64,000 nt of DNA, taken from the NCBI GenBank assembly GCA_964593375.1, contig CAZQIF010000001.1, positions 98,185 to 162,184 of the forward strand, written 5' to 3'. Source of the stretch: an uncultured Candidatus Saccharibacteria bacterium (GTDB taxonomy: Bacteria > Patescibacteriota > Minisyncoccia > Phycocordibacterales > UBA918). How positions within the stretch are numbered: position 1 is the first letter of the stretch; each line of letters starts with the position of its first letter. The notes beneath the pieces are model-generated. The model searched no databases, had not been told where the DNA came from, and was given only the letters and a program-made list of their open reading frames with translations. Both the position numbers and the translations under genes were made by a program. Positions 1 through 64,000 of this stretch are shown piece by piece.

Positions 1-490
1 ACTTACCGAAACCGAAGAGGAAAGCATGGAGCAACTCGAGAAACGTCTCAAGCTCTACCAAATTTTTAGAAACGCCGGAAAAATTGTTGAACAAGCATTT
101 GGTCGAAAGATGCTGTATGAGCGCACCTTTGTGTTTGATGAGACGCCACTTTTTGTAACCGATAACTACACCAATGTTTCTGCACTCACAAGTGCAATTG
201 CTGAAGTAGTCACTCGATTGCCGAAAAAAATTGATAAACCGAAAGTGCAGGTACGCAAAGTCGTGTCGCTTGAAGAAATGATTGACCGCCTTAAAGAGCG
301 TGTCGAACGACAGCTTTCATTTAAATTTAAAGATTTTACCGGAAATGCTTCTGAACGCGGGACAATTATAGTTGGTTTCCTTGCGGTACTCGAGATGGTC
401 AAACAGGGAAGTGTGATGGTACGACAAGCAGCACATTACACAGATATTGAAATTGAGCGGGATACAGGGAATGCTCCGAAATATGGATAG
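1..490 (+). CDS. scpA: Segregation and condensation protein A (ScpA), C-terminal part; 5' end lies outside the window
   Basis: The reading frame is open from base 2. The C-terminal motif ...TIIVGFLAVLEMVKQGSVMV is typical of ScpA. ScpB follows downstream. Confidence 0.75.
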   Translation, partial: LTETEEESMEQLEKRLKLYQIFRNAGKIVEQAFGRKMLYERTFVFDETPLFVTDNYTNVSALTSAIAEVVTRLPKKIDKPKVQVRKVVSLEEMIDRLKERVERQLSFKFKDFTGNASERGTIIVGFLAVLEMVKQGSVMVRQAAHYTDIEIERDTGNAPKYG

Positions 491-544
491 TTTGACGCGG
501 AAAAATGCGGATAGCACGCGGATTCATGCGGAAGGGTGAAGAGG

Positions 545-756
545 CGGTGTCATTCCGGGCTTGACCCGGAATCCAGAGTCAGCAAGAAATATTCTAGATC
601 CTGAATCAAGTTCAGGATGACAAATAATACGCTTCTGCGACTATCGGCGTTTATCCGCGTATTTTCTGGATTGCTTCACTTCGTTCGCAATGACAACCAC
701 CGGAAAGCTTCGCTTTCCGGTGGTTGTAATAGCTAAGTGCTAACAGCTATAAGCTA
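545..756. repeat. Structured repeat element, copy A. It has an IR unit gtcattccgggcttgacccggaatccag, a hairpin atcctgaatcaagttcaggat, and a DR unit ctggattgcttcacttcgttcgcaatgac-aaccaccggaaag..ctttccggtggtt followed by gctaagtgctaa words.
   Basis: Several perfect hairpins were read directly from the sequence. Related copies lie at 1161-1300, 17075-17190, 18915-19035 and 37805-37875. Confidence 0.7.
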
Positions 757-762
757 TAATAA

Positions 763-793
763 TTGACTAGTGTGTAACCACTGATATTATTAT
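763..793 (+). promoter_or_regulatory. Putative sigma70-like promoter for the small ORF at 797-1156. The -35 is TTGACT and the -10 is tattat/attatt, with a 17-19 nt spacer.
   Basis: Sequence motif match only. Confidence 0.35.
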
Positions 794-796
794 CAT

Positions 797-1156
797 ATGA
801 AAAAGGTGACTCCCAAAAAACAAGCTAAGAAAAAGCTCTCCTTGAGAGGTGCAAAGATGATTGATGGACTTCATACAAATGATGACGTCAAGCGATACAT
901 TGGTGCAGTTACTGAACATTTTGAACATCAGGTGTCTGCAGTTGCTGAACAATTCGGTTCTGTACAGCAAAAACTTGATTCCCACACAGAAATGATTGGT
1001 CGGCTCATGATTGATGTACAGGAAATCAAGAACGACCTCAAGCAAAAGGTGAATCGTGACGAATTCGCACACCTCGAAAAACGAGTGCTTGCACTTGAAA
1101 TTGGTCGTGGTAGCGACAATCCGCGAACCACTCTGGTAAGAACACCTCATCGATAG
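797..1156 (+). CDS. Hypothetical small basic coiled-coil protein (119 aa), inserted between scpA and scpB
   Basis: An intact ORF with a Lys-rich N-terminus and a heptad-like middle. It is flanked by repeat copies A and B. I recognise no homolog. Confidence 0.4.
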   Translation: MKKVTPKKQAKKKLSLRGAKMIDGLHTNDDVKRYIGAVTEHFEHQVSAVAEQFGSVQQKLDSHTEMIGRLMIDVQEIKNDLKQKVNRDEFAHLEKRVLALEIGRGSDNPRTTLVRTPHR

Positions 1157-1160
1157 TATC

Positions 1161-1300
1161 TAGCTATTAGCACTTGGCTTCTGGATTCCGGGTCAAGCCC
1201 GGAATGACACTGATTTCTGAGTTTTTTCTGGATTGCCACGCTTCGCTCGCAAAGACAACCACCGGAAAGTGAAGCTTTCCGGTGGTTCTAAGCGCTATGT
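1161..1300. repeat. Structured repeat element, copy B. The IR unit ctggattccgggtcaagcccggaatgac at 1181-1208 is the exact reverse complement of the copy A unit at 548-575. The DR unit at 1228-1287 is in the same orientation as in copy A.
   Basis: Direct comparison of the two copies. Confidence 0.7.
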
Positions 1301-1376
1301 GCTTCGGACTACGGTCTAGTCGGTTTATTGACAGGTTGGGGGCGAAAAATGGCCAAAATGTTGGTATACTTTAACT

Positions 1377-1937
1377 ATGGACCTTGAACGGCACATTGAG
1401 GGTGTCCTGTTTTATGAAGCAGAACCCATGACGATTAAAGCTCTCGCGGGTTTTTTTGAACGTACCCCTGAAGAAATTCTTTCAGCAATTGAATCACTTT
1501 CACAAAGACTCCTAAATGGAGCAACACGCATCGTACGAACTGACACCACTGTCGAGCTTGTCACCGCACCTGAAGTAGCAGAGACTATTGAAAAACTTCG
1601 ACGTGATGACCTTAAACGCGACATCGGAAAAGCGGGCGCTGAAACACTTGCGATTATTTTATACAAAGGACAACTAAGTCGCGCTGAAATCGACAACATC
1701 CGAGGAGTGAACTCCTCTTTCATTCTTCGCAACCTACTCGTACGTGGCCTCATTGAACGACGACCACATCCACGCGACCAACGCTCTTTTATGTACGCAA
1801 TTACCTCATCACTTCTTGAACACCTCGGTATTACAAAGCGCGAAGAACTTCCACAATTTGCAGACATCATGAATGCGCTTGATACCTTTGAAAAGGAGCG
1901 AAATGATACACCAGAACAAGTCTCACTCACTGATTAA
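1377..1937 (+). CDS. scpB: Segregation and condensation protein B (ScpB)
   Basis: The N-terminal winged-helix region IEGVLFYEAEPMTIKALA and the RGV.SSFILRNLLVRGLIER motif are typical of ScpB. Confidence 0.9.
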   Translation: MDLERHIEGVLFYEAEPMTIKALAGFFERTPEEILSAIESLSQRLLNGATRIVRTDTTVELVTAPEVAETIEKLRRDDLKRDIGKAGAETLAIILYKGQLSRAEIDNIRGVNSSFILRNLLVRGLIERRPHPRDQRSFMYAITSSLLEHLGITKREELPQFADIMNALDTFEKERNDTPEQVSLTD

Positions 1938-1938
1938 T

Positions 1939-2982
1939 ATGCCACCAGAAACTGAACCAACAGAGGAGATTATTACTCCAATTGCTCAAATACCAGAACC
2001 GCCTCTGCCTGAGGCATGGCATGTTCCGGTACTAAGGCAACTCTTTGTAGCGCTCGGCATTCTTGCGGTGGTGTTTGGTTCAACGTATGCAGGAACACTT
2101 GCTTCACTCCGTAATCAAAAAGCTGATGTCACCTCAGATGTGCGTGTTGAGGCAACACTCGCAGATGTCTCACAAGCTGAACCGATGCTCTCAGAGTACT
2201 TCAACGATGTCGTACTCACTGCAAAATCTGCTTTCGTGTTTGATGTCCAAAAAGGAAAGGTACTCTTTAACAAAAATGGTGATGAGGAGCTTCCACTTGC
2301 TTCGGTTACAAAACTCATGACTGCACTTGTCGCCTATGAGCTTCTCGAAACAGGGGCAACCGTTCCTATTTCTGTCGATGCGATTCGTGAGAGTGGAGAC
2401 AGTGGCTTTACTGACGGGGAGACATTTAGTGCGCGCGACCTCATTGACCTTGTCCTCATTGAATCTTCAAACGACGGTGCACGTGCGCTTGCAGGAGCGG
2501 CAGGGGAAGCACTCGTGGAGAGCGACGACCCAAACAGCGTTTTTATTGAAGCGATGAATCTCAAAGCAGAAGAAATTGGTCTCACCCGTACTCATTTCAG
2601 TAATGCAACTGGGCTCGACCTTTCACTGACCGAAGCGGGTGCATATGGAAGCGCCCGCGATATGGCATTCCTTATGGAGTATATCGTCACTAAATATCCT
2701 GACCTCGTGGCCCTCACGAGCACCAAACTCACTAAGATTGATAATACTCAGGGTGATTACCATCTCGTGAAAAACACGAACGAGGCTGTAAGCGAAATAC
2801 CAGGGCTTATTGCTTCAAAGACCGGATACACCGCACTTGCGGGTGGTAACCTTGTCATTGCGTTTGAGGCAGGGCTCAACCACGTCATTGTTGTTGCAGT
2901 TCTCGGCTCAACTGAAACGGGTCGTTTCGAAGATGTGGCTCTCCTCAGTGAACGAGCACGAGATTATGTAACAAGTAAATAA
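1939..2982 (+). CDS. D-alanyl-D-alanine carboxypeptidase, serine peptidase family S11 (PBP5-like)
   Basis: SxxK is present as SVTKLMTA, SxN as ESSNDGA, and KTG as SKTGYT. A TM segment lies at the N-terminus. An alternative start at 1873 would overlap scpB. Confidence 0.85.
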   Translation: MPPETEPTEEIITPIAQIPEPPLPEAWHVPVLRQLFVALGILAVVFGSTYAGTLASLRNQKADVTSDVRVEATLADVSQAEPMLSEYFNDVVLTAKSAFVFDVQKGKVLFNKNGDEELPLASVTKLMTALVAYELLETGATVPISVDAIRESGDSGFTDGETFSARDLIDLVLIESSNDGARALAGAAGEALVESDDPNSVFIEAMNLKAEEIGLTRTHFSNATGLDLSLTEAGAYGSARDMAFLMEYIVTKYPDLVALTSTKLTKIDNTQGDYHLVKNTNEAVSEIPGLIASKTGYTALAGGNLVIAFEAGLNHVIVVAVLGSTETGRFEDVALLSERARDYVTSK

Positions 2983-2990
2983 TTCACCAT

Positions 2991-4064
2991 ATGGAAGCTT
3001 CACTTATTAAAGTTTTTGCGCCGACCGCATTCGCATTCGTTGTGGGTATTATCATTACTCCACTTGTGACGCACTACCTCTACACGTACAAAATGTGGAA
3101 GAAAAAGGCAGGGAAGGGTGCAGGATACGGTGGCGGGGAAACTCCTATCTTTGATGCACTCCATAAAGAGAAGGACACCAATACTCCGCGTATGGGTGGT
3201 GTCGTTATTTGGGCGAGTGTACTCATCACCATTTTCTGCCTTTGGACACTCCAGTTTCTCTTCCCCGAAAGTGGTTTTTCAAAACTCGATTTTCTCAGTC
3301 GTTCACAGACATGGCTTCCTTTGGGCGCACTTATTATTGGTGCCTTCGTTGGGTTTATTGATGATTTTCTCGTTATTCGAGGAACGGGGAAGCATTTTGC
3401 TGGTGGACTACCACTCAGCCAACGACTCGTTGTTGTTGCAATCACTGCTCTTTTTAGCGCGTGGTGGTTTTATGAAAAACTCGATGTCCATGAAGTATCC
3501 CTCATTGGATACGGACCTATTGATTTAGGAATATTATTCATTCCATTTTTTGTACTCGTAGCAGTAGCGATATATGCAAGTAGCGTCATCGACGGAATTG
3601 ATGGTCTCTCTGGTGGTACCTTCATGTTTATTTTTACTGCGTATGCCGGCATAGCACTTTTCCAGAATCAAATCGACCTCGCGGCATATTGTGCTACTCT
3701 TGTTGGAGGCATTCTTGCGTTCCTCTGGTTTAATGTTCCACCCGCTCGTTTCTATATGACCGAAACGGGTGTCATGGCGCTCACGATGACACTCACCATC
3801 GTTGCCTTCATGACTGATGTCATTGGGGGAGGGGAGGGTGTTTCAGTACTCCCCATTATCGGTATACTCCTCGTCATCACCGTTCTTTCGGATATTTTGC
3901 AAGTTTTTTCAAAAAAAGTGCTTAAGAGAAAAGTATTTCAAATTGCACCCATTCATCATCATTTTGAAGCCGTTGGATGGCCCGCACCAAAAGTCACGAT
4001 GCGCTATTGGATTTTAGGTTTTGTCTTTGCCATTATCGGTATTTTGCTCGCAATCGCGCTCTAA
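2991..4064 (+). CDS. mraY: Phospho-N-acetylmuramoyl-pentapeptide transferase MraY
   Basis: A polytopic membrane protein with the PIHHHFE signature. Confidence 0.95.
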   Translation: MEASLIKVFAPTAFAFVVGIIITPLVTHYLYTYKMWKKKAGKGAGYGGGETPIFDALHKEKDTNTPRMGGVVIWASVLITIFCLWTLQFLFPESGFSKLDFLSRSQTWLPLGALIIGAFVGFIDDFLVIRGTGKHFAGGLPLSQRLVVVAITALFSAWWFYEKLDVHEVSLIGYGPIDLGILFIPFFVLVAVAIYASSVIDGIDGLSGGTFMFIFTAYAGIALFQNQIDLAAYCATLVGGILAFLWFNVPPARFYMTETGVMALTMTLTIVAFMTDVIGGGEGVSVLPIIGILLVITVLSDILQVFSKKVLKRKVFQIAPIHHHFEAVGWPAPKVTMRYWILGFVFAIIGILLAIAL

Positions 4065-4080
4065 AATTTCTCATTCTCCT

Positions 4081-5190
4081 ATGCATCATACTATCGACAG
4101 AACACTTCTCATTCTCGTCGTCGTTATAGTTGCTATCGGCTTCTTCGTTTTTTCTTCTGCATCACTCGGACTTTTAGCGCGCACTGGAGCACAGTTTTCC
4201 TCGGTAGCGCTTAATCAAGTTCTCTTCGGTCTTATAGGTGGTATGATTGCGCTCCTCATAACAAGTTCTATTCACTACCGCGTGTGGCGACAATACGCAT
4301 TTTATATATTTTTAATTTCTCTTGGGCTCACGCTTCTCGTATTCGTGCCCGCACTCAACTTCGAACACGGCGGTGCGAGACGGTGGATTGAAGTCGGTTC
4401 GTTTACTTTTCAACCCGCTGAGGTTTTGAAGATTGGTTTCGTTATCTATATTGCCACGTGGCTCTCAGGTATGAAAAAACGTATCACTGAATTCAAAGCA
4501 GGAACGCTCACTTTTTTTGGCCTCATCGGAATTCTTGGTGTTGTCATGCTTCTTCAGCCTGACACCGACACGTTCCTCATCATTGTTACTGCTTCTCTCG
4601 CTATGTTTATTGTGGCGGGCGGACGAATTCGTGATGTGATTATTTTTATACTTATCGGTGTGACACTCCTCGTAGCACTCGCGTTTACCAGGCCCTATAT
4701 CATGGAGCGTTTCACTGTGTTTCTTGACCCCATGAGTGACCCACAAGGTTCCGGCTACCAAATTAAGCAATCGCTCATTGCGGTTGGTTCAGGTGGTATC
4801 ACCGGACGTGGTTTTGGCCAAAGTATTCAAAAATTTGAATACTTACCTGAGCCTATTGGGGACTCGATTTTTGCGGTATTTAGCGAAGAATTTGGATTCA
4901 TCGGCAGTGTGCTCCTCATATTGCTCTTTGTTGCCTTTACCTTTCGAGGATATCGCATTGCTACCCATGCTCCTGATCTTTTTGGCATGCTCATTGTGGT
5001 TGGACTCATCACACTCATCATCACACAAACATTTCTCAACATTTCCGGCATGCTCGCACTTGCACCACTCTCGGGGTTACCGCTACCACTCATTAGTCAT
5101 GGCGGAACCGCACTCCTTACCACACTTGCAAGCATCGGCATTGTACTCAATGTGTCAAAGTATCAACGCCATTTTGAGATACAGTCGTGA
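4081..5190 (+). CDS. ftsW: SEDS-family peptidoglycan glycosyltransferase FtsW/RodA
   Basis: A 10-TM protein with conserved GGxxR and the C-terminal PLPLISHGGT motif. It lies between mraY and murG. The start is taken at MHHTIDR. Confidence 0.85.
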   Translation: MHHTIDRTLLILVVVIVAIGFFVFSSASLGLLARTGAQFSSVALNQVLFGLIGGMIALLITSSIHYRVWRQYAFYIFLISLGLTLLVFVPALNFEHGGARRWIEVGSFTFQPAEVLKIGFVIYIATWLSGMKKRITEFKAGTLTFFGLIGILGVVMLLQPDTDTFLIIVTASLAMFIVAGGRIRDVIIFILIGVTLLVALAFTRPYIMERFTVFLDPMSDPQGSGYQIKQSLIAVGSGGITGRGFGQSIQKFEYLPEPIGDSIFAVFSEEFGFIGSVLLILLFVAFTFRGYRIATHAPDLFGMLIVVGLITLIITQTFLNISGMLALAPLSGLPLPLISHGGTALLTTLASIGIVLNVSKYQRHFEIQS

Positions 5191-5209
5191 TACCATATAG
5201 TCATCACCT

Positions 5210-6328
5210 ATGAGCAGAGCAGTTATCGTATTAGTGGGAGGAGGAACCGGCGGGCATTTTTACCCGCTCATGAGTATTGCTGAAGCACTTAACACAGCTC
5301 CAAAAAAGCCGACACTTTACTACATGGGTCCAGACCCATACGACAAAGCGACGCTCGATAAAGAACAAATTAGTTTCATCAGTTGTCCTGCCGGAAAACG
5401 ACGCAAATATTTTTCGCTTCTTAACTACCTCGATTTCTTTAAAACGCTCAGTGGCATTTTTGTTGCAGTCATAAAACTCTTCTCCATATACCCTGATGTC
5501 ATCATTAGCAAAGGTGGGTACACGAGTGTACCGATTGTGCTCGCCGGATGGTTTCTCCGTATTCCGATTATCGTCCATGAATCTGATGCTGCGGTAGGTT
5601 CAGCAAATAAACTTGCCGCAAAATTTGCCCGCGTTGTCCTTGTTTCATACAAGGAGACTGTTCAATTTTTCCCTGCAGAGAAAACAGCATTTGTGGGAAA
5701 TCCCATACGACACGAACTCCGCACCCAACCCACAAGTGCACCCCATGAGCGTCTCGGTATTGAACCAACACTTCCCATGATTCTCGTCCTCGGCGGTTCG
5801 CAGGGTGCAGAGCGACTCAATGAACTTATTCTTGACTCACTCGATGAGCTTCTTGTTGATTTCACTATCGTGCATCAAACCGGCGAAAGACATTTCAATG
5901 TTGTGTCAGGCTCTGCGCATGGACTCGTTCCTAATCCTGAACTTTTTAAACGATATCATCCAGTCCCATTCCTCGGTCCTGATTTACTTAATGATGCACT
6001 CCATACCGCGACTCTCATTATTTCACGCGCAGGAAGTGGCACCATTCACGAAATTGCCATCCACGGCAAACCTGCAATTCTCATTCCGATTCCTGAGTCA
6101 ATAAGTCACGACCAGCGCACAAATGCATTCACCTATGCACGTTCTGGTGGTGCAATTGTAATGGAAGAATCCAATTTTAGTGACGGCTTGCTTCGAGCTG
6201 AAATTGACCGTATTATAGGAAATCCCGATATTTATAGCGAAATGTCGAGTTCAGCGCTCACCTTTGGGCGCGCAGATGCGGGGGATACAATTGCACAGAT
6301 TACACTTGAACTCGCCGAAACTCACTAA
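5210..6328 (+). CDS. murG: UDP-GlcNAc:lipid I N-acetylglucosaminyltransferase MurG
   Basis: The N-terminus GGGTGGHFYP matches MurG. It has a GT28 fold and sits within the dcw context. Confidence 0.9.
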   Translation: MSRAVIVLVGGGTGGHFYPLMSIAEALNTAPKKPTLYYMGPDPYDKATLDKEQISFISCPAGKRRKYFSLLNYLDFFKTLSGIFVAVIKLFSIYPDVIISKGGYTSVPIVLAGWFLRIPIIVHESDAAVGSANKLAAKFARVVLVSYKETVQFFPAEKTAFVGNPIRHELRTQPTSAPHERLGIEPTLPMILVLGGSQGAERLNELILDSLDELLVDFTIVHQTGERHFNVVSGSAHGLVPNPELFKRYHPVPFLGPDLLNDALHTATLIISRAGSGTIHEIAIHGKPAILIPIPESISHDQRTNAFTYARSGGAIVMEESNFSDGLLRAEIDRIIGNPDIYSEMSSSALTFGRADAGDTIAQITLELAETH

Positions 6329-6333
6329 TCCTT

Positions 6334-7710
6334 ATGGAAACTCCAAAATCCCAGGTTATCACTCGAATGCCCCCAAGCCCAACCGGCCTTCTTCATGTTG
6401 GCAACGTGCGAACGCTACTTTTTAACTATCTGTATGCAAAAAAGCATGGTGGAAAAATTGTGTTTCGTTCTGAAGATACTGACAAGGTGCGCAGTCGCCG
6501 CGAGTACGAAGAAATTAATCTTGACGACTTAGCATGGCTCGGTCTTTCATGGGATGAGTTTCATCGCCAATCTGAACGAGCTCCTATTTATCGTGATTAC
6601 CTCGAACGCTTGATTCAGCAAGATTTAGCGTATCTCTCAACAGAAGAAAGCAAACAAAACGAAGGGGAGATGGTTACTGTTGTACGATTACGAAATCCGA
6701 ATCAAGTCATAACTTTTACAGATGAAATTCGTGGAGAAATTACCTTTGACACAACGGAGCTTGGTGACATTGTTATCGCACGATCTCTCGATGACGCCTT
6801 GTACCATTTCACCGTTGTTGTTGATGATCATGAAATGAGTGTTACTCATATTATTCGTGGTGAAGACCATATTTCAAATACACCACGACAAATACTTATA
6901 CAGGAAGCACTTGGTTTTTCACGACCTATCTATGCACACTTGCCAATACTCCTCGGTACCGATCGTTCAAAGCTTTCAAAACGACATGGTTCAGTTTCGC
7001 TCCATGAATACCGAACACAAGGCTTTCTACCTCAAGCGATAAATAATTACCTTGCACTTCTCGGGTGGAACCCCGGAACAAATCAAGAAGTGTTCACCCT
7101 CCAAGAACTCATTGAACAGTTTGATTTAGCTGGTGTACAAAAAAGCGCAGCGATTTTTGATATTGAGAAAATGAAGTGGCTCAACCGAGAACATCTTCTT
7201 CGTATTGATGATGAGGCATTTTTTGATATGGCATTTGAACGCCTTTCTGAACGCATCTACGACCTCCCACAGTTTAGTCAGCATCGACTACGACTACTTC
7301 TGCCAACCATACGTGAACGTATTTCTGTTGCATCAGACATTACCGAGGAGGCTAAGAAGGGGGAGTATGATTTTGCCTTTACCGCACCAAAAGTTCCAGC
7401 TCTGATGCTCAAGTGGAAGAATGACACCTCCGTGCGTGATACGCTTCCTCGTCTACAAAAACTTGCTGAAATTATTTCACAAATACCTGAAGACATTGAT
7501 GCTGAAGAAATTAAGTCATACATCTGGAATTACGCCGAGGAAGTAGGGAAGGGGGAAGTTCTCTGGCCACTTCGGGTAGCGCTGACTGGAAAAGAGCGCT
7601 CACCAGACCCGTTTACTGTCATTGCTATTATAGGTTCTCCTGAAGCATTTAAAAGAATACAGAGTGCGTGTGATACAATTTTACATACAGAGGAGCGTCC
7701 GACAGCGTAA
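6334..7710 (+). CDS. gltX: Glutamyl-tRNA synthetase
   Basis: The HIGH region PSPTGLLHVGN and the KLSKRHG (KMSKS) motif are present. Confidence 0.95.
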   Translation: METPKSQVITRMPPSPTGLLHVGNVRTLLFNYLYAKKHGGKIVFRSEDTDKVRSRREYEEINLDDLAWLGLSWDEFHRQSERAPIYRDYLERLIQQDLAYLSTEESKQNEGEMVTVVRLRNPNQVITFTDEIRGEITFDTTELGDIVIARSLDDALYHFTVVVDDHEMSVTHIIRGEDHISNTPRQILIQEALGFSRPIYAHLPILLGTDRSKLSKRHGSVSLHEYRTQGFLPQAINNYLALLGWNPGTNQEVFTLQELIEQFDLAGVQKSAAIFDIEKMKWLNREHLLRIDDEAFFDMAFERLSERIYDLPQFSQHRLRLLLPTIRERISVASDITEEAKKGEYDFAFTAPKVPALMLKWKNDTSVRDTLPRLQKLAEIISQIPEDIDAEEIKSYIWNYAEEVGKGEVLWPLRVALTGKERSPDPFTVIAIIGSPEAFKRIQSACDTILHTEERPTA

Positions 7711-7751
7711 CACATACCTTTTGACCAATTCTCTGTAAAGCTCAGTATACT

Positions 7752-9089
7752 TTGAACACACAACCATTCAGTATGGCGAAGTTTTTTCAACAAGTTAGTT
7801 TTTTTGGTGCGTTGTTTTGGGTTCTTCTCCTCATCATATACGTCACACCCGTATCACTTGCAGAAGCACAATCTCAGGTTGAACAACTCAAGAATCAAAT
7901 TAATGAACGCAATACGCGACTCGAGGAAATTGAGAAAGAAATCGCTGCCTATCAAGCCGAACTCAAGAAAGTAGGTGGTGAAAAAAAGACACTCCAATCT
8001 GCTATCAACCAGCTTGAGCTCGAACGAAAAAAAGTACAGTCTGATATTAAATACACACAAAATAAAATTGGGGCGAAAGATTTGGAACTAAACAAACTGA
8101 GCCTCGAGATTGGCTTGACTCAAGAATCAATCACCACAAACGAGGAAGCAATTGCCGAAACGTTGCGTCGGCTCAATGAGTCTGATAATGACTCATTCAT
8201 TATCGCACTTCTTGAGTATGACAATCTTTCCGAAATTTGGAACTCTATAGAGGAGCTCGAGCAAGTTCGTTCGTTTATGTACAATAAGGTGGGGAGCCTC
8301 GTGTCAGAAAAGATTCTCCTTGAACAAAAGCGTGAAGAAACCACTGAAAAGCGTGAAGAACTTGTTGATCTTAAAAACCAATACACCGACCAGAATCTGG
8401 TTTTGACGAGCAACAAAACAGAGAAGAGTACACTTCTTAAGCGCACGCAAAGCCAAGAAGCAGAATATCAAAAAATGCTCAAAGAAAAAGAAGCAGCACA
8501 AGCGCAACTCCTTAAAGAATTGCGTGACTTTGAGTCAAAACTACAATTCATTCTTGATCCGAACACGATTCCACCAAAAGGAACTCAGGTATTTAACTGG
8601 CCGGTCGATAATGTGGTCATCACACAACTTTTTGGTGGCACTGAGTTTGCAAAGCAAAACGCATCGGTCTACGGCGGTCGTGCGTATCATCCGGGAGTCG
8701 ACTTTGGTGTACCGCGTGGTACGAAAATTTTTGCACCACTTGCAGGTACCGTGCGTGCAACGGGTGATACCGATGCCGTCTCCGGATGTTACTCATGGGG
8801 TAAGTGGACACTCATTGATCATGCAAATGGTCTTTCAACCCTCTATGCACACCAAAGCGTGCAGAGTGTTGTTCCTGGTCAATATGTGAACACTGGTGAC
8901 ATCATCGGATACAGCGGCAACACAGGCTATTCGACAGGTCCACACCTCCACTTCACTGTGTATGCAAAGTCAGGTGTCTCTGTACGTAAATTTAATGAAA
9001 TTAAGGCGGTAACAAGCTGTGGAGCGGCGACAACGCCAGTGGCAGCAACTGACGCCTACATTGACCCAATGGTTTATTTACCTCAGTAA
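7752..9089 (+). CDS. M23 family metallopeptidase with an N-terminal coiled coil (EnvC/NlpD-like murein hydrolase or activator)
   Basis: A signal/TM segment is followed by a long coiled coil. The C-terminal HPGVDFG...HLHFTVY is the M23 motif. Confidence 0.8.
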   Translation: MNTQPFSMAKFFQQVSFFGALFWVLLLIIYVTPVSLAEAQSQVEQLKNQINERNTRLEEIEKEIAAYQAELKKVGGEKKTLQSAINQLELERKKVQSDIKYTQNKIGAKDLELNKLSLEIGLTQESITTNEEAIAETLRRLNESDNDSFIIALLEYDNLSEIWNSIEELEQVRSFMYNKVGSLVSEKILLEQKREETTEKREELVDLKNQYTDQNLVLTSNKTEKSTLLKRTQSQEAEYQKMLKEKEAAQAQLLKELRDFESKLQFILDPNTIPPKGTQVFNWPVDNVVITQLFGGTEFAKQNASVYGGRAYHPGVDFGVPRGTKIFAPLAGTVRATGDTDAVSGCYSWGKWTLIDHANGLSTLYAHQSVQSVVPGQYVNTGDIIGYSGNTGYSTGPHLHFTVYAKSGVSVRKFNEIKAVTSCGAATTPVAATDAYIDPMVYLPQ

Positions 9090-9130
9090 TAAACCCACAC
9101 ATTTTTATATTACTAACTTACAAAAATTCA

Positions 9131-9196
9131 CCTTGCCAAAAAATTGACCGCTCACGGGCGCTAGCCCAAGCTTTAGTCAATTTTTTGGCAGGGTGA
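9131..9196 (+). terminator. Long, roughly 20-bp-stem inverted repeat caccttgccaaaaaattgac...gtcaattttttggcagggtg downstream of the M23 peptidase gene
   Basis: A near-perfect inverted repeat with one mismatch. It is a likely terminator or regulatory hairpin. Confidence 0.45.
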
Positions 9197-9249
9197 GTTC
9201 TTGTATAAAATTGCAGTGATTTTTCTAAATTGAGCCCAAATTTTACACT

Positions 9250-9744
9250 ATGATACAATCAGAAGTAATGAAACGGTTACTTTTTGTAGCACTCGTTATT
9301 GGTATCTGCTATCTCTCACTTGAGGGTTTAGAGAGTCTCACTGGGAAGAATCTCACCGCACTTCTCATACGAGCAAAAGGCTCTGCGGTCACTGAAACGA
9401 TTCTCAAACACTACACCGAGAGTGTTCCAGCACTTCGTGAGGTGATTAGTGAAAGCGGTTCGTACACACTGAACACACAATATGTAGACATCGACCGAGA
9501 TGGTGATGACGACCTCATTGTCATACTCGACTCAGTGCTCACATGCGGTTCAGGCGGATGCATGGCAAGCATGTTTTTACAAAATAAAGAAAAAGAATTT
9601 GTGCCGATTGATTTCCTCTACACGGTTAAAAATATTGAACCACTCGACACCTATTCAAGCGGTATGCGTGATCTCCGTATCAATGATGACGTATCAAACC
9701 ATCTTATATGGAATGGTAGTTCCTATACACTCGAGAGTCTTTAG
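9250..9744 (+). CDS. Hypothetical secreted protein (signal peptide, Asp-rich DxDxDGDDD stretch)
   Basis: An ORF with an N-terminal hydrophobic segment and no recognisable family. Confidence 0.4.
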   Translation: MIQSEVMKRLLFVALVIGICYLSLEGLESLTGKNLTALLIRAKGSAVTETILKHYTESVPALREVISESGSYTLNTQYVDIDRDGDDDLIVILDSVLTCGSGGCMASMFLQNKEKEFVPIDFLYTVKNIEPLDTYSSGMRDLRINDDVSNHLIWNGSSYTLESL

Positions 9745-9964
9745 AGCATATCTTCATATGCCTCATCTACTGTGTCGTCTGCATCAAAGTGATGGTTCAC
9801 CGTATATGTATACGACTCACACCACTTTGATTTGACTCCTTGTACCTGAGGCATCTGAAGGCATGCTCACAGCTGGTGCTTTTCAGGAGTGCAAACCAAA
9901 CATCTTGTTCTGGATATTTTAATAAACTTTCAACGAGTTCAGTACATACCTTGAGACGTAGGAT

Positions 9965-10006
9965 AGTACCTCTAAAACGACCTCGAGAGGTCATTTTAGA
10001 GGTACT
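9965..10006. repeat. 42-nt near-perfect palindrome agtacctctaaaacgacctcgagaggtcattttagaggtact
   Basis: Read directly. It lies within a 670-bp non-coding stretch upstream of the recombinase gene. Confidence 0.6.
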
Positions 10007-10418
10007 AGAGGTCCCGATACATACATCACACAAAGCGGATGAATAGGACTGGATTCCAGCTCATGGGCCAGAAAGACCAAAATGATGGAAAACAACCAAA
10101 TGAACGAAAAATGGTTTTTTATGATTTTTGCACAATTCAAATTTGTGCACGATATCAACCATCATGAGCAAGGGGAAGTGTGAACTATATTTTAGAAATT
10201 TTCTAACACAAATTACTTTCACACACTTTTTTCTCCGCAACTACAATTTTTTGATTTTCAGAGCAGGGGATAACTTGTTTGATTATATATGGGTAATTCT
10301 AGTATAGTACTGAGTATTAGAGATATTATACTCAGTTACAAGTGCCAGAGAATACCTTGTATTTTCAACACTTCACTCACTCCCCTCTAAGTAGATTGTT
10401 TACTATAATGAAACTGTT

Positions 10419-11390
10419 ATGACAAAGAAAACTACGGGAAAAAATGTGTTTCAACTGCTACCCTACATTGAAGATTTTTTGCTGTATATCCAAGCAAACA
10501 ATTATTCAGAAGAAACTTTATATAACTACGAGCGCGACTTGCTGACGTTCGATGCTTTTCTTTATGATGAAATGAGTAACCTCCCCTTCTCGAGCATAAC
10601 CAAGCGAACGGTCGAACAGTACAAAGCATATTTAAATTCTCGTGATCGAAAAACTGCTTCAGGAGACGATTCTGAACAGCGATTGAAGAGTGGGTCCATT
10701 AATCGTGCACTGACCTCACTTCGCAGGTACCTTGCGTATCTCATCGACATGGACTATGAAGCGCCCGTTGTTCCAGGTTCAATTAAACTCCTTCGTATGG
10801 AGAAGAAGCATGGTCAGGTAGCAGAACTAAATGAACTCATCGAACTCATCGAGTCACCGATGAAATTCGAAAAGGATAAGAGGGTTGCCCTTCGTAATCG
10901 AGCAGCACTTGAAACACTTTTTGCGAGTGGTATGCGTATATCAGAACTCATCAACTTAAAGCGAAACCAACTTGATAAATCTGGCCGAATTTTTATCCAA
11001 GGAAAAGGTAAGAAGCAAAGATTTATCTACCTCACTGAGCGTGCAATTAAGCACATTGGTTTCTATTTAGCAGAGCGTACGGATGACTTCCCCTACCTGT
11101 TTATTCCCGAACGAGGACTCAATGTCAAAGTCAAAAACAAACACATTTCTCCGAATTACCTGCAGATGAAAATAAAAAAATACCGTGAACTACTCGGTAT
11201 TAATGTTCCAACTAGTGCCCACTCACTGCGTCACGGTTTTGCAACATATCTCGCAGAAAAAGGTGCAAACCCTGCTGCCATCCAAATTCTCCTCGGACAT
11301 GAGTCACTTGATACCACCACGAGATACGTGCACGCTTCAGATAAGTATGCCGAGAGTACCCATAAGCAGTTCCACCCATTAAAGAAATGA
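10419..11390 (+). CDS. Tyrosine site-specific recombinase, XerC/XerD family
   Basis: The catalytic motifs RISELINL, HSLRHGFAT and LLGHESLDTTTRYVH are present, the last containing the catalytic Tyr. Confidence 0.85.
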   Translation: MTKKTTGKNVFQLLPYIEDFLLYIQANNYSEETLYNYERDLLTFDAFLYDEMSNLPFSSITKRTVEQYKAYLNSRDRKTASGDDSEQRLKSGSINRALTSLRRYLAYLIDMDYEAPVVPGSIKLLRMEKKHGQVAELNELIELIESPMKFEKDKRVALRNRAALETLFASGMRISELINLKRNQLDKSGRIFIQGKGKKQRFIYLTERAIKHIGFYLAERTDDFPYLFIPERGLNVKVKNKHISPNYLQMKIKKYRELLGINVPTSAHSLRHGFATYLAEKGANPAAIQILLGHESLDTTTRYVHASDKYAESTHKQFHPLKK

Positions 11391-11406
11391 AAGACTACAC
11401 GGATAT

Positions 11407-12195
11407 TTAAAATAGTCCGTTGGCGACCTCCGACAACATATCTCGATACTTTGAATCATCTTTCGTCAAAATAATTTCAAGTGTTCTGTTCGTGCTCAGT
11501 TTTGATTCTATTTCAGTATGACGTGTGAGATACTCTTTAAGACTTTCCGGAATAATTTCGTCCTGTGAGATTACGTGAAGTTTCGGATATGCTGCTCGGA
11601 TTCGATTCTTGAGGAGCACATAGTGCGTACATCCGAGCACAAGCGTACTCGCCTCCCCCAATTTGGTATCTATCATATTTTTGAGATACATCATTGCCTC
11701 ATCAATTTTTTCACTTTCAAGAAATGGAACCAATTCTGGTGTTGCGATGGATGTCAGTTTAATAGGTTTCTTTTCATTTTTTGCATTAAGTTCGATATCG
11801 TATTTTTTTGAGTTCACTGTTCGGCACGTACCAATGAGCAAAACGTTATGTGCACCCGATGCGAGAATTGTTTCTACTGTTGGAATGATGACTCCAAGAA
11901 TACGCTTGTCTGCGTAGACATGTGGAATGAGTTCGTCTTGTATTCTCCTCAGTGTTTCAGCTGATGCAGTGTTGCACGCAACAACAACAAGACCAGCACC
12001 TCTACTGAAAAGTTCTTTTACTCCATGTAATGTGAATGTGTACACTTCCTCTTCTGTTTTGTTACCATAGGGGAGATTGGCAGTGTCACCATAATACAGA
12101 TAATCATACTCTGGGAGGAGTGCACGTACTGCTTTGAGAATCGTAAATCCTCCAATGCCGGAGTCGAGAAAACCAATTTTTGTATCCGTTTCCAT
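11407..12195 (-). CDS. murI: Glutamate racemase MurI
   Basis: FDSGIGG and LGCTHY motifs are present. Confidence 0.9.
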   Translation of the reverse strand: METDTKIGFLDSGIGGFTILKAVRALLPEYDYLYYGDTANLPYGNKTEEEVYTFTLHGVKELFSRGAGLVVVACNTASAETLRRIQDELIPHVYADKRILGVIIPTVETILASGAHNVLLIGTCRTVNSKKYDIELNAKNEKKPIKLTSIATPELVPFLESEKIDEAMMYLKNMIDTKLGEASTLVLGCTHYVLLKNRIRAAYPKLHVISQDEIIPESLKEYLTRHTEIESKLSTNRTLEIILTKDDSKYRDMLSEVANGLF

Positions 12196-12196
12196 A

Positions 12197-12427
12197 TTAG
12201 CTTTCTATCATTCGAAAACGAGGTATCGTCTCACTATTGTAAGTGACACATTCTTCAAACATCGAGCGTGGCCGTACCCATATTGCCTTTTCGCTAAAAT
12301 CATCCGAATTATATTCGGCTTGGTACACCACCATCTTTTCAAGAGTCTCACTATGTCTTGCAATCGCAATGACCGTATATTCTCGTCCTTTATAATGTCG
12401 ATATCTTTTTCCAACAATTGCTTCCAT
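12197..12427 (-). CDS. DUF1653-like small protein
   Basis: The RYRHYKGREYTV pattern resembles DUF1653 (YodC-like). Confidence 0.5.
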   Translation of the reverse strand: MEAIVGKRYRHYKGREYTVIAIARHSETLEKMVVYQAEYNSDDFSEKAIWVRPRSMFEECVTYNSETIPRFRMIES

Positions 12428-12436
12428 GATATAAAA

Positions 12437-12889
12437 TTATTTTGCGAGTTTAACAATCTGCAAGTAGTGCTTTTTTGCCACCGGTTGTACCGAGAGTCGC
12501 ATACCCTTTTGCGTCACAAGCATATCAGCAAAAAATGGATCATTTTTGAGTACTGCTAATGTGAGCGGTTGCTTAAATTTTTTTTTAAATTTGAGATCAA
12601 CAGCAACCCAGCGAGGATTATCGGTTTTTGACTTTGCATCAAAGTACCTATGCTTTTGGTCAAACTGAGTTGGGTCTGGGTAGGCACCTTTTGCAACCTC
12701 TGCAAAGCCAACAACTCCAATCACTGTGGCATTTGAATGATAGAAAAGTACCCTATCCCCTACCCGCATAGTGCGCATAAAATTACGGGCTTGGTAATTG
12801 CGCACTCCATCCCACATACCAACCCCATTTCTCTCTAACGTATCAATACCATAGACCGACGGCTCACTTTTCATTAACCAATATTGCAT
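12437..12889 (-). CDS. EVE (PUA-like) domain protein
   Basis: MQYWLMKSEP...GDRVLFYHS is the EVE-domain signature. Confidence 0.8.
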   Translation of the reverse strand: MQYWLMKSEPSVYGIDTLERNGVGMWDGVRNYQARNFMRTMRVGDRVLFYHSNATVIGVVGFAEVAKGAYPDPTQFDQKHRYFDAKSKTDNPRWVAVDLKFKKKFKQPLTLAVLKNDPFFADMLVTQKGMRLSVQPVAKKHYLQIVKLAK

Positions 12890-12965
12890 ATCTCAGTGAC
12901 CACATTATACACGGCATGGCAAAATCCGGCTTTTGATTTGATATAATTGTAGTGACGGTTACATA

Positions 12966-13418
12966 GTGCACAAACCGGTTATAACCATAATCACTAAATC
13001 AAATATGATGATGTCAGAATCACAACGCGCGCTTGTTCGTAACTACGGCACGCTCGTTGGACGTGTACTCCTGGGACTTCTCTTTTTAGTTTCAGGTATT
13101 AATAAGTTACTCGGCGAAGGGGGAGTTTCTGGATTTGCAGATGGAATTGAAAAGATGGGTCTCCCGCTCGCTATCGTCGTGGCATGGATTGTTGTACTCC
13201 TCGAGATTATCGGCGGAGCAATGATTGTCGTTGGCTACCGCGTTGGTCTCGCAGCTTCTGCGCTTATTATTTTCCTCGTTCTCACGGTGCTTCTTGTACA
13301 CAATCCACTTACCGATGCAAAACAACTTACCGGCGCACTCAAGAATCTTTCAATTCTTGGTGGTCTACTTTACGTTGTGGCATACGGCGCAGGTGAAGGT
13401 TGGAAGCTCAAGATATAG
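12966..13418 (+). CDS. DoxX family membrane protein
   Basis: A 4-TM protein with a DoxX-like pattern. It has a GTG start; an alternative ATG lies at 13005. Confidence 0.7.
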   Translation: MHKPVITIITKSNMMMSESQRALVRNYGTLVGRVLLGLLFLVSGINKLLGEGGVSGFADGIEKMGLPLAIVVAWIVVLLEIIGGAMIVVGYRVGLAASALIIFLVLTVLLVHNPLTDAKQLTGALKNLSILGGLLYVVAYGAGEGWKLKI

Positions 13419-13437
13419 CACATTATTTTCGGGTAAC

Positions 13438-13466
13438 AAAAAGACCTCCGTTTAGGAGGTCTTTTT
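13438..13466. terminator. Bidirectional intrinsic terminator aaaagacctccgtttaggaggtcttttt
   Basis: A perfect 11-bp stem with T and A runs on both sides, placed between convergent genes. Confidence 0.75.
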
Positions 13467-13470
13467 GTTC

Positions 13471-13797
13471 TTAACGCATTGCAAGCGTAGGTTCCCAACA
13501 CGGAGCAGATGCGCTCCATGGTCGTGTCCCTTGCCGTTCATAGAGGTCACGAGCGTATGCCATATTGTCGTTGAGTTTCGTAAGATCAAGACCGAGTTTC
13601 TCTGCTTCAACTCCGTGGTAACGCGCATTGATTTGCATTACTCCAGTGTCTGCAGGATCTACTCGTCCTTGAAGAACTGACCCATCCGACAGAGTGTGTC
13701 GAAACGCTGATTCACAGCGTGCGATTTGAATCATGACAGGGATATCACTGAAGTAGGTGCGGACAGCCTTTTCTGTGTTTGTCCGTTCGCCCACCAT
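13471..13797 (-). CDS. Small lytic transglycosylase-like (SLT/GH23-like) protein
   Basis: IARCESAFRH is an ES motif and GVMQIN resembles a GLMQ-like motif. An in-frame upstream hydrophobic stretch (LILSSLLTAIIAVTNVVAVPVSDAAYG) lacks an ATG, GTG or TTG start. Confidence 0.45.
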   Translation of the reverse strand: MVGERTNTEKAVRTYFSDIPVMIQIARCESAFRHTLSDGSVLQGRVDPADTGVMQINARYHGVEAEKLGLDLTKLNDNMAYARDLYERQGTRPWSASAPCWEPTLAMR

Positions 13798-14191
13798 TTC
13801 TTCAGTGACCTGTTCGTTTGTTGCAATGTTCCCATATGCGGCATCACTAACCGGTACCGCAACTACGTTCGTTACAGCGATAATGGCTGTAAGTAAACTA
13901 GATAATATAAGCCTAGGGTCTTATCGAACAAATTTGCCTGAACGATTTTCAAACAAAAAACGGCGATATGCCGTTACCCCAATATAATAGCATATCTGGA
14001 TGAAAAGTCAAGTTATACAACTGATATTTTGGTGTGTCAATGCGCAAATAGTATATATTTTAAGCCATATTCTAAAATTTTGTCACGGTTTATAGCCCTA
14101 AAAAGCACTTTGAAACAAGAAAAATGCTTATTTTTTTGAGCACCAAAATATGGCTTATTTGCTTATCCTTTAGGAGTGCTCTCTTCCCTCT

Positions 14192-15040
14192 TTATATGTG
14201 CCCGAGCCTTTGTTCAAGAAGTACCATACTTCCATAAAGACCACCTTCATCTTTGAGTTTTGCATCTACAATAGCCGGGCATGGGAGAAAATCGCCGAGT
14301 AATGCCTTGGTATGGCGGATAATATCATCGAGAAAGATGCGTGGATCACCTATGACCATCGAACCACCGAGCACAATGACATCTGGAGACCAGTATGCAA
14401 CGGTATTTTTGAGACCGTGTGCAAGATATTTGGCAAGTTCGTCCCACACAGGGTCATCTTGTGGGATTTCAAACGGTTTTACCCCTCTCCGCTTCTCGAG
14501 CGCAGTCCCAGAAACAAGGTTTTCAAGTGTATGTGCCGTATTGTGACCAAGAAGACTACGGTCAATATCAAGTTCCTGGTGTCCGGGCTCAAAACCGACA
14601 CTTGAGACATCAAGGTGGCCGTTCACAAAGCGTGCACCACCAACTCCAGTACTCACGGTGTGGTAAGCGACAATTGAATATCCCTTCCCTGCCCCATGTA
14701 TAGCTTCACCCAGTCCAACAATCGCTGTGTCATTTTCAAGGAATACGGGCGCATTAAATCGCTTTTTGAGTGTCTCTACAAGTGGTCGTCCAACCCAATC
14801 AAGGAGCTTTTTTTCGCTCACAATCGCCGTTTTTTCATGATTTAGAGGTCCGCGAATACCACCCCCAATCGCATCGATTTTCTCTCCCCCCGCAAGGTCT
14901 TCAATTGCCTTACCAATTACTTCCATTCCTTTATCGAATTCGAGCGGTGTCTCAAACTTGATGGGCTCACCATACGACTGCAAGTCTTCGCTTCGTGCAA
15001 CACGAGTTTTTGTTCCGCCAATATCAAATAAAATGTACAT
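14192..15040 (-). CDS. ROK family sugar kinase (glucokinase-like)
   Basis: The N-terminal DIGGTKTR and a ROK-like body. Confidence 0.8.
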   Translation of the reverse strand: MYILFDIGGTKTRVARSEDLQSYGEPIKFETPLEFDKGMEVIGKAIEDLAGGEKIDAIGGGIRGPLNHEKTAIVSEKKLLDWVGRPLVETLKKRFNAPVFLENDTAIVGLGEAIHGAGKGYSIVAYHTVSTGVGGARFVNGHLDVSSVGFEPGHQELDIDRSLLGHNTAHTLENLVSGTALEKRRGVKPFEIPQDDPVWDELAKYLAHGLKNTVAYWSPDVIVLGGSMVIGDPRIFLDDIIRHTKALLGDFLPCPAIVDAKLKDEGGLYGSMVLLEQRLGHI

Positions 15041-15048
15041 GTGGTGTG

Positions 15049-16290
15049 TTATTCACTGAGTAAGCTTCTCGTGTGTGATTTGTAGAGTTCAATGCTTGGT
15101 TGGTCAAAAGCGTTCACGTCAAAGAGATGGCCGAGTATCATTACCTCAATCATAGAAACTGCCATGAGACGTCCAATTTCGTGCGGTGAAAGTGAAGGAA
15201 TAACGGTTGAATGATATGGCAACCCCTCATCAGAATATGCTTTGATAACTCCTTCACGAATGGCCTCCACAATAGTACGCGGGGATTTATTAACGAGCAT
15301 TGGCAGGTTTGCAAGAAGCCAATGGTTAGGCAATTTTTCATCACTGTTACTGAGTACGGTATATATGAAGTGTGTGTAGATTCCGCGGTTTCCTGAGAGA
15401 TAGAGTTGTGCTACTGAGTGCAAGTCGCTCGCTGAGGAAACGGTAGGTAAAATAGGATAATCAAACGGTTTTCCTTGTTTTGTTGTCTTCTTTCCGATGC
15501 TTTCTGCAAGTAGCTGTCGGTACCAGAGTGCAAATCGAGTGAGCTGACGATTGAAGGTAAAGAGGTCGAGTGTGTGCATTCCTTCTTCGGCTTTTATCAC
15601 GAGGTTAACGGCGCTTCTGATTGCGGTTGCAATTTCTTCTTGAGAATGTGCACTCTCTGCACCACGTCTGAAGGCCTGTGTATCAATGCCGAGAATCGTG
15701 AGTGGTACAATACCTACCGCACTAAAAACTGAGTAACGACCACCGATTGAATCAGGAAAATCAATCCATGTAATTTTCTTTTTCTTTGCTATTTTGGCAA
15801 GTGCGCTTTTGTCGGAGCCGATGAATACCATTCGCGAATAGACTTTCTCCCCAAACTTTTCCTCTGCTCGAGCGAGCACTTCGGTGCCGTTCGTCATCGT
15901 TTCGGTTGTCGTTCCAGACTTAGTGGTAAAGACTATCGCAATGTCACTCACATCCTTAACGGTAGAAAGAAGATGCTTATACTCACGCATGCGCTGGTCA
16001 TCAATTGAGTCAAGGACAAGAAGCGATGACGTGAGCTCTGAAGAAAGTGCACCCTGGAGTGCCTCAACACCAAGTGTTGAACCACCAATACCAATAAGCA
16101 CCACATGTCGTGCACCTATGAGGTGCGCAATCTTCTTTTTTACTTGATTCTGATAGCGAATATCACCCGCTATGCCAAGCGCAGATTCATGTTTAGCGTA
16201 GTTTGGCTTTTGGAAGCTCTCGACTAGTTTTTTTGCGTACGCGCGTGCTTTCTTTTCTAATGTTCTTTGTCGGTCTGATGCTCCTGTCAT
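15049..16290 (-). CDS. pgi: Glucose-6-phosphate isomerase
   Basis: GIGGSTLG, SKSGTTTET and GGRYS motifs are present. Confidence 0.9.
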   Translation of the reverse strand: MTGASDRQRTLEKKARAYAKKLVESFQKPNYAKHESALGIAGDIRYQNQVKKKIAHLIGARHVVLIGIGGSTLGVEALQGALSSELTSSLLVLDSIDDQRMREYKHLLSTVKDVSDIAIVFTTKSGTTTETMTNGTEVLARAEEKFGEKVYSRMVFIGSDKSALAKIAKKKKITWIDFPDSIGGRYSVFSAVGIVPLTILGIDTQAFRRGAESAHSQEEIATAIRSAVNLVIKAEEGMHTLDLFTFNRQLTRFALWYRQLLAESIGKKTTKQGKPFDYPILPTVSSASDLHSVAQLYLSGNRGIYTHFIYTVLSNSDEKLPNHWLLANLPMLVNKSPRTIVEAIREGVIKAYSDEGLPYHSTVIPSLSPHEIGRLMAVSMIEVMILGHLFDVNAFDQPSIELYKSHTRSLLSE

Positions 16291-16314
16291 ACGAATCAGA
16301 GAGTTAGGTTAGTG

Positions 16315-17064
16315 TTAAATTTGTCGTGGCGACAATTGATCAACATGGCTTGTAATGTACGCATACGCTTCATCAACAGAATCAACGAGATGCATAAGTT
16401 CCAAGTCTTCTGCGTCGATAGTCTTAAAGTCTTTCATCAGTTCCTTCTTCATGAAATTCAGCACGGGTGTCCAAAATTCTTTTCCATACAGTACGACGGG
16501 GATTTTTGATATTTTTTTTGTTTGAATGAGGGTAATCAATTCAAATAGCTCATCGAGCGTACCAAAGCCCCCTGGGAAATACACATACACTTCTGATGCA
16601 AACGAGAGCATTACCTTGCGAGAGAAGAAAAAATGAAATGTTTCAGTTTCAGTGACGTATGGATTGAGCTTTTGTTCCATGGGTAGCTCGATATTGAGTC
16701 CGACAGACTTCCCTCCGACTTTAAATGCACCGACGTTTGCCGCCTCCATGATGCCGGGGCCACCTCCGGTAATTATTGCAAAACCAGCTTTAGCAAGGCG
16801 GGCTGCAAGTTCTTCAGCAGCTTTGTATATAGGTTCACCTGGGCGCGTACGTGCGCTTCCAAAGAAGGTTGCTGCCGTGCCGTACTTGCGGAGAATTTCA
16901 AAACCATCAACAAATTCCGACATGATGCGGAAAATGCGCCATGATTGCACCGCATCATCAGTCTCGAAGAGGTCGGTAAGTACTCTGCAGTGAATATCTT
17001 TTGGGTCACCTTTCCCTTTTTTCTTCTTGGGTTTACTTTCAAAAATTTTATTTTGGCTACTCAT
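16315..17064 (-). CDS. LOG family protein (cytokinin riboside 5'-monophosphate phosphoribohydrolase-like)
   Basis: GGGPGIMEA and PGGFGTLDELFE motifs are present. Confidence 0.9.
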   Translation of the reverse strand: MSSQNKIFESKPKKKKGKGDPKDIHCRVLTDLFETDDAVQSWRIFRIMSEFVDGFEILRKYGTAATFFGSARTRPGEPIYKAAEELAARLAKAGFAIITGGGPGIMEAANVGAFKVGGKSVGLNIELPMEQKLNPYVTETETFHFFFSRKVMLSFASEVYVYFPGGFGTLDELFELITLIQTKKISKIPVVLYGKEFWTPVLNFMKKELMKDFKTIDAEDLELMHLVDSVDEAYAYITSHVDQLSPRQI

Positions 17065-17074
17065 GCGTATAGTG

Positions 17075-17190
17075 TATCATGCCAAAACATAGAAAATAGA
17101 ATATGGAATATGGAATAGTGAATATGAAAACGAGCGATTAGCTGTTAGCACCTAGCTCTTAGAGCTAATCGCTAAGTGCTAACTAACTAC
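17075..17190. repeat. Structured repeat element, copy C. It has a 7-mer tandem (aatatgg)x4 at 17099-17128 and the hairpin agcgattagctgttagcacctagctcttagagctaatcgct at 17133-17173, followed by a gctaagtgctaa word.
   Basis: Read directly. It shares words with copies A, B and D. Confidence 0.6.
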
Positions 17191-17780
17191 AACCACGGAA
17201 TCGAGAATTGCTCAAATTCAGGAACAAGTTTACGGCTATACAGAAGTCGTGAGATAACTTCAGCATGACAGAGGGCACCTGTAAGGGCATTGTGGGGTTC
17301 TGGTTCACTTTCGATGCCACAATAGTTGAGTACCGCGTCAAGATTAAGTGCTGAACGACGATGTTCGGGGTCTATTGGTGGTGTGAGTCCGTGATTTACC
17401 ATGTGCATGTAGCAAAGAGTATGGGTATCAATTGTACGATGTGCCAAATCCCATGCGATATTTTCACGGTCACACGCAGCTTTAAGATAATCACGGTCGA
17501 ATGAAACATTTTGCCCCGCAAGGGTGCGGTCACCCATATGCTGCGACCACTCGAGGAACATGCGTACAATTTCTCCTTCTGGTAACTTTTTTGGGTCTCT
17601 TGCTTCCTCCTCGGTAAAACCACAGACCGCGAGAGCCTCTTCCATTACATGGGCACCTTCCCACATGCGACATTCTTCATAAAAACGGTTTGTTGGATTA
17701 TCAAAATCAAGTGCGCCAATCGAGAGAATGGAGTGCTTTGCGTACTCGGTCCCCGAGGCTTCAATGTCTATGACTATCAT
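17187..17780 (-). CDS. DEDDh-type 3'-5' exonuclease (DnaQ/RNase T-like)
   Basis: The Exo I motif VIDIEASG is present, and HNALTGA is a likely Exo III region. Confidence 0.75.
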   Translation of the reverse strand: MIVIDIEASGTEYAKHSILSIGALDFDNPTNRFYEECRMWEGAHVMEEALAVCGFTEEEARDPKKLPEGEIVRMFLEWSQHMGDRTLAGQNVSFDRDYLKAACDRENIAWDLAHRTIDTHTLCYMHMVNHGLTPPIDPEHRRSALNLDAVLNYCGIESEPEPHNALTGALCHAEVISRLLYSRKLVPEFEQFSIPWL

Positions 17781-17916
17781 AGAGATAGCATAGCATAAAC
17801 GCGGAGGGACGCAGACAAGACGCGGATGTACGCAGAAAAGGATTTGGCTTAAATAATAATTTTTCTTATCACAAAATTGTGGAGTGCCAAATGTGCTTGC
17901 ACATTACCTACTGTGC

Positions 17917-17944
17917 TTGACATTAATCGTGAGTATGCTATGAT
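17917..17944 (+). promoter_or_regulatory. Consensus sigma70-like promoter, TTGACA-16 nt-TATGAT
   Basis: Exact -35 and near-consensus -10 hexamers were read directly. The promoter points toward 17950-18215. Confidence 0.6.
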
Positions 17945-17949
17945 ATTCG

Positions 17950-18215
17950 CGTTCAGGGACAGCAAACTCCTTGGGCAAATTTATAGAAATGTAGAGTTTG
18001 TGGTTCAGGTGTAAAAAGGAGGCTGGTATCCCCTGTAAAAACTACCTCAGCAGTTCAAGAGACCCGGAGCTAAGCATCTCCGTTTAAAGTGCCAATGTAG
18101 TACCCGGTCACCGCTGAGCTCGACTCCGCGGTGACCGGCCATCAATTCTAGTTCTAAGGACCAGTACGACCGCGCCCATTCATACCATATTCAACTGTGG
18201 TGAGGCGCGGTTTTT
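17950..18215 (+). ncRNA. Candidate stand-alone small RNA of about 265 nt. It has no ORF and contains the internal hairpin ccggtcaccgctgagctcgactccgcggtgaccgg. It ends at a terminator stem accgcgcc...ggcgcggt followed by ttttt.
   Basis: The assignment rests on a strong promoter plus a terminator and on the absence of coding potential. Its identity (6S, SRP or other) could not be confirmed. Confidence 0.35.
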
Positions 18216-18248
18216 ATATTTATATTGAAATTTTGTTACAATGTAATC

Positions 18249-18911
18249 ATGCGTGTCACTATTCATGATTCTTGGAAAAAGGTGCTTAAAGATGAATTTG
18301 AAGCTCCGTATTTTAAAACTCTTAGTGAAACTGTAAGAAATGCGTATTTAGAAAAAACTGTCTTCCCTCCTCCGAAGCTTGTCTTTAATGCATTTGAGCT
18401 CTGTCCATTTGAACAAGTAAAAGTCGTAATACTCGGACAAGACCCCTACCACGGTAAGGGTCAAGCACACGGGCTCTGCTTTTCAGTGCAAGATGGTGTG
18501 AAAATTCCTCCCTCACTTCAAAATATTTATAAGGAAATAAAAGATGATATTGGTAAAGAAATTCCTGAAACTGGTGATTTAGAAAATTGGGCTAAGCAAG
18601 GGGTGCTTTTACTTAACGCAACACTCACCGTAGAAGCCGGTCATGCAGGTTCTCACCAAGGACTCGGTTGGGAACAATTTACCGATGCGGTCATTAAGAA
18701 AATTTCTGATGAGAAGGAGCATGTCGTGTTTCTCCTCTGGGGGAAATACGCGCAAGGAAAAGAATCCCTCATTGACGCATCAAAACACCTCCTATTGAAA
18801 GCTCCCCACCCTTCCCCGTTTTCGGTACATACCGGCTTTTTCGGATGCAAACACTTTAGTAAAACAAATGCATATTTGGAGAAATACGGAATTAAAGAAA
18901 TCAGGTGGTGA
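18249..18911 (+). CDS. ung: Uracil-DNA glycosylase, family 1
   Basis: GQDPYH and HPSPFS motifs are present. The start is taken at MRVTIHDSW; the ORF itself is open from 18225. Confidence 0.9.
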   Translation: MRVTIHDSWKKVLKDEFEAPYFKTLSETVRNAYLEKTVFPPPKLVFNAFELCPFEQVKVVILGQDPYHGKGQAHGLCFSVQDGVKIPPSLQNIYKEIKDDIGKEIPETGDLENWAKQGVLLLNATLTVEAGHAGSHQGLGWEQFTDAVIKKISDEKEHVVFLLWGKYAQGKESLIDASKHLLLKAPHPSPFSVHTGFFGCKHFSKTNAYLEKYGIKEIRW

Positions 18912-18914
18912 AAA

Positions 18915-19035
18915 CTAGCACGTAGCTATTAGCACTTAGCCTCTGGATCGCTTCACTTCGTTCGCGTTGACGACCGGCGCGCGAAGCGCGCCGGTCGTTG
19001 CTAAGTGCTAAAAGCTAGGTGCTAATAGCTTATAT
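18915..19035. repeat. Structured repeat element, copy D. The outer inverted words are agctattagcacttagc / gctaagtgctaa..gctaatagct. The inner sequence is ctggatcgcttcacttcgttcgcgttgac followed by the hairpin gacgaccggcgcgcgaagcgcgccggtcgt.
   Basis: Read directly. It is homologous to the DR unit of copies A and B. Confidence 0.7.
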
Positions 19036-19659
19036 GAAAAAATTCTCTGGGAGTTCTGTATCAAAAATTTTTGTGAGAAGGAAATGTTTCTTTTCTTCGC
19101 TTTCTTTTGCTTGACGAACGGCGTCCATACTCAGCACATACCCTAGTGCAGGAGCTCCACTCACCGAATCGTACGATTTTTCCTCTCCGATTCGAATACA
19201 GCCAAGTGACTCGTAAAATACGCGATGCTTAGGGTTAATAGCAAAACAGAGGTAATCGTGTGCACTCACGAGTCCATATTGCACCGCAAGACCAAGAAGC
19301 CCGACTGATACATCAAGAACAGCAATGTGTGGGAATTCCTTAAGTGCCAATTTATTAATTGCAAACTGACATACCTCTCCAATCCGAGCACCCGTATCTC
19401 GATACACTCCAAGTTCTTCGCGGTACATTATATCCATCGGCACACCATGCATGTCAGACACTACGGAGATTGTGCCAAACAGTTGTTCATTGTGGCGCGC
19501 AATCATCGTCGTTGCTCCTGCCCTGCCTAAATATGCGCCAATGCCTTCATTGTGCGAATCATCTGGATTACGGTATCCCTCTTTAACATACACTTCATGC
19601 ACAAGTTGTAGTGAATCTTGCAAGTCATCTTCTGTGCACGCAACACTAAATTGAACCAT
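19030..19659 (-). CDS. GNAT-fold acyltransferase resembling acyl-ACP-dependent N-acyl synthases (LuxI / FeeM-like)
   Basis: EVCQFAINK can be compared with the LuxI-family E.SRFA motif. A VYVKEGYR region lies near the N-terminus. The gene is in an operon with a carrier protein and a PPTase. The assignment is tentative. Confidence 0.45.
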   Translation of the reverse strand: MVQFSVACTEDDLQDSLQLVHEVYVKEGYRNPDDSHNEGIGAYLGRAGATTMIARHNEQLFGTISVVSDMHGVPMDIMYREELGVYRDTGARIGEVCQFAINKLALKEFPHIAVLDVSVGLLGLAVQYGLVSAHDYLCFAINPKHRVFYESLGCIRIGEEKSYDSVSGAPALGYVLSMDAVRQAKESEEKKHFLLTKIFDTELPENFFI

Positions 19660-19665
19660 AAAAAA

Positions 19666-19920
19666 TTATTCAACAATTCCGTACTTTATCCGACTCACAT
19701 ACTCAATCACGTCCCTCACCGTATGCATCTTTACCACATCCTCATACGCAGTTTCAACCTCATATGCCTTCTCAAATGCAAGCAACAATTCAAAGAGCTG
19801 AATTGAATCACGAGATAGATCAGCAATAATACTCTCCTCAGTAATAGCTGAAGCATTTGCTCCAAGCGAAGTCGCCATAAGTTCTATTACTTCTTTTGCT
19901 ATTTCACTATAATTTTTCAT
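19666..19920 (-). CDS. Acyl/peptidyl carrier protein
   Basis: An 84-aa acidic four-helix-type protein. DLSRDSIQLFELL is a DSL-like phosphopantetheine attachment motif. Confidence 0.65.
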   Translation of the reverse strand: MKNYSEIAKEVIELMATSLGANASAITEESIIADLSRDSIQLFELLLAFEKAYEVETAYEDVVKMHTVRDVIEYVSRIKYGIVE

Positions 19921-20633
19921 AACACCATATTAACGAGCATGTACACGTTTTTGTATACCGCCCAGTGCACTGTTGCATTCACTCGTTCTCCTGCAATAGT
20001 GATGGTGACGTTACCATTTTCAAGATTAACCATTGTTTCTACAGTGCGTGGGTGTGTCTTAAGACCCGTACCAATAGCTTTAAGATACGCTTCCTTAAGA
20101 CTCCACCTGAGCGTTGCATCAACTTTTTGCACCGCTGGTGAAAGCGCATTATGCGTATCAATTTCATGCTGAGTCATAAATCCCTTTAGAGTTTCAGGAC
20201 GAAAATTGCGTACTCGTTCGATGTCGATACCAATACCACTCCATTCACCACGTGGCACTGCATTCGCCGCTGCAAATTCATCACAATGACTGAGCGTAAG
20301 GAGTACTCCGCTCGCGTCAAAACCTGCTTGCGTATCAAGGAGCCTACCACTTGGCGGCACTCCCTGACCTGACGCAATTTCAATACGCTCGAGCGGAATC
20401 TGCACAAACTGTGTTCTATCAAAGTGGTCGTGAAGCGCACGCTTTGCTGCAAGTCTTCCAAAAAGCCAGTCACGTTGCTTTGCGAGCGGAATGCGCTTAT
20501 ACATTTCACGCTCCGTTTCGGTACATACCGCAAATGCGCTTCGTTCATCCTCAAGTTCTTTATCAACAATTACGAGGCCAAGTGTTGAGGGTTCTGTCTT
20601 TGAGAGCATGTGCTTGTATGTCGTATATATCAT
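19917..20633 (-). CDS. 4'-phosphopantetheinyl transferase (Sfp/EntD type)
   Basis: GIDIE and WSLKEAYLKAIG motifs are present. The stop overlaps the carrier-protein start. Confidence 0.8.
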   Translation of the reverse strand: MIYTTYKHMLSKTEPSTLGLVIVDKELEDERSAFAVCTETEREMYKRIPLAKQRDWLFGRLAAKRALHDHFDRTQFVQIPLERIEIASGQGVPPSGRLLDTQAGFDASGVLLTLSHCDEFAAANAVPRGEWSGIGIDIERVRNFRPETLKGFMTQHEIDTHNALSPAVQKVDATLRWSLKEAYLKAIGTGLKTHPRTVETMVNLENGNVTITIAGERVNATVHWAVYKNVYMLVNMVL

Positions 20634-20845
20634 AGGAAGTATTTAAAATGCATAAACGAGACAATTAAAAATACACCGCTGTCGTGTATGGCCTCTATAA
20701 TACCAGAAACAACACACAACACTAAATTTTTTGATTAAGCTTTGAAGTATCAATTTAAAACACAATAACCTATATATTGTCAAAATGAACTGGTCTGGAA
20801 TTAAACAAAATCAGGCATATACCATATAATTACATAATTACTCAT

Positions 20846-21487
20846 ATGCACACCCCACCAAAAAAGCATATCCCCCTGCTCCGTTTTAAGGTTTTAGATA
20901 TCCTTTATGATCCCCTTCTTTTTGTATCGGGATTGGGTAAAGGATTTAAATCAAGAATTACTAATCTTGCGAAATTAAACGACGAACCGGCCACCATCGT
21001 TGACGTCGGGTGTGGTACAGGAACGCAACTACTGATTCTGAGAGAAAAATATCCACAAGCGAAGATTTGGGGTATTGATCCAGATTTTTCATTGATTTCA
21101 AAACTTCAGTCTTCACGAGCATTTGCAACTAAAGATATTTCATTCAATTGCGCACATGCTGAATCATTGCCGTTTGAGGAAAGTTCTATTGATGTTTGTT
21201 TTTCAACCTTGGCATTCCATCATATGAGCACCCATTCAAAACAAGAAGCATTTCGTGAAATATATCGAATTCTCAAACCCGATGGCGCTCTTGTGCTTAC
21301 TGACTGGGGTGTGTCGAGATTCCCTTTTCTTCGCTTCCTTCTCATTTTTGAGAAACAGGAGTTTCTTAATGACCACATCGTTGGACTTATACCGCACTAC
21401 GCAGAACATGCAGGGTTCACACAAATTTCTGAAACTCGTGTAAAATTTTCTGGTATCTGGACATGGGTTTTTAAAAAAAAGCTATGA
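20846..21487 (+). CDS. Class I SAM-dependent methyltransferase (Methyltransf_11-like)
   Basis: The VDVGCGTG motif is followed by a typical Rossmann-fold body. Confidence 0.8.
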   Translation: MHTPPKKHIPLLRFKVLDILYDPLLFVSGLGKGFKSRITNLAKLNDEPATIVDVGCGTGTQLLILREKYPQAKIWGIDPDFSLISKLQSSRAFATKDISFNCAHAESLPFEESSIDVCFSTLAFHHMSTHSKQEAFREIYRILKPDGALVLTDWGVSRFPFLRFLLIFEKQEFLNDHIVGLIPHYAEHAGFTQISETRVKFSGIWTWVFKKKL

Positions 21488-22227
21488 GCATGACTGCTTT
21501 ATTTCTTGTTCTTGGCATTCTTGTACTGTGTGTGGTTTGCTATGAAGCGATACGTATCGGTATCCATGCACGCAAGGCAGTTCTCGCAGGTAAGCGTGCG
21601 GTTCCCGTTTCAAAAGCACATGCAAGCCCCCACAAAAGTGTGCTCGTGATTGGAGATAGTACCTCATTTGGAACTGGTGCGCGTGAGGCAAAAAACTCTC
21701 TTGTTGGACGACTTGCGCAAGATTATCCCAATATTGCAATCACCAACGCCTCACGAAACGCAATGAACGTGCGTGAATTAAAACACACGTTGTCGAACAT
21801 ACGTGAAAATCATTTTGATATTATCATGATGCACATTGGTGGTGTTGATACGCTTTCCTTTACCTCCTCAGCACAAATTACTCATCACTTTAAGGAAATT
21901 GCTGAACATACTGTTGCGATGGGAGCGGAAGCTGTTATCCTCGTTTCTGTGAACAATGTTGGTACTGCACCATTTATCCGATTTCCTCTCAGTACACTTT
22001 TTGATTGGAGAAGCAGGAAGATGACTGAGCTTTTTAGCAAACTTTCTAACACGCACAATATGCATCATGTTCCCCTCTATGAAAAACGAGAAGATGACCC
22101 GCTTGGAAAGGAACCTGAGATATTATTCTCAGACGACAAAATTCACCCAAACGATGCTGGGTATGCAGTGTGGTATCGTATGATACAGAATGCTGTCGAC
22201 CCCTATCTATCATGCACGAATATGTAA
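21484..22227 (+). CDS. SGNH/GDSL hydrolase, membrane-anchored (paralog 1)
   Basis: An N-terminal TM segment, block I VLVIGDSTSFG and block V DKIHPNDAGY. Confidence 0.75.
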   Translation: MSMTALFLVLGILVLCVVCYEAIRIGIHARKAVLAGKRAVPVSKAHASPHKSVLVIGDSTSFGTGAREAKNSLVGRLAQDYPNIAITNASRNAMNVRELKHTLSNIRENHFDIIMMHIGGVDTLSFTSSAQITHHFKEIAEHTVAMGAEAVILVSVNNVGTAPFIRFPLSTLFDWRSRKMTELFSKLSNTHNMHHVPLYEKREDDPLGKEPEILFSDDKIHPNDAGYAVWYRMIQNAVDPYLSCTNM

Positions 22228-23039
22228 CCCTACTCATCACGTCGCTCCCCCCTCTCGATTCCTCGAGTGCAGTATTTTACGTTACAAACGTATTGATATT
22301 CATTGTAGTACTGAGGACGCTCATCATGATTCTCCACCTTCTCCTCAATAAACAGCTTGCGTTTTCAAGTAAGCCATATACGTCGACGAACGAACAGGCA
22401 AAAAAAATACTCATTCTCGGTGATAGTACTGCAGTAGGAACCGGTGCACATGCTCCCGAAGAAACTATAGCTGGGAGACTTGCGCACGATTTTCCAAATG
22501 CTCAAATTGTGAACGTAGCACAAAACGGGGGTATTATTAAAGACCTCACGAAGCAAATTGAAAAAGTTTCAGGCCAAACATTTGACATCATCATCATAAG
22601 TGCAGGAGGAAATGATGTGTGGCATTTTTCTCGACTCAAAACAATTCGCACACACCTCACGGGAGTCTTTTTACAGGCACTTACAATGAGCAATCATCGT
22701 GTCATTTTTCTTCATTACAATAGTATTGGTTCTGCACCACTCTTCCCTTTTCTCATTCAGTTCTTCCTCAAAATCGAGGAGAAGCGAATTTATAAAACCA
22801 TTCATGCAGTTGCATCAGAATTACAAGTGCCTATCATCAACCTTTTTACGGAGGAGACTGATAACCCATTTTTAAAGAATCCGAAGCATCTTTTTGCACG
22901 CGATGGTATTCATCCGAGTTCACGTGGATACGAAGTCTGGTACCACCGTATGTGGCTCGAAATGGTGCGAAATGGATACTACTCTTCAGAGAATAACAAA
23001 ATACCCAAAGATTTGTCTTCCCCGGTTCAAAACTATTAG
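22212..23039 (+). CDS. SGNH/GDSL hydrolase, membrane-anchored (paralog 2)
   Basis: ILILGDSTAVGTG and ARDGIHPSSRGY motifs are present. The ATG at 22212 overlaps the upstream stop, and the ORF is open from 22170. Confidence 0.7.
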   Translation: MHEYVTLLITSLPPLDSSSAVFYVTNVLIFIVVLRTLIMILHLLLNKQLAFSSKPYTSTNEQAKKILILGDSTAVGTGAHAPEETIAGRLAHDFPNAQIVNVAQNGGIIKDLTKQIEKVSGQTFDIIIISAGGNDVWHFSRLKTIRTHLTGVFLQALTMSNHRVIFLHYNSIGSAPLFPFLIQFFLKIEEKRIYKTIHAVASELQVPIINLFTEETDNPFLKNPKHLFARDGIHPSSRGYEVWYHRMWLEMVRNGYYSSENNKIPKDLSSPVQNY

Positions 23040-23041
23040 TA

Positions 23042-23908
23042 CTAGTCTTTTACCAAAAATCGAGCAAGTCGTATTTTGATTTGTTGGAGTGGATTTCTGT
23101 TTCCAAACGACATGCGGCCGAGCACGTATCGGTCGCGCATCACATCAAACTGGTGATAATACGGCACTGCATGAATCGTTCCTCTTTTGAGTAAAATTTT
23201 TAGTGCTTGAATTGCTACAACTCCCGCACAAAGATTAATAGCGCCAATCGAAGATGGGCCACGTTTCTCATTAAGATTTGTCCCTTTTAGGTAGCTCCGT
23301 TGAAGCATTTTTGGAAGAAGACCCACAAAAAAGGCAATGAGCTTTTCGTGGTATGACATCGAATCTTTTACGGCAAAGTAATCGTCAAAGTTTGGCCCTC
23401 CCGGCATAAAAATAAGAAACGCCGTACCAAACCCAATTGGTCCCGCAGTGACAACAGGGATATATCGCTTCAGCGATTCATTGTAGAGCATACGACGTGC
23501 GTCAACTTCAAATGCATCGAGTGCATCGACGGTAAGATGGGCATCGTGAAGAAATATATCAATATTTTCAGGGGTAATGCCCGAGTTAAATATTTCAATT
23601 TGGCAGTTTGGGTTGATTTTGAGTGCTTCCTCCTTCATTACGTGGACTTTTTCTTGCCCGAGCGTGTTCATGTTTGCTCCGTATTGTCGGTTGAAATTTT
23701 TAAGCTCAAAGACATCCAAGTCTGCAACTTTGAATTTTTCAAATCCTTGCCGTACAAGCGAAATGAGATGCGCTCCGCCGACACCACCCATACCCGGAAT
23801 TGCAATGGTAAACTCGCGGAGCTTTGCCTGCTCATCAGTTGAAAGAAGACCGATATTGCGAGAAAATGCCTCTGAATAATTAAATGGTGTTGTAGAAAGA
23901 TTAGTCAT
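23042..23908 (-). CDS. ThiF/MoeB/HesA (E1-like) family adenylyltransferase
   Basis: GMGGVGGAHL is a nucleotide-binding loop on a Rossmann-type body. There is no clear C-terminal rhodanese domain or Cys motif. Confidence 0.8.
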   Translation of the reverse strand: MTNLSTTPFNYSEAFSRNIGLLSTDEQAKLREFTIAIPGMGGVGGAHLISLVRQGFEKFKVADLDVFELKNFNRQYGANMNTLGQEKVHVMKEEALKINPNCQIEIFNSGITPENIDIFLHDAHLTVDALDAFEVDARRMLYNESLKRYIPVVTAGPIGFGTAFLIFMPGGPNFDDYFAVKDSMSYHEKLIAFFVGLLPKMLQRSYLKGTNLNEKRGPSSIGAINLCAGVVAIQALKILLKRGTIHAVPYYHQFDVMRDRYVLGRMSFGNRNPLQQIKIRLARFLVKD

Positions 23909-23917
23909 GAGGTCTTG

Positions 23918-24994
23918 TTAAGAATAGGTAATGTCTGGTTCTTTGCGGAGAGATGGAATTCGGCGCCCGGTACCAACCCCAATGCGGAACATGCACATAA
24001 GTTTTTCATTAGAGCCAACAGCGAATTTTTCATATAATGATTTTGTGCTTTTCTTAAGAAGAGTTTTTTGAGGTAGTGTGAATGCTGATGGATCCTCTTC
24101 AACATGTTCATTAAGTAGAAGGGTTGCAAAGGTTGGCTGCACGCTAAGTCCTTGCCTTGTTGCAACGAGCCACATGCGCTCTAAAATCCTCCCCGCGTGT
24201 ACACATTCAGTATGGGTACTGCTCGGAAGGATAATGCCACAGTATGCACCGGCTTGTGTGTACCTTAGTGACTCCACCAAAGCAGCGATATGTTGAATGC
24301 CGAGCGTTCCTAAAACACTTACAATCTTCCACTTGCGGAGCACGAATCGAAATAGTATGAATTTACAGAAATTGAGTTCCAGTGTTCGAACATCAAGTCC
24401 ATCTTCGGTGGTGTGCACTTCATGCGGTGTCCACCTCAGTGCTGCGAAGAATTCCTCATGGAGTTTTTGGTGTGAAAAAAGAAGCTGAACTTGTGTCATA
24501 ACAAGGTGCGCAATTTCGCGAATTGTTTTCTTATTTTCGATGAAAACAACACGCCCACTAAGCCTAAGAGTTGATGGTATTTGAGAAAGCTCATCTTTTT
24601 GTGTCAGTGAAAGAGGTTCCTTGAGATAGGGACCTCGATCTGTAATGCGGTCATACATGTACCGGTACAGATTCACACCTCGATCAACCGGGTCATACAT
24701 GAGTGTAATGGTTGCGGTATGTTTTGGGTCTTTTTTTGCTGGAAATAAAACAACTTTTGCATCATATCCAAAGTGGTCTGCTGCAATGAGCATGTTTTCA
24801 ATCACACAACCATGTGTGATGTGCTCAACAAAAGATGACCCTACAAGGATGTTTTTAGATTGTTTTTGCCCAGTTGAAAAAATTTTTACGGTGTTCCGTC
24901 TTACGACAAAACGCCATGGCTGTGTATTGTCACCCGAAGGTGCTGAGACACCTGCGCGGATAATTTCTCTAATGTCATCACGAAGCTTGCTCAT
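23918..24994 (-). CDS. Two-domain nitroreductase-family (SagB-type-like) oxidoreductase
   Basis: The N-terminus SAPSGDNTQPWRFVV is the canonical nitroreductase motif. At 358 aa it is consistent with a two-domain architecture. Confidence 0.75.
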   Translation of the reverse strand: MSKLRDDIREIIRAGVSAPSGDNTQPWRFVVRRNTVKIFSTGQKQSKNILVGSSFVEHITHGCVIENMLIAADHFGYDAKVVLFPAKKDPKHTATITLMYDPVDRGVNLYRYMYDRITDRGPYLKEPLSLTQKDELSQIPSTLRLSGRVVFIENKKTIREIAHLVMTQVQLLFSHQKLHEEFFAALRWTPHEVHTTEDGLDVRTLELNFCKFILFRFVLRKWKIVSVLGTLGIQHIAALVESLRYTQAGAYCGIILPSSTHTECVHAGRILERMWLVATRQGLSVQPTFATLLLNEHVEEDPSAFTLPQKTLLKKSTKSLYEKFAVGSNEKLMCMFRIGVGTGRRIPSLRKEPDITYS

Positions 24995-25053
24995 AGAAAA
25001 TACTCTTATCTATAGAATACCATGAGCACAGAGACGAAATTCAAGATATGCAT

Positions 25054-25488
25054 TCATATTCCTTTGCAGTTGCCTGCTGGGGTATATCCCGCCTTTTCAG
25101 CTTCTGCCTTTGAGTTGAACCATACTTTGTTTTCTTCTTTAATTTGCTTTGCTCCAACACACCACGGGAGGTGGTATTTGGTGCCGTTTTTGGATGCGAC
25201 ATACTGTGCATCTGCTACAACAGGTACACCAGACTTTTCAATATTCTTGGTAGTCGTTGCCTCATTTGTACCCTCATTAAAAACGTCCGTTACTTGAGAC
25301 AGAGGAATAGAAGCAGTGGTTTCATTTGTACTGTTTTTTGGCCCAAAATCGGCCACAGAGGCCCTCCCAAGGCCAAAAGATGCAACTCCAACGAGTACGA
25401 GCAAAATGGCCAAAAAAACGTCTTTGTCTGCAAAAAACCGCTTGATATTTATGATTATCTCTTGTATACTCACGCGGTCATTATACAC
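25054..25488 (-). CDS. Membrane-anchored protein with a C-terminal Cys-containing domain (YHLPWC...[10 protein letters not shown])
   Basis: A TM anchor, a Thr/Asn-rich linker and a conserved-looking Cys/His C-terminal module. Confidence 0.4.
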
Positions 25489-25535
25489 GAGCTCAAGCGG
25501 ATTTTACGAGTGGGCTAACAGCAAAAATAGTAACC

Positions 25536-25814
25536 ATGGCAACCAAAAAAGCTGGAGGTTCAGCTAAAAACCTACGAGACTCAAACCCAAAATACTTGGG
25601 TGTTAAGCGATCTGATGGTCAGACGGTTAAACTCGGTGAAATCATTGTGCGACAACGGGGTACAAAAATTAAGCCTGGAAAAAACGTATCTGCAGGAGTT
25701 GACCATACACTCTATGCTGCTAAGGCTGGAAAGGTATCTTTCAAGAACGTTAAGAAACTCGGCTTTGATGGAGAAACAAAGATGAAGAAGATTGTACACG
25801 TAGTAACCAAGTAA
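25536..25814 (+). CDS. rpmA: 50S ribosomal protein L27
   Basis: [23 protein letters not shown]...[10 protein letters not shown] matches L27. Confidence 0.95.
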
Positions 25815-25827
25815 CTATCTCAGTTAG

Positions 25828-25866
25828 AAAACCGCCCGCATGACTTCGTCATGCGGGCGGTTTTCG
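25828..25866. terminator. Bidirectional intrinsic terminator aaaaccgcccgcatgac..gtcatgcgggcggtttt
   Basis: A perfect stem flanked by A and T runs, placed between convergent genes. Confidence 0.8.
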
Positions 25867-25884
25867 TTTTCATTTCGCTCGTTA

Positions 25885-26586
25885 CTATTGTGCACTAATG
25901 GTCACTGAATTAACGATGACTGGGTCTACAGGAACATCGCGCTCTCCCGTAGAAACTGTATTAATTGCATCTACGATATCCATTCCGTCGATAACACGAC
26001 CAAATACAGGGTGTCGTGAACTAAATGGTTCTTTGTCAAAATCGAGGAAAGTATTGTCTTTTGTGTTGATGAAGAATTGGCTCCCTCCTGAGTTTGGCTG
26101 ACCGGTATTTGCCATTGCGATGGTACCACGGGTATTTGTGAGGAGAGGACCTGCAATAAACTCATCTTGAATGGTGTACCCTGGACCACCTGTTCCATAG
26201 GTAGTGCTGTCACTTCCCTTGGAATTTGGGTCACCACCCTGAATCATAAAATCACTAATGACTCGATGGAATTTAGTACCATTATAAAATCCTTCTTCGG
26301 CAAGTTTAATGAAGTTACCTGTGGTAATCGGCATTTGGTCCTCAAAGAGTTCGAGTTTGATTGGTCCTTTGTTTGTGTCGAATATTGCAACTCTGTTCAT
26401 GGTATTTGATATGATTGGATTATTAATTTCGAGCTCCTCGGGAGCGAGTGGTCCATCAAGTTTTTCTGAATCTATCAAAAGCGCTGGGGTTGATTCAACC
26501 TGCTTTGAATGTGTCCAAAACCCAATAGCACCAAGGATGAGAACTGAAACACCGATGATGGTAAGTACTTGTTTAACGTTTGCCAT
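25885..26586 (-). CDS. Cyclophilin-type peptidyl-prolyl cis-trans isomerase with an N-terminal membrane anchor
   Basis: FHRVISDFMIQGGDP and GTIAMANTGQPNSGGSQFFI motifs are present. Confidence 0.9.
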   Translation of the reverse strand: MANVKQVLTIIGVSVLILGAIGFWTHSKQVESTPALLIDSEKLDGPLAPEELEINNPIISNTMNRVAIFDTNKGPIKLELFEDQMPITTGNFIKLAEEGFYNGTKFHRVISDFMIQGGDPNSKGSDSTTYGTGGPGYTIQDEFIAGPLLTNTRGTIAMANTGQPNSGGSQFFINTKDNTFLDFDKEPFSSRHPVFGRVIDGMDIVDAINTVSTGERDVPVDPVIVNSVTISAQ

Positions 26587-26594
26587 ATACGAAT

Positions 26595-27035
26595 CTATTT
26601 TTGAATTATGGTTAGTGTAAGCACCCCTTTCTTTTTACCAGAAAGTAGTGGTATTTCATGTGTACCGAGTGCCTTAAGTGGGTGAGGGAGCTCGATGCAG
26701 GCTACCGGAATGTGAATACCAAGTTCTGCGAGTCTACTACTTACATCTTCAGCCTTAACTCCACTGAAAAGGTGTCCTTGTTCATTTGCGGGTGCGGATA
26801 GCTCAACCTGAGTAGTACTGAGTGTCGCGAGTGCTTCATCAAACGATTCTTCGGTTGCCACCACGTGCTCTGCATGCTTTGACTTCCACTCGGTGAGCTT
26901 TTTTAGATTAAAAGGCGTTGCTGGCTCGGCCAATTTTCGAGGAATAAGGAAATTGAGCGCATGACCCGACGGAACCTCTTTTATCTCGCCACGCCTCCCA
27001 ATTCTGGCTACATCCTTAATTAGAATAACTTTCAT
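26595..27035 (-). CDS. rplI: 50S ribosomal protein L9
   Basis: MKVILIKDV..IG..GEI..V..G.A.NFLIP matches L9. Confidence 0.9.
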   Translation of the reverse strand: MKVILIKDVARIGRRGEIKEVPSGHALNFLIPRKLAEPATPFNLKKLTEWKSKHAEHVVATEESFDEALATLSTTQVELSAPANEQGHLFSGVKAEDVSSRLAELGIHIPVACIELPHPLKALGTHEIPLLSGKKKGVLTLTIIQK

Positions 27036-27142
27036 GCGTCTATGTGAATTTACCTGTTAACGTGTGTGGGTGTCATCATAGCAAAAATCTGCACGCATTC
27101 AAACACCTACTCGGGTAGGCGAATATAAAACAGTTTTGCGCT

Positions 27143-28453
27143 CTACTTGTTCAAAAACTCTATAGCGGCATCGAGCTGTGGGTCTTTGCCGTTCACCCTA
27201 TCCTCAGCAGTACGCTTGACCTCAATATTTGGAGCAAGACCGCCGTTTGAAATCGATGTGCCATCCGGAGTGAGCCAACGCGCAATAGTTACTTTGAGCG
27301 AGGAACCATTTTTTAGATTTACAAGCTCTTGCACTGAACCTTTTCCGAACGTTTGCTCACCAATAATTGTTGCTGCCTCGTGTTCTTTAAGTGCTCCCGC
27401 AAGAATTTCTGACGCAGAGGCAGAACCGCCATCAACGAGCACTACCATGCTTTCTGGAGCAAAACTCCCTAGTGTTTTTCCTGAACTTCGATACAGCGTT
27501 TCTTCCTGTCCTTCTCCGAAACTTTCACGAACAACAACCTCGCCAACTGGAAGGAAGTAACTCGCAATACCAACCGCACTCTGCAGATACCCGCCGGGGT
27601 TTCCACGCAAGTCAAGAATGAGTTTCTTCTTTCCACTTTGTACAAACTTACGAAGTGCATTCTGAATGTCTTGCTCTGCAAGTGCATTGAAACTGTAGAG
27701 TGCCACAATAAAGACGTCATCCCGCTCTTCTGTTTTGCTCGTCGGTATAGAAATATTGTCTCGAATGATAGCTATATCAATGAATTCTTCAGCATCCTTA
27801 CGCAAAAGTGTGAGCTTAACCTCAGTACCCTTCTCACCACGAATTCGTCTTACCGCCTCATCAACATTCATTTTCTCAGTTGATTCTCCGTCGATTTTCA
27901 CAATAATGTCTCCGGCAACAATCCCAGCCTTTTCTGCAGGGGTCTGGGGGAGTGGCGCAATTATCGTTATGAGTCCTTCACGCATTCCAACTTCCATTCC
28001 TACACCACTGAAATTGCCCGAAATGTCTTGTTCAAAAAGTTCCGCTTGCTGTGGTGGCATGAAGATGGTGTATGGGTCTCCGTATGATTCAGCAAGGCCT
28101 GCAATCGCGCCAAATACTCTATCTTCCTTTGAAACGGTGCTTGAGGTAGTGCCTGCAGCAAATTTTTCTTCGAGTAAATTCCATGCCTGCCAAAACTCCG
28201 AAAGATCTACCGCGACATCAACTGCAGGTGGCGCATAAAAAAGTGAACCGATATTTGCTTCAAGACGAGACTGTGAGGCACCAAAGTAGAGACCAGAGAA
28301 AAATGCCGCGGTTGCAAAAAGAACAGCAAGCACTACTCCAAGTACGGGAAATGGTGACCGCGCATCTGCTTCCTGAATGTCTAAAGTCTCAGGAATGTCT
28401 GTCTGTGGGTCCAACTGTGGCACAAAGGTGCTAAATGGGTCTGGTTGTTGCAT
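27143..28453 (-). CDS. ctpA: Carboxyl-terminal processing protease (S41, PDZ-containing)
   Basis: LDLRGNPGGYL is the S41 signature, preceded by a PDZ region. The start is taken at MQQPDPF; the ORF is open to 28534. Confidence 0.85.
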   Translation of the reverse strand: MQQPDPFSTFVPQLDPQTDIPETLDIQEADARSPFPVLGVVLAVLFATAAFFSGLYFGASQSRLEANIGSLFYAPPAVDVAVDLSEFWQAWNLLEEKFAAGTTSSTVSKEDRVFGAIAGLAESYGDPYTIFMPPQQAELFEQDISGNFSGVGMEVGMREGLITIIAPLPQTPAEKAGIVAGDIIVKIDGESTEKMNVDEAVRRIRGEKGTEVKLTLLRKDAEEFIDIAIIRDNISIPTSKTEERDDVFIVALYSFNALAEQDIQNALRKFVQSGKKKLILDLRGNPGGYLQSAVGIASYFLPVGEVVVRESFGEGQEETLYRSSGKTLGSFAPESMVVLVDGGSASASEILAGALKEHEAATIIGEQTFGKGSVQELVNLKNGSSLKVTIARWLTPDGTSISNGGLAPNIEVKRTAEDRVNGKDPQLDAAIEFLNK

Positions 28454-28545
28454 AGTTATTGTCGATTGATTATCGCACACAATCCCAAGTTTACACAAAA
28501 AATAACTTTGGTATTTAGAAGAGCATGATACCATATAGGTATCTT

Positions 28546-29460
28546 ATGATTGAACGCTTTGAACAAGGAAAGCTAGCTTGGATAAGCCTTAAGAATCCAA
28601 CCACAGAAGAAGCGCAAGAAGTAATGATTTCCTGCGATATTCCACCGTCGCTCATGACTGACCTCTCGACACCTGTGCCACAGAGCGAGGCTATTATTGT
28701 TGACGGGGTCATTAAAATCACCCTCGACTTCCCTATTGTAAAGCGTGTGGACATGCAATATCCTCACGAAATTAAGTTTATTGTTTCCAAGAATTCACTC
28801 GTAACCGTCCAGTATGAGGACATGGAAGCAACGGACCGATTCAAAAAACAATTCGAGGTTGCCTCAACCTTGCACAAAGGAAACCATAGCAAGATGACCG
28901 GTGCCCACCTGTACATTCTCCTCATGAATGAGCTGTACAATGTAATGGAATCAAAGCTTGATTACCTTGAATCAAAACTTCTCGAGCTTGAAGAACAGAT
29001 TTCTCAAGATAAAGAAAAGGAAATCATTTTTGAGCTTTCAAAAATGAGTAAGAGAATGATTGCCTTTCGTCATGTTATACGATCTCACGAAGATGTACTC
29101 AAGGATGTAAAAGTGGAATTTGAAGCAGTTTTCCAGCATTCATATAGTGCCGAAGTCGAAGATCTTCAAGATACATATAATTACCTGTTGCGAAGACTCA
29201 CTACACTTTTTGAATCACTGGTTGACCTCCGTGAGACAAACTTCGCGCTCCTCACCACAAAGCAGAACGAAGTGATGAAGATACTTACTATCATGGCCTT
29301 TGTCACATTCCCACTTTCTCTCCTTACCTCAACATTCGGTATGAATACGGTTTCAACTCCTATAGTTGGAGATCCGGGGGACTTTTGGATTATTGTGAGC
29401 ATTATGGTGAGCGCAATGGTGTGTTTCTTTATATTCTTTAAATATAAGCGGTGGATTTAA
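28546..29460 (+). CDS. corA: CorA family Mg2+/Co2+ transporter
   Basis: A C-terminal two-TM segment with the GMN motif in TFGMNT. Confidence 0.85.
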   Translation: MIERFEQGKLAWISLKNPTTEEAQEVMISCDIPPSLMTDLSTPVPQSEAIIVDGVIKITLDFPIVKRVDMQYPHEIKFIVSKNSLVTVQYEDMEATDRFKKQFEVASTLHKGNHSKMTGAHLYILLMNELYNVMESKLDYLESKLLELEEQISQDKEKEIIFELSKMSKRMIAFRHVIRSHEDVLKDVKVEFEAVFQHSYSAEVEDLQDTYNYLLRRLTTLFESLVDLRETNFALLTTKQNEVMKILTIMAFVTFPLSLLTSTFGMNTVSTPIVGDPGDFWIIVSIMVSAMVCFFIFFKYKRWI

Positions 29461-29462
29461 TG

Positions 29463-29535
29463 CTGGTTTCTCAGTAATCAGTTATCAGTACTCAGTTACC
29501 TGATAACTGCTAACTGAGTACTAAACTGAACCACG
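29463..29535. repeat. Nested inverted repeats: cagttatcag..ctgataactg and agtactcagtta..taactgagtact
   Basis: Read directly. The word tactcagttac is shared with the inverted repeat upstream of the recombinase gene at 10307-10339. Confidence 0.6.
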
Positions 29536-29571
29536 GACAAAAGTCTGAGTTTTTGTTAGAATAGCGCTACT

Positions 29572-31047
29572 ATGTTTTCATTCTTTAGTAAAAAGCCTGA
29601 ACCAAAAGAATACTCCCCCATCCACCTCTTTAATACCCTTTCGAGTCAGAAAGAGCTTTTTAAGCCTCTTAAAGAAAATGAGGTTACGATGTATACCTGT
29701 GGTCCGACAGTCTACGATTATGTGCACATTGGCAATCTGGCATCATATATTTTTGCAGACACACTGAAGCGCACATTCATGTATGCAGGCTACACAGTGA
29801 AGCACACCATGAACCTTACCGACTTCGGCCATCTCACTGATGACGGCGATGCCGGCGAAGACAAAATGATGAAAGGGCTCCGCAAGGCAGGAAAGCCAAT
29901 TACCCTTTCCGCGATGCACGACCTCTCAGATGGATTTATTGACGCCTTCATGAATGACCTTGAGGAACTTAACATGGTGCACGCAAGCAAGTACACGCGC
30001 GCGAGCGACTATGTGAAAGAACAAATTGCACTCATTAAGACCCTTGATGATAAAGGATATACGTATGAAACTTCGGATGGTGTCTATTTTGATATCTCAA
30101 AGTTCCCCACCTATGGAAAGCTCGGTAACATTGACCTCGAAAAACTGAAAAGTGGCGCACGCGTAGAAGCCAACCCAGAAAAAAAGCATCCCGCTGATTT
30201 TGCACTTTGGAAAAAAGGCCTCCTTGGCTGGGACAGCGAATGGGGCAAGGGTTTCCCCGGATGGCACATCGAGTGTACCGCGATGGCATTTGCCTCCCTC
30301 GGAAAGCAAATTGACGTACACACTGGTGGCGAAGACCTCAAATACACACACCACAATGGTGAAATCGCTCAGGCTGAAGCAGCAACCGGTAAATCGCCAT
30401 ATGTGTCCTATTGGTTCCATAATGCCTTTATCACGATTGATAGCACTAAGATTTCAAAGTCTCTTGGCAACACCATTTCTCTTCACAATATTATTGACCG
30501 AGGTATTTCAGCCGATTCATACCGCTACTGGGTACTTACCTCTCACTATCGTTCTCAAGCAAACTTTACATTCGAGGCACTCCAGGGTGCAAAGCAGGCA
30601 CTCTTCCGCCTTAAGCGATATATTGTCGAAGAATACAAAAATGCTAAGGGTACGGTTGACCCTGCCTTCAAAGCAGCATTCATTACCGCCCTTGGGGACG
30701 ACCTCGATACACCAAAAGCAATCAGTATTCTCTGGGAACTGATTAAAGATAAGCGCGTCTCCCCAGCTGACAAAGTCGCCACACTCAAAGACTTTGATAA
30801 AGTGCTCGGTATTGGGCTTTCAGATGAACAAGACGAGGTGATTCGAGAACTCGGTATTGTTGAGCCAGATGAGGTACCCGATGAAATACAGCAACTCCTT
30901 GATGAACGTGAAGTCGCGCGTATTGCACGCAACTGGGATGAAGCTGATCGTCTTCGAGAAGCAATTAATTTCAAAGGGTATAACCTTGAAGACACTCCGA
31001 ATGGTCCACGCGTCTCAAAGAACTCTCCGCTTTCTGATACAAATTAG
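29572..31047 (+). CDS. cysS: Cysteinyl-tRNA synthetase
   Basis: MYTCGPTVYDYVHIGN and KISKSLGN (KMSKS) motifs are present. Confidence 0.95.
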   Translation: MFSFFSKKPEPKEYSPIHLFNTLSSQKELFKPLKENEVTMYTCGPTVYDYVHIGNLASYIFADTLKRTFMYAGYTVKHTMNLTDFGHLTDDGDAGEDKMMKGLRKAGKPITLSAMHDLSDGFIDAFMNDLEELNMVHASKYTRASDYVKEQIALIKTLDDKGYTYETSDGVYFDISKFPTYGKLGNIDLEKLKSGARVEANPEKKHPADFALWKKGLLGWDSEWGKGFPGWHIECTAMAFASLGKQIDVHTGGEDLKYTHHNGEIAQAEAATGKSPYVSYWFHNAFITIDSTKISKSLGNTISLHNIIDRGISADSYRYWVLTSHYRSQANFTFEALQGAKQALFRLKRYIVEEYKNAKGTVDPAFKAAFITALGDDLDTPKAISILWELIKDKRVSPADKVATLKDFDKVLGIGLSDEQDEVIRELGIVEPDEVPDEIQQLLDEREVARIARNWDEADRLREAINFKGYNLEDTPNGPRVSKNSPLSDTN

Positions 31048-31075
31048 AAAAAGCGCCCCATCGGGCGCTTTTTGT
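31047..31075 (+). terminator. Intrinsic terminator aaaaagcgccccatcgggcgctttttg
   Basis: A GC stem followed by a T run, immediately after the cysS stop. Confidence 0.8.
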
Positions 31076-31388
31076 TGATATTTGAATATTCAGAAGATCT
31101 TCGTCGCCAGCTTGACCACAAGTGGCGCACTGATGAGAACAGTGATGAAAAGCGGCCACGGACTGCGAAGTACGTGGCGACCAGACATATCCCAAACCAA
31201 GTTACCGAGCATGGCAAGAATGAGAACAATTTCCCACATTGCGAGGTTCATGGCTAACTCCTGTGAAAGAACCCATACAGAATACTCAGATTTTTTCAAT
31301 ATGCAATCTCACTTTCTTGACAGAACCCTAATCCCCAATTGTGCACGATTATCCTCAGTTTTGAGGTTTGAGTTGAGGGTAATTTTTC

Positions 31389-32825
31389 GTGATACAATTG
31401 CTTCACTATATGCCCGAGACAGAAATCCCAACACAGCAGAGCGGAACACGGAGTCGATTACTCCGAACTCCCCCACAGAATGTTGACGCTGAGCGTGCAC
31501 TCCTCGGTGCGATTATTTTGAAACCGGAAACGATGCACGATGTCTCGGTGACAGTGTATCCTGAATCTTTTTTTGCCGATAAGCATCGAGAAATTTTCCG
31601 CGCCATTCTCGACACCTTCATGAAGGGTGACCCAATTGATATTCTTTCCATCACGACAAAACTAAAAGACCGAAGTCTCCTCGAACGAACTGGTGGTGCA
31701 AGCTACATCACTGAGCTCGTCGAAACTGTTCCTGCTGCAAGTAACGCACTCTACTATGCCGAGCTTGTACAGAACAAAGCAATTCTCCGTGGACTCATAA
31801 ATGCGGCCGATGATATTGCTGAGATTGGATATTCTGACCCTGAAAATGTCGATGAAGCAATGGATAATGCTGAAAAAAAGATTTACCAAGTTACGAATGC
31901 ACCAACGACACAGAAATTTACTTCAATTGGCAGTTCACTCGTCGAGGCGTGGGATAGATTTGAAAAACTCAATTCTTCGGGCGATGCAAAGCGTGGTGTG
32001 CCAACAGGATTCACTGCACTTGATAACCTCACTGCAGGACTTCAAAAATCTGACCTCATCATTATCGCAGCGCGTCCGAGTATGGGAAAGACAACGCTCG
32101 CACTCGACATTGCACGAAATGCCGCGCTTCTCCACAAAGCATCTGTTGGTATCTTCTCACTTGAAATGAGCGACCAACAACTCGTCGACCGCATGCTCGC
32201 AGCAGAAGCAGGTGTTGATTCGTGGAAACTCCGCACCGGTAAACTCACCACAGACCATGAGTTTGAAGCGGTACAGGCCGCAATGGCTCGCCTTTCTGAA
32301 GCACCGATTCATATCGACGACCAGCCCGGAAACAATATTCTCAAAATGCGTTCTTCTGCACGTCGTCTCAAGAATGAACATGGCCTTGATCTCCTTATTG
32401 TTGATTACCTCCAGCTCATGAGTCCGACATCAACGAAAGCAAGTGATTCAATGGTGCAACAAATTACAGAGATTTCTCGTTCACTTAAAATCCTTGCCCG
32501 TGAGCTCGATGTGCCAGTGATTGCACTTTCTCAGCTCAGTCGTGCCGTTGAACAGCGCGGGGGCAAGCCTCGCCTCTCTGACCTTCGTGATTCTGGCTCG
32601 ATAGAGCAAGATGCCGACCTTGTGATGTTCATTCACCGCGAAGACAAAGTTAATAAAGCGTCTGACCGCCCAAATATTGCTGAAATTCTTATTGAAAAGC
32701 ACAGAAATGGTCCCGTTGGTTTTGCGGAACTCTATTTCGACGAAAAGCACGTGCGTTTCCTCAATCTCGATACACACCATGCAACTGGTAGTGCGGGTGA
32801 CGCTGGTGGCGCAGATGATTTTTAA
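31389..32825 (+). CDS. dnaB: Replicative DNA helicase DnaB
   Basis: The N-terminal domain ERALLGAIIL, Walker A ARPSMGKT and LIVDYLQLM are present. Confidence 0.95.
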   Translation: MIQLLHYMPETEIPTQQSGTRSRLLRTPPQNVDAERALLGAIILKPETMHDVSVTVYPESFFADKHREIFRAILDTFMKGDPIDILSITTKLKDRSLLERTGGASYITELVETVPAASNALYYAELVQNKAILRGLINAADDIAEIGYSDPENVDEAMDNAEKKIYQVTNAPTTQKFTSIGSSLVEAWDRFEKLNSSGDAKRGVPTGFTALDNLTAGLQKSDLIIIAARPSMGKTTLALDIARNAALLHKASVGIFSLEMSDQQLVDRMLAAEAGVDSWKLRTGKLTTDHEFEAVQAAMARLSEAPIHIDDQPGNNILKMRSSARRLKNEHGLDLLIVDYLQLMSPTSTKASDSMVQQITEISRSLKILARELDVPVIALSQLSRAVEQRGGKPRLSDLRDSGSIEQDADLVMFIHREDKVNKASDRPNIAEILIEKHRNGPVGFAELYFDEKHVRFLNLDTHHATGSAGDAGGADDF

Positions 32826-32839
32826 TTTGATTCACTCCA

Positions 32840-33454
32840 ATGACGACACTCGAAGAACTTATCAAACTATTTGAACGCTTCCCTGGCATCGGAGGAAGAC
32901 AGGCGCGTCGTTTTGCGTATCATCTTCTTAATGAAGAGGCTGACACTGTGGCAAGACTCTCCGAACTTATTCGTAACATCCAAGGCACAGTGACTGAATG
33001 TTCTTCCTGCTTCCGCTTTTTCACAAGTGAGCGTGGAAACAGTGAATGTAGAGTGTGTAGTGACATGGCTCGTGACAATACCAAACTTGCGATTGTAGAG
33101 CGGGAGTCTGATTTAGATGCCCTTGAACGCTCTAAAACGTATGAAGGCTACTACTTTGTGCTCGGTGGCACCGTTCCCCTCCTTAATTCAGAAGATATTA
33201 AGAAACTTCGTGGTGGTGCACTCAAAAGTATTGTCCTTCAAAAAGCACAAAAGGGCCTCACAGAAATTATTCTCGCTTTTTCGGTAAATCCCGACGGTGA
33301 AAACACTGCACGATATGTAGAATCAATTCTCAAAGACATTGTTGCGGAATACAAAATTAAAGTGAGTCAGCTCGGGCGTGGGCTTTCGACTGGCTCTGAA
33401 CTTGAGTATGCAGATCCTGAGACGATTAAGAACGCTTTGCAAAATCGTTTATAG
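32840..33454 (+). CDS. recR: Recombination protein RecR
   Basis: The N-terminal HhH LPGIGGRQARRFAYHLL, a C4 zinc finger and a Toprim region are present. Confidence 0.9.
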   Translation: MTTLEELIKLFERFPGIGGRQARRFAYHLLNEEADTVARLSELIRNIQGTVTECSSCFRFFTSERGNSECRVCSDMARDNTKLAIVERESDLDALERSKTYEGYYFVLGGTVPLLNSEDIKKLRGGALKSIVLQKAQKGLTEIILAFSVNPDGENTARYVESILKDIVAEYKIKVSQLGRGLSTGSELEYADPETIKNALQNRL

Positions 33455-33542
33455 AAGATACTGAATATTGAATAGAAAATATTAAATAAGAAATCCCCGC
33501 GAGCCGTGGCTTGCGGGGATGAAAAAGATGTCCATATAGTTC

Positions 33543-33806
33543 TTATTTGGTCACGCGGAATTGTGCAAGTGCGAACAACAGTGTACTTATCACAACACCC
33601 AGAACGAGTGACCACCAGAATTCAATATCTAGAACAAATGCAACCCCACACACGAACCATGCGACGAGAAAGAGAGACCGAGTGACGTAGACCCCTTTGA
33701 GAAAATATGACCGTTCAAGTACAGAATCCACGCTGTTGAGCTGATAGACTGCCACAAAAACTTCAGTCATTGCAACAAAGAAAACTGCGACTCCGAAGTA
33801 CACCAT
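33543..33806 (-). CDS. Hypothetical small 3-TM membrane protein
   Basis: The ORF has a consensus promoter 60 nt upstream. The start is taken at MVYFGV; the ORF is open to 33905. Confidence 0.35.
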   Translation of the reverse strand: MVYFGVAVFFVAMTEVFVAVYQLNSVDSVLERSYFLKGVYVTRSLFLVAWFVCGVAFVLDIEFWWSLVLGVVISTLLFALAQFRVTK

Positions 33807-33876
33807 GACACCTTGCAAATCGAAAGAATTCACGCGTATTCTCCCAAAAACACTTCGGACGTCCCGAATTAAAAAT

Positions 33877-33905
33877 ATTGTACAATATTCTATATTGTGT
33901 GTCAA
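33877..33905 (-). promoter_or_regulatory. Consensus sigma70-like promoter on the minus strand, TTGACA-17 nt-TACAAT
   Basis: The reverse complement of tgtcaa ... attgta, read directly. Confidence 0.55.
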
Positions 33906-33906
33906 C

Positions 33907-33937
33907 GAAAACCCCCGCGCTTTTGCGCGGGGTTTTT
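33907..33937. terminator. Intrinsic terminator aaaacccccgcgcttttgcgcggggttttt at the 3' end of rplU
   Basis: A perfect stem flanked by T and A runs. Confidence 0.8.
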
Positions 33938-33941
33938 GTGA

Positions 33942-34289
33942 TTATTTAAGTGATTCGATTGCTACTGTAGCATATTTCTGTCGATGACCAATCTTTCGGT
34001 CGCGGTTTGATTTTGCCTTGTAGCGAACGATGGTGATTTTCTTTCCTTTCTTTAGCCCTTTGTATGTTCCCTGCACCTTGGCTCCCTTAATGTATGGCGC
34101 GCCAATCGTGGTGTCAGAACCATTATCTACCATAAGGACCTTATCGAAGGTTACCTTGTCTCCTTCCTTGATTTCACTATCGAGGAGCTCAACTTCAACA
34201 ACATCTCCTACTGAGACCATATACTGCTTTCCGCCAGTCTCAATGACCGCGAATTCAGTGCTTAATGCTGTGGTTTCCTTCTTTTTCAT
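33942..34289 (-). CDS. rplU: 50S ribosomal protein L21
   Basis: FAVIETGGKQYMVSVGDVV matches L21. Confidence 0.95.
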   Translation of the reverse strand: MKKKETTALSTEFAVIETGGKQYMVSVGDVVEVELLDSEIKEGDKVTFDKVLMVDNGSDTTIGAPYIKGAKVQGTYKGLKKGKKITIVRYKAKSNRDRKIGHRQKYATVAIESLK

Positions 34290-34368
34290 AACGTGCCCGT
34301 GATTCTACTAGAAAACCCTAAAATATGCAACTAAAGAACGGTTGCTCTAATAAAACAATAATATGCTA

Positions 34369-34396
34369 TTGACTAATTTATAATCTATGATATGAT
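34369..34396 (+). promoter_or_regulatory. Putative promoter TTGACT-16 nt-TATGAT with RBS aggaga before the ATG at 34430
   Basis: Motifs read directly. Confidence 0.45.
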
Positions 34397-34429
34397 ATTT
34401 ATGAAGTTCACAACATACAGGAGAAGTTC

Positions 34430-34687
34430 ATGGACAAAACGAATAAGTACGGATGGATTCTTATGATTGTTGTCGGCCTATTGCTTATAGTTATCGCCGA
34501 ACGAGGCGATACGGTAAGCTCTGAGATTATCACGCTCGCGCAGACCGCGTGCACGACAAACGGAGGTCTGGACACAATCGAAACGAACCATGTGCCAGTC
34601 CTTGGCATAGACCTCCGGAGCGAGTATAGGGTTAGCTGTAAAAACGGCATGGCAGTCACCATGTCAAACCTGAAACTCGGAAAGTAG
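34430..34687 (+). CDS. Hypothetical small secreted/membrane-anchored protein (85 aa, two Cys)
   Basis: Supported by a promoter, an RBS, an N-terminal hydrophobic segment and a downstream terminator. Confidence 0.45.
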   Translation: MDKTNKYGWILMIVVGLLLIVIAERGDTVSSEIITLAQTACTTNGGLDTIETNHVPVLGIDLRSEYRVSCKNGMAVTMSNLKLGK

Positions 34688-34693
34688 CATCCC

Positions 34694-34733
34694 AAGACCC
34701 GCCCACGAGAAAGACTCGTCCGCGGGTCTTTTT
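34694..34733 (+). terminator. Intrinsic terminator gacccgc...gcgggtc followed by ttttt
   Basis: A stem-loop followed by a T run. Confidence 0.6.
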
Positions 34734-34743
34734 CTTATTTTAA

Positions 34744-34770
34744 TTATTTAGGGGTCCGACCCCTAAATAA
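34744..34770. repeat. Hairpin repeat ttatttaggggtccgacccctaaataa, copy 1 of 3
   Basis: A perfect hairpin immediately 3' of the stop of a minus-strand gene. Copies lie at 36100-36124 and, half-length, at 39405-39422. Confidence 0.7.
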
Positions 34771-36003
34771 TTACTGAGGATCCTGGGGCTTCTCGAGCGG
34801 TGATGATTTTCGCTTACCGCACGCCTGACACACGGGAAGATCTACAAATCGTGCGTTATGGCAGTGTTCGCAACTTGCATAGACTTGATACCCACAACGT
34901 GGACAAAATACCATTGTGTTATCGAGCGTAAATGAGCACTTTGGACACTTGTGGTCTTTGAGGCGTCTGATTGCGACAACAGCGCTGTTGTACACGCGCT
35001 TTTGAATGACATACACAATCCCTCCAAAAAGCAGAATAACGAGCACCACTGACCCGTAATAGAGCACGTAGCGCAATATGGCGACCTGCATGAAGATATC
35101 AATAATCAGTTGAATGAGTGCGTGTGGAATAATTTCGTAGAGGAACATACCCACAACTTGGAGGAATAGGAGTGAGGAAGCGACAAAAATTGCACCTGCA
35201 ATAATCGTATACGGGCTATTTCCTTTCTTGAAACGGAAGTAGTAGCGCATGCTGAGGACAAAGAACGGAATGATGAAAAGCAGAGTGAGTCCAAACACCT
35301 TGAGGCGATACCAATTCACTGCTTTGTTGTAGAGTGAGAGGGCTTTGTCATACTGTGCCTCGTAAGTTGGAACCTTCGTTTGTATCTGCGCAAGAAGTGC
35401 ATCTCTTTCTCGCGTGAGTGCAATTACCTGTGCTTGGCGTAATGCTATTTCATCGTCAACGGTTACAACGGCATTTTGTTCTGTCCCCACATCGAATGCA
35501 CCCTCGATTTGTGCCTGTCGTTCTTGCAGACTAATGTCGTAGTTTGAGACTGCCTGACTCCGCTTATATTTAAGCTGTTCTATAGTGTTGCTCAAGGTTG
35601 AGACTTCAGTACTTTTTGCAAAATACTGTTTCAGCAAGGGTTCCACCGAAGTGATACTGCTACTTACACCAGATTCATTTTCATAGGTACTGAATGTACA
35701 GTTCCCTTTTTGAAGTGATGAATTCGAGTAATATCCATAGTCGTAACCGTAGCCAGAGTACTCATTCGTGTTCGTTTGTACATTAAGTACGGAAGCGAAC
35801 TCACGAGCGCAAGAAGAAATGGTTACCGGTCTTTCTGGAATACTGCGTAAATCTCCAAAGACTGTTTGTGAAATTCCAACAATAAAAAGTGCCATCAAAA
35901 TGAGCAGAAAATATCCAATTTTTGTTGTCTTTTTTTCGCTTATCTCCTCATACGCATCTCCATCTACCGGGCTCTGTTTCTTACCAAAAAACCACATATA
36001 CAA
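34771..36003 (-). CDS. Hypothetical membrane protein with a Tyr/Gly-rich segment, a coiled coil, multiple TM helices and a C-terminal double zinc ribbon
   Basis: CPKC...CPRCG...CEHC...CQACG at the C-terminus. I recognise no family. Confidence 0.5.
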   Translation of the reverse strand: MYMWFFGKKQSPVDGDAYEEISEKKTTKIGYFLLILMALFIVGISQTVFGDLRSIPERPVTISSCAREFASVLNVQTNTNEYSGYGYDYGYYSNSSLQKGNCTFSTYENESGVSSSITSVEPLLKQYFAKSTEVSTLSNTIEQLKYKRSQAVSNYDISLQERQAQIEGAFDVGTEQNAVVTVDDEIALRQAQVIALTRERDALLAQIQTKVPTYEAQYDKALSLYNKAVNWYRLKVFGLTLLFIIPFFVLSMRYYFRFKKGNSPYTIIAGAIFVASSLLFLQVVGMFLYEIIPHALIQLIIDIFMQVAILRYVLYYGSVVLVILLFGGIVYVIQKRVYNSAVVAIRRLKDHKCPKCSFTLDNTMVFCPRCGYQVYASCEHCHNARFVDLPVCQACGKRKSSPLEKPQDPQ

Positions 36004-36099
36004 TGTTTAATACAATAAATACTTCACCATTAATACTACCACCCGCTCCTCTGCGATTATTGTTCACATCTATATAAAGTGGACAGATATAAATCCACC

Positions 36100-36124
36100 T
36101 ATTTAGGGGTCTGACCCCTAAATA
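36100..36124. repeat. Hairpin repeat tatttaggggtctgacccctaaata, copy 2
   Basis: A perfect hairpin immediately 3' of the rmuC stop. Confidence 0.7.
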
Positions 36125-36126
36125 AA

Positions 36127-37293
36127 TTACTCAATCTCCTGAGGTTTTTGTGCTTCAATCTCGAACACTTTATGTGGAATCCTGGGTTCTACTTCGATTT
36201 GTGGAATATCGGGCTCAACATCAATTCGAGCTCCTTTATCATTTATCCTGTCAATTACTGGATATACACGAGCGTCCCATGACCCTGCCATTTCATTGAA
36301 TTTATTTGTTGCCTGTTTGAGGGCACCTCCAATTCCGACGACATGTCCCATAAAAATTTTTAATCTGTCACCCAACAATGCAATGTCTTTTACTACTCGT
36401 TGAATATTTTCGGTAGACCTATGTTGTTTCCAAGCATGTGCTATAAGCACGATTAAGGGCATTATTGTTGCTGGACTTGCAATCATGACATTTTGTTCCT
36501 GGGCTTCACTATAGAGATTTGCATCTTCCTGAAAGATTGTTCTCACAGCAGGTTCACTTGGAACATACATTATGACGTAGGGAATCTTTCCATCAATTTT
36601 TTGATATTTCTTTGATGACAAGTCTTTAACTCTCCCCCGAATGTCCTGAATGAACTTTGCAATATGGCTTTTCCTTTTTTCTTCATCCTTTTCTTCAACA
36701 TATTTAAAATATTCCTGTAAACTTGCCTTGGAGTCAATTGCAAGTTGCGAATCATTTGGCAGATTGATTATCACGTCAGGACGCTGAGATTGGTCTTCGT
36801 CATTCTGAATCGTTTCTTGTGTTAAAAAATTAACCCCCTCAGACAAGCCAGACTGTATGAGAAGATCTTTAAGTGCCGCCTCCCCCCAACGCCCCCTGAT
36901 TCCGCTTGCAGATGAAAGCACAGTTTTAAGGTTTGTTGCTGTTTCTTCCACTTTTGTGCTTGCAGTCAAAACTGATTTGATATTTTCACTTAGAGCACCA
37001 AACTGCTCTTTTCTTTCTTTCTCATATATGTTCACCGCATCCTTCAGCCCTTGTACAGTTTGATGTATTTCCCTATTTTTATCTTCAAAGTCATTTCGAA
37101 AGTCATTTTTTTGTTCTCTCAGAACATCAGTTGCGATTGATTTAAATAACGGCCCAAGTTGGTCATTATTTCCCTTACTTTCATCAAGAATTCTTTTTTC
37201 CGCTGCTAATTCTTTATTTTTAATATATGAGGCTACAAAAAAGCCAATAATACCTCCTAAAAACATTCCTATGAGTATTTGAATTGAATCCAT
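36127..37293 (-). CDS. rmuC: DNA recombination protein RmuC
   Basis: An N-terminal TM segment, a coiled coil, GRWGE and PDVIINLPNDSQLAIDSK motifs. Confidence 0.85.
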   Translation of the reverse strand: MDSIQILIGMFLGGIIGFFVASYIKNKELAAEKRILDESKGNNDQLGPLFKSIATDVLREQKNDFRNDFEDKNREIHQTVQGLKDAVNIYEKERKEQFGALSENIKSVLTASTKVEETATNLKTVLSSASGIRGRWGEAALKDLLIQSGLSEGVNFLTQETIQNDEDQSQRPDVIINLPNDSQLAIDSKASLQEYFKYVEEKDEEKRKSHIAKFIQDIRGRVKDLSSKKYQKIDGKIPYVIMYVPSEPAVRTIFQEDANLYSEAQEQNVMIASPATIMPLIVLIAHAWKQHRSTENIQRVVKDIALLGDRLKIFMGHVVGIGGALKQATNKFNEMAGSWDARVYPVIDRINDKGARIDVEPDIPQIEVEPRIPHKVFEIEAQKPQEIE

Positions 37294-37349
37294 TACGTAA
37301 TTCTATCATGATAACTATGGTAATATATAGTTCACATAATAAAGAAACT

Positions 37350-37805
37350 ATGGAACTACACAATCAAATCAAAGACGAACTCAAAATTGCCATGAAGGCA
37401 CATGATGCAGTACGGCTTCGCACGGTGCGTAGTATGCTGACAGCCTTTATGAACGAACTCGTGGCGACAAACCGTAAGCCACAGGAAACTCTTGTTGACG
37501 TTGAAGTTTTAACAGTGATTAAACGCCTCGCAAAACAGCGAAAAGAATCAATTGTACAATTTGATGCTGCAGGCCGAACTGATCTTTCAGGCCCCGAAAA
37601 GGAAGAACTCGTGGTTCTCGAATCCTACCTCCCTACCCTCATGTCACGTGACGCAATCCGCCCGATTGTAGAAGCGAAGATTACTGAACTTGGATTTACT
37701 GATAAATCTAAAATGGGCATGCTCATTGGTTCCTTAATGAAGGAACTTGCAGGTAAGGCAGATGGAGCAGACGTCAAAGCTGTAGTTGAGGAATTGCTCA
37801 AATAA
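37350..37805 (+). CDS. GatB/YqeY domain protein
   Basis: ELKIAMKAHDAVRL..LR matches the YqeY pattern. The ORF is open from 37284. Confidence 0.85.
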   Translation: MELHNQIKDELKIAMKAHDAVRLRTVRSMLTAFMNELVATNRKPQETLVDVEVLTVIKRLAKQRKESIVQFDAAGRTDLSGPEKEELVVLESYLPTLMSRDAIRPIVEAKITELGFTDKSKMGMLIGSLMKELAGKADGADVKAVVEELLK

Positions 37806-37875
37806 TTTGAAACTGGATTCCGGCTCGTCGGCCGGAACGACAACCACCGCGGAAAGTGAAACTTTCCGCGGTGGT
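37805..37875. repeat. Structured repeat element, copy E: ctggattccggctcgtcggccggaacgac-aaccaccgcggaaagtgaaactttccgcggtggtt
   Basis: Two perfect hairpins. It is homologous to the DR unit of copies A and B. Confidence 0.7.
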
Positions 37876-37935
37876 TTGCGTTTTACACAATGTATGGTAT
37901 AATAATACTCAGATAAACCAACAAAGGAGTACATC

Positions 37936-38151
37936 GTGGGCGTACGAAAACGAATTACGCTTACCCGAGAAATGCTCGGGCGACTGCGCGTAGCAGTTCG
38001 CTTGGCAAACAGGGACCAACATCAAGCAACCACTGCTGTTATGACTTCTCTCCAGGGAGTACCGTTCGGCGAGAGTTACATTCGAATTCGAGACGAAATG
38101 ATCGTTCGTTTGAAGAAAACCATCGCAAATCAAAACCACAGGAGGACGTGA
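37936..38151 (+). CDS. Small basic protein, possibly ribbon-helix-helix-like (RKRITLTREMLGRLRVAV)
   Basis: A GTG start 7 nt after RBS aaaggag. It overlaps the next ORF, suggesting an operon. Confidence 0.35.
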   Translation: MGVRKRITLTREMLGRLRVAVRLANRDQHQATTAVMTSLQGVPFGESYIRIRDEMIVRLKKTIANQNHRRT

Positions 38152-38408
38152 TGGCAACAAAAAAGCCGAAGCCTGTTCCCCCACCCCATGTCGCTCGTGC
38201 AAAACTTAAGGGAGATACAGAGGCCCTACGTGCGATGGGACGAATTGGCGGCAAAAAGGCAGCGCTATCGAAGGCTCGTCAAAAGTTCCTTGCGGAACTT
38301 CACAAGGAACTTGACGAACTCCAGAAGCAACTCGAGGAGGAGTTTCGTCAACAAGAAATGTACGACAAGGCCGTTCAGGCCAACGAACACACCCATCCTG
38401 TCGACTGA
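38151..38408 (+). CDS. Hypothetical small protein (Lys/Pro-rich N-terminus, coiled coil)
   Basis: RBS aggagg lies 5 nt upstream. A terminator follows at 38423-38459. Confidence 0.4.
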   Translation: MATKKPKPVPPPHVARAKLKGDTEALRAMGRIGGKKAALSKARQKFLAELHKELDELQKQLEEEFRQQEMYDKAVQANEHTHPVD

Positions 38409-38422
38409 GACTGAGTGGTACG

Positions 38423-38459
38423 GACCCGAGGCGCATCGCGCTTCGGGTCTTTCTTTTTC
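38423..38459 (+). terminator. Intrinsic terminator gacccgaggcgc..gcgcttcgggtc followed by a T run
   Basis: Read directly. Confidence 0.65.
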
Positions 38460-38531
38460 CTTGACATTAAAATGAATTTGTTTGATTATAGTCGTTGGCA
38501 ATTTGTGACGTAGTTCATTAGGAGAAGTACG

Positions 38532-38858
38532 ATGGCAAGGACGAAACCGTATGATGGGCATTTCAGAATTAAGCACAATGAGATGCCTGGAATAGACACA
38601 ATCGGAGCACGAATCGATGATTGCCTCACTCCGAAAGGAACCTTCGACAAGCTTTACTCCGCAATTGATGCTGTACTAGATCCTGAGGATTTTTTCGAGA
38701 TTGCATACACGAGAAGCAGAGCTCTTGTTCTTTGGTGCCGAATCAAAAATCAATCGCCCGAGAACCTAAAAAAGAAGACGGCAACTATTCGGCGGGCGAT
38801 GGCGAGGGTTGGTTTCAAGATGAGCCCCTTCGTTTCAATCTTGGGCTCGAAGCACTAA
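38532..38858 (+). CDS. Hypothetical protein (108 aa)
   Basis: RBS aggaga precedes the ORF. It is followed by the hairpin cgggcggttc..gaaccgcccg. Confidence 0.4.
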   Translation: MARTKPYDGHFRIKHNEMPGIDTIGARIDDCLTPKGTFDKLYSAIDAVLDPEDFFEIAYTRSRALVLWCRIKNQSPENLKKKTATIRRAMARVGFKMSPFVSILGSKH

Positions 38859-38879
38859 ACAGGGAGAACAATTTTCAAA

Positions 38880-38910
38880 CGGGCGGTTCCAAGCAACTTG
38901 GAACCGCCCG
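38880..38910. repeat. Hairpin repeat cgggcggttccaagcaacttggaaccgcccg, copy 1 of 2
   Basis: A perfect 11-bp stem. The same stem recurs at 39370-39400. Confidence 0.7.
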
Positions 38911-38986
38911 TAATTTGTCAGATTGACAAATTGCACCATTTGCTCAATAATCCATGCCAGTACTCTCACCAACAAAGGAGCTTCTC

Positions 38987-39355
38987 ATGAAGAAAAACCC
39001 ACTGAGTAAAGGTGTGTTCTTGATAAAGGGCAGTGACGTAGGTAGCTTTCAACAACCAAAGCGTCGCTACGGCAACAAGTCATCGTTAATCACTGACATC
39101 AACACGGAAAATGAAAGTGCGCTTACTTCACTGGGAATCGGTGAACCCGTTTCAGTAATCATCGCGAACAATTTGGAAGCAAAGTTGCACTTAGATTTTG
39201 AACTATGGGGACTGGCACTTCATGTTCATGTCGAGTCAATTCAAGACTTACAAAAGTTCATCAATGTTCACTCACAGCTGGAGAGCGCCTTCTTGAAAAG
39301 TGGCTTCCGGATGGACACTCCCTTTTGCCTCTTCAGTCGGCCAGCAAAGAAGTAG
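38987..39355 (+). CDS. Hypothetical protein (122 aa)
   Basis: RBS aaaggag precedes the ORF. A hairpin and T run follow. The ORF is open from 38954. Confidence 0.4.
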   Translation: MKKNPLSKGVFLIKGSDVGSFQQPKRRYGNKSSLITDINTENESALTSLGIGEPVSVIIANNLEAKLHLDFELWGLALHVHVESIQDLQKFINVHSQLESAFLKSGFRMDTPFCLFSRPAKK

Positions 39356-39369
39356 TTCTACAGACGCAA

Positions 39370-39422
39370 CGGGCGGTTCGGAGTTTCTCTGAACCGCCCG
39401 TGTTTTATTTAGGGGTCCGACC
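39370..39422. repeat. Composite element: hairpin cgggcggttcggagtttctctgaaccgcccg plus T run, followed by a half copy of the atttaggggtccgacc repeat
   Basis: Read directly. It lies between the convergent hypothetical gene and truB. Confidence 0.65.
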
Positions 39423-39423
39423 A

Positions 39424-40095
39424 CTACATAGGGTCTTCTAATGATTGTGCGTCTTCAATTTTGAACTCCCCTACTTTTGTACGTCTCAGATTTTGAAGTG
39501 TTGCTGGGTAGCCGAGTCGTCGTCCAATTTCTTCACCGAGCGAGCGTATGTACGTACCACTTCCCACATTGAACTTTACAGTTAGTACCGCACGATTATT
39601 TTCATACGTAGTATTCAAAAGTTCAATTGCGGTCACTTCCATAGCACGCACCGGTAAGTCGGTTACTTCCTCGCCTGTTTTCTCTGCTTTGCGTGCTCGC
39701 TTATACATCGGCACTCCATCTTTTTTGATTGCTGAGTATGCTGAAACTTCGAGTTCAATCACTCCAACCATGCTCATGAGTACTTCAGAAACTTTTTCTG
39801 ATGGTAGTTCGGGAACGTCACAACTTTCAAGAATTTCACCCTCCATATCTCCAGTACTCCGTTGTTCCCCGATTAGAACTTCTGCAACATACTCTTTTGA
39901 AAGTTTGATGTAGTCGCTCAGTTTTTTTGTCCCCTGCCCCACACCAATAATCATGAGTCCGCTTGCAAGCGGGTCGAGTGTGCCAGCATGCCCCATCTTG
40001 CGAATGCCCAGCTTCCTCCTTAGCCTACGAATCACATCAAAAGACGTTATTCCTTTTGGTTTATCGATAATAAGTATGTCAGAGGCTGTTTCCAT
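39424..40095 (-). CDS. truB: tRNA pseudouridine(55) synthase TruB
   Basis: HAGTLDPLASGL, with the catalytic Asp, is present. Confidence 0.9.
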   Translation of the reverse strand: METASDILIIDKPKGITSFDVIRRLRRKLGIRKMGHAGTLDPLASGLMIIGVGQGTKKLSDYIKLSKEYVAEVLIGEQRSTGDMEGEILESCDVPELPSEKVSEVLMSMVGVIELEVSAYSAIKKDGVPMYKRARKAEKTGEEVTDLPVRAMEVTAIELLNTTYENNRAVLTVKFNVGSGTYIRSLGEEIGRRLGYPATLQNLRRTKVGEFKIEDAQSLEDPM

Positions 40096-40126
40096 GAGCG
40101 CATACTACCAAACTTTGCATTCTTTG

Positions 40127-41362
40127 CTACAACACTAGTAAATCTGGATTGAGAACAAGTAATGTTCCTAAAACAAGCATTAGGATTCCCCCCACAAGAA
40201 GCGACATTTGCGCGTACTTGTGTCCGTGCGCTTCAAGTTTTGAAAAGCCCCATATTGCGAGACCAAAGACAATGAAATCGTCGACCATATATCCAACCGA
40301 GTATACGATGAGGTAAAACTGTCGTGTTATAAAGTCGAGCTGATTGAGTTCGAGAATTTTGGTGTATGCCTGCGGAATACCGATAGAGCAAGCAAATTCG
40401 ATAACATTGACTGAGAACGCGAGTGCGATGATGCCAAAAATAGTGAGAATGGTTGTCGGGCGACTGATAAGGTCTTTGATGCGCGCCGTTGTCTTCCCTT
40501 GTGACTCAATATCACTTATGTCACACGTGAGTGCTTTGTTTCGATTTTTGCGATAGCGATACAAGAAGAAAATACCCCCTCCTACCGCAAGAAGTCCCAC
40601 GAGTGGTGTGACAATCGCGTCAAGACCTACAAAGTCCCATGCGGTAAACCACACATTGAGGATGAGGTTGTACATGATGGCTTCTGCAACCACAAAGATA
40701 CTCGCGACCATGACCATCTTTTTCCTGTCACCAATCTGCGAAAGAAGCACAAGGAAGGTGATGAGTACCCACATCGCACATGGATTAAAACCATCAATCG
40801 TTCCCAAAATTGCAGAGAGTGAAAAGAGTGAGAGTGTCTTTAAATCAACAACGCCGAGAAGTGGCAAGTTGAAGACGAACTGATTTGGATTCGTAATCGA
40901 ATCACAGGAAGTACCGTTTTCGTCGCACCCGGTGCCAACAAAACTATCTGATTGCTTCGGTGCTCGCGCGAGGTGGTCTTCGATGGTTTTAATGTCTGAT
41001 GAGCGTGCACGCAGAACCATTTCTTTAATGCGGACTCCAGTCGTATCCCCAGTACTAAAACCCTGAATCACTTCCCCACCTATAACGGTAAGCGGTGTGA
41101 CGTGCGAAAGCTCGTGCTTATTTAAAAGTGCCTCAAATGCTACTTTTGCTTCCTCATCATCAATTACATTCAGATATTCGTAGCTCACACTGGAATCATT
41201 AGCGCCATACGTATCCAAAAAAATCTTTTCGTCAGCACAATGGGTGCATTTGTCGCGTCCAAAAAGAAAGACGGTCACTGGTGCACTCGGCGCTTGTGCA
41301 AAGGTCGTGTAGCTAAATAGACTAACGAAAATAAAGCACAATATAATGAATAGGCGTGTCAT
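40127..41362 (-). CDS. Thiol-disulfide oxidoreductase-like membrane protein. It has a signal peptide and an N-terminal thioredoxin/glutaredoxin-like CxxC domain fused to a CcdA/DsbD-like polytopic domain with TM cysteines.
   Basis: The CTHC motif, and NPCAMW and EFACSIG in TM helices. The assignment is tentative. Confidence 0.5.
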   Translation of the reverse strand: MTRLFIILCFIFVSLFSYTTFAQAPSAPVTVFLFGRDKCTHCADEKIFLDTYGANDSSVSYEYLNVIDDEEAKVAFEALLNKHELSHVTPLTVIGGEVIQGFSTGDTTGVRIKEMVLRARSSDIKTIEDHLARAPKQSDSFVGTGCDENGTSCDSITNPNQFVFNLPLLGVVDLKTLSLFSLSAILGTIDGFNPCAMWVLITFLVLLSQIGDRKKMVMVASIFVVAEAIMYNLILNVWFTAWDFVGLDAIVTPLVGLLAVGGGIFFLYRYRKNRNKALTCDISDIESQGKTTARIKDLISRPTTILTIFGIIALAFSVNVIEFACSIGIPQAYTKILELNQLDFITRQFYLIVYSVGYMVDDFIVFGLAIWGFSKLEAHGHKYAQMSLLVGGILMLVLGTLLVLNPDLLVL

Positions 41363-41371
41363 ATTTTGCTA

Positions 41372-41821
41372 TCATACCACACCTGAAATACCCGCGGGTA
41401 CTTGGTGTATGTAGTTCGAAGAAATGGCACGGAGTGCACTTTTAAGCTCATAGTGGTCAGGAATCGTGCGCGCGACGTGCTCCCAAAATGTGCTCGAATG
41501 GTTGAATTCAATGAGGTGACAGAGTTCATGGACAATAATGTAGTCGATGAGCGCTTCGGGCAGAAACACAATACGGTAATTAAAATTGAGGTTCTGCTTA
41601 CTCGAACAACTCCCCCACCGAGAGCGAAGGTTCTTAATTGCCACACGATTGTACGTGCAGTTGTAGTACTGATTCCAGTGTGCAAGTTTTTCATGCACGA
41701 GTGCACGCGCATGCTCTTTATGCTCCTCGTAGTGGCGTATGGATGCACGTGAACGCCGCGCCCCTTTTGGGGCGCGGCGTCTCCTTCTCGTTCGTATGCG
41801 TATTCCCGGAATAAACCACAT
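41372..41821 (-). CDS. DUF45/YgjP-family metal-dependent hydrolase
   Basis: IIVHELCHLIEFNHSSTFWE matches HExxH...HS..FW. Confidence 0.7.
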   Translation of the reverse strand: MWFIPGIRIRTRRRRRAPKGARRSRASIRHYEEHKEHARALVHEKLAHWNQYYNCTYNRVAIKNLRSRWGSCSSKQNLNFNYRIVFLPEALIDYIIVHELCHLIEFNHSSTFWEHVARTIPDHYELKSALRAISSNYIHQVPAGISGVV

Positions 41822-41823
41822 GG

Positions 41824-43518
41824 TTACTTGAGCGTATAAAAGATTCTTCCGAGTCGAATAATGTCGTAGTCATAGCGCTCATCGAGCGCCTCATACACCG
41901 GCTTCAGCTTTTCGGTACCCTCTGCCCTAAATGCTTCACTGAGCTCACCATAGATATGATTCCACGATGCGCTGTCCGGAATAAGTGCATCAAGGTGTGA
42001 GCGCAAGAGAACTCCCTCTTCGGCAAGCTTTTCGATATGTACCCAAATGGTAGACGGTGCCATATTGCGCACTTTTGCAATTTCATTTACTGAGTGCTGT
42101 TTGAGTACAAGTTCTTTCGTTGCCTCTAAAGTACTCTCCTTTTTCATCCGCTCTCCTGGTGTCTTTTTCGCTTTTCCCTCACTTGGTTCGACATCCCATT
42201 TTCCACCCGATGCGTTCACGAAGTTCTTTTGCATCGTCTCTATTTCTCCGTCATCCATTTCATTAAACGCAAATTCACCGTCATCTGATTCTTCTCTAAA
42301 ACGTGCGTCACGAAGCACCACGCGCGGATCAACGAGGAGTGCTTGGGAATTAATACCAAGAATCTTCATACCCATAAGCGAACGCACGCGAGAGAGCGCA
42401 ACATAGCCCTGCCCGTACGTAAAAGCGTTTCGCAGGTCAATTTCAGCAGCATCAAGCGACATTCCTTGGCTCTTATGCACGGTAATCGCCCATGCAAGAC
42501 GGAGTGGCACTTGCGTTACCTCTGCAAGCACCTTCCCATCCTCATTCATAACACTCCATGAAGAAGGCTCAATCTTCAACGTTCGTCCATCACTTGTTTC
42601 AATGATTGGAAATCCATCTTCCCTATCAAAATCAGTGACACGTCCCAAGGTGCCATTCACATACCCCACCTCAAAATTATTTTTTGTGCACATGACCATC
42701 GCCTCACGCCGTAGTTCTAAAATTTCTGGAGAGAGACAACTCTTCACGAGACCGACGAGCAGTTGTTTATTACCATGCGCTTCCATCTTATATGTTGCAC
42801 CCTCAGTGTTAAGTTCGCCAAGTCTCGTGAGGTTGACTGAATCGACATCGCTATTGTGGGTAAAGAGTCGTGTTGGTTCAATATCAGGAAATCCAATGTC
42901 CGTTTGTTCTGAAAGAAGTGTGTAGTGCGATTCCTCGACATCATTACGGCGAATTGATGCAAGAAGTCCAAGAAGCAATTCGTCTTCTTGTCGATGTTGT
43001 TCGGTAAGGTAGCAGGTGAGAAATTTCGCCCCTTCCCATGAACGTGACTCAAAGGCAAAGCGAGGCATCTCTCCCCTTCCTGCAATTGGAGGAAGTTGAA
43101 AAAAATCACCAACTAAAATCACTTGGAGTCCACCGAATGAATCACCGTTTCGACGAATTGTTCGACAGACTGCTTCCACCATATCGAGCACCCGTCCGTC
43201 TAACATTGAAATTTCATCGATGACAAGCACCTTTGCTTTTTGAATGCGCTTAACTGTTTTTTCTTTTCCGGCAATAAAATCCAAATCGTACTGTGTGAGC
43301 GTATCGCGAATGCCAATGCCACTCCATGTGTGAATCGTCATGCCCCCAATATGGGTTGCGGCGATTCCGGTTGATGCGGTCACTGCGACAGAAATGCCAT
43401 GAGCTTCGAGCCATTCAATGTATTCATTAAGTACATATGTTTTTCCTGACCCTGGTTCTCCCGTGAGAAACACATTCGCACCGGTCTTTAAAATCTCCAG
43501 AGCCTGTTTTTGAATCAT
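41824..43518 (-). CDS. PIF1-like (RecD/Pif1 family) ATP-dependent DNA helicase with a C-terminal HTH-like domain
   Basis: Walker A TGEPGSGKT, the Pif1 signature GDFFQLPPI and TVHKSQG are present. An alternative GTG start lies at 43551. Confidence 0.8.
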   Translation of the reverse strand: MIQKQALEILKTGANVFLTGEPGSGKTYVLNEYIEWLEAHGISVAVTASTGIAATHIGGMTIHTWSGIGIRDTLTQYDLDFIAGKEKTVKRIQKAKVLVIDEISMLDGRVLDMVEAVCRTIRRNGDSFGGLQVILVGDFFQLPPIAGRGEMPRFAFESRSWEGAKFLTCYLTEQHRQEDELLLGLLASIRRNDVEESHYTLLSEQTDIGFPDIEPTRLFTHNSDVDSVNLTRLGELNTEGATYKMEAHGNKQLLVGLVKSCLSPEILELRREAMVMCTKNNFEVGYVNGTLGRVTDFDREDGFPIIETSDGRTLKIEPSSWSVMNEDGKVLAEVTQVPLRLAWAITVHKSQGMSLDAAEIDLRNAFTYGQGYVALSRVRSLMGMKILGINSQALLVDPRVVLRDARFREESDDGEFAFNEMDDGEIETMQKNFVNASGGKWDVEPSEGKAKKTPGERMKKESTLEATKELVLKQHSVNEIAKVRNMAPSTIWVHIEKLAEEGVLLRSHLDALIPDSASWNHIYGELSEAFRAEGTEKLKPVYEALDERYDYDIIRLGRIFYTLK

Positions 43519-43587
43519 GTCGACTATTATACAAAAGTAACGGCCACTCACCTAGGTGAGTGGCCGAGTAGCAATGTGGGATTCTTT

Positions 43588-44103
43588 CTAGAGACGGTTC
43601 CAAAACCAAGTTCGCTCCATCGGGAATCCATCAATGAAAATGTTCAGAGCCATGATACACATGAGGAGATAGAACACCACAAACGCGACGACCAGAATAT
43701 GGTGCCGAGCCGGGTTTTCGAGACCCGAATATGTATTCCGGAGTAATCCGTACATCGTGACAAGCCCCACCGCAAGAGTGTTAAACATAATGAACTGTGG
43801 GTCGTCTAAGATCACATTCGTTCTCCAGATGGCTGAATCGAGTCCAACAACTCCAAGAAGGGCCATCGCCATCAAAATGCTCGAAAGTCCTTTGTGATTA
43901 TCGACAGCGTCGATCTCAGAGTGTCTCATCGCCCGTTGCAGTCGGTGCGCCGCCCTCCCTGAGGTCATCATGTAGACAAAGTACATGAATCCCATACCAA
44001 GAGATAAAACGCTTAACGTTGCACCATTTATCGGAGTACTGACGACAATGCACAGCACCAACACTGCCCAAATACTGATTCCGACAAGTCGCGAAAATGA
44101 AGC
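43588..44103 (-). CDS. Hypothetical 4-5 TM membrane protein
   Basis: The ORF is open to 44205. The start is taken at MASFSRL. Confidence 0.35.
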   Translation of the reverse strand, partial: ASFSRLVGISIWAVLVLCIVVSTPINGATLSVLSLGMGFMYFVYMMTSGRAAHRLQRAMRHSEIDAVDNHKGLSSILMAMALLGVVGLDSAIWRTNVILDDPQFIMFNTLAVGLVTMYGLLRNTYSGLENPARHHILVVAFVVFYLLMCIMALNIFIDGFPMERTWFWNRL

Positions 44104-44355
44104 CATGAGTCTCTCCTCGAGTGAATAAGAGCAAAACTTACCAACCGGCATAGTACCACAAAATCTTAGTACTTCCAGACGAACGTACCCCGTGGACTTT
44201 ATCAAACGACATATTTCTGGTATAACTATGGCCGGAAATTAAGAAGCGCAAGCAACTATAATTTCCGAGCCCGTCGGTTCATGTGTCCCAGAGAGACACC
44301 TTGAACAGACGCCAGAGGCAAACGCTCAGTACAGAACAAACGTAGATACACATTC

Positions 44356-44545
44356 GGCCTCATCGTCTGACGCTGAAATTTGTATGATGCGAATGCATCA
44401 TAACAAGCAAACTGCTTTGCTTGTGTACAAATTTCAGAATCGGAGCATGTCGCTCTGCGACAGCGAGATGGGGTCGCGGAATTTCGCAAGAAATATCCGA
44501 GACTAGGACAGCTGGTCTTGTAAACATCCAGCAAATCGGTTCAGT
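44356..44545 (+). pseudogene. Pseudo-tRNA-Glu. The 5' acceptor/D fragment GGCCTCATCGTCTGACG lies at 44356-44372, followed by a 131-nt insert. A D/anticodon-arm fragment with an enlarged loop lies at 44503-44544. The T arm and 3' acceptor are missing.
   Basis: Direct alignment to the intact tRNA-Glu immediately downstream. Confidence 0.6.
44373..44437 (+). repeat. 65-nt cloverleaf-like structured insert: a 12-bp closing stem ctgaaatttgta/tacaaatttcag enclosing the two hairpins tgatgc-gaat-gcatca and acaagcaaa-ctgc-tttgcttgt
   Basis: Read directly. It lies inside the pseudo-tRNA. Confidence 0.55.
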
Positions 44546-44557
44546 ACAATTACAGAC

Positions 44558-44629
44558 GGCCTCATCGTCTAACGGTTAGGACAGCTGGTTCTCATCCAGC
44601 AAATCGGGGTTCGATTCCCCGTGAGGTCA
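44558..44629 (+). tRNA. tRNA-Glu (anticodon CTC)
   Basis: A manually folded cloverleaf. The acceptor is GGCCTCA/TGAGGTC, the D arm GTCTAACGGTTAGGAC, the anticodon stem GCTGG/CCAGC with loop TTCTCAT, and the T arm CGGGGTTCGATTCCCCG. Total length is 72 nt and CCA is not encoded. Confidence 0.85.
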
Positions 44630-44644
44630 TGTTACAAAAGCGAG

Positions 44645-44667
44645 CACGTATTAACGTGCCGTTTTTG
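44645..44667 (+). terminator. Intrinsic terminator gcacgtattaacgtgc followed by cgttttt, after the tRNA
   Basis: A perfect 6-bp stem followed by a T run. Confidence 0.6.
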
Positions 44668-44683
44668 TTAATGACCTCACGGG
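44654..44683. repeat. 30-bp direct repeat acgtgccgtttttgttaatgacctcacggg, copy 1. It contains the reverse-complemented tRNA-Glu 3' end. Copy 2 lies at 45692-45720.
   Basis: Direct comparison gives 26 of 29 identical positions. Confidence 0.65.
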
Positions 44684-44834
44684 CAAGAGTGTATAGACAC
44701 TCTTGCAGGGGAATCGAACCACCGGAACGATGTTACATCGTCACGAGTGAGGTGTGTCCCGCGGCACTTAATATTTTGTAAGTGAAGCGCAACAAAATAT
44801 TTAGTGACCGTCAGGATCATTCCCCATGAGGTCA
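44671..44834. pseudogene. Further tRNA-Glu-derived fragments. One is minus-oriented with a T-arm/acceptor-like sequence interrupted by the 22-nt hairpin caagagtgtatagacactcttg. A plus-oriented 3' fragment gatcattccccatgaggtcac lies at 44814-44834.
   Basis: Similarity to the tRNA-Glu T arm and 3' end. No intact cloverleaf could be folded. Confidence 0.45.
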
Positions 44835-44988
44835 CAAATCACCATCAGCAACACGGAGGCCCGGCCTCCGTGTTAACCACTGCAAACCAAACTGATTTAA
44901 ATTCGCCATACTTCTGTTTTTGTGTTATAAATTTAATAGTCTTTGTTATTTGTAAGCCAAACACATAGAGAAAGAAAGGCATTCCAAC

Positions 44989-45552
44989 ATGACCCTAACG
45001 CTCGAAGAGCCCGGAGTTAATACTTGGGGATTGAAATCGTATATGCCCAAGGGTAATTTGTTTTTCCCATATGTCATCACTCGTCCCTTGGTGGCGTGGG
45101 ACATGCTACCCCTGATGCTCTTTCAGAAGTATCTTTCGGAAGAAACGGTTAGACAACGTTTCCACTACAACAAGAAGCTCGACCAACGGATACGCTGGGA
45201 TCGCCTGATGGATGCGTGCACTATCGATTACCAGAACGATATCGCCTTCGTCGCCACCAGTCTCATTGGTTCGATTCTTGGACTTGTGCAACTATATCGC
45301 GACAAGCCAAAGTCTGAATCAGCTGAAATCGCATTCGTGGTACGAGATGATCTTCAGAAGAATGGCCTGGGGCGTACGCTCACGCGTCGCACCCTTGAGG
45401 CTGCGCGGCTCCGTGGCATAACAGCAGTACATGGTGTCACCGAGCCCGAAAACACCCCGATGATTCGCGCATTTCTTTCGTGGGGATTCACCATCAAACG
45501 AGTCGACGGTGAGGTTGAGGCAACGCTCGTGCTTCCGCCAATCCAAAGCTGA
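44989..45552 (+). CDS. GNAT family N-acetyltransferase
   Basis: The acetyl-CoA-binding motif LQKNGLGRTL (Q/RxxGxG/A) is present. Confidence 0.8.
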   Translation: MTLTLEEPGVNTWGLKSYMPKGNLFFPYVITRPLVAWDMLPLMLFQKYLSEETVRQRFHYNKKLDQRIRWDRLMDACTIDYQNDIAFVATSLIGSILGLVQLYRDKPKSESAEIAFVVRDDLQKNGLGRTLTRRTLEAARLRGITAVHGVTEPENTPMIRAFLSWGFTIKRVDGEVEATLVLPPIQS

Positions 45553-45691
45553 TGTTGAACAAAAGCACCCCTTCATCCGTTACGTCGCGCCAAGCACGTA
45601 ACGGATTTTCTTTATTCAAGGCAAATACCCTCCCATGATTCATTTAGTCACCTCACATTTACAGAGATTCTGCCCTCGGGAACATACATGT

Positions 45692-45720
45692 GTGTGCCGT
45701 TCTTGTTAATGGTCTCACGG
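45692..45720. repeat. Direct repeat copy 2, gtgtgccgttcttgttaatggtctcacgg
   Basis: See 44654-44683. The two copies bracket the GNAT gene. Confidence 0.65.
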
Positions 45721-45830
45721 TTTTAATCGTGACTTGCGCACATTTCTAAAGAAGATTGTCTTCACCCTTCACAAAAAACCGACTTTCCTCTATTATCAAC
45801 TCCGAGTTTACAAACCAATGGAGGTATTCC

Positions 45831-46187
45831 ATGGAAAAAGTTCCTTTAGTACAGTACGGTGGAGTTATTCAGACTCTGCTTGCTGAAATCATGAACAAAC
45901 GACGTGGAGCAATGAAAGGATCACAGGAGCAATATAGCGATATTCCACCTCGAGATTTTTTCGCCTACATTGCAAAGCACCCACTCCCCGAAGTCGAGTA
46001 TTTTGACAGATGGATGGCCGAGAAAGTGAACGAGATCATCCGCTTCATCAACAAAACTGATGATGCGCTGAATCTCAAGCGTGCAATCAACTACGTACTC
46101 AAACAAAGCGGAAACAATGGGCACTGCCCGTTTGCGGGAGACAACTATAGTCCCGACCGCCTCGAGATTGATGACAGAGATGAATAA
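45831..46187 (+). CDS. Hypothetical protein (118 aa)
   Basis: RBS ggagg precedes the ORF and a strong terminator follows at 46215-46275. The ORF is open from 45756. Confidence 0.4.
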   Translation: MEKVPLVQYGGVIQTLLAEIMNKRRGAMKGSQEQYSDIPPRDFFAYIAKHPLPEVEYFDRWMAEKVNEIIRFINKTDDALNLKRAINYVLKQSGNNGHCPFAGDNYSPDRLEIDDRDE

Positions 46188-46279
46188 AACAACCTACGGA
46201 GAGAGCACACAGGACTCCAGCTCCCGCTTATGAAGACAAAGACTGTCTTCATAAGCGGGGGCTGTTTTATTTTTGATAC

Positions 46280-46380
46280 TAATCCAACTTAATACACTGC
46301 ACGGGGCAGGCCTCAGTAGCGTCTTTGTTGGCTTCGAAATTGGCTTCGTCGATTGGTGCGACGACCACGCGATTATTTTT
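46280..46380 (-). pseudogene. Ferredoxin 3'-end remnant encoding ...KNNRVVVAPIDEANFEANKDATEACPVQCIKLD*. It is the displaced copy of the fdx C-terminus.
   Basis: It is about 85% identical to 47018-47118. The first 37 nt, which include the stop codon, are identical. Confidence 0.6.
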
Positions 46381-46609
46381 TGGTACGCTTGAGAAAATTG
46401 AGATATACAACCCTATCGATACCGAGTGTACGAAGATTATTAAGTACAATCATTTGTGGTAACTGTGAGTCTCTTGGGATTACAATTGGTCTGTTTATTC
46501 CCACTTTCCAATAGATGCGGTGGTCTCCCTTTTCCCTTTTAAACTCACAACCCTGACTCAAAAGAAACTTTTCGAATTCTTTCCAATGTATTGCGCCTAT
46601 TTTTGGCAT
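46373..46609 (-). CDS. hicA: HicA-family type II toxin (mRNA interferase)
   Basis: KEFEKFLLSQGCEFKREKGDHRIYW...VIPRDSQLPQ..VLNNLRTLGI matches the HicA/YcfA pattern. Confidence 0.7.
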   Translation of the reverse strand: MPKIGAIHWKEFEKFLLSQGCEFKREKGDHRIYWKVGINRPIVIPRDSQLPQMIVLNNLRTLGIDRVVYLNFLKRTKK

Positions 46610-46621
46610 GCGGAGGAAATG

Positions 46622-46903
46622 TTAGGCAAAAGTAGGTACCTTAACACTAAAATCTTTCGTCGTAATAGTTGGTGGAGTCCATTGTTTTAGAACTTTCTTC
46701 CACCCAAGTTCAGAAAGTACTTCGTCGGTAGTGCCGGCATTATGCAGTTCTTCAAAAAAAATACCCACAAGTTCATTGAAGCGTGCTTTCACCTCCTTAT
46801 CTGATTTACCTGAAGTTGCGATATCAAGAGCAGGCGCATACGCAACAAAGCGACGGCCTTGCTTAGAAATATTGACTTTAAGTTGCAGAGAATTTGGAAT
46901 CAT
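46622..46903 (-). CDS. hicB: HicB-family antitoxin
   Basis: RFVAYAPALDIATSGKSDKEVKARFNELV is a UPF0150/HicB-like N-terminal domain. The gene lies upstream of hicA in the same operon. Confidence 0.6.
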   Translation of the reverse strand: MIPNSLQLKVNISKQGRRFVAYAPALDIATSGKSDKEVKARFNELVGIFFEELHNAGTTDEVLSELGWKKVLKQWTPPTITTKDFSVKVPTFA

Positions 46904-47026
46904 ATACTTACAGGTTACACCACCACAAAAACTCGGTCAATCATCGATAATTTCATGTACGTTTGCCAAGATTTTGTTACGGCAATTCTATAGTTTATAC
47001 ATAGGTCCGGCCTTCGTAATTGTACG

Positions 47027-47263
47027 TTAATCCAACTTAATACACTGCACGGGGCAGGCCTCAGCAGCGTCTTTGTTTGCTTCGTAGTCGGCTTCATCAA
47101 TTTGAGCCACCACCATTTTATTCCCTTTCATTTTTCCATTCTGGAGGTCGGACTTCCCATCTTCTTCATTCATCTTCCAATTTTTTGGTGCAAGCATCGA
47201 GCAAGAACCACACCCGATACAGGAGTTACGTTGATGACAAATGATAATTTTTTTGATTCCCAT
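47027..47263 (-). CDS. 4Fe-4S ferredoxin
   Basis: The cluster motifs CIGCGSC and ACPVQC are present. The protein is 78 aa long. Confidence 0.8.
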   Translation of the reverse strand: MGIKKIIICHQRNSCIGCGSCSMLAPKNWKMNEEDGKSDLQNGKMKGNKMVVAQIDEADYEANKDAAEACPVQCIKLD

Positions 47264-47314
47264 ACAATGTATTAATTACCCGCAAACTCTCTAGGGGACC
47301 CCTAGAGAGTTTGA

Positions 47315-48577
47315 CTAATTATCCGTTTCTGTTCTGTCTTTCCAGAGATACACGCGGTCATTTTCGCGGACACGACTTGTGACGGGAATGGTTATGATAT
47401 CCCCTTTCTTTGCCTCAGTCACCGGAATCCTATCCACATTGCGAAGTTCAGTAACCGTTGCTGAGTACACTCCCGTGGTCCGTCCAATAATTTTAATCTC
47501 GTCGCCAACTGCAATATCACCCGCATCGAGAAGAATTTCTGCAACACCTGCTTTCACAAAATATGATTGCACCACACCGAGTGCAAATTTTTCTTTGGCC
47601 GCCTTAGAACCTTTCACGTCGCTGTATGCATCTATTTCTTGTCCAAGATAGTAGTTACCGTGCGAAAGTGTGCGGTTGTATACGGTTTTGAGTGATTCAT
47701 AGTACCCCTCAATTTTTTCTTTTGTGTACGTGCCATTTTGCACGTCGAGGAGTGCATGTTTGTATGCTCGGGTCACAACCTCAACATACTCTGGCGCACG
47801 TCCACGTCCTTCGATTTTAAATACCTGTACACCTGCATCGAGAAGCTCGGGTATCTTATCAATCATGCAAATATCAGCGGCACTGAGCACATACTGATTG
47901 TCGACAACAAGCTCTTGCCCCGTTTCTAAATCGGTTACCTTGTATGCGCGTCTACAATTCTGCCTGCATGCCCCACGGTTTGCGGAAGAATTGTCGGTAT
48001 AGAGACTCATGAGACAGCGCCCTGATTGTGCGATGCAGAGTGCACCGTGCACAAAAGCTTCAATCTCCATGAGTCGTCCTTCATTTCCCATGAGATTTTC
48101 TTCACGAATTTTGAGTCCAATATCCTTGATTTGGTTCAGGGTAAGTTCACGAGCGAGCACAACGCGGTTCGTGAGATTTGCAAAGAATTTGACCGACTCA
48201 TAGTTTGAGACAGAAAACTGTACCGAAATATGCACCGGCATTTTTATTTCATTGCAGTACTGCACCGTTGCAAAATCAAAGGCAATGATAGCGTCGACAT
48301 TATTCTCTTTTGCAGCGTCAACGATTTTTCGCATGAGCTTTGTGTCATGGTCGTAGAGGAGTGTGTTCACCACAAGGTACGCTTTCACCTTATGTTCGTG
48401 GCAAATATCAGCGACTTCTTTAATGTCCGCAAGTGTCATGTTGTCTGCGGCACGAGCACGCATATTGAGCTGTGTGACACCAAAGTAAATACTTCCGCAT
48501 CCTGCCTGAATAGCGGCCATGAGACTATCAAAACTCCCTGCAGGGGACATTATTTCAGCTTCTTCTGGTTTCACCAT
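47315..48577 (-). CDS. Peptidase U32 family protein (RlhA/TrhP-like RNA hydroxylation family)
   Basis: EAFVHGALCIAQSGRCLMS and a U32 body of about 420 aa. Confidence 0.85.
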   Translation of the reverse strand: MVKPEEAEIMSPAGSFDSLMAAIQAGCGSIYFGVTQLNMRARAADNMTLADIKEVADICHEHKVKAYLVVNTLLYDHDTKLMRKIVDAAKENNVDAIIAFDFATVQYCNEIKMPVHISVQFSVSNYESVKFFANLTNRVVLARELTLNQIKDIGLKIREENLMGNEGRLMEIEAFVHGALCIAQSGRCLMSLYTDNSSANRGACRQNCRRAYKVTDLETGQELVVDNQYVLSAADICMIDKIPELLDAGVQVFKIEGRGRAPEYVEVVTRAYKHALLDVQNGTYTKEKIEGYYESLKTVYNRTLSHGNYYLGQEIDAYSDVKGSKAAKEKFALGVVQSYFVKAGVAEILLDAGDIAVGDEIKIIGRTTGVYSATVTELRNVDRIPVTEAKKGDIITIPVTSRVRENDRVYLWKDRTETDN

Positions 48578-48628
48578 AGCAAAAAAGTGTACTTGGAATT
48601 AGGAGAAGTGGCAAGGAAAAATATTCCC

Positions 48629-49243
48629 TTACCCATAAAACTCAATCATGCGGTTTACCTTATCTTCAATACTCATCAGAGGGCCGAGACATTCACTGTA
48701 CTCGAGGGTTGCAGAGGCATTCTTCCAAAAATGAAACTTGTGTTTTGCATTGAGACCCGTAAGTCGCACGAGCACAATCGGGACATTCTCTGAAAAAAGA
48801 ACTTTGGCTCCCCGTTCAAAGTCGGCAACCATATCGGAATCACGCACGATCTTCCCTTCTGGAAAAAGGAGAATCGTATATCCCTGCCGAAGAAAGTCTC
48901 GTGTGAGGAGAAGACGTTGCATGCGCTCCATGACGGTATTTCCAATATTGTATCCACCAAAGAGCCGGATGAAAAATCCGAGTATGGGGCGTTCCATGTA
49001 GTCGGGTGTCACCGGATAACGGACAGGAACCACATTCGTCCAGTTTCGTATCCCGATGTGGTACGTAATGAGAAATGGGTCAATCTTGCTCTGGTGGTTC
49101 GCCACAATGAACGTACCATGTGTTATGCGTAGACCATCTGGACGTTTAACGGTAATCCGGAGAAGTCGCGTCAGCACAAAATTGACCGGTATGGTCATGT
49201 ACTGAATTGCAACAAACCAGCCCTTCATGAGAATCTTTTGCAT
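48629..49243 (-). CDS. plsC: 1-acyl-sn-glycerol-3-phosphate acyltransferase (PlsC/LPLAT family)
   Basis: NHQSKID matches HxxxxD, and FPEG is present. The ORF is open to 49276. Confidence 0.8.
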   Translation of the reverse strand: MQKILMKGWFVAIQYMTIPVNFVLTRLLRITVKRPDGLRITHGTFIVANHQSKIDPFLITYHIGIRNWTNVVPVRYPVTPDYMERPILGFFIRLFGGYNIGNTVMERMQRLLLTRDFLRQGYTILLFPEGKIVRDSDMVADFERGAKVLFSENVPIVLVRLTGLNAKHKFHFWKNASATLEYSECLGPLMSIEDKVNRMIEFYG

Positions 49244-49304
49244 GGTTAATTGATAGCCAGTATAACACGCCATCAAAGCCCTTACTGATACTGTGTTTTA
49301 GTGT

Positions 49305-49787
49305 CTAGAGCAGTTGCCCAATAATCACCACATAGTTTTTGCCATACTTCTTCGCACATTTTGGACAAGTGGTATACCACATGAACATTTTTTTGACCGC
49401 CATTCCCTTCTCAGTGGTGAAGCGTTCAAAATCTTCCATCCATTTTCCGGTGTCTTTGAAATTGCCTTCATACACCTTACTAAAGAAGTTGCCACTCATG
49501 ACGACGTTTTCAGCATCTTCAACTTTGGTATCAACAGATATGTACAAATCCATATTCCACTTAGAAGTATGGTCTGAAAGCCACATAGCGTCCGCACCCA
49601 CAGTGCCCGTTTTTTCAATTTTTTCCTGACAACGCTTCATAACCCCGCCAAAGTTAACGGGCATATAGAAAAGCGTAAAGACTTTGTCTTTGATAAATTT
49701 CTTGTTGTTCCACGTAAATGTTTTATTGTCCCATGGTGCTGGATCAAATTTTAAGCAACATACTTCTTCTTTTTGTAGTGTTTCCAT
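49305..49787 (-). CDS. Hypothetical protein (160 aa)
   Basis: The ORF has a conserved-looking C-terminal CPKCAKKYG. I recognise no family. Confidence 0.4.
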   Translation of the reverse strand: METLQKEEVCCLKFDPAPWDNKTFTWNNKKFIKDKVFTLFYMPVNFGGVMKRCQEKIEKTGTVGADAMWLSDHTSKWNMDLYISVDTKVEDAENVVMSGNFFSKVYEGNFKDTGKWMEDFERFTTEKGMAVKKMFMWYTTCPKCAKKYGKNYVVIIGQLL

Positions 49788-49810
49788 TGTTGTATGGTTA
49801 TCTTATACCA

Positions 49811-50149
49811 TTACTTCTTTTTAACTTTTTTCTTTGGAAGCGGAACATGTAAAGCGGTAATACTGATGAGTTCACAAAGCCATTCGCGGTCTTCAATACT
49901 ATCTTCATCGATGCACATAGACACTTTCGCTCCATCGTACGCATAACCTTCTTTGTATCGTTCCCCGACAAACTCTCTCCCATCCTCAGTAATTCTTACG
50001 AATAGTGTATCGTCACAGACAAGTGCAACAACTCTCCCCTCGCAATACAGAGCATACTCACCAAACATTTTCCGTGCAGTAACACCCTCAATTTCTTGAA
50101 GTTGATCGAGTATGTAATCTACTGTTGCTTGACTGGTTGCCATATACAA
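49811..50149 (-). CDS. TfoX/Sxy N-terminal domain protein (competence-regulator-like)
   Basis: MFGEYALYCEGRVVALVCDDTLFV matches the TfoX_N pattern. Confidence 0.7.
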   Translation of the reverse strand: MYMATSQATVDYILDQLQEIEGVTARKMFGEYALYCEGRVVALVCDDTLFVRITEDGREFVGERYKEGYAYDGAKVSMCIDEDSIEDREWLCELISITALHVPLPKKKVKKK

Positions 50150-50161
50150 CCATTATACGCC

Positions 50162-52570
50162 TTACTTCCCTGTTCCTTTATTGAGTTCTGCGCGCGTGAG
50201 TGGACCAACAAAACCGACAGCGGGGGTAATGTTGTGCAGTTTCTGGTACGCAATGACCGCCTCGCGCGTAATGGGGCCAAAATACCCTGTGTCGGTTGGA
50301 TACGTAAAGAGACCCAAAGTGCGCAAGTGCTTTTGCAGCTGGGTTACGTCGTTTCCTGACATACCGATATGAAGGTTCATCGTGAAGTTAAACGTACTCG
50401 CACCTAACACTTGACTAGGTGGTGGTACAACAGGTGCAGGTTGTACTATTTTTCGCTTGTGAGACTTTGAACCGGTTTGCGAATGAGACACTTCTTTCTC
50501 CTTCACCATTACTGTGCGGATGACCGGTATTGCTTCATTTCCTGCCGAGTCCTCGACTGTATAGGTAACGGTGTACGAACCGACCGTTGCGGTGTTTACG
50601 GTGTTTACAACATTTATTTTTGCAGTAATGCTTCCATCGACATCATCTTGCGCGGTTGCTCCAGCATCGCTGTACGAGTCGCCTACTGTCACCGAAACAG
50701 GATTATTTCCCAGAAGTGTTATTACTGGATTTGTCGTATCTTTCACAAAAACCGGAACACCTCTGAGATATGGGTATCCTCCATTTACACTTGCCTTCAC
50801 TGCCCAAATATCTTCAAAATTCCATCCGACAAAACTAGCCTGTTGTTTCATTTGTGCGGTTGTGAGACCGTTTGCGTCTGAGCACGACTCCGGCACATTC
50901 CAATCAGTACTTCCGCACATCTTTAGGTAACCTGATACTTCAGTATCCCAATATGAACCTGACTGGCTCCCTCTTTGATACTGCCAACCAATGAGTCCTC
51001 CGGAGCTCCCTGGTCCTATGAGTTGAACCGCTGCGTATGAATTTACGACATCACCATAGCTTATCCATTGTTCATTGATTCCCACAATACCACCGATATT
51101 TCCTCCGCTTGATGCCGTCATCTTCCCGAGGGCATAGCAGTTTTCGATGTGTCCTGAGTAGTTTTGACCTGCTATGAGTCCAGCCGGCCCGAGTTCACCA
51201 CTCATGGTAAGGTCTGCATAACTGCGAGAAATAATTCCTGAATTTTGTGAAGCAATGCCTCCACACTTTCCGTTACAGGTCATTACTCCTTGAATTGAGG
51301 TTTTTTCAATTGTTCCGTTGTGAAAGTTCACGATACCGCCACAGTACGTCGATGAGCAAAAAATGTTTGCATTTGTGAAGTTTACTCCAGTGATTTTTGC
51401 ACCAGAAGAAATGGTGTCGAAGATTCCTCTGTTGTTACTTTCTCTCGAAACCATTCGCAAGTTCTTAATGAGGTGGCCTTGGCCATCGAGTTGTCCACCA
51501 AATTCACCGATGGCAGTGAAGTTTGAGATTCCCGAGCAGTCAATGTCATTCTCAAGGCGATAAAACCATCCGGGATGTGCGCTGATATTTTGGAATTCTC
51601 CGCACGTGGTAATTGGTGAAGGATTACTTGCGGATGAACCAAGGCCGACATTATTTACCACGACAGTAACTGGATTCGTCGTACCAATATTATCAGCATT
51701 GTCTGTCATGACCGCAAAGAGCTTGTATGTGCCATCTAGAACTACCGTGGAATCCCAACTAAATGTGAATGAGGGCATGTAATCGTAACTATTCCAGTCT
51801 CTTTCATCGAGGGGCTTGCATGCAATCTCGGTTTCGGGGCTCGCAACTCCATATTTTAAGCATACGTCCTTAACAAGTGATTGATTATCTTCAGCATTAA
51901 CAAACACGTTAACGGTACCCTTAACTTGTCCGAGCGTTGATGGGTCATCGACACGACCAGTGGGAGCTGTCGTGTCAGAACAAATCTCAACTGGTCCTGG
52001 GCCGCCATATCCATCACAGTCATTATCAATACTATCGCCACATATTTCAGGGCCTGTATAAATGCACATATATTGGTCACAGGCGTTACCGATACCATCT
52101 TTGTCATCATCAAGCTGGTTTGGGTTACTTGTAAGTGGACAATTGTCTGCAACATCTCCCAAACGGTCACCATCAGAATCTTGTTGCTCTGGATTGTAGT
52201 GACTTGGTGCGTTGTCACATGGGTCCCCGACACCATCGTCGTCACCGTCTGCCTGACCTGAATTTGAAAGGTTTGGGCAGTTATCAACTACAGTTCCTAC
52301 GCCGTCTGCATCAGGATCTTCTTGACCTGGATTTGGATCATAGGGTGCGTTATCACATACAGAACCGATGCCATCCCCATCAGGGTCTGCTTGGTCTGCA
52401 TTTGCAACACTTGGACAGTTGTCGAGTGAATTTCCTACCCCATCGAGATCATTATCTTCAATAGGAACATCTGCATAAGCAATTGAAATAAAAAAGCTTG
52501 CACCAAGTAGTACTGTGGCAAGAAGCATCGCATATTCACGAGCGTGAATAGACCTTATGAAAAAATTCAT
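50162..52570 (-). CDS. Large secreted cell-surface protein. It has thrombospondin type-3-like Ca-binding repeats, GLUG-motif repeats, an Ig-like (DUF5011-type) domain and a C-terminal peptidoglycan-binding domain.
   Basis: A signal peptide. Repeated DxDxDGxGDxCDN repeats, GGIVG/GGLIG repeats, and LLGNNPVSVTVGDSYSDAGATAQDDVDGSI. The C-terminus LQKHLRTLGLF..DTGYFGPITREAVIAYQ is PG_binding_1-like. Confidence 0.75.
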   Translation of the reverse strand: MNFFIRSIHAREYAMLLATVLLGASFFISIAYADVPIEDNDLDGVGNSLDNCPSVANADQADPDGDGIGSVCDNAPYDPNPGQEDPDADGVGTVVDNCPNLSNSGQADGDDDGVGDPCDNAPSHYNPEQQDSDGDRLGDVADNCPLTSNPNQLDDDKDGIGNACDQYMCIYTGPEICGDSIDNDCDGYGGPGPVEICSDTTAPTGRVDDPSTLGQVKGTVNVFVNAEDNQSLVKDVCLKYGVASPETEIACKPLDERDWNSYDYMPSFTFSWDSTVVLDGTYKLFAVMTDNADNIGTTNPVTVVVNNVGLGSSASNPSPITTCGEFQNISAHPGWFYRLENDIDCSGISNFTAIGEFGGQLDGQGHLIKNLRMVSRESNNRGIFDTISSGAKITGVNFTNANIFCSSTYCGGIVNFHNGTIEKTSIQGVMTCNGKCGGIASQNSGIISRSYADLTMSGELGPAGLIAGQNYSGHIENCYALGKMTASSGGNIGGIVGINEQWISYGDVVNSYAAVQLIGPGSSGGLIGWQYQRGSQSGSYWDTEVSGYLKMCGSTDWNVPESCSDANGLTTAQMKQQASFVGWNFEDIWAVKASVNGGYPYLRGVPVFVKDTTNPVITLLGNNPVSVTVGDSYSDAGATAQDDVDGSITAKINVVNTVNTATVGSYTVTYTVEDSAGNEAIPVIRTVMVKEKEVSHSQTGSKSHKRKIVQPAPVVPPPSQVLGASTFNFTMNLHIGMSGNDVTQLQKHLRTLGLFTYPTDTGYFGPITREAVIAYQKLHNITPAVGFVGPLTRAELNKGTGK

Positions 52571-52680
52571 AAAATTGAGATTAAAATTATGTAATACGTA
52601 TAGACATCTATCTATATGTCAATAATAGTACTCCCCGCAATACGGGTGTCAATAAATATTTTAGTTTGATGTATTAAAAG

Positions 52681-52713
52681 GGGCCGGATGCGCGATGCGC
52701 ATCCGGCCTTTGT
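52681..52713 (-). terminator. Strong hairpin ggccggatgcgcgatgcgcatccggcc flanked by cctttt / tttgtt; bidirectional
   Basis: A perfect 12-bp stem. Confidence 0.6.
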
Positions 52714-52729
52714 TGGAACGGGGAACGAA

Positions 52730-52978
52730 CTAGTAGTGGTTATTCGAGCAACTGGGATCTGCACACACATAGTGCGGGAGTCCCGCATGCTCATTTTCAC
52801 CATTTCTGGATGGGATGCTTGGGTTCGTGGCATAAAACACATTGACTTTGATCATTTTTATACCACAATGCCTTGGATTGCCGTTTTGGTGTGTTGGAAC
52901 CGATACACGGAAGCAGCCCGGACGAGCCTTTCTCACCAAACTCACGATTTCGGAGTTGGCTTTGCGAACATGTAGCAT
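52730..52978 (-). CDS. Small Cys/His-containing hypothetical ORF (82 aa), speculative
   Basis: It is terminated by the hairpin at 52681-52713, but coding evidence is weak. Confidence 0.2.
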   Translation of the reverse strand: MLHVRKANSEIVSLVRKARPGCFRVSVPTHQNGNPRHCGIKMIKVNVFYATNPSIPSRNGENEHAGLPHYVCADPSCSNNHY

Positions 52979-53052
52979 GTACTTTTCTCCTGTTAATTAC
53001 GGAAAATTCCGGTGCTTTTATACAATTTTTTCATTTAAATGTCAATTGGGAG

Positions 53053-54069
53053 TATAGAAACATTTAGGGTGCTTTTATGAACCTTTGAGTAACTCTGAGA
53101 TAACTTTAAATCGTCTATCTTTTCGAAGTCCATGATGTTGCGCAACTTTCTTTTTGAGGCCGGCAAAATATCCATCAATAGTATTTGTAGTGTTGGGAAT
53201 ATTAAGTTCAGGGTATCGCTGATAGGTGAACAAATGGGGAAGATTTGTTGCGAGTGAACGATACGCACTCCGTACGTTCTTGTGTGTGTAGTACCAATGC
53301 TTGGTACCAAGAACATACGTCTTCTCAGTAATGAAGGAACGGTACTGCTTCTCCCAGAGGGTAAGTGCAGTGGTAAAGACCTCTTCGGTAGTGTGTGGCA
53401 AGGTGAGCATGAGCGTGCGAAGGTCTTGTCCTGCTTGTGTTTCAGGTTTTCTCGTAAGGTACTTCGTCACCGTCTTCATCTGGTGGAAGTGACATACTTG
53501 TACTGGTATGTCTTTAAAGACGGTGGCTAAGCCACGCCGTCCGTCAATAACCGCAGCGGTGAAGATCCACCCACGTGACTCGAGTATTTTTCGTCCGTAG
53601 TGGTAGTGTGCCATGATTTCACTTGATACTTCACCCCACCAAAGATTCTTGTGGAGTGTCCACGATCTAAACACACAGACACCATATAGACGTCCCCAGA
53701 ACGTAGTGTCTGCGACGATGATAGTGGCTTGGGGTATGAGGTCGGTCTGTGTGACCGCATGGGCATCAAGTTGTTTGCGTACCCACACATGACTCTTCCC
53801 GTATGTATGAGCAAGTTCATTGAGTGTTTGCTTGCCGTGAGTGTATGCGTGCCAAAGCTTTTCTGGTATTCCTGTGTCTCTCTTTTTATATTGAAATCGA
53901 TACCCGCACACACCGCACTGATATCGTTGCACACGATTGCGTGTTCCATTCTTTTTAACGGTTATTGCACTGCATTTGGAGCAAATCCGCTGTTTTTTTA
54001 TGCAGTGTCATAAATTATTCAACTTTTATAATTAAATAGAGCCGTACTATAGCAAAAATAGCACCCCAA
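53053..54069 (-). mobile_element. IS1-family-like insertion sequence of about 1.0 kb. Its 24-bp imperfect terminal inverted repeats are agaaacatttagggtgctttt (left) and aaaatagcaccccaaatgtttct (right).
   Basis: The inverted repeats were read directly at both ends of the transposase gene. Confidence 0.65.
53075..53932 (-). CDS. IS1-family transposase (InsAB-like fusion)
   Basis: The QRYQCGVCGYRF zinc-finger half and a DDE-type body are present. The upstream CSKCSAITVKKNGTRNR half of the InsA-type finger is in another frame. An ATG at 54009-54011 would fuse in frame if the A7 run at about 53993-53999 were A6. Confidence 0.65.
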   Translation of the reverse strand: MQRYQCGVCGYRFQYKKRDTGIPEKLWHAYTHGKQTLNELAHTYGKSHVWVRKQLDAHAVTQTDLIPQATIIVADTTFWGRLYGVCVFRSWTLHKNLWWGEVSSEIMAHYHYGRKILESRGWIFTAAVIDGRRGLATVFKDIPVQVCHFHQMKTVTKYLTRKPETQAGQDLRTLMLTLPHTTEEVFTTALTLWEKQYRSFITEKTYVLGTKHWYYTHKNVRSAYRSLATNLPHLFTYQRYPELNIPNTTNTIDGYFAGLKKKVAQHHGLRKDRRFKVISELLKGS

Positions 54070-54242
54070 ATGTTTCTTTAGCTCACAAATTGATTCTACG
54101 CAACAAAAAACCACCGGCTACTCACCCAGAGGTTTTTTGTTCGTAAGACTCGAGTGAATACTTTGGCCACAAAGTATTGCTTGAGCGATTACTATCTTTC
54201 TTCACATTGAACTACACTGTTGCCGTCCATATTTTCTGTTCA

Positions 54243-54833
54243 TTACAAGCAAGGTGCACATTGCGCATTTCTTTTAAGCTCTTCGATTTCTCCTTTGAGT
54301 ATTTCCATATGGGCAACAATTTTTTGTGTTTGTTCAGTCATCTTTACTTCAAATTGATTCGTGTGTCGGGCGAGTGTTTCAGCTACACTGATCATTTCGG
54401 TGATGTCTTCCATGGCAAGCAGAATAATCGGAGGAAAGACTTCTATCGAGGTATCTTTGCGGTGAATCTGACGTGCGTTAAGGATAATCACTTTCCTTCC
54501 AATTGACGGGAAATCGTGCGTGACTTCAAAACCCTTAAAAAATGTATTATGCGGGAGTATATCTTCTAACAGTTTTCGTAGCTGTGGAATATCCCACTGA
54601 CCATTCCCGAGTTCATACACAACCTTTCCTTCCGTGTCATCTGGATCAACTTGAAACGTACGGTAAAACGGTTCATTTGCAGCCATCACACAGAGATTTT
54701 TGTTGAGAATAAGTACAGGCTCACGCACAACATCAACCACTGTTTTAATGTATGTCCAACTTTCACCCCAGAGTGCCCCAAAATACCCTGCTTCGGATTT
54801 TAGATTAGGTGTATCCTCTTTAAGTGTTTTCAT
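54243..54833 (-). CDS. PAS domain protein with a C-terminal coiled coil
   Basis: PVLILNKNLCVMAANEPFYRTF is a PAS fold. There is no kinase domain. Confidence 0.6.
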   Translation of the reverse strand: MKTLKEDTPNLKSEAGYFGALWGESWTYIKTVVDVVREPVLILNKNLCVMAANEPFYRTFQVDPDDTEGKVVYELGNGQWDIPQLRKLLEDILPHNTFFKGFEVTHDFPSIGRKVIILNARQIHRKDTSIEVFPPIILLAMEDITEMISVAETLARHTNQFEVKMTEQTQKIVAHMEILKGEIEELKRNAQCAPCL

Positions 54834-54947
54834 ATATTCATTGCCGTAATAGTGAATATATTATTGCAAATTTTTTGTATATACTTTCATATTCTGTAAC
54901 TAGCAAAGAACCGCACAATGATTCACATCATTCAGTGAGGATTGATT

Positions 54948-56885
54948 TTAGTTGTGACCAAAATATCGTGGGAAAAGTGGTGGCATACCATCTTGAGTAC
55001 TTCCATCAGTTTCTATAGGAACCTGCGCAACTGACTCTGGCCACGGAAGTGGGAGATTACCCGTAAACGGCACATCTCCGAAAAGCACATCAGCAACTCC
55101 CTGTCCTTCACTCCCGGGAAGCCATGCCATAACGAGCGCATCCCATGATGGAACTTCGTCAGTAATGATGAGCGGTCGACCAGAAACGAGAATGACGATT
55201 ACCTTTTTGCATACAGATTTTAGTTGTCGAATTGTATTTAAATCGGGAGGACTGAGGGTTGGATTTGCATTATCACCCCACCCTTCTGCGTATGGTGCTT
55301 CACCAACAACTGCAATACCTAAATCAGCGAGTGGTGTTGTGGTACTGAAATTTCCATTTTGGTTATATTCGACAAGAACATTTTTTCCGGCGCGTGCCTT
55401 AATGCCAGAGAGAATCGAGGTGCTCTGAGGAAGCCAGTTGCCATCTATCCCCTGCCACTCAACCGTCCACGCGCCGGACTGTCTTCCAACATTATCTGCA
55501 GAACTCCCCGCAACGCGAATAGTGCGCACATTTTGTTTAATGGGCAAAATGTTTTCATCGTCTTTAAGCAGTACAAGTGATTTTTGGACTGCTTCACGTG
55601 CAAGTGCCCTATGTGCATCTCCACCAACGACACCTCCTGCAATATCGCCACTTCGCGGTTCGTCAAAAAGTCCGACTGCAAACTTAGCGCGAAGAATTCT
55701 GCGCACCGCATCATTAATACGCTCTTCTTTAACTTCACCACGTGATACAGCGCGTGACACATTCGCTATAAATGTTTGGTAATCAAACGGAAGCATGACC
55801 ATATCAACGCCCGCATTGATTGCAGTCACTGCTGCTCTGTATTCGCCTCCGGAGATTTCGTACACGCCATACCAATCTGAGACCACAAAGCCTTGAAACT
55901 TAAGTTCACCCTTGAGTACGTCGGTAATGAGATACTTTTCAGCACTCAGTTTTGTATTACCCCAACTATTGAGTCCAACCATGACACTCCCTGCACCGGC
56001 CAGAACTGCTGCTTTAAACGGCGGAAGATATTCTTGTTTGAGTGCATTTTCATTCACTTCTGTGGTTCCTTGGTCAATATGGAAATTCTTATTACTTGAG
56101 GTGTCCCACGCCATACTTCCCACACCAACATAGTGCTTTAAGGTGCTCAGTACTCTCAACGTTGAACTCCCATTATCTGAATTCTGAAGTCCTCGGACAT
56201 ATGCCGAGCCAAGCTTCGCAACAAGCGTTGGGTCATCAGAGAATGTTTCATAGGTTCTTCCCCAACGAATATCTTGCGGCATATCAAGTGTCGGCGAATA
56301 GCTCCAGTAAATTCCGGTCGCCATGAGTTCTTGTCCTGTTGCTCGAGCAACACGCTCAACAAGTTTTTCGTCTCCCGTCGCGCCGAGTCCTATCATGTGC
56401 GGAAAAATGGTTGCCTCGGTGAGATTTGAATGACCATGAATCGCATCAATGCCGTACAAGATTGGAATACCAAGACGACTCTGAAGCGACTTTTCTCTAA
56501 AGCTCGTAATCATTTCACGCCAACCCTTCACGTTGTTTTCTGTTGGTTTTGCGCCCATACCACTCAGCATTGCACCGATACCGTATGTGGTTATGTCGTC
56601 AAGAATGTGCACACTGTTTTTCTCTACAAGTACCATTTGAGCAATCTTTTCCCTAAGCGACATACGCGAGAGCAAATCCTCGACTCTGTTGTCGTCTGTG
56701 TGCGCTCCACTTCGATACAGTGCATCTTGTGGTGGCACCTCAAGCATTACCACCGGAACTATTGTTGGTGTTCTGAAATACGTTACTACAATGAATATGC
56801 TGAGAGCTAAAAAAATGACACCTACGACGAGTATGACGGGGCGCCATTTTTTAGATTTCATTTTTAGCTTTTTCACTCGTGACAT
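54948..56885 (-). CDS. Glycoside hydrolase family 3 (beta-glucosidase / beta-N-acetylhexosaminidase-like), membrane-anchored
   Basis: GIPILYGIDAIHGHS, KHYVGVG and GFVVSDW, the last containing the catalytic Asp, are present. Confidence 0.85.
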   Translation of the reverse strand: MSRVKKLKMKSKKWRPVILVVGVIFLALSIFIVVTYFRTPTIVPVVMLEVPPQDALYRSGAHTDDNRVEDLLSRMSLREKIAQMVLVEKNSVHILDDITTYGIGAMLSGMGAKPTENNVKGWREMITSFREKSLQSRLGIPILYGIDAIHGHSNLTEATIFPHMIGLGATGDEKLVERVARATGQELMATGIYWSYSPTLDMPQDIRWGRTYETFSDDPTLVAKLGSAYVRGLQNSDNGSSTLRVLSTLKHYVGVGSMAWDTSSNKNFHIDQGTTEVNENALKQEYLPPFKAAVLAGAGSVMVGLNSWGNTKLSAEKYLITDVLKGELKFQGFVVSDWYGVYEISGGEYRAAVTAINAGVDMVMLPFDYQTFIANVSRAVSRGEVKEERINDAVRRILRAKFAVGLFDEPRSGDIAGGVVGGDAHRALAREAVQKSLVLLKDDENILPIKQNVRTIRVAGSSADNVGRQSGAWTVEWQGIDGNWLPQSTSILSGIKARAGKNVLVEYNQNGNFSTTTPLADLGIAVVGEAPYAEGWGDNANPTLSPPDLNTIRQLKSVCKKVIVILVSGRPLIITDEVPSWDALVMAWLPGSEGQGVADVLFGDVPFTGNLPLPWPESVAQVPIETDGSTQDGMPPLFPRYFGHN

Positions 56886-56922
56886 CTTCCTACTATTGTA
56901 GCAAGCGAAAATCGAGATATCA

Positions 56923-57351
56923 CTAGTTTATGCATGATTTAGCCTTGAAAAAGTCCATAGCACTCGGCGTAGCCCCTGCTTTAATTTCGGCTACGCGCGC
57001 TACTCCGAGCTTCCCTTCGAAACAGGTAACCTGCGATGGACTAATTGATGCAGGAATAGTCGAAGGATCAATACCAAGTGCACTCAGTGCTGATTTTTGG
57101 GAGTCTGAGAGGTTAATGGGGATACTTTCTGATGCAGAGGTTGAAGTGGTGGTAGTTGTTCCAGTATTTGTATGTGTGTTTGTTGGCGTAACCGTTGTTA
57201 CCTCTGCTTTTGGTGTCCCTGATGAAAATGGTGTTGACATCATGCCAAGCGAGATAGCGAGATAGAATCCTATCCCCACAAGAATAAGTGCAAGAAAAAT
57301 TATACCGAGCGAAATGAAAGTGATTGAAACTGGTTTATTCATAGTACCCAT
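56923..57351 (-). CDS. Hypothetical membrane-anchored Thr-rich protein
   Basis: A TM anchor followed by a poly-Thr linker. Confidence 0.4.
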   Translation of the reverse strand: MGTMNKPVSITFISLGIIFLALILVGIGFYLAISLGMMSTPFSSGTPKAEVTTVTPTNTHTNTGTTTTTSTSASESIPINLSDSQKSALSALGIDPSTIPASISPSQVTCFEGKLGVARVAEIKAGATPSAMDFFKAKSCIN

Positions 57352-57440
57352 AGAGCCGTTCTTTAATGGAAATCATTTCACATAGCTGTTTTCTTCTGAA
57401 AAGGTAGTATTTAAAAAAATTATTGAACTTTTGAAGTGAG

Positions 57441-57611
57441 TTATGAACCAACCACATGCGGTTGAATGAGCTGAAAAATAAATCCAAGTGTTCCGAGAAT
57501 AAACGTAGCAATTGCAAACACAATGATGCTTGCGGTTGCACTTCCATCTTTGAATATTTTTCTGAATATCGTGTATGAAAGTCCAGATTCGAGTATAGTT
57601 TGTTGTTTCAT
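57441..57611 (-). CDS. Possible small single-TM protein (56 aa; not in the supplied ORF list)
   Basis: Translated manually as MKQQTILESGLSYTIFRKIFKDGSATASIIVFAIATFILGTLGFIFQLIQPHVVGS. Confidence 0.25.
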   Translation of the reverse strand: MKQQTILESGLSYTIFRKIFKDGSATASIIVFAIATFILGTLGFIFQLIQPHVVGS

Positions 57612-57707
57612 ATAAATAAATATTACTTGTATAAACCTTCACACTTTTCCCATAGCGTGAGAATGAAGCGAGCTTTTAAATACCTTCCTCAAACTTTTCT
57701 TGTTCAT

Positions 57708-57953
57708 CTAACGAAGCGCTTTCACGATTGCAATGAGTACTACTGCCCCAAAAAGTGCAACAATGAAGCTGTAGAGATTAAAACCACTCACTCCCCCCTG
57801 TCCCATAACACTCATGAGCCAACCACCCACAACTGCACCAACAATGCCAATTACAATATTGAGTATTGCTCCTTGCTGTCCGTCTGTTTTCATGATGAGC
57901 GATGCAATCCAACCGACGAGCGCACCAAAGACAATCCATAAAATGAATCCCAT
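57708..57953 (-). CDS. GlsB/YeaQ/YmgE family (transglycosylase-associated) membrane protein
   Basis: Gly-rich TM repeats, GALVGWIAS and GAVVGGWL. Confidence 0.8.
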   Translation of the reverse strand: MGFILWIVFGALVGWIASLIMKTDGQQGAILNIVIGIVGAVVGGWLMSVMGQGGVSGFNLYSFIVALFGAVVLIAIVKALR

Positions 57954-57997
57954 ATAAATATGTATTAGGTTTTTATAACGTTAGTAACGTTTGTACA

Positions 57998-58357
57998 TCA
58001 CACCCCTTCTTGTTCATTAAGTTTAATCGCAGCCTCTTTTGTTGAAACACTTTTGCTCATGAGAAGTAACTCAGTAATTCCAAGTGCAATAAGCCAGTAC
58101 ACAAACATAGCGAGAAGCGTTGTCCACTCAAAGACATTCCCCTCCACTTGTGAGACGCGGAAGACTGAAATAAATGGAGCGACGAGTGGCGAAGAAATAC
58201 TGTAGACAAACTCAGTGAAACCTGCGTTTGGATTTCCTGCAAACAGCTTAAGGAAAAATCTGAACATGAGTAATACTTCGAGCACTCCGAATATGTACCA
58301 CAGAATCTGCGTCGCCCTAAAGATTGGCTTGGTCGTTTGTGAGTTGTATGAATCCAT
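57998..58357 (-). CDS. YggT family membrane protein
   Basis: WYIFGVLEVLLMFRFFLKLF matches the YGGT pattern. Confidence 0.7.
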   Translation of the reverse strand: MDSYNSQTTKPIFRATQILWYIFGVLEVLLMFRFFLKLFAGNPNAGFTEFVYSISSPLVAPFISVFRVSQVEGNVFEWTTLLAMFVYWLIALGITELLLMSKSVSTKEAAIKLNEQEGV

Positions 58358-58670
58358 ATACGCTATGCCGATAGTCTCAGTGAATCATTACACTTCTCCC
58401 GCTTACCTTATTTCTGTGGTATAGTTGGTATTCAAGCATAACTCACCGCAGTCACCATATTGTCACCACACTGCAACAAAGCCAGAACCTACGCATCCAA
58501 ATGAGGGCTTATTACAAATAGATTTTTGAAACCCGTACGGGGTTTGTAATATGTTTGTAACGAATCCTGTTTCGTACGGCTTTATATACATAGGTACTCC
58601 TACTGGAGGCGGGCTAGAAAGTCTCAATAGAATTCGGTACTACGATATTACTCATTAGTACCGACCACAT

Positions 58671-59204
58671 ATGCAAACAAGCATTATGACAAAAAAAGAA
58701 ACAGCAACATTACAGTCCGAGCTAACCGTAGCGCATCATGACTACGAGCACGGTCTTAATGCACGAGCGCTTTTCAAAGTCCAAAATCAAGCAACAAGCG
58801 AAGATTTAGTGCAGGTGACGTTTATGAAAACGTGGGTCTACCTCGCAAAAGGAGGAAAAATAGACATTATGAAGGCATTTCTCCACCATGTTTTGAATGG
58901 TCTTATTATTGACGAATATCGTAAGAGAAAAACAACATCGCTCGACAGTTTGCTCGAGAAAGGTTTTGAGCCAAGTTATGACAACAACGAACGTACACTC
59001 GATGTATTTGACGGAAAAATTGCGATTGACTTAATCAATCACCTTCCTAAAAAGTATCAAAAGGTAATGCGCATGCGCTATGTGCAAGAACTCACCCTTA
59101 AAGAAATGTCACTCATAACGGGGCAGTCAAAAAACACCATTGCAGTGCAAGCGCACCGAGGACTTGAGAAAATGAAGGAACTGTATATGAACGAAACGAG
59201 GTAA
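58671..59204 (+). CDS. ECF-type RNA polymerase sigma factor (sigma-70 family)
   Basis: Region 2 EDLVQVTFMKTW and region 4 ELTLKEMSLITGQSKNTIAVQAHRGLEKM are present. Confidence 0.8.
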   Translation: MQTSIMTKKETATLQSELTVAHHDYEHGLNARALFKVQNQATSEDLVQVTFMKTWVYLAKGGKIDIMKAFLHHVLNGLIIDEYRKRKTTSLDSLLEKGFEPSYDNNERTLDVFDGKIAIDLINHLPKKYQKVMRMRYVQELTLKEMSLITGQSKNTIAVQAHRGLEKMKELYMNETR

Positions 59205-59221
59205 CTTAGGTAGTGCGCTAA

Positions 59222-59262
59222 AACGCCGGCACATTTCCTTCGGAAATGTGCCGGCGTTTTGA
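59222..59262. terminator. Bidirectional intrinsic terminator aaaacgccggcacatttccttcggaaatgtgccggcgtttt
   Basis: A perfect 16-bp stem flanked by A and T runs. Confidence 0.85.
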
Positions 59263-59275
59263 TGTGAAATGGGTA

Positions 59276-60568
59276 CTACTCTATACTTTGCCACATGTTG
59301 CTCTGTCGAACGAGGAGTTCCTCCTTCTTTTCTGGTTCGAGCATAATCTCTTCAACAATGCGTTCTGCGCGAATAGATTGTGAACCCTTAATGAGAAGCG
59401 CGTCACCGGGCTTAATAATTGACTCTATTTCTCTGCGCGCACTCTCAGTGTCATCATATTGCAAAATATTTCGTTCATCCATGCCGTATTCAAGTGCACC
59501 CTTTGCGTATCCACGTGCGCGAACACCAATGGTTATAAGTAAGTCAACCGAAGCACCGGCAAGTCGTCCGATTCGCTCATGTTCTTTAATTGAAAACTGT
59601 CCAAGCTCCATCATGTCACCAAGTATCGCAATCCTGCGCTGAACACCTTTCAGTTCCTTAATGGTCTGGAGTGATTGCTCAGTTGCAACCGGCGATGCAT
59701 TATATGTATCATCAATAATGAGTGTGTTTTTTATTCCATCAAGGAGTCTCATGCGCCCTGGGGGTGGAATGTGTAAACGAAGTGCATCATCTACTTCATC
59801 AATACTGATATTAAAAATTGAACCGACTGCAGCTGCAGCTGCATAATTGTACGCATGTTGCACACCGAGTGATCCGGTGACACGCATTATTTTGGCAGTA
59901 TTAAGGTGTGTGAGCGTAAATTCAAAACCAATTGCTTTTCCGTTTTCGTACACCACTCTATCCGCTGATGCGGTGTATGGTGAAAGTGAGTAGCGACTGT
60001 ACCCGATTGATTGCTGTAACGTCCCCTCGGCTACTGCCATCACTTGTGCATCGTCTTGGTTGTAAACGAGTACTCCTTCAGATTTCAGCGCCTTTACCAG
60101 TTTTACCTTTTCTTCGCTCACCTGCTCAGGTGATTCGAAATATTCAACATGTACTGGCACATCAGGAAGACGCGTGAGGACGACTATATCGGGCTTAATC
60201 CATGAGGTAAGTCTATCCATGTCCCCGGGGCGGTCAACACCCATTTCGAGAATAAGTAGTTTTGGATAATCGTGCGGATGTATTGCGAAAAGCCCACCAT
60301 CAATGATGTTTTTTACCCAATGAAACGGATTATTCCAGGCATTTGAAAGTCCGAGGACCGTGAGCGCGACACCAATATCTGAATTAAAACTCTTTTCACT
60401 TTTTCGTGTATACAGGTGACTCTTGCACACGGTATAGATGGCATCTTTCACTGATGTCTTCCCTACACTTCCCGTGACCGCAACAATAATAGGCTTAGTT
60501 CGCTTGAGGAGAATTTTTGCCTCAAACGTCATAATGCTTACAATAATTTTTTTGAAGATTGTTTTCAC
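59276..60568 (-). CDS. murF: UDP-N-acetylmuramoyl-tripeptide--D-alanyl-D-alanine ligase
   Basis: VAVTGSVGKTS and DDTYNASP motifs are present. Confidence 0.9.
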   Translation of the reverse strand: MKTIFKKIIVSIMTFEAKILLKRTKPIIVAVTGSVGKTSVKDAIYTVCKSHLYTRKSEKSFNSDIGVALTVLGLSNAWNNPFHWVKNIIDGGLFAIHPHDYPKLLILEMGVDRPGDMDRLTSWIKPDIVVLTRLPDVPVHVEYFESPEQVSEEKVKLVKALKSEGVLVYNQDDAQVMAVAEGTLQQSIGYSRYSLSPYTASADRVVYENGKAIGFEFTLTHLNTAKIMRVTGSLGVQHAYNYAAAAAVGSIFNISIDEVDDALRLHIPPPGRMRLLDGIKNTLIIDDTYNASPVATEQSLQTIKELKGVQRRIAILGDMMELGQFSIKEHERIGRLAGASVDLLITIGVRARGYAKGALEYGMDERNILQYDDTESARREIESIIKPGDALLIKGSQSIRAERIVEEIMLEPEKKEELLVRQSNMWQSIE

Positions 60569-60591
60569 AGAAAATTTAATATCGTCTGGTT

Positions 60592-62301
60592 TTATCTGTC
60601 AGGCGGAATACTGTAGTAATTTATCAGAAAATGGGTTAAATCCATGAAAGGGTCAGTGAGTGTCTCAGACGCATAGCTTACCCCCTTCGGCTCAACAGTA
60701 TACAGGAAAATGAGGAATTTAGGGTCATAGGCAGGAAAATAGCCAAAAAACGAGTGTAAATAGCGGTCGTCATAGTACTTTTTTGTTTCAGGATCAGAAA
60801 TTTGGGCAGTCCCTGTTTTGGCAGCAATAGAGTAATGCTCCATAGCAACCGTGCCGTGCTTAAGTGCCTTATCAACGACCGTCACAAGCATGCGCGTGAT
60901 TTCTTCACTGGTCTCTTTGCTAAATACCTGTTCTCCCGGAGGAAAACCGACTTCATGTTCTTTGCCATTTAGGTGCAGAGTGCGCTGTACAATATGCGGT
61001 GTTATGAGTACGCCACCGTTTGCGAGCGTTGCGAGTGCCCGAGTTGTTGCAATTGGGGTGAGGGCAATTCCTTGTCCGAACGATGCGGTCGCATACTCAA
61101 CATCGCGTGGGCTTTTCAAGTTTTCAACAAGTCCATGCCCTTCACTTGGCAAATCGATACCTGTCTCAGTACCAAGTTTGAGCTTCGTAAAGTAATCACG
61201 AAATGTATCCTTTCCCATTGTTTTAACCACGTGCGCAACACCGGTATTGAGAGATTGATTGAGTACTTCTTGCATACTCACCGTTCCGCGCCCACGTCCA
61301 TCAAAATTCTTAATCGTGTAATCATCGAGGTCAATGTATCCTGCATCATAGTATGTCGACGATGGCGTAACCGCGCCTGAATCGAGCCCAGAAGCCATCG
61401 TGAGCGCTTTAATAATTGAACCCATTTCATATACATTTTCAACGAGCGGATTTGAAAAAGTTGCAATGTCAACTTCTGATTTATTGTTTAAATCAAACGA
61501 AGGAGCGATTGAGAGTGCATACACTTCACCCGTGTTTGGATCCATAATGATGCCACCGGTGAGGGTACTTTGATACTTTTCGTTAACTGCCTCAAGTGTT
61601 TTATCGAGTGTTCGTGCAACCGTTGGCTCAATTGAGGTAATAATGTCACCTTGTTCATCATCTTTTTTATCAAAAACTACTGTACTGAAGTTACTAAAAA
61701 TTTCAGCAAAGAAATTTACAAAAAGACGCTCTTCATCACGGACGAGCGTGTCTTCATAGTACCGCTCAAGACCGTACTTTCCGACAAGTTCATTTTCTTG
61801 GTAGCCAATAAAGCCGATGGTGCGTGCAGCGAGTGAATTACCTGGGTAATAGCGCCACTGGTTTCGATAAAGACCAATGCCTTTCAGTTTTAATACCTCA
61901 ATTTTATCTGCATCAGCTGTTGATACCTGACGATTAATTTCTTGATACGTTTTTTCTTTCTTGTTTGCACGTAAGGCAAAGTCTTCCTTATCAATAGGAA
62001 GAATTGCATTCAGGGCAGAGTATGTGGCTTCGACATCAGTGATGCGTGTCGGGTCAATGGCGAGTAAATAGCCAGTTTGCATCGTTGCTGCTGAAACTTT
62101 TTCACCATCCTTTGTCTGAAGGAAAATACTACCTCGTTTATAGAGTTCACGAACCGTATGAACGTACTGATTCTCTGCCTCTGCACGATACTTTTCGCCC
62201 TCGAGCACCTGAATCTGGTACAGTCTACCAATAAGAATACAAACGAAGAGTATAATGACCCAAGTTAGAAAACGTATCTTTTGTACTGCACTTTTTCTCA
62301 T
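60592..62301 (-). CDS. ftsI: Penicillin-binding protein 2 / FtsI (peptidoglycan D,D-transpeptidase)
   Basis: An N-terminal TM segment, SxxK in GSIIKALT, and KTG in AKTGTAQ. It sits within the dcw context. Confidence 0.9.
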   Translation of the reverse strand: MRKSAVQKIRFLTWVIILFVCILIGRLYQIQVLEGEKYRAEAENQYVHTVRELYKRGSIFLQTKDGEKVSAATMQTGYLLAIDPTRITDVEATYSALNAILPIDKEDFALRANKKEKTYQEINRQVSTADADKIEVLKLKGIGLYRNQWRYYPGNSLAARTIGFIGYQENELVGKYGLERYYEDTLVRDEERLFVNFFAEIFSNFSTVVFDKKDDEQGDIITSIEPTVARTLDKTLEAVNEKYQSTLTGGIIMDPNTGEVYALSIAPSFDLNNKSEVDIATFSNPLVENVYEMGSIIKALTMASGLDSGAVTPSSTYYDAGYIDLDDYTIKNFDGRGRGTVSMQEVLNQSLNTGVAHVVKTMGKDTFRDYFTKLKLGTETGIDLPSEGHGLVENLKSPRDVEYATASFGQGIALTPIATTRALATLANGGVLITPHIVQRTLHLNGKEHEVGFPPGEQVFSKETSEEITRMLVTVVDKALKHGTVAMEHYSIAAKTGTAQISDPETKKYYDDRYLHSFFGYFPAYDPKFLIFLYTVEPKGVSYASETLTDPFMDLTHFLINYYSIPPDR

Positions 62302-62304
62302 TCA

Positions 62305-62628
62305 TCAGCTTTCGTTATTCTTAGATAATGCAACGGTAGGTTCTACTGGTTCTATAAAAATTTTTGCGCTCGTAAAAATATAGCCGTGCATCGAGGCGAT
62401 GTCGGCGCTTACTTTGTGCTGGGCATTTATATACTGTGATTCAAGTTCACCAATACTTGAACTAAGTGAGGTGATTTCTTGATTGAGCTCTTTGCGCATA
62501 ACAACATGCGCAACCGATGCGCATAAAAAGTACGTGTAGCAGGATGCAGACAATATCACACAAGTGATAGCAAAAATAAGCCATCGTCGCTCATCTTTAT
62601 ATAATTCTGTGTTTGTATACCTAGCCAT
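62305..62628 (-). CDS. ftsL: FtsL-like cell division protein
   Basis: A small protein with one TM helix and a coiled coil, placed between rsmH and ftsI with overlapping stop and start. Confidence 0.6.
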   Translation of the reverse strand: MARYTNTELYKDERRWLIFAITCVILSASCYTYFLCASVAHVVMRKELNQEITSLSSSIGELESQYINAQHKVSADIASMHGYIFTSAKIFIEPVEPTVALSKNNES

Positions 62629-63520
62629 GTTTTTCTAAAATTCGAAGTTTCGCGCTTCGTGATCGTCGATTTTCTTTTTGTTCCTCTCGTGTGGGTGTTA
62701 ATGGCTTCTTAGTGATAATCGTGCCGATTCCGGCCTCCTGTATTGCTTTAAATGCGTGTTTTACGATACGGTCTTCAATGCTGTGAAAAGTGATGATGGC
62801 GAGTCGTCCGCCAGGGGCAAGTCTTCCGACTGATTTTTCTATAAATTCGCGAAGTGCATCAAGTTCGTCGTTTACCGTGATGCGGAGTGCTTGAAAGGAC
62901 TTTGTTGCTGGGTGTGTTTTCCCATTTCGATACACTCCTGGGACAGCGTTTTTAATTATCTCTGCAAGCTCCCGTGAACTCTCTATGGGCGCTCGCTCTC
63001 GTTCAAGAACAATTGCGTTTGCAATCCTGCGGTAGTATCGCTCCTCACCGTACCCTTTTAAGACATTTTGGATATCCTCTTCTCTCCAATCGTTCACGAT
63101 ATCTCGTGCCGTGAATGGATAGAGTTCAGAATCTCCAAACGTCATGATAAGTGGCTCATCAACTGCAAATGAGAATCCCTTCCCATTCCCCGAGAACTGC
63201 TCAATTCTCCATCCGAGGTCGGCGAGTATGCCGTCTACCTCTTTTATTCCGAGTTCTTCGAGTACTGTGTCAATGTTCCTAAAGTTTGCCACCTTAAGGT
63301 GTACTGTGGCTTCGGTCGTGAGATGCCCTAGCTGTTTAATCGCAGTGCTATCTGCATCTAAACCAACAAAGCATCCAGACTTCGAAAGCTTGGACACTAT
63401 ATATTGAGTATGACCTCCGCTCCCTACTGTGGCGTCCAGAACGGTCGAGTCTGGTGATATGCGAAGTGCATCGACTGCTTCGTTTCTGAATACAGTTATG
63501 TGTTGTTCCATATTGCTCAT
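62621..63520 (-). CDS. rsmH: 16S rRNA (cytosine1402-N4)-methyltransferase RsmH (MraW)
   Basis: DATVGSGGHT and a MraW-like body. Confidence 0.95.
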   Translation of the reverse strand: MSNMEQHITVFRNEAVDALRISPDSTVLDATVGSGGHTQYIVSKLSKSGCFVGLDADSTAIKQLGHLTTEATVHLKVANFRNIDTVLEELGIKEVDGILADLGWRIEQFSGNGKGFSFAVDEPLIMTFGDSELYPFTARDIVNDWREEDIQNVLKGYGEERYYRRIANAIVLERERAPIESSRELAEIIKNAVPGVYRNGKTHPATKSFQALRITVNDELDALREFIEKSVGRLAPGGRLAIITFHSIEDRIVKHAFKAIQEAGIGTIITKKPLTPTREEQKENRRSRSAKLRILEKHG

Positions 63521-63522
63521 TC

Positions 63523-63960
63523 TTAAAGGATGCCGATCTCACCGAGCTTCTCTGCCAAGGCATCTGCTTGATTTTCAATACGGCGCTTGTATTCAATCCA
63601 CTGATTCTCTCCCCAAATTTCTATACGATTATAGATACCTGCAAGTACAATTTTTCCCTCTTGTAGTCTTGCAAATTCTTTTAAGAAATCCGGAACAAGA
63701 ATTCGTCCGACGCTATCCACCTCCACCTCGACTGCTCCCGAAAGGAAGAATCGATTGAACCCTCTTGTGTCCGCCTGTCCGAGTGGGAGTTGACCAATCT
63801 TTTCAGTGATCTTCTCCCACTCTTTGAGCGGATATACAAAGAGACAATTATCAAGTCCTCGAGTAACCACAAGGCTCTTACCAAGTTCCTTCCTCCACTT
63901 TGAAGGTAAGGACAGCCGTTTCTTGGCATCGATATTGTGTGTGTACTCTCCAATCAGCAT
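63523..63960 (-). CDS. mraZ: Transcriptional regulator MraZ
   Basis: Duplicated DxxxR-type halves, with NIDAKKRLSLPSKWR in the first. Confidence 0.9.
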   Translation of the reverse strand: MLIGEYTHNIDAKKRLSLPSKWRKELGKSLVVTRGLDNCLFVYPLKEWEKITEKIGQLPLGQADTRGFNRFFLSGAVEVEVDSVGRILVPDFLKEFARLQEGKIVLAGIYNRIEIWGENQWIEYKRRIENQADALAEKLGEIGIL

Positions 63961-64000
63961 GTGAATGATTGATGAACTTGATGTTGATAACTATTTTCAT

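Follow-up and report, generated by a model that had tools for sequence, protein, structure and literature searches.

An accessory gene within a mosaic of dispersed hairpin repeats between scpA and scpB of a Candidatus Saccharibacteria bacterium

The scpA and scpB genes of this Candidatus Saccharibacteria bacterium are held apart by about 890 bp containing a small open reading frame, ORF119, and this observation, first made from the sequence alone, is real. The explanation that we favor, at a probability of roughly 60%, is that recombination placed an accessory gene among dispersed hairpin repeats arranged as a mosaic, a situation like that of the NIMEs of Neisseria. The gain of DNA in the spacer is genuine and at the same time a fairly ordinary case of genome plasticity, not a new kind of mobile element.

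In the window, i.e. the whole 64-kb stretch of DNA that was analyzed, the stop of scpA lies at 490 and the start of scpB at 1377, with a gap of 886 nt between them (887 bp in the original prediction, all features of which were recovered at positions within 1 nt). The features of the locus are listed below; NTS and SRM refer to the hairpin families discussed further on.

2 to 490, + strand: 3' part of scpA (PF02616, 27.9 bits), a gene truncated by the left window edge
495 to 662, no strand: imperfect palindrome of ~170 nt with arms at ~495-540 and ~625-662, enclosing two NTS-like hairpins
549 to 576, + strand: hairpin U1, NTS/SRM-like, GTCATTCCGGGCTTGACCCGGAATCCAG; left arm of a perfect 31-nt inverted repeat (547-577)
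594 to 621, - strand: hairpin U2, NTS-like, GTCATCCTGAACTTGATTCAGGATCTAG on the - strand; absent from the original prediction
666 to 695, - strand: hairpin U3, NTS-like, imperfect stem GTCATTGCGAA...GCAATCCAG (- strand); first half of direct-repeat copy 1
695 to 725, + strand: GC-rich hairpin hp2a, perfect 13-bp stem extendable to 692-728; terminator-like, 3' of scpA
727 to 757, + strand: AGC/TA-rich module in F orientation, with a 27-nt, 81% inverted match to 1153-1179
763 to 790, + strand: sigma-70-type promoter of ORF119 (TTGACT, 16 nt, (TG)TATTAT), 6 nt 5' of the ATG (leaderless-type)
797 to 1156, + strand: ORF119, 119 aa, Lys-rich N-terminus followed by a coiled coil; uncharacterized family
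1153 to 1179, + strand: AGC/TA-rich module in R orientation, inverted partner of the F module
1181 to 1208, - strand: hairpin U4, NTS/SRM-like, exact inverted U1; right arm of the 31-nt inverted repeat (1180-1210)
1228 to 1257, - strand: hairpin U5, NTS-like, degenerate copy of U3; first half of direct-repeat copy 2
1257 to 1287, + strand: GC-rich hairpin hp2b, perfect 13-bp stem; terminator-like, 3' of ORF119
1288 to 1322, + strand: degenerate F-like module and short palindrome, aligning to the AGC/TA-rich module of the spacer of the relative L114
1323 to 1376, + strand: scpB-proximal ancestral block containing TTATTGACAGG, with TGGTATACT (1362-1370) 6 nt 5' of the ATG; kept in the relatives L001, L002, and L114
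1377 to 1937, + strand: scpB (Pfam PF04079, E = 3.4e-35)

The evidence for a gain comes from the comparison with six related loci (L001-L005 and L114), whose ScpB proteins are 44-89% identical to that of the window; the scpA fragment itself shares 72-100% identity with the corresponding region of the complete ScpA genes in L001 and L002. In all six relatives scpA and scpB are adjacent, with gaps of 66, 144, ~25-35 (three loci), and 165 bp and no ORF inside, and none of them has the same spacing with a conserved intergenic gene. A three-way alignment displays a single large gap, running from 2 nt past the scpA stop to ~1311-1324, while the final ~52 bp 5' of scpB are conserved. Because six relatives have gene-free spacers of 25-165 bp, ~830 bp (roughly 493 to 1311-1324) are a gain specific to the source lineage. 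The converse scenario, in which ORF119 stood between scpA and scpB ancestrally and was lost by the relatives, could draw on the small number of relatives, only six, and on the frequency of gene loss in candidate-phyla-radiation genomes. We regard it as very improbable indeed since the gene is absent from all six over a range of ScpB identity from 89% down to 44%, none of ~85 loci carrying ORF119 homologues has scpA or scpB within 3 kb, and a single gain is more parsimonious than several losses. As for the earlier description of a split operon, the insert is there but its effect was overstated: scpB retains its conserved block, and the relatives too have non-coding spacers.

The closest relative, L114 (ScpB 89% identical), is informative as to the order of events. 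Its 165-bp spacer holds one homologous hairpin unit and an AGC/TA-rich module, and no ORF119. Since this spacer has the unit but lacks the gene, the two-hairpin unit in the spacer predates the arrival of ORF119. A 10-nt duplication at the junctions (GCGGAAAAATG at 497-507 versus GCGAAAAATG at 1342-1351) was also considered and more likely reflects chance, the right copy being ancestral and also found in L114.

ORF119 is a genuine gene of a widespread uncharacterized family, with 28 homologues in databases and 189 relatives in metagenomes, whose contexts vary. Its GC and GC3 are host-like, and it differs from its nearest homologue (L031) by 27 synonymous and 10 non-synonymous changes; no record of an identical protein was retrieved from the contig index. 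Profile searches against Pfam, PHROGs, NCBIfam, PADLOC, and PDB returned only sub-threshold coiled-coil noise. The AlphaFold2 model has long helices at 28-81 and 87-104 (pLDDT 68, pTM 0.24), a confidence too low and a shape too generic for a fold search. A viral origin was rejected, as IMG/VR contigs carry no relative of the protein.

The promoter-like motif proposed for ORF119 is present, but taken in isolation it does not rise above chance, which gives 1.8 such sites per region. Its layout, however, recurs 5' of homologues at three unrelated loci (L028, L029, and L031). In this genome, Shine-Dalgarno motifs are nearly absent (1/56 genes), and a -10 box at leaderless-type distance precedes 13 of 56 genes. 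The promoter and ORF119 are immediately enclosed by the AGC/TA-rich inverted pair 731-757 / 1153-1179, a feature that the original prediction did not contain.

The repeats described at the outset were confirmed and extended. The exactly reverse-complemented unit, a 28-mer at 549-576 and 1181-1208, lies within perfect 31-nt arms (547-577 / 1180-1210, 100% complementary), for which shuffled sequences give no counterpart. The direct repeat, first estimated at about 60 nt, extends to 88 nt (654-741 / 1216-1303, 82% identical), with a core at 662-725 / 1224-1287 that is 86% identical, and near the 3' end of both copies stands a perfect 13-bp stem, where the chance expectation is none. The region 491-796 is predicted to fold at -117.9 kcal/mol (z = -8.1); the 495-662 palindrome within it, which the original prediction did not list, was found nowhere else in the window and in none of the fetched loci. 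A known structured RNA at the locus was rejected: Rfam at gathering thresholds matched only tRNA-Glu in the whole window, and a permissive scan of 400-1500 returned only a chance mir-30 match on the hairpin. The 31-nt repeat is also where a Logan contig of a different sample stops, precisely at U4.

The hairpin forming the perfect inverted repeat resembles the NTS of Neisseria, whose consensus is CGTCATTCCCGCGMAVGCGGGAATCYRG (PMC11893778). NTS/SRM hairpins are targets of the single-strand-specific GIY-YIG nuclease SsnA, and SsnA is reported to depend critically, for both cleavage and binding, on the GTC 5' of the palindrome and the C 3' of it (PMC11893778). The flanks of U1, GTCATTCC and GGAATCCAG, are identical to those of the NTS consensus, all eight units of the window read GTC...ATC(C/T)AG, and U1, U2, U4, and U7 have perfect 8-bp stems; such hairpins also appear in the predicted folds. 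As in NTS/SRM, these are ~28-nt hairpins whose orientation is set by the 5' GTCATTCC and the 3' GGAATCCAG, they are intergenic and grouped around particular genes in an NTS-gene-NTS arrangement, and related copies occur in Sphingomonadaceae, counted among the SRM-rich groups (PMC11893778). The likeness has its limits, in that the stem core is CCGGG/CCCGG here and CCCGCG/GCGGG in Neisseria, the host belongs to the candidate phyla radiation, which the main text of PMC11893778 does not mention, and the 64-kb window has only eight units, with no ssn gene found in it. The published patterns (NTS with at most 1 mismatch, degenerate SRM) also failed: that for SRM has 0 exact matches in the window (the implementation does match the NTS consensus), and under the NTS/SRM patterns U1, U4, and U5 fit only with one substitution, the other units not even with two. 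The dRS3 sequence ATTCCC-N8-GGGAAT is likewise not matched, U1 reading ATTCCGGG-N5-CCCGGAAT. In a genome with NTS/SRM hairpins the partner would be an ssn gene (GIY-YIG, cd10448), a gene that commonly has the motif on its flanks. None was detected in the 64-kb window by an approximate tblastn probe, a GIY-YIG motif search, and a Pfam scan that covered 6 longer ORFs and 14 small ones of 80-119 aa, nor did the approximate tblastn probe find a match in the fetched loci.

Beyond this locus, the exact 26-mer core of U1 is present on 14 stretches of unrelated viral contigs, whose GC is 0.44-0.64 and which have up to 18 copies in 7 kb, near-identical hairpins (two mismatches) lie on proteobacterial plasmids (Sphingomonadaceae, Rhizobium, Bosea, and Sulfurovum), and U1-type hairpins enter many sites, ORFs included, on unrelated contigs. 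The hairpin of the perfect inverted repeat is a widespread repeat whose sequence is kept across unrelated genomes, and no private end of an element. NTS-type hairpins also flank ORF119 homologues in other lineages, clearly so for L047 and the L056 group and more loosely for L031; in L056, one 94-nt module of hairpin plus promoter is found 5' of different genes. A special association of the ORF119 family with these hairpins was nonetheless rejected. A hairpin lies within 400 bp of the homologue at 12 of 85 loci and is absent near ~73 of 85; ten of the 12 are convincingly of NTS type, from two lineages, one heavily redundant; and the contrast in density (0.29 per kb close to the homologues versus 0.12 per kb further off) is not convincing.

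The modules of the spacer are also dispersed within the window, where they are found alone at three further intergenic sites. Module copies lie at 17139-17183, 18916-19024, 37813-37882, and 10049-10077, those of the AGC/TA-rich module at 17139-17183, 18916-18940, and 19000-19031, and two stand-alone units deserve a description:

18916 to 19024, + strand: full unit of 109 bp made of R module, NTS-like hairpin, GC hairpin, and F module, with 25-nt inverted ends
37813 to 37882, + strand: NTS-like hairpin and GC hairpin, directly 3' of a yqeY-like gene

The former sits between convergent genes, ung (translation inspected) and a FeeM-family gene. The four two-hairpin units of the window are all 3' of a + strand gene and in one orientation. 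Those of ORF119, ung, and the yqeY-like gene, and also the scpA unit of L114, start at most 10 nt from the stop codon, and the scpA unit of the window starts 174 nt 3' of the stop, past the 170-nt palindrome. Furthermore, both hairpins of the unit are preserved by compensatory changes, at 6 of 20 pairs over four copies. No U-tract follows hp2a (695-725) or hp2b (1257-1287), and a terminator scan reports neither; the GC hairpin copy at 37836-37882 has TTTGCGTTTT directly 3', and other terminator-like palindromes in the window do have A/T-rich flanks.

Strict matches to the NTS-like hairpin number 5 in the window, where 100 shuffles gave 0.56 on average and never more than 3, and five of the eight units crowd into the scpA-scpB spacer. 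The gene could have entered first, by illegitimate or homologous recombination independent of repeats, with selfish hairpins later invading the enlarged spacer as a safe non-coding refuge and having no function there. Such an order would suit this crowding, the presence of the hairpin in many sites of unrelated contigs, including ORFs, and the exact identity of U1 and U4 as compared with the 82% of the older direct repeat. We nevertheless hold it to be unlikely: the L114 spacer makes one hairpin unit older than the gene, and the two-hairpin units regularly follow stop codons directly, share a single orientation, and keep their structure by compensatory changes.

The original prediction had seen in the locus a MITE-like or hairpin-bounded insertion delivering a cargo gene. 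The insertion and the genuine gene stand; the repeats, however, are not the ends of one element. MITEs are non-coding by definition. A MITE-like character could be argued from the 109-bp unit, with its short inverted ends, internal secondary structure, and several copies, and from the two units flanking the gene. Against it, there is no target-site duplication around the insert (GAGGCGG precedes it and TGATTTC follows it), the composite is not repeated, no parent transposase is known, the left unit lacks one inverted end, and the 31-nt inverted repeat lies within the inserted block rather than at its ends. With an inverted repeat that is not private, no target-site duplication, a coding content, and no second copy within the 64 kb or the fetched loci, the MITE identity is not supported, and the reading as a MITE with cargo is supported only in part. 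An integron cassette was rejected too, no attC core sites (RYYYAAC, GTTRRRY) being present in 480-800 or 1140-1380; the only tyrosine recombinase of the window (10419-11390) matches general phage-integrase models.

REP/BIME sequences with their RAYTs and IS200/IS605-derived elements are hairpins scattered outside coding sequence, at the 3' ends of genes, where they form mosaics. The locus shares with them the position of hairpins 3' of genes, the mosaics, and the lack of target-site duplication (see also the discussion in PMC11893778), as well as possible roles in termination and mRNA stability. Its direct-repeat units are co-oriented and hairpin-bearing, but one of them predates the gene. It departs from these elements by a consensus of NTS and not REP type and by the protein-coding gene enclosed; no Y1/HUH transposase was seen among the scanned ORFs of the 64-kb window.

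A broader version of mobility would make the whole block one non-autonomous element, its boundaries formed by hairpins or by a composite of MITE-like units, with ORF119 as cargo and moved by a trans-acting enzyme recognizing single-stranded hairpins, such as an Ssn-type GIY-YIG nuclease, a Y1/HUH RAYT- or TnpA-like enzyme, or an IS110-type recombinase. The position of the gene between the arms of the perfect 31-nt inverted repeat and between the copies of the 88-nt direct repeat, the MITE-like build of the 18916-19024 unit with its 25-nt inverted ends, the NTS-type hairpins at homologues elsewhere together with the L056 module ahead of different genes, and the published likening of the NTS-ssnA-NTS arrangement to an insertion sequence (PMC11893778) all speak in its favor. 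We still judge it improbable. The block has no target-site duplication and no second copy in the 64 kb or the fetched loci, the ~85 homologue loci share nothing of the spacer flanks beyond the hairpin itself, L114 already has one unit without the gene, the inverted-repeat arms are a hairpin common to unrelated genomes, and the scans of the window show no candidate enzyme.

Recombination of an accessory gene into dispersed repeats is the reading to which the NIMEs offer a close parallel. These arrays have been proposed as substrates for recombination with incoming DNA, including the insertion of array-flanked genes (PMC1797815). They are alike in consisting of inverted-repeat hairpin arrays interleaved with other repeat families beside variable or accessory genes, and the spacer indeed holds five hairpins among GC hairpins and AGC/TA-rich modules, with a gene absent from relatives. 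They are unlike in that the array here is small and from a different phylum, and its hairpins come joined to a second hairpin, rich in GC, as a fixed two-hairpin unit at gene 3' ends.

According to this recombination model, the added DNA is a self-contained accessory gene, ORF119, with its own sigma-70-type promoter at leaderless distance, set in a mosaic of NTS/dRS3-like hairpins (GTC, stem-loop, ATCCAG; five here), of strong GC hairpins directly after NTS-like ones (the two-hairpin unit), and of AGC/TA-rich modules. The gene may have entered by recombination at a resident repeat unit, incoming DNA with a similar unit, perhaps acquired by natural transformation, leaving the gene between two direct copies of the unit. 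Saccharibacteria are reported as naturally competent in one study (bioRxiv 10.1101/2023.05.02.539146 / PMC10187176), and the window has a TfoX_N gene at 49811-50149. This route is one that we infer, because neither a donor copy nor an empty/filled polymorphism was found for the insert. The direct-repeat copies being 82% identical, a single event would have to be old, or else the copies have different origins. The two-hairpin units may serve scpA and ORF119 as terminators or insulators, and scpB is probably transcribed from its own conserved promoter block, so that the insertion would be tolerated.

A wider proposal, which we put forward as a distinctly doubtful speculation, is that NTS-type single-stranded DNA hairpins and two-hairpin units mark out gene cassettes that candidate-phyla-radiation bacteria, being naturally competent, can exchange, the scpA-scpB insert being one captured event. 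Small accessory genes with leaderless-type promoters (the ORF119 family, toxin-antitoxin pairs) would then be shuffled between genomes, and the vehicle would be hairpin-directed cleavage or recombination by an Ssn-like or other enzyme.

The locus indicates that the conserved scpA-scpB pair accepts the insertion of an accessory gene in this lineage, a tolerance probably owed to the separate promoter block that scpB has in the clade. For annotation, the hairpins matter as a source of spurious ORFs and of broken assemblies, as with the contig that stops at the 31-nt repeat. Work on NTS/dRS3-type hairpins has until now concerned Neisseria and other Pseudomonadati, in which they are tied to a single-strand-specific nuclease that modulates transformation; hairpins of this type also surround small accessory genes in candidate-phyla-radiation genomes and on phage-like contigs. 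Should these have a partner enzyme, the loci would be concrete substrates for tests of gene gain in reduced, naturally competent bacteria.

The window opens within scpA (Pfam PF02616; end at 490), and scpB (PF04079, E = 3.4e-35) starts at 1377. These two genes, described in the original prediction as far apart, are separated by 886 nt, and the gap contains the 119-aa ORF (ORF119), the inverted repeat, the direct repeat and the hairpin in each direct-repeat copy that had been claimed for it, with an error of at most one base in the earlier coordinates. The last three features listed here had escaped that first reading:

797-1156, plus strand, ORF119
547-577 and 1180-1210, 31-nt inverted repeat, arms 100% complementary (repeat finder)
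654-741 and 1216-1303, direct repeat of 88 nt with 82% identity (repeat finder)
695-725 and 1257-1287, perfect 13-bp hairpins near the 3' end of the direct-repeat copies
594-621, third hairpin of the same type as U1, the hairpin at 549-576
731-757 and 1153-1179, AGC/TA-rich inverted pair directly bracketing the promoter and ORF119
495-662, imperfect palindrome of ~170 nt enclosing the first two hairpins

The inverted repeat, the direct repeat and the 13-bp hairpins have an expectation of 0 in shuffled sequence, and the RNA fold of 491-796 gives a z of -8.1.

Using ScpB to scan one genome per species, we retrieved five candidate-phyla-radiation relatives (labelled Saccharibacteria, Vogelbacteria and Paceibacterota), and in each of them scpA lies next to scpB, with no ORF between the two and gaps of 66 bp (L001), 144 bp (L002) and ~25-35 bp (L003-L005). 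A three-way alignment places a single large gap from 2 nt past the scpA stop codon to window position ~1311-1324, and the ~52 bp directly before scpB are conserved, including TGGTATACT, 6 nt before the ATG. Furthermore, none of the ~85 loci encoding ORF119 homologues carries scpA or scpB within 3 kb of the homologue. Given this adjacency in relatives and this absence around the homologues, one gain in the window's lineage is the parsimonious reading; an ancestral ORF119 between scpA and scpB, subsequently lost in the relatives, would be unparsimonious and is highly improbable. A protein search identified a closer relative, L114 (ScpB 89% identical, scpA-scpB spacer of 165 bp), whose spacer holds one unit homologous to the direct-repeat unit of the window, in the order AGC/TA-rich stretch, GGAAAGC...GCTTTCC hairpin and CTAAGTG-type module, followed by the conserved scpB block. 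Both ORF119 and the NTS-like hairpin (related to the Neisseria Transformation Sequence, NTS) are absent from this spacer. The window has two co-oriented units with ORF119 between them. Because the L114 spacer carries the unit without ORF119, comparison of the two loci shows that a hairpin unit occupied the spacer before ORF119 did.

Several lines of evidence show that ORF119 is a real gene with its own promoter. Database searches with the protein found 28 homologues, and a pattern scan detected 189 relatives in metagenome contigs, many labelled groundwater, and 0 in viral contigs. The family motifs are DVKRYIGAV.E.F, VSAVAEQF and HTEMIG, separated by heptad-like repeats in variable number, and across the 68 codons aligned with the closest homologue, at locus L031, 27 differences are synonymous and 10 non-synonymous. 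Nucleotide similarity to L031 is limited to window 781-1000: the first two-thirds of ORF119 have 77% nucleotide identity to that homologue, and the C-terminal third is nearer a different family branch (compared with P0003/P0005), so that ORF119 and its family are mosaic. The promoter-like motif of the original prediction was borne out, as its layout of TTGAC(T/G), 16 nt, TA..AT, 6-7 nt and ATG recurs at three homologue loci (L028, L029 and L031) whose upstream sequence is otherwise unalignable. Shine-Dalgarno motifs precede only 1 of 56 crude gene calls in the window, and 13 of the 56 genes have a -10 box 5-8 nt ahead of the ATG, six with a TG extension (for example at 1362-1379 and 785-799), which suggests that leaderless transcripts may be widespread in this genome. 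With scpB also showing this layout, ORF119 is thus arranged as native genes are; in GC and GC3 it agrees with the host. Matches in five profile libraries do not rise above coiled-coil noise, and the AlphaFold2 model, of modest confidence, consists of two long helices; a weak guess would be a coiled-coil oligomer whose Lys-rich tail binds nucleic acid. No link was found between ORF119 and SMC-ScpAB function.

The repeat modules of the gap, among them R and F modules (AGC/TA-rich repeats in two orientations), recur elsewhere in the 64-kb window:

18916-19024, 109-bp unit with R module, CTGGAT...GAC hairpin, GC hairpin and F module
37813-37882, hairpin and GC hairpin
17139-17183, R-F pair alone
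10049-10077, lone hairpin

The gap repeats are thus modules scattered across the window and not ends private to one element. The units pairing an NTS-like hairpin with a GC-rich hairpin lie, in four cases out of four and in a shared orientation, downstream of a plus-strand gene (scpA, ORF119, ung and a yqeY-like gene), three beginning at most 10 nt past the stop codon and that of scpA 174 nt downstream, past the 170-nt palindrome. Both hairpins are predicted when the alignment of these four copies is folded, with compensatory changes in 6 of 20 pairs, among them a two-base insertion on both arms in one copy. Such a position and such structure conservation fit a terminator or insulator role. 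The GC-rich hairpins of the gap lack a U-tract and were not called by a terminator scan.

Other repeats were observed in the window. Two further palindrome families with A/T-rich flanks lie between genes (34745-34770, 36100-36125 and 39406-39431; 38878-38916 and 39368-39406) and look like shared bidirectional terminators. An 88-nt direct repeat (46280-46367 and 47028-47115, 88% identity, 748 bp spacing) occupies a stretch with short ORFs only. A non-coding region of 674 bp (9745-10418), which lies upstream of a gene for a tyrosine recombinase (10419-11390, Phage_integrase), contains a 21-bp palindrome that is nearly perfect (9964-10007) and the NTS-like hairpin at 10049-10077. Finally, tRNA-Glu (44558-44629) is followed, within 44558-44840, by three tRNA-like fragments that may be remnants of integration at this tRNA:

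~44670-44683, inverted copy of the tRNA-Glu 3' end
~44709-44731, minus strand, T-arm-like
~44816-44836, partial direct repeat of the tRNA 3' end

Each of the eight small hairpins, taken on its own strand, has the order GTC, stem-loop, ATC(C/T)AG. U1 is GTCATTCCGGGCTTGACCCGGAATCCAG and has both flanks in common with the NTS, CGTCATTCCCGCGMAVGCGGGAATCYRG. The NTS, an extended version of the dRS3 repeat, is targeted by the single-strand-specific GIY-YIG nuclease SsnA, and the positions reported as most important for SsnA cleavage and binding are the three bases preceding the palindrome and the C that follows it (PMC11893778). The degenerate Ssn-related motif (SRM) pattern of that paper, which as implemented here does match the NTS consensus, has 0 exact matches in the window; U1, U4 (1181-1208) and U5 (1228-1257) match at one substitution and the remaining units fail even at two. 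Judged on these matches, the window hairpins resemble the NTS without formal NTS/SRM membership. The exact 26-mer core of U1, loop included, occurs on 14 IMG/VR contig stretches (GC 0.44 to 0.64), with as many as 18 co-oriented copies within 7 kb and in some cases inside ORFs, and with two mismatches on plasmids of Sphingomonadaceae, Rhizobium, Bosea and Sulfurovum. In view of this presence on unrelated contigs and plasmids, the fact that U1 and U4 are identical throughout reflects a widespread hairpin highly conserved in sequence and is not proof of one element's two ends.

Two of the IMG/VR contigs, 3300025714_000452 (2800-6550) and 3300003667_000196, carry 12 and 18 co-oriented copies, respectively, of GTCATTCCGGGCT(T/C)GACCCGGAATCC, usually preceded by CCAC, and several copies on these contigs lie inside long ORFs, where they are translated RHSGLDPES. 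A Logan contig from another sample (SRR12762274_252123, 1-30) is identical to the window from 1181 on and begins exactly at the 31-nt inverted repeat, a structure that breaks k-mer assemblies.

Similar hairpins accompany some ORF119 homologues. CGTCATTCCGGGCTCCGACCCGGAATCCAGA lies 40 bp upstream of the L047 homologue, GTCATTCCCGCGAAAGCGGGAATCT is found on both sides of that of the L056 group, and looser versions occur near that of L031. At L056 (Ga0210019_1020128, 1-3100), a 94-nt module of NTS-type hairpin and promoter-like sequence precedes the homologue and also each of two toxin-antitoxin-like pairs (nucleotidyltransferase/HEPN, judged from translations), a tandem duplicate with a 1091-bp period, so the arrangement appears cassette-like. 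Since a hairpin of this kind lies within 400 bp of the homologue at only 12 of 85 loci (ten convincingly NTS-type, from two lineages), the association depends on the genome rather than the gene family.

We propose that incoming DNA bearing a similar unit recombined with the resident unit and brought in ORF119; this would leave direct unit copies on both sides of the gene. The two-hairpin units would end the scpA and ORF119 transcripts, and scpB, whose proximal block is conserved, would be transcribed from its own promoter, so that the insertion would cost little. Because the two units are only 82% identical, either the event is old or the copies have different origins. Movement of the whole block as a mobile element is unlikely: one unit was already resident in the spacer, the outer flanks of U1 and U4 lack a target-site duplication, and neither further copies nor a candidate enzyme was found in the 64-kb window. 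Equally doubtful is an unrelated insertion with hairpins spreading into the spacer afterwards, a scenario that would explain the five crowded hairpins and the U1/U4 identity but leaves the ordered, structure-conserving units at gene ends unexplained. Of the MITE-like insertion with cargo originally predicted, the insertion, the real gene and the structured flanking repeats stand; the reading as a MITE is not supported, in view of the dispersed repeat modules, the missing duplication and the unit predating the gene.

Entry of ORF119 by recombination fits with natural competence, which has been reported for Saccharibacteria (PMC10187176), and with a gene in the window for a 112-aa protein (49811-50149, minus strand) with a TfoX N-terminal domain (TfoX_N, E = 3.5e-16), a competence regulator family; this protein would be relevant to DNA uptake in the organism. 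The region is best filed as an accessory gene in a mosaic of NTS-type hairpins and terminator-like units, resembling NIME/BIME in this respect, and the most interesting thread is the occurrence of NTS-type hairpins around small accessory genes in candidate-phyla-radiation genomes and phage-like contigs.

Follow-up and report, generated by a model that had tools for sequence, protein, structure and literature searches.

Intergenic mosaic elements that probably join a widespread NTS/dRS3-like DNA hairpin repeat with private modules

Results

Seven hairpin units at four intergenic loci

The dispersed repeats of the window, by which we mean the whole 64-kb stretch of DNA that was analyzed, are best explained as DNA-level intergenic mosaic elements whose conserved module belongs to the NTS/dRS3-like class of Ssn-related motifs (SRM) and is joined with private modules; we give this reading a probability of about 0.65. 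The core that they conserve is the local form of a DNA hairpin repeat that is already known and very widespread. It is present in the window as seven units of the form CTGG-A(stem-loop)T-GAC at four intergenic loci, 546-760, 1160-1322, 18915-19030, and 37813-37876 (elements A, B, C, and E; all features are given on the plus strand). Read on the opposite strand, the unit is GTC-palindrome-C(CAG), and in all seven the GTC abuts the palindrome on its 5' side and the C on its 3' side. The covariance model R1, built from 92 units that all come from contigs outside the window, recovered the seven units at E ≤ 0.013 with 15-40 bits and nothing else credible in the 64 kb. The pattern CTGGATY-N(8-30)-GACRAC occurs four times in the window, against 0.14 expected. 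Another site, 10049-10080, resembles the unit but is not recovered by R1.

Three units lie at 545-756, two of them as an inverted doublet. Its left half, U1 (549-576, GTC-ATTCCGGG-CTTGA-CCCGGAAT-C-CAG), has a perfect 8-bp stem, reads in the nuclease (NTS) orientation along the plus strand, and is matched by R1 at 547-578 on the minus strand (39.4 bits, E 3e-11). The right half, U2 (594-621, CTAGATCCTGAATCAAGTTCAGGATGAC, 8-bp stem), follows after 17 nt with its CTGG decayed to CTAG and is matched at 592-623(+) with 15.0 bits (E 0.013), and U3 (666-694, CTGGATTGCTTCACTTCGTTCGCAATGAC) is matched at 664-696(+) with 34.6 bits. The two units at 1161-1300 are U4 (1181-1208, CTGGATTCCGGGTCAAGCCCGGAATGAC; 1179-1210(+), 40.4 bits, E 1.5e-11), the exact reverse complement of U1, and U5 (1228-1256, CTGGATTGCCACGCTTCGCTCGCAAAGAC; 1226-1258(+), 20.2 bits, E 2e-4). 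Element C contains U6 (18943-18971, CTGGATCGCTTCACTTCGTTCGCGTTGAC; 18941-18973(+), 20.1 bits, E 2e-4), and element E contains U7 (37813-37841, CTGGATTCCGGCTCGTCGGCCGGAACGAC; 37811-37843(+), 29.3 bits, E 1e-7), which starts 7 nt past the yqeY stop codon.

An earlier, sequence-only reading had counted at least five copies of an ordered set of modules, often between convergent genes. Four of the loci do carry units, but 17075-17190 holds a heptad palindrome only, with neither a CTGGAT unit nor a GC hairpin. The CTGGATY...GACRAC module and the hairpin are present as described, but the stem word GCTTCACTTCGTTCGC is found only in two copies, plus a variant in a third, and the stems of the other four units read CCGGG (twice), CCGGC, and CCTGAA (once each). 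The loci are indeed intergenic; however, convergent genes flank only 18915-19030, and each of the other loci is placed between two plus-strand genes.

The GC hairpin and the heptad arms are separate modules

Four of the seven units are directly followed by a GC-rich hairpin, HP2, which is real and perfect, as had been proposed. HP2-A (693-727, ACAACCACCGGAAAGC-TTC-GCTTTCCGGTGGTTGT) is a perfect 16-bp hairpin sharing the AC of the GAC of U3, HP2-B (1257-1287, AACCACCGGAAAG-TGAAG-CTTTCCGGTGGTT) has a perfect 13-bp stem, and HP2-C (18969-18999, (G)ACGACCGGCGCGC-GAA-GCGCGCCGGTCGT(T)) overlaps the GAC of U6. HP2-E (37842-37876, AACCACCGCGGAAAG-TGAAA-CTTTCCGCGGTGGTT, then TGCGTTTTAC) repeats the hairpin of HP2-A and HP2-B but has an inserted CG in each arm, and the AACCACCGGAAAG/CTTTCCGGTGGTT arms are common to three of the hairpins. 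Elsewhere, 1 of 527 units has a strong hairpin adjoining its GAC side, and an exact-pattern scan of 185,579 species genomes for the unit/HP2 junction returned chance-level singletons only. HP2 is private to the lineage, and the composite of unit and HP2 is not general.

Inverted arms of 7-base repeats (TTAGCAC/GTGCTAA) are present at three loci. Element A has a right arm at 730-759 (TAGCTAAGTGCTAACAGCTATAAGCTATAA). In element B, the left arm (1160-1179, CTAGCTATTAGCACTTGGCT) pairs in the fold with the right arm (1288-1322, CTAAGCG CTATGTG CTTCGGA CTACGGT CTAGTCG), which ends at the conserved scpB promoter region; the complement of this right arm, GTCCGAAGCAC, is found again in the left arm of a relative (L172). 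In element C, the left arm (18915-18941, CTAGCAC GTAGCTA TTAGCAC TTAGCC) and the right arm (19000-19030, GCTAAGT GCTAAAA GCTAGGT GCTAATA GC, with periods 7 and 14) pair and close a 113-nt hairpin as its outer stem (z = -8.3). With up to two mismatches, GCTAAGTGCTAA has 12 occurrences (3.8 expected), of which 10 are inside the claimed loci. The site at 17131-17186 (AGCGATTAGCT...AGCTAATCGCT plus GCTAAGTGCTAA) is an arms-only palindrome with no unit, HP2, or R1 match (fold z = -3.6). An unrelated GAATATG array precedes this palindrome, and heptad arrays of unrelated sequence are present elsewhere in the window. In other contigs, a heptad array lies next to the GAC side of 3.9% of units, against 0.7% in controls, an association that the literature cited here does not mention.

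Elements A, B, and C are collinear across some 100 nt, and the modules had been taken for parts of one element. A mosaic of three parts that can occur separately, namely, the Ssn-type unit, the private GC hairpin, and the heptad arms, describes them better: L172 has hairpin and arms without a unit, 17131-17186 has arms only, and 37813-37876 has unit and hairpin without arms.

Comparison with related genomes shows the elements to be insertions. The scpA-scpB spacer measures 886 bp here, whereas in L172, whose ScpB is 89% identical, it is 165 nt and consists of arms and hairpin only, and in two distant relatives (L173 and L002) it is 66-75 nt. The elements therefore arrived by insertion, and the scpA-scpB site shows insertion polymorphism. 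A contig of an independent Logan assembly (L001) breaks exactly at 1181, the start of U4.

The unit beyond the window

The unit is present far beyond the source genome. Metagenomic and viral contigs containing identical 27- and 28-mers number in the hundreds: the 27-mer core of U3 is in more than 120 metagenome contigs with a GC content of 29-65%, the reverse-complement 28-mer of U1 has six occurrences among the IMG/VR matches, and two unit types are present in viral contigs (more than 120 and 40). Near-identical units are carried on plasmids of Nostoc, Fischerella, Brasilonema, Legionella, Novosphingobium, and Methylobacterium. In other contigs, 130 of 509 candidates chosen by the flanks alone (CTGGA...TGAC) have at least four nested pairs, against 2.3 expected, and double-sided changes were observed at six of eight stem pairs (109 cells against 30 in shuffles, with none of 500 shuffles as high). 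The flanks stay fixed while the stem covaries, as the sequence-only reading had noticed from the window copies; this is a genuine repeat family and not a set of independent terminators. Relative to flanking genes, 546 units in other contigs include 50 in sense, 74 in antisense, 57 in convergent, and 34 in divergent positions; only 37% of units lie in ORFs although ORFs make up 80% of the sequence, a depletion.

Discussion

Ssn-related motifs are sites bound and cut, as single-stranded DNA only, by Ssn GIY-YIG nucleases; for SsnA, which is inactive on RNA, the GTC 5' and the C 3' of the palindrome are reported as critical for cleavage and binding (Chenal et al., Nat Commun 2025, PMC11893778). 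The window units share with NTS/SRM an approximately 28-nt hairpin whose flanks are oriented (GTC 5' and C, then CAG or YRG, 3'), loop and stem sequences that differ between lineages, many intergenic copies as singles or inverted pairs, and a distribution across many phyla (PMC11893778). Other contigs also have identical units beside small GIY-YIG genes: Ssn-like genes found by HMM search in four metagenomic contigs (L235, L239, L241, and L265) are directly flanked by GTCATTGCGAACGAAGTGAAGCAATC, which is exactly reverse-complementary to the core of U3 (666-694); U6 (18943-18971) differs from this core at three outer-stem bases. Of six homologues in viral contigs, five have doublets with the same type of flank next to them, four on both sides. 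Unlike the described systems, the published degenerate SRM pattern matched none of the seven window units, and no GIY-YIG gene was found in the 64-kb window by regular expression, Pfam on small ORFs, or the Ssn HMM on all six-frame ORFs. Moreover, the host is apparently of CPR/Patescibacteria type, whereas most described examples are from Pseudomonadati, and in four of the seven units a perfect GC hairpin is fused to the side where cutting is predicted, an arrangement that is rare elsewhere.

Other repeats resemble the elements in part. The dRS3 repeat of Neisseria (ATTCCC-N8-GGGAAT) has the same ATTCC...GGAAT palindrome, and NIME units are likewise interspersed with other short modules in intergenic mosaics that vary between related genomes (PMC1797815). 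However, the window stem reads CCGGG, CCGGC, or TTGC instead of CCCGC, HP2 and the heptad arms are unrelated to the Neisseria RS elements, and the window arrays are much smaller (1-3 units per locus). The over-represented heptameric tandem repeats of bacteria are also intergenic period-7 arrays, sometimes hairpin-capable inverted pairs, whose length and sequence differ between close relatives (PMC4692102), but those of the window are outer arms of a composite palindrome beside Ssn-type units.

Could the composites of unit and HP2 simply be intrinsic terminators or stabilizers of mRNA 3' ends, alike through local duplication? All four lie in sense just past the stop codon of a plus-strand gene, their RNA folds are very stable (z -4.6 to -8.3), and HP2 resembles other long perfect GC terminator stems of this genome, e.g., 25827-25865 and 39369-39401. 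HP2-E, with 16 pairs and the only T-rich tail among the HP2 copies, was called terminator-like and probably also ends yqeY transcription, but HP2-A, HP2-B, and HP2-C have no such tail and were not called. The unit, moreover, occurs in both gene orientations across phyla, including U1 in the window, and the conserved unpaired CTGG and GAC flanks and the link to GIY-YIG genes would be left unexplained. As a full account, this is unlikely, and a transcript-end function may be a secondary role of HP2. We consider it still less likely that the composite of about 100 nt is a MITE with the heptad arms as terminal inverted repeats for a DDE transposase encoded elsewhere, and unit and HP2 as passengers. 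Inverted arms do bracket elements B and C and that of the relative, A, B, and C align collinearly, the scpA-scpB insertion is polymorphic, and a footprint or an empty derivative could explain 17131-17186. Yet the arms are tandem heptads of variable length and not defined termini, element E has none, unrelated heptad arrays occur elsewhere in the window, no transposase gene was found in the window, and no target-site duplication is clear, a possible TGAAAA being seen on both sides of element C only.

The sequence-only reading had left the choice between a functional RNA and a REP/MITE-like family; the dispersed REP/MITE-like character was retained and the RNA was not, the verdict being a DNA repeat of the REP/NIME-like kind. 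A structured small RNA family encoded by the elements is highly improbable. The folds are stable, and the U1+U2 doublet gave the sole weak Rfam match, to RF02625 WsnRNA46, catalogued as a Wolbachia sRNA, whose inverted-doublet consensus (uGuCau...GGauCcaG-spacer-CugGauuCC...GGauGaCacC) has the flanks and layout of window 546-622. However, this family is Wolbachia-specific, the match of 18.9 bits is far below the gathering score of 65.3, no Rfam family reached threshold in the scan, and such Wolbachia repeats are classed as SRMs (PMC11893778). No consistently placed promoter was found upstream of the elements, the family uses both orientations, SsnA does not act on RNA, and the covariation is expected of single-stranded DNA as much as of RNA. 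Equally remote is a classical REP/REPIN mobilized by a RAYT (IS200/IS605-type Y1 transposase), a parallel drawn by the authors of the Ssn work themselves (PMC11893778). REP, BIME, and REPIN are short palindromes outside genes, with a flank that orients them, short-spacer inverted doublets, and mosaic clusters, are thought to work as single-stranded DNA hairpins, and can double as mRNA 3' hairpins (PMC3116915), but the REP consensus is species-specific, whereas units of the window type are near-identical across phyla. It is a GIY-YIG nuclease gene, and not a Y1 HUH transposase, that adjoins identical units, and no Y1_Tnp domain was detected among the small and unannotated window ORFs scanned against Pfam. 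REP sequences carry a GTAG-type tetranucleotide as flank, whereas that of the unit is GTC.

As a DNA-level mosaic built around an Ssn-type unit, the elements would work as follows. Where DNA is single-stranded, for example during uptake, replication, or transfer, the unit would fold into its hairpin, which a small single-domain GIY-YIG nuclease (Ssn) would bind, as in characterized members, where binding needs the stem and the C just 3' of it and the cut then falls a few nucleotides 5' of GTC. Units of this class multiply in genomes as singles, inverted doublets, and mosaics, like REP/BIME and the NIME repeats of Neisseria. In this CPR-like lineage, the unit would have become joined to two private modules, HP2 abutting the GAC and the inverted heptad arms, which extend the hairpin, and the resulting composite of about 100 nt would have been copied to several gene ends. 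We infer that the source organism may have an Ssn nuclease gene and that the window units would be cut by this nuclease, with a biological effect that may bear, for example, on the recombination of incoming DNA.

Repeat units and their modules

The window has a GC content of about 44%, and its gene set is compact and made up of housekeeping genes. A homologue 61% identical to its ScpB comes from what one source calls a 'Candidatus Pacebacteria' MAG, and on this ground we regard the organism as probably CPR/Patescibacteria-like. Within the window we recognized seven copies of a smaller repeating unit, CTGG-A[stem-loop]T-GAC, where about 0.2 would be expected under a strict definition. The copies, hereafter U1 to U7, lie at 549-576, 594-621, 666-694, 1181-1208, 1228-1256, 18943-18971 and 37813-37841, and all seven have stems of 5-8 bp. 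U1 is inverted with respect to the other units and forms with U2, from which it is separated by 17 nt, an inverted doublet; the CTGG of U2 has decayed to CTAG, and U4 is the exact reverse complement of U1. Pattern counts over the window gave four matches to CTGGATY-N(8-30)-GACRAC (0.14 expected) and 12 GCTAAGTGCTAA-like words (3.8 expected), 10 of which fall inside the loci originally claimed.

Two further modules accompany the units. A perfect GC-rich hairpin, HP2, directly follows U3, U5, U6 and U7, which belong to elements A, B, C and E, respectively; three of its copies have AACCACCGGAAAG/CTTTCCGGTGGTT in common, and the copy at 37842-37876 carries a CG inserted in both arms. Inverted arms made of 7-base repeats (TTAGCAC / GTGCTAA) flank elements B and C on both sides and element A on one side only. 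Elements A, B and C are collinear across ~100 nt, and the arms of element C pair in the fold to give a 113-nt composite hairpin (z = -8.3). The modules are separable, because arms and hairpin occur without the unit in a related contig (L172, described below), arms occur alone at 17131-17186, and unit and hairpin occur without arms at 37813-37876. One of the five copies listed in the sequence-only reading, 17075-17190, has to be withdrawn: it lacks the unit, and heptad arms at 17131-17186 and a GAATATG array of unrelated sequence are all that it contains.

That array (GAATATG x4, 17099-17126) and a TCAGTAA-type inverted pair forming a hairpin at 29471-29530 are unrelated to the arms, and period-7 repeats are a general habit of the intergenic DNA of this genome. 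Beside two of the repeat loci, at 495-540 and 17799-17840, the words GCGGA / CGCRGA recur every ~10-11 nt, about one helical turn; they may form an array bound by a protein. Element E is followed closely downstream by an operon (37936-38408) of two small, overlapping ORFs that has a promoter and a terminator of its own. The window also holds a HicA-type toxin gene (46373-46609) and a gene with the competence-regulator domain TfoX_N (49811-50149).

Insertion between scpA and scpB

The gap between scpA (26-490) and scpB (1377-1937) measures 886 bp and contains element A, an ORF of 119 aa and element B. In two comparison contigs, L173 and L002, whose ScpB proteins are 78% and 75% identical to that of the window, the spacer is 66-75 nt long and has neither elements nor ORF. 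In L172, where ScpB is 89% identical, the spacer is 165 nt and consists, in this order, of a left heptad arm, the HP2-related hairpin ACGTCAGGAAAGC-AAA-GCTTTCCGGCGT and a right heptad arm, without the U unit and without the ORF. The insertion polymorphism that the sequence-only reading had proposed to look for is thus seen at this locus, and on this comparison the elements between scpA and scpB are insertions and not ancestral sequence. Moreover, L001, a contig of this organism from an independent assembly, starts at exactly position 1181, and a break at that position is repeat-like behaviour.

The ORF between the two elements (797-1156) encodes a coiled-coil-like protein and has a promoter-like site of its own at 763-790. 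Its 27 homologues, found mostly on short contigs, make up a small but real protein family in which no Pfam domain was detected, and the ORF is absent from this position in the relatives. We considered it as cargo of the elements and rejected the idea, as its homologues elsewhere have their own promoter and no flanking units.

Other places in the window bear signs of insertion. Ahead of a tyrosine recombinase gene (10419-11390) lies a stretch of 674 nt without genes that includes a 44-nt perfect palindrome (~9966-10009); the syntenic place in L002 has neither the gene nor this stretch, and 9745-11390 probably represents an insertion, either whole or as a remnant. Around tRNA-Glu (44558-44629), a near-copy of the 3' end of the gene is found at 44820-44834 and an inverted copy at 44672-44686, and the 27-mer GTGCCGTTYTTGTTAATGRYCTCACGG at 44656 is found again at 45694; the repeats of this region (44558-45720) look like scars of integration at tRNA-Glu.

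Covariation and spread outside the window

A covariance model, R1, was built from 92 units, all of them from contigs outside the window. When run on the 64 kb, it returned exactly the seven window units, at 15-40 bits and E <= 0.013, and no other credible match; a look-alike at 10049-10080, which we had considered as a decayed unit, was not recovered. The dispersed repeat family proposed from sequence alone is real, and further copies are present in metagenome, viral and plasmid DNA.

The claim that the flanks are conserved and the stems compensated also holds. Hairpin formation was assessed on CTGGA...TGAC candidates from the fetched contigs that were chosen by their flanks only and lie outside every search pattern; at least 4 nested pairs were found in 130 of 509, against 2.3 expected from shuffled inner sequences. 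In the 92 distinct units, two-sided changes were seen at six of the eight stem pairs while the flanks stay fixed, and the two-sided change cells number 109 against 30 in column shuffles (0 of 500 shuffles reach 109); these units had been pre-selected for at least 5 outer pairs, which biases the percentage paired and leaves the pair types unbiased, such that the 509 candidates are the unbiased test. The covariation of the 92 units collapses in slid registers.

The units are widely spread. A degenerate form of the U3 type matched 40 IMG/VR contigs, mostly as inverted pairs GTCATTGCGAGG..GCAATCCAG-N16-CTGGATTGCTTCGCTTCGCTCGCAATGAC, and the CCGG-type unit was found on at least 120 IMG/VR contigs, the exact 28-mer of U1/U4 occurring 6 times among the matches listed. 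The word GGATYGCTTCACTTCGTTCGC, the variant GCTTCACTTCGTTCGC that had been taken as private to the lineage, had 0 matches in viral contigs but occurs on more than 120 metagenome contigs with a GC content of 29-65%. Annotated plasmids of Nostoc punctiforme, Fischerella, Brasilonema, Legionella lytica, Novosphingobium and Methylobacterium carry the unit at 93-100% identity, and it is intergenic in both of the records inspected (Nostoc punctiforme and Legionella lytica).

Relation to Ssn-related motifs

A class of DNA hairpin repeats linked to Ssn, small GIY-YIG single-strand nucleases, has been characterized in recent work. The Neisseria Transformation Sequence (NTS), defined as CGTCATTCCCGCGMAVGCGGGAATCYRG, contains the classical dRS3 repeat (Chenal et al., 2025; PMC11893778), which is the ATTCCC-N8-GGGAAT repeat of NIMEs (PMC1797815); the 'Ssn-related motifs' (SRMs) make up the wider class beyond the NTS, and such repeats have been reported in Neisseria, Rhizorhabdus, Wolbachia and Rickettsia, among others (PMC11893778). 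SsnA, a 94-aa single-domain GIY-YIG protein (cd10448), binds the hairpin in single-stranded DNA only, and neither duplex nor RNA; for cutting, the three nucleotides 5' of the palindrome weigh most, and for binding, the C just 3' of it, the loop being irrelevant, and ssn genes typically have repeats on their flanks (PMC11893778).

The window units fit the anatomy of this class, that is, an inverted repeat of 20-50 nt that can fold into a hairpin when single-stranded. On the opposite strand they read GTC, a palindrome starting with AT or a near variant, and then C and CAG, with GTC directly 5' and C directly 3' of the palindrome in all seven units on the appropriate strand. Like SRMs, they are present in many copies with a covarying stem and fixed flanks. 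The published SRM pattern, HGTCWYN(0-2)YYVSBRHN(0-5)WNVSBRGN(0-2)RNCYNB, made by hand from 29 genomes (PMC11893778), has no match in the window on either strand and misses all seven units; it demands a CCCGC-like stem, and it also misses TTGC-stem units that lie beside GIY-YIG genes in the contigs L235, L239, L241 and L265.

These four contigs were fetched solely for containing the U3-type word, and an HMM of Ssn-like proteins revealed an Ssn-like GIY-YIG gene in each of them, directly adjoined by GTCATTGCGAACGAAGTGAAGCAATC units. The gene product of L235 matches Pfam GIY-YIG at 1e-16 and is of a cyanobacterial type (Rivularia, Calothrix, Nostoc), with at least 7,995 proteins matching at E <= 1e-10. 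Five of six viral-contig homologues of the L235-type protein are flanked by doublets with GTCA...CCAG / CTGG...TGAC, four of them on both sides; these same-flank doublets lie around L298-L302. In the 64-kb window itself, no GIY-YIG gene was found by a motif regular expression, by Pfam on the small and unannotated ORFs, or by the Ssn HMM on all six-frame ORFs. A full-text literature search with the sequence of the TTGC-type unit and the peptide LLRFARND returned unrelated primers only.

On the grounds of this anatomy, the match to R1 and the identity to gene-linked units elsewhere, we file the unit as an SRM-type repeat; judged from sequence, its core appears to be a member of a known, recently characterized class of DNA hairpin repeats. 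Local novelty lies in the lineage of the host and in the joining of the unit to a private hairpin and to heptad arms.

Alternative readings

The family had been suggested to be either a functional RNA or REP/MITE-like, and the evidence favours a DNA repeat and does not support the functional RNA, since the units occur in both orientations and match no Rfam family at threshold. Among 546 units on other contigs, 37% are inside naive ORFs, which cover 80% of the sequence; the intergenic units with co-directional neighbours are 50 sense and 74 antisense, and a further 57 are convergent and 34 divergent, a mix of orientations unlike that of a strand-specific RNA element. At Rfam gathering thresholds, tRNA-Glu alone passes in the window and nothing passes at 20 unit-rich loci. 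The best sub-threshold match to a bacterial family on the elements is WsnRNA46 of Wolbachia (18.9 versus 65.3 bits), which falls on the U1-U2 doublet and whose consensus is the same inverted doublet; other weak matches in E-value scans are generic hairpins, such as mir-30 at 22.9 bits. As for the mobile families, REP repeats have a GTAG-type 5' tetranucleotide, whereas the flank of the unit is GTC(A); the window ORFs scanned against Pfam, which were the small and unannotated ones, gave no match to RAYT/Y1_Tnp, and the gene that adjoins identical units elsewhere is a GIY-YIG nuclease instead of a RAYT. A MITE would agree with the inverted heptad arms that L172 and elements B and C possess; these are variable tandem arrays, element E is armless, and no convincing target-site duplication was seen at the elements.

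Among the HP2 copies, HP2-E has a T-rich tail and is called terminator-like; HP2-A, HP2-B and HP2-C lack a T tract and receive no such call. All four composites of unit and HP2 lie in sense orientation just after a plus-strand stop codon, and together with the tail and call of HP2-E this leads us to regard HP2 as a terminator-type hairpin of this lineage, which probably still terminates at yqeY and was copied along with the unit.

A stretch of 444 nt free of genes (17781-18224) contains a promoter close to consensus, TTGACA-16-TATGAT with TG (17917-17944), and, at 18193-18212, a hairpin of terminator type. It had no match in Rfam at E <= 1 and is a possible non-coding RNA gene missing from the annotation. 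The palindrome TTTAGGGGTCYGACCCCTAAA, unrelated to the units, lies at 34747-34767, 36102-36122 and 39408-39422, all intergenic and each at the 3' end of a minus-strand gene (5 strand-wise matches against 0.01 expected). Over almost all the 64 kb, the plus strand has a negative GC skew, and the nuclease-readable (GTC) orientation is on the minus strand in six of the seven units, a number too small to interpret.

The HP2 composite and period-7 arrays

A strong hairpin abuts the GAC side in only 1 of 527 units elsewhere, compared with four of seven in the window. Two low-GC metagenome contigs carry similar unit-hairpin composites, and a search of species-representative genomes for the unit/HP2 junction, GACAACCACCG..GAAAG..CTTTC, gave 9 singletons from unrelated phyla, which is chance level. 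On the strand that the nuclease would read, HP2 (13-16 bp, perfect) ends at or overlaps the GTC in all four U+HP2 copies, and therefore the position at which cutting is predicted, a few nucleotides 5' of the GTC, would be enclosed in a 13-16-bp duplex. Duplex is not cut by Ssn enzymes (PMC11893778). Such a 'locked' composite could bind the nuclease uncleaved, as a self-protected site or a decoy, and possibly double as a terminator, a model that we consider improbable.

Period-7 arrays lie beside units elsewhere, across phyla, in 3.9% of cases on the cut side, the figures being 0.9% for the opposite side and 0.7% for controls, and periods other than 7 show no enrichment; the strong general association that we had perceived by eye was abandoned, as the excess in these counts is modest and on one side only. 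Repeated nicking with slipped repair could have left the arrays on the cut side as scars. Both points, the burial of the cut site by HP2 and the period-7 enrichment, are suggestive only. In five metagenome contigs (L184, L197, L201, L215 and L224), some units are followed by the 3' half CGCAATGAC plus ~10-12 nt repeated in tandem 2-4 times, often with a period near 21.

Significance

For annotation, the units should be masked as repeats and not called as sRNAs, terminators or short ORFs. The published SRM search pattern is too narrow, as it misses TTGC- and CCGG-stem units that flank Ssn-like genes, and the presence of one 27-mer on contigs whose GC content spans 29-65%, and on cyanobacterial and proteobacterial plasmids at 93-100% identity, needs explaining. 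The recently characterized class of Ssn-site repeats is now placed in a small-genome, putatively CPR-like bacterium. Bacteria of this kind are thought to depend on DNA uptake, and a system that modulates how incoming single-stranded DNA is integrated would matter to such organisms.

Follow-up and report, generated by a model that had tools for sequence, protein, structure and literature searches.

A putative structured small RNA gene upstream of ung in a subclade of Candidatus Kaiserbacteria

Does the unusually long spacer in front of a bacterial uracil-DNA glycosylase gene hold a gene of its own? In the 64,000-nt stretch of DNA analyzed here (the window), a spacer of 468 nt (positions 17781 to 18248) separates a divergently oriented exonuclease gene from ung, and an earlier note had proposed that a stand-alone noncoding RNA is encoded there. 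This interpretation was supported by our comparative data, in which homologues were found to keep the promoter, two hairpins, and a terminator. Judging from sequence comparison, we consider it probable that the region is an independently transcribed, noncoding, structured small RNA gene of a subclade of Candidatus Kaiserbacteria (Paceibacterota, CPR). The RNA of about 265 nt is most likely a real gene common to three deeply diverged, uncultivated Kaiserbacteria lineages, and its product would probably serve as a trans-acting regulator or as a protein partner. The features of the locus are listed in Table 1.

TABLE 1 Features of the exonuclease-ung region, in window coordinates
Feature	Position	Strand	Basis or remarks
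DEDD 3'-5' exonuclease, 197 aa (Rv2179c-like exoribonuclease domain)	17187..17780	-	Pfam PF16473, E = 3.4e-7
Imperfect 2 x 21-nt tandem repeat	17799..17840		TRF score 63, period 21, 2.0 copies, 85% matches
Putative RNA-gene promoter, sigma-70-type: TTGACA (17917-17922), 16 nt, TG-n-TATGAT (17939-17944)	17917..17944	+	11/12 consensus positions, TG extension
Predicted primary transcript, ~265 nt	17951..18215	+	5' end placed 7 nt past the -10 box, 3' end at the terminator U-run (both inferred)
H1, 5'-terminal hairpin: GUUCAGGGA / loop CAGCAAAC / UCCUUGGGC	17951..17976	+	conserved block GGACA..AAACUCC
Variable central domain, ~124 nt	17977..18100	+	~135 nt in L044, ~47 nt in L010
H3, GC-rich hairpin: UAC-CCGGUCACC ... 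GGUGACCGG-CC	18101..18140	+	inverted repeat, conserved
Intrinsic terminator: 9-bp GC stem GACCGCGCC (18168-18176) / GGCGCGGUU (18204-18212), inner hairpin, then UUUUU	18168..18215	+	-21.6 kcal/mol
Promoter of ung: TTTATA, 18 nt, TG-n-TACAAT	18213..18242	+	-10 box ends 6 nt before ATG
ung (uracil-DNA glycosylase), 220 aa	18249..18911	+	PF03167 in all homologues

Using the exonuclease gene as a synteny anchor, we gathered exonuclease relatives from 80 species-level loci in Kaiserbacteria, Paceibacterota, and Patescibacteria genomes. The start codon of ung was assigned to the ATG at 18249 and not to the TTG at 18225. In 21 of the examined loci, ung was divergent from and adjacent to the exonuclease gene, and the spacer between the two genes measured just 45 to 135 nt in 14 of these (for example, 58 nt in L002 and 51 nt in L142). 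Because most close relatives have such a short spacer, we regard the 468-nt spacer of the window as an insertion. Protein genes occupied the spacer in four further adjacent relatives, and the finding of unrelated protein genes at the same place in different relatives marks the exonuclease-ung spacer as a hotspot for lineage-specific insertions. The open reading frames (ORFs) seen there included a Nudix-like ORF (L041 and L046), a membrane-like ORF of 192 aa (L146), a 156-aa ORF accompanied by ClpP (L150 and L151; L148 has the beginning of this ORF), and a 132-aa ORF (L152), for which a weak PadR-like match was obtained. One of the short spacers (L005, 2866 to 3000, minus strand) contained a palindrome, GCGCAATTACTTTAATTTAATGCTATAGCATTAAATTAAAGTAATTGCGC, that is rich in AT, nearly perfect, and about 60 nt long. 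On the other side of ung, the downstream gene of the window (19030 to 19659, minus strand) matched the Pfam family FeeM, an N-acyl amino acid synthase (E = 1.8e-26), and is followed on the same strand by ORFs of 84 aa and 238 aa; a FeeM-type biosynthetic gene is unusual in a reduced CPR genome.

The signals that would delimit a transcript in this spacer had been described in the earlier note as a TTGACA/TATGAT promoter with a 16-nt spacer and a GC-rich stem followed by a T-run just before ung. Both were present as stated, and we additionally noticed the TG extension of the -10 box; the T-run spans 18211 to 18215. Taken alone, the promoter match is weak evidence, because the window contains five sites that agree with the sigma-70 consensus at 11 or more of 12 positions and 1.8 such sites were expected from Markov-simulated windows. 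An exact TTGACA -35 box was found at the equivalent place in four relatives (L044, L147, L010, and L149), with a -10-like box 16 to 17 nt downstream, and in all three full-length copies the RNA is predicted to start with a G located at the base of hairpin H1 or immediately ahead of it. The terminator sequence differs between lineages, with L044 and L010 carrying another GC hairpin and U-run at the same place. Among the remaining sites of the window that match 11 of the 12 consensus positions, one on the minus strand (14012 to 14040; TTGACA, 17 nt, TATAAC) faces about 215 nt without an ORF start, the next ORF beginning at 13797, and this region could hold a second small RNA or a long 5' untranslated region. 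The others lie at 38923 (plus strand, directly before a 133-aa ORF at 38954), 33905 (minus strand), and 53045 (minus strand). An intergenic inverted repeat, CAAACTCTCTAGGGG-A-CCCCTAGAGAGTTTG, whose 15-bp arms pair perfectly around a loop of 1 nt, was also seen at 47283 to 47313 and may be a bidirectional terminator.

To determine the distribution of the RNA, we searched the 80 species-level relatives with two models, a covariance model built from a single sequence (R1) and one with two modules (R2). Only L044 and L010 were matched, at the same syntenic site, and the RNA was absent by these models from the other 78 relatives fetched. When R2 was run over the whole window with filters off, it revealed no paralogue. 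Exact-protein contig look-ups (n = 12) led to further copies and, at several loci, to unrelated inserts. The copy in L147 is nearly identical to that in L044, and the contig of L149 ends 20 nt into the RNA, showing the promoter and the start of H1. A second copy of the window sequence (L001) was identical over the 470 nt compared, and a possible copy in L141 has only ATTTGGCTTA in common before its contig ends. A close strain copy (L154) holds the 3' 225 nt of the RNA; its first 70 nt contain eight differences from the window, and the following 269 nt contain none. It was not used as evidence, as the coverage of its contig is about 1x and mismatches are clustered elsewhere in it. With ung identities of 82% and 79% to the window, respectively, L044 and L010 are its nearest species-level relatives. 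The ung genes below the identity level of L010 are all without the RNA, apart from a tie at L155 (78.7% by tblastn, with a 45-nt spacer). The confinement of the RNA to the nearest ung relatives fits a single gain in one subclade.

Scans of larger collections yielded no further members. An exact-pattern search for the H3 hairpin, which would miss diverged members of the family, gave eight matches in IMG/VR, all of them weak (18 bits or less) and in GC-rich DNA, and 51 matches in JGI metagenomes, none above 24 bits, of which the three inspected were GC-rich protein-coding sequence. A blastn search against phage genomes returned one 31-nt chance match. The full-length copies share one layout, namely, TTGACA, H1, a variable middle, H3, a terminator, and the ung -10 box TGnTACAAT, and the recurrence of this architecture in other lineages is the strongest support for a real RNA gene.

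The degree of conservation was judged against the neighboring coding sequence. Between these lineages, identity at the four-fold degenerate sites of ung is 34 to 44%, which is near saturation, and identity in the spacer upstream of the promoter (41 to 57%) and in the middle of the RNA (30 to 57%) is likewise low. H1 reaches 67 to 74% and H3 68 to 84%, with hardly any variation in the H3 stem and the bases flanking it. This sequence comparison shows H1 and H3 as apparently under selection. The search in relatives that the earlier note had suggested led to homologous intergenic elements in L044/L147 and L010, as well as the 5' end in L149. Together with the window, L044/L147 and L010 provide three independent full-length sequences, and their stems carry compensatory changes.

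Folding of the plus strand gave a minimum free energy (MFE) of -91 kcal/mol (z = -3.85), and none of 200 shuffled sequences was equally stable; the minus strand folded less well (z = -2.45). The homologues were also stably folded (L044, ~245 nt, z = -4.45; L010, ~167 nt, z = -3.70). In H1, which has the stem ..GGGA/UCCC.., none of the six pairs next to the loop is broken in any of the three lineages, three of these pairs covary (CG/UA/GC, AU/AU/GC, and GU/GC/AU), and the CA-rich loop is conserved as CAGCAAAC, CAACAAAC, and CAAGAAAAC. The stable hairpin previously noticed in the region was recovered at 18104 to 18138 (CCGGTCACCGCTGAG / CTCCGCGGTGACCGG), with 15-nt arms that are 93% complementary and 5 nt between them, and corresponds in position to H3. 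The 9-bp outer stem of H3, CCGGUC(A/G)CC / GG(U/C)GACCGG, is flanked by UAC and (C/U)C and is identical in the three lineages except for one A-U to G-C double change; L147 has one C-A mismatch in this stem. The length of the inner part varies (17 versus 26 nt), but its self-complementarity is kept. Within the central domain, a small hairpin at 18065 to 18082 (CGGAG/CUCCG) is common to the window and L044, with two compensatory pairs between them. L044 and L010 do not conserve the long-range helices that the MFE fold places in this domain, the L154 substitutions break them, and from these sequences they should not be trusted. In total, we counted six compensatory pair changes (H1, three; H3, one; mid hairpin, two), a count that comes from just three independent sequences, which is too small a sample for covariation statistics.

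Neither a protein-coding gene nor a known RNA family accounted for the region. That it has no ORF of credible size was borne out by our analysis: the ORFs present are a frame of 45 aa that starts upstream of the promoter and two antisense frames of 38 and 32 aa, a Pfam search of these ORFs gave no match, and no reading frame is common to the lineages. The infernal search recommended in the earlier note was run with Rfam 15, which comprises 4227 models, including those for 6S RNA, SRP RNA, tmRNA, RNase P, riboswitches, and IscB/TnpB-associated RNAs. At the gathering threshold, the only match in the whole window was a tRNA at 44558 to 44629 (60.8 bits), and no family exceeded the threshold in the RNA region. 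Relaxing the cutoff to E <= 10 for 17750 to 18260 produced noise (mir-8489 at 16 bits versus 99, Termite-leu at 13 versus 51, and sR44 at 13 versus 45), and L010 and L044 gave only Hrs1, on the opposite strand, at 28.9 versus 56.4 bits. On the basis of this search, the RNA is not a 6S, SRP, tmRNA, RNase P, known riboswitch, or other curated family RNA, in agreement with the earlier failure to match it to the first four of these, and no description of this RNA was found in the literature searched.

The 2 x 21-nt imperfect tandem noted upstream of the promoter is real. It consists of four ACGCRGA motifs spaced at 10, 11, and 10 nt, sits between the exonuclease start and the RNA promoter, and contains, in its reverse complement, a -35-like TTGTCT for the exonuclease gene. 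The repeat was absent from all aligned relatives, including L141, whose exonuclease is 90% identical, which places it outside the conserved element. From this comparison, we regard the repeat as a probable local duplication in a fast-evolving spacer that does not belong to the RNA gene.

The position of the RNA directly in front of ung raises the question of whether the two are functionally linked in cis. A leader would be transcribed from 17951 onward, and whether transcription continued into ung would be decided at the terminator under the control of a ligand or a protein. Such an arrangement is suggested by the order of promoter, 170- to 270-nt structured RNA, terminator, and gene start 17 to 33 nt further on, which recurs in all three lineages, and in L010 the sequence CAGGGG (the 3' arm of a small hairpin) could pair with the 5' arm of the terminator, CCCCUG. 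However, this antiterminator pairing was not found in L044 or the window, and no Rfam riboswitch matched. The ung gene has an extended -10 promoter of its own 6 nt before its ATG and no Shine-Dalgarno sequence, so that its mRNA looks leaderless and read-through from the upstream promoter would bury the leaderless start codon. The TACAAT box before ung hardly varies among relatives, whether or not they carry the RNA, and such a leader is missing from most ung genes of the clade. Thus, ung appears independent of the upstream promoter and the RNA is absent from most orthologous ung loci, and we consider a cis-acting leader unlikely; more plausibly, the RNA terminator insulates ung from the strong upstream promoter. 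The exonuclease gene likewise appears leaderless, with a -10 box about 6 nt before its ATG and no Shine-Dalgarno sequence (17781 to 17800).

Alternatively, the spacer might be nonfunctional filler, that is, the remnant of a decayed gene or mobile element at a variable hotspot, in which the promoter- and terminator-like sequences are fortuitous or left over. The different inserts found in this spacer in different lineages, the unalignable central part of the RNA, and its narrow distribution are all in line with decay, but conservation of H1, H3, and the -35 box greatly exceeds that of the near-saturated neutral sites, and the stems show compensatory changes. Furthermore, translation of the spacer revealed nothing resembling the proteins that other lineages have at this site (the best alignment covered 12 residues at E = 5.8), and its ORFs were without Pfam matches. 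A MITE or insertion sequence remnant was not indicated either, as the element is present in a single copy in the window, lacks terminal or other flanking repeats that would point to a mobile element, and always occupies the same syntenic site; we therefore assign a low probability to decay. A still smaller one attaches to a DNA-level element, in which a regulator or recombinase would bind the H3 palindrome, and perhaps the 21-nt repeats as well, to act on the divergent exonuclease and ung promoters. The two halves of H3 changed together (A to G on the left and T to C on the right), as a dimeric DNA-binding protein would impose, and phased ACGCRGA repeats lie between the divergent promoters. 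Yet these repeats are not conserved, H3 lies between a conserved promoter, some 160 to 190 nt before it, and a conserved terminator, and the distance between its half-sites varies; this variable spacing and the self-complementarity of the intervening sequence fit an RNA hairpin and not an operator. The least credible reading, which the comparison largely refutes, is a small protein made from a noncanonical start codon. The Shine-Dalgarno-like motif that had been described as lacking a start codon was confirmed as AAGGAGG at 18016 to 18022, with no ATG, GTG, or TTG in the next 15 nt; an ATC 5 nt after it opens a frame of 19 codons, and very short frames begin at the 5' end of each homologue. 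Against this, AAGGAGG is not conserved (L044 has AAGAGUGG, and L010 is without the segment), the 5' frames of the three lineages are out of register relative to the GGACA..AAACUCC block, the ORFs found no Pfam match, and conservation tracks base pairing and not codons.

Returning to an independent small RNA gene as the preferred reading, transcription would proceed from the strong sigma-70-type promoter and start at about 17951, directly at the base of H1. The resulting transcript would consist of H1 with its conserved CA-rich loop, a middle that varies between lineages, and the highly conserved, GC-rich H3, and would end at the intrinsic terminator at about 18215, which would keep read-through away from the leaderless ung promoter next to it. 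Among the accessible sequences, CAAACUCC is conserved best; it extends from the 3' half of the loop of H1 into the first bases of the stem and contains an anti-Shine-Dalgarno-like CUCC, making base pairing at ribosome-binding sites the most economical mechanism. This conserved and partly exposed segment of H1 would then pair with target mRNAs, and H3 would stabilize the RNA or act as a protein-binding handle, two roles that its near-invariant stem suggests. We infer the function of a trans-acting riboregulator only tentatively. Sites complementary to the H1 loop and seed (GTTTGYTG, GGAGTTT, and similar) near the start codons of the window included nothing convincing, and RNAduplex predictions for each RNA against the 5' ends of the neighboring ung and exonuclease mRNAs were no better than those for shuffled targets. 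Two other ideas were examined and rejected: a CsrA sponge, as the four GGA motifs in 272 nt are about chance level, and a tRNA-like CCA after H3, which was found in the window only. Instead of an ordinary base-pairing small RNA, the molecule might form a subunit or the scaffold of a ribonucleoprotein known to date from this CPR lineage alone, a proposal to which we give little weight. The H3 stem with its UAC and CC flanks and the H1 loop would in that case be protein-recognition modules, the varying middle would carry lineage-specific specificity, and the adjacent Rv2179c-like 3'-5' exoribonuclease or a factor of the episymbiotic lifestyle might serve as the partner.

Among known regulators, the candidate RNA bears a general resemblance to RsaE/RoxS, Hfq-independent trans-acting small RNAs of Gram-positive bacteria. 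Like these, it would have a stand-alone gene with its own sigma-70-type promoter, an intrinsic terminator, and several hairpins, and a short conserved pyrimidine-rich segment (here CAAACUCC, with CUCC) could pair with Shine-Dalgarno regions. Unlike RsaE/RoxS, with which it has no sequence or structure homology and no Rfam family above noise to connect it, it is longer (170 to 270 nt) and holds its CUCC mostly in the H1 stem and not in the loop. The candidate also recalls 6S RNA (RF00013 and related families) in being stand-alone, strongly promoted, highly structured, about 200 nt long, and free of an ORF. However, MFE and centroid structures of the three homologues show a local 5' hairpin and a 3' terminator in place of an end-to-end rod with a central bubble, and no 6S family was recovered at E <= 10 between 17750 and 18260. 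Like terminator-type riboswitches and leader RNAs, it combines promoter, structured domain, and terminator directly in front of a gene, but ung keeps a conserved and apparently leaderless promoter, most orthologous ung loci are without the element, and no known aptamer matched. In its mode of discovery, it is closest to candidate structured RNAs from comparative scans of intergenic regions (PMC5737381), which are likewise defined by comparative sequence analysis alone in uncultivated or poorly studied bacteria. It differs in not being among the families deposited in Rfam 15 and in being known so far from three or four lineages only.

Together, these results point to a new, narrowly distributed family of small RNAs in CPR bacteria that is missing from Rfam. 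Its reach is limited to a few related lineages. We know of no experimentally characterized regulatory RNA in Patescibacteria (CPR), and the literature searched gave none. For annotation, the practical value of the finding is that spurious ORF calls can be avoided at this site, and the RNA is a candidate for checks in metatranscriptomes. CPR bacteria have tiny genomes in which noncoding DNA is scarce, and since an RNA gene of 170 to 270 nt appears to have been kept here while neutral sites became saturated, it may offer an entry point into RNA-based regulation in the CPR.
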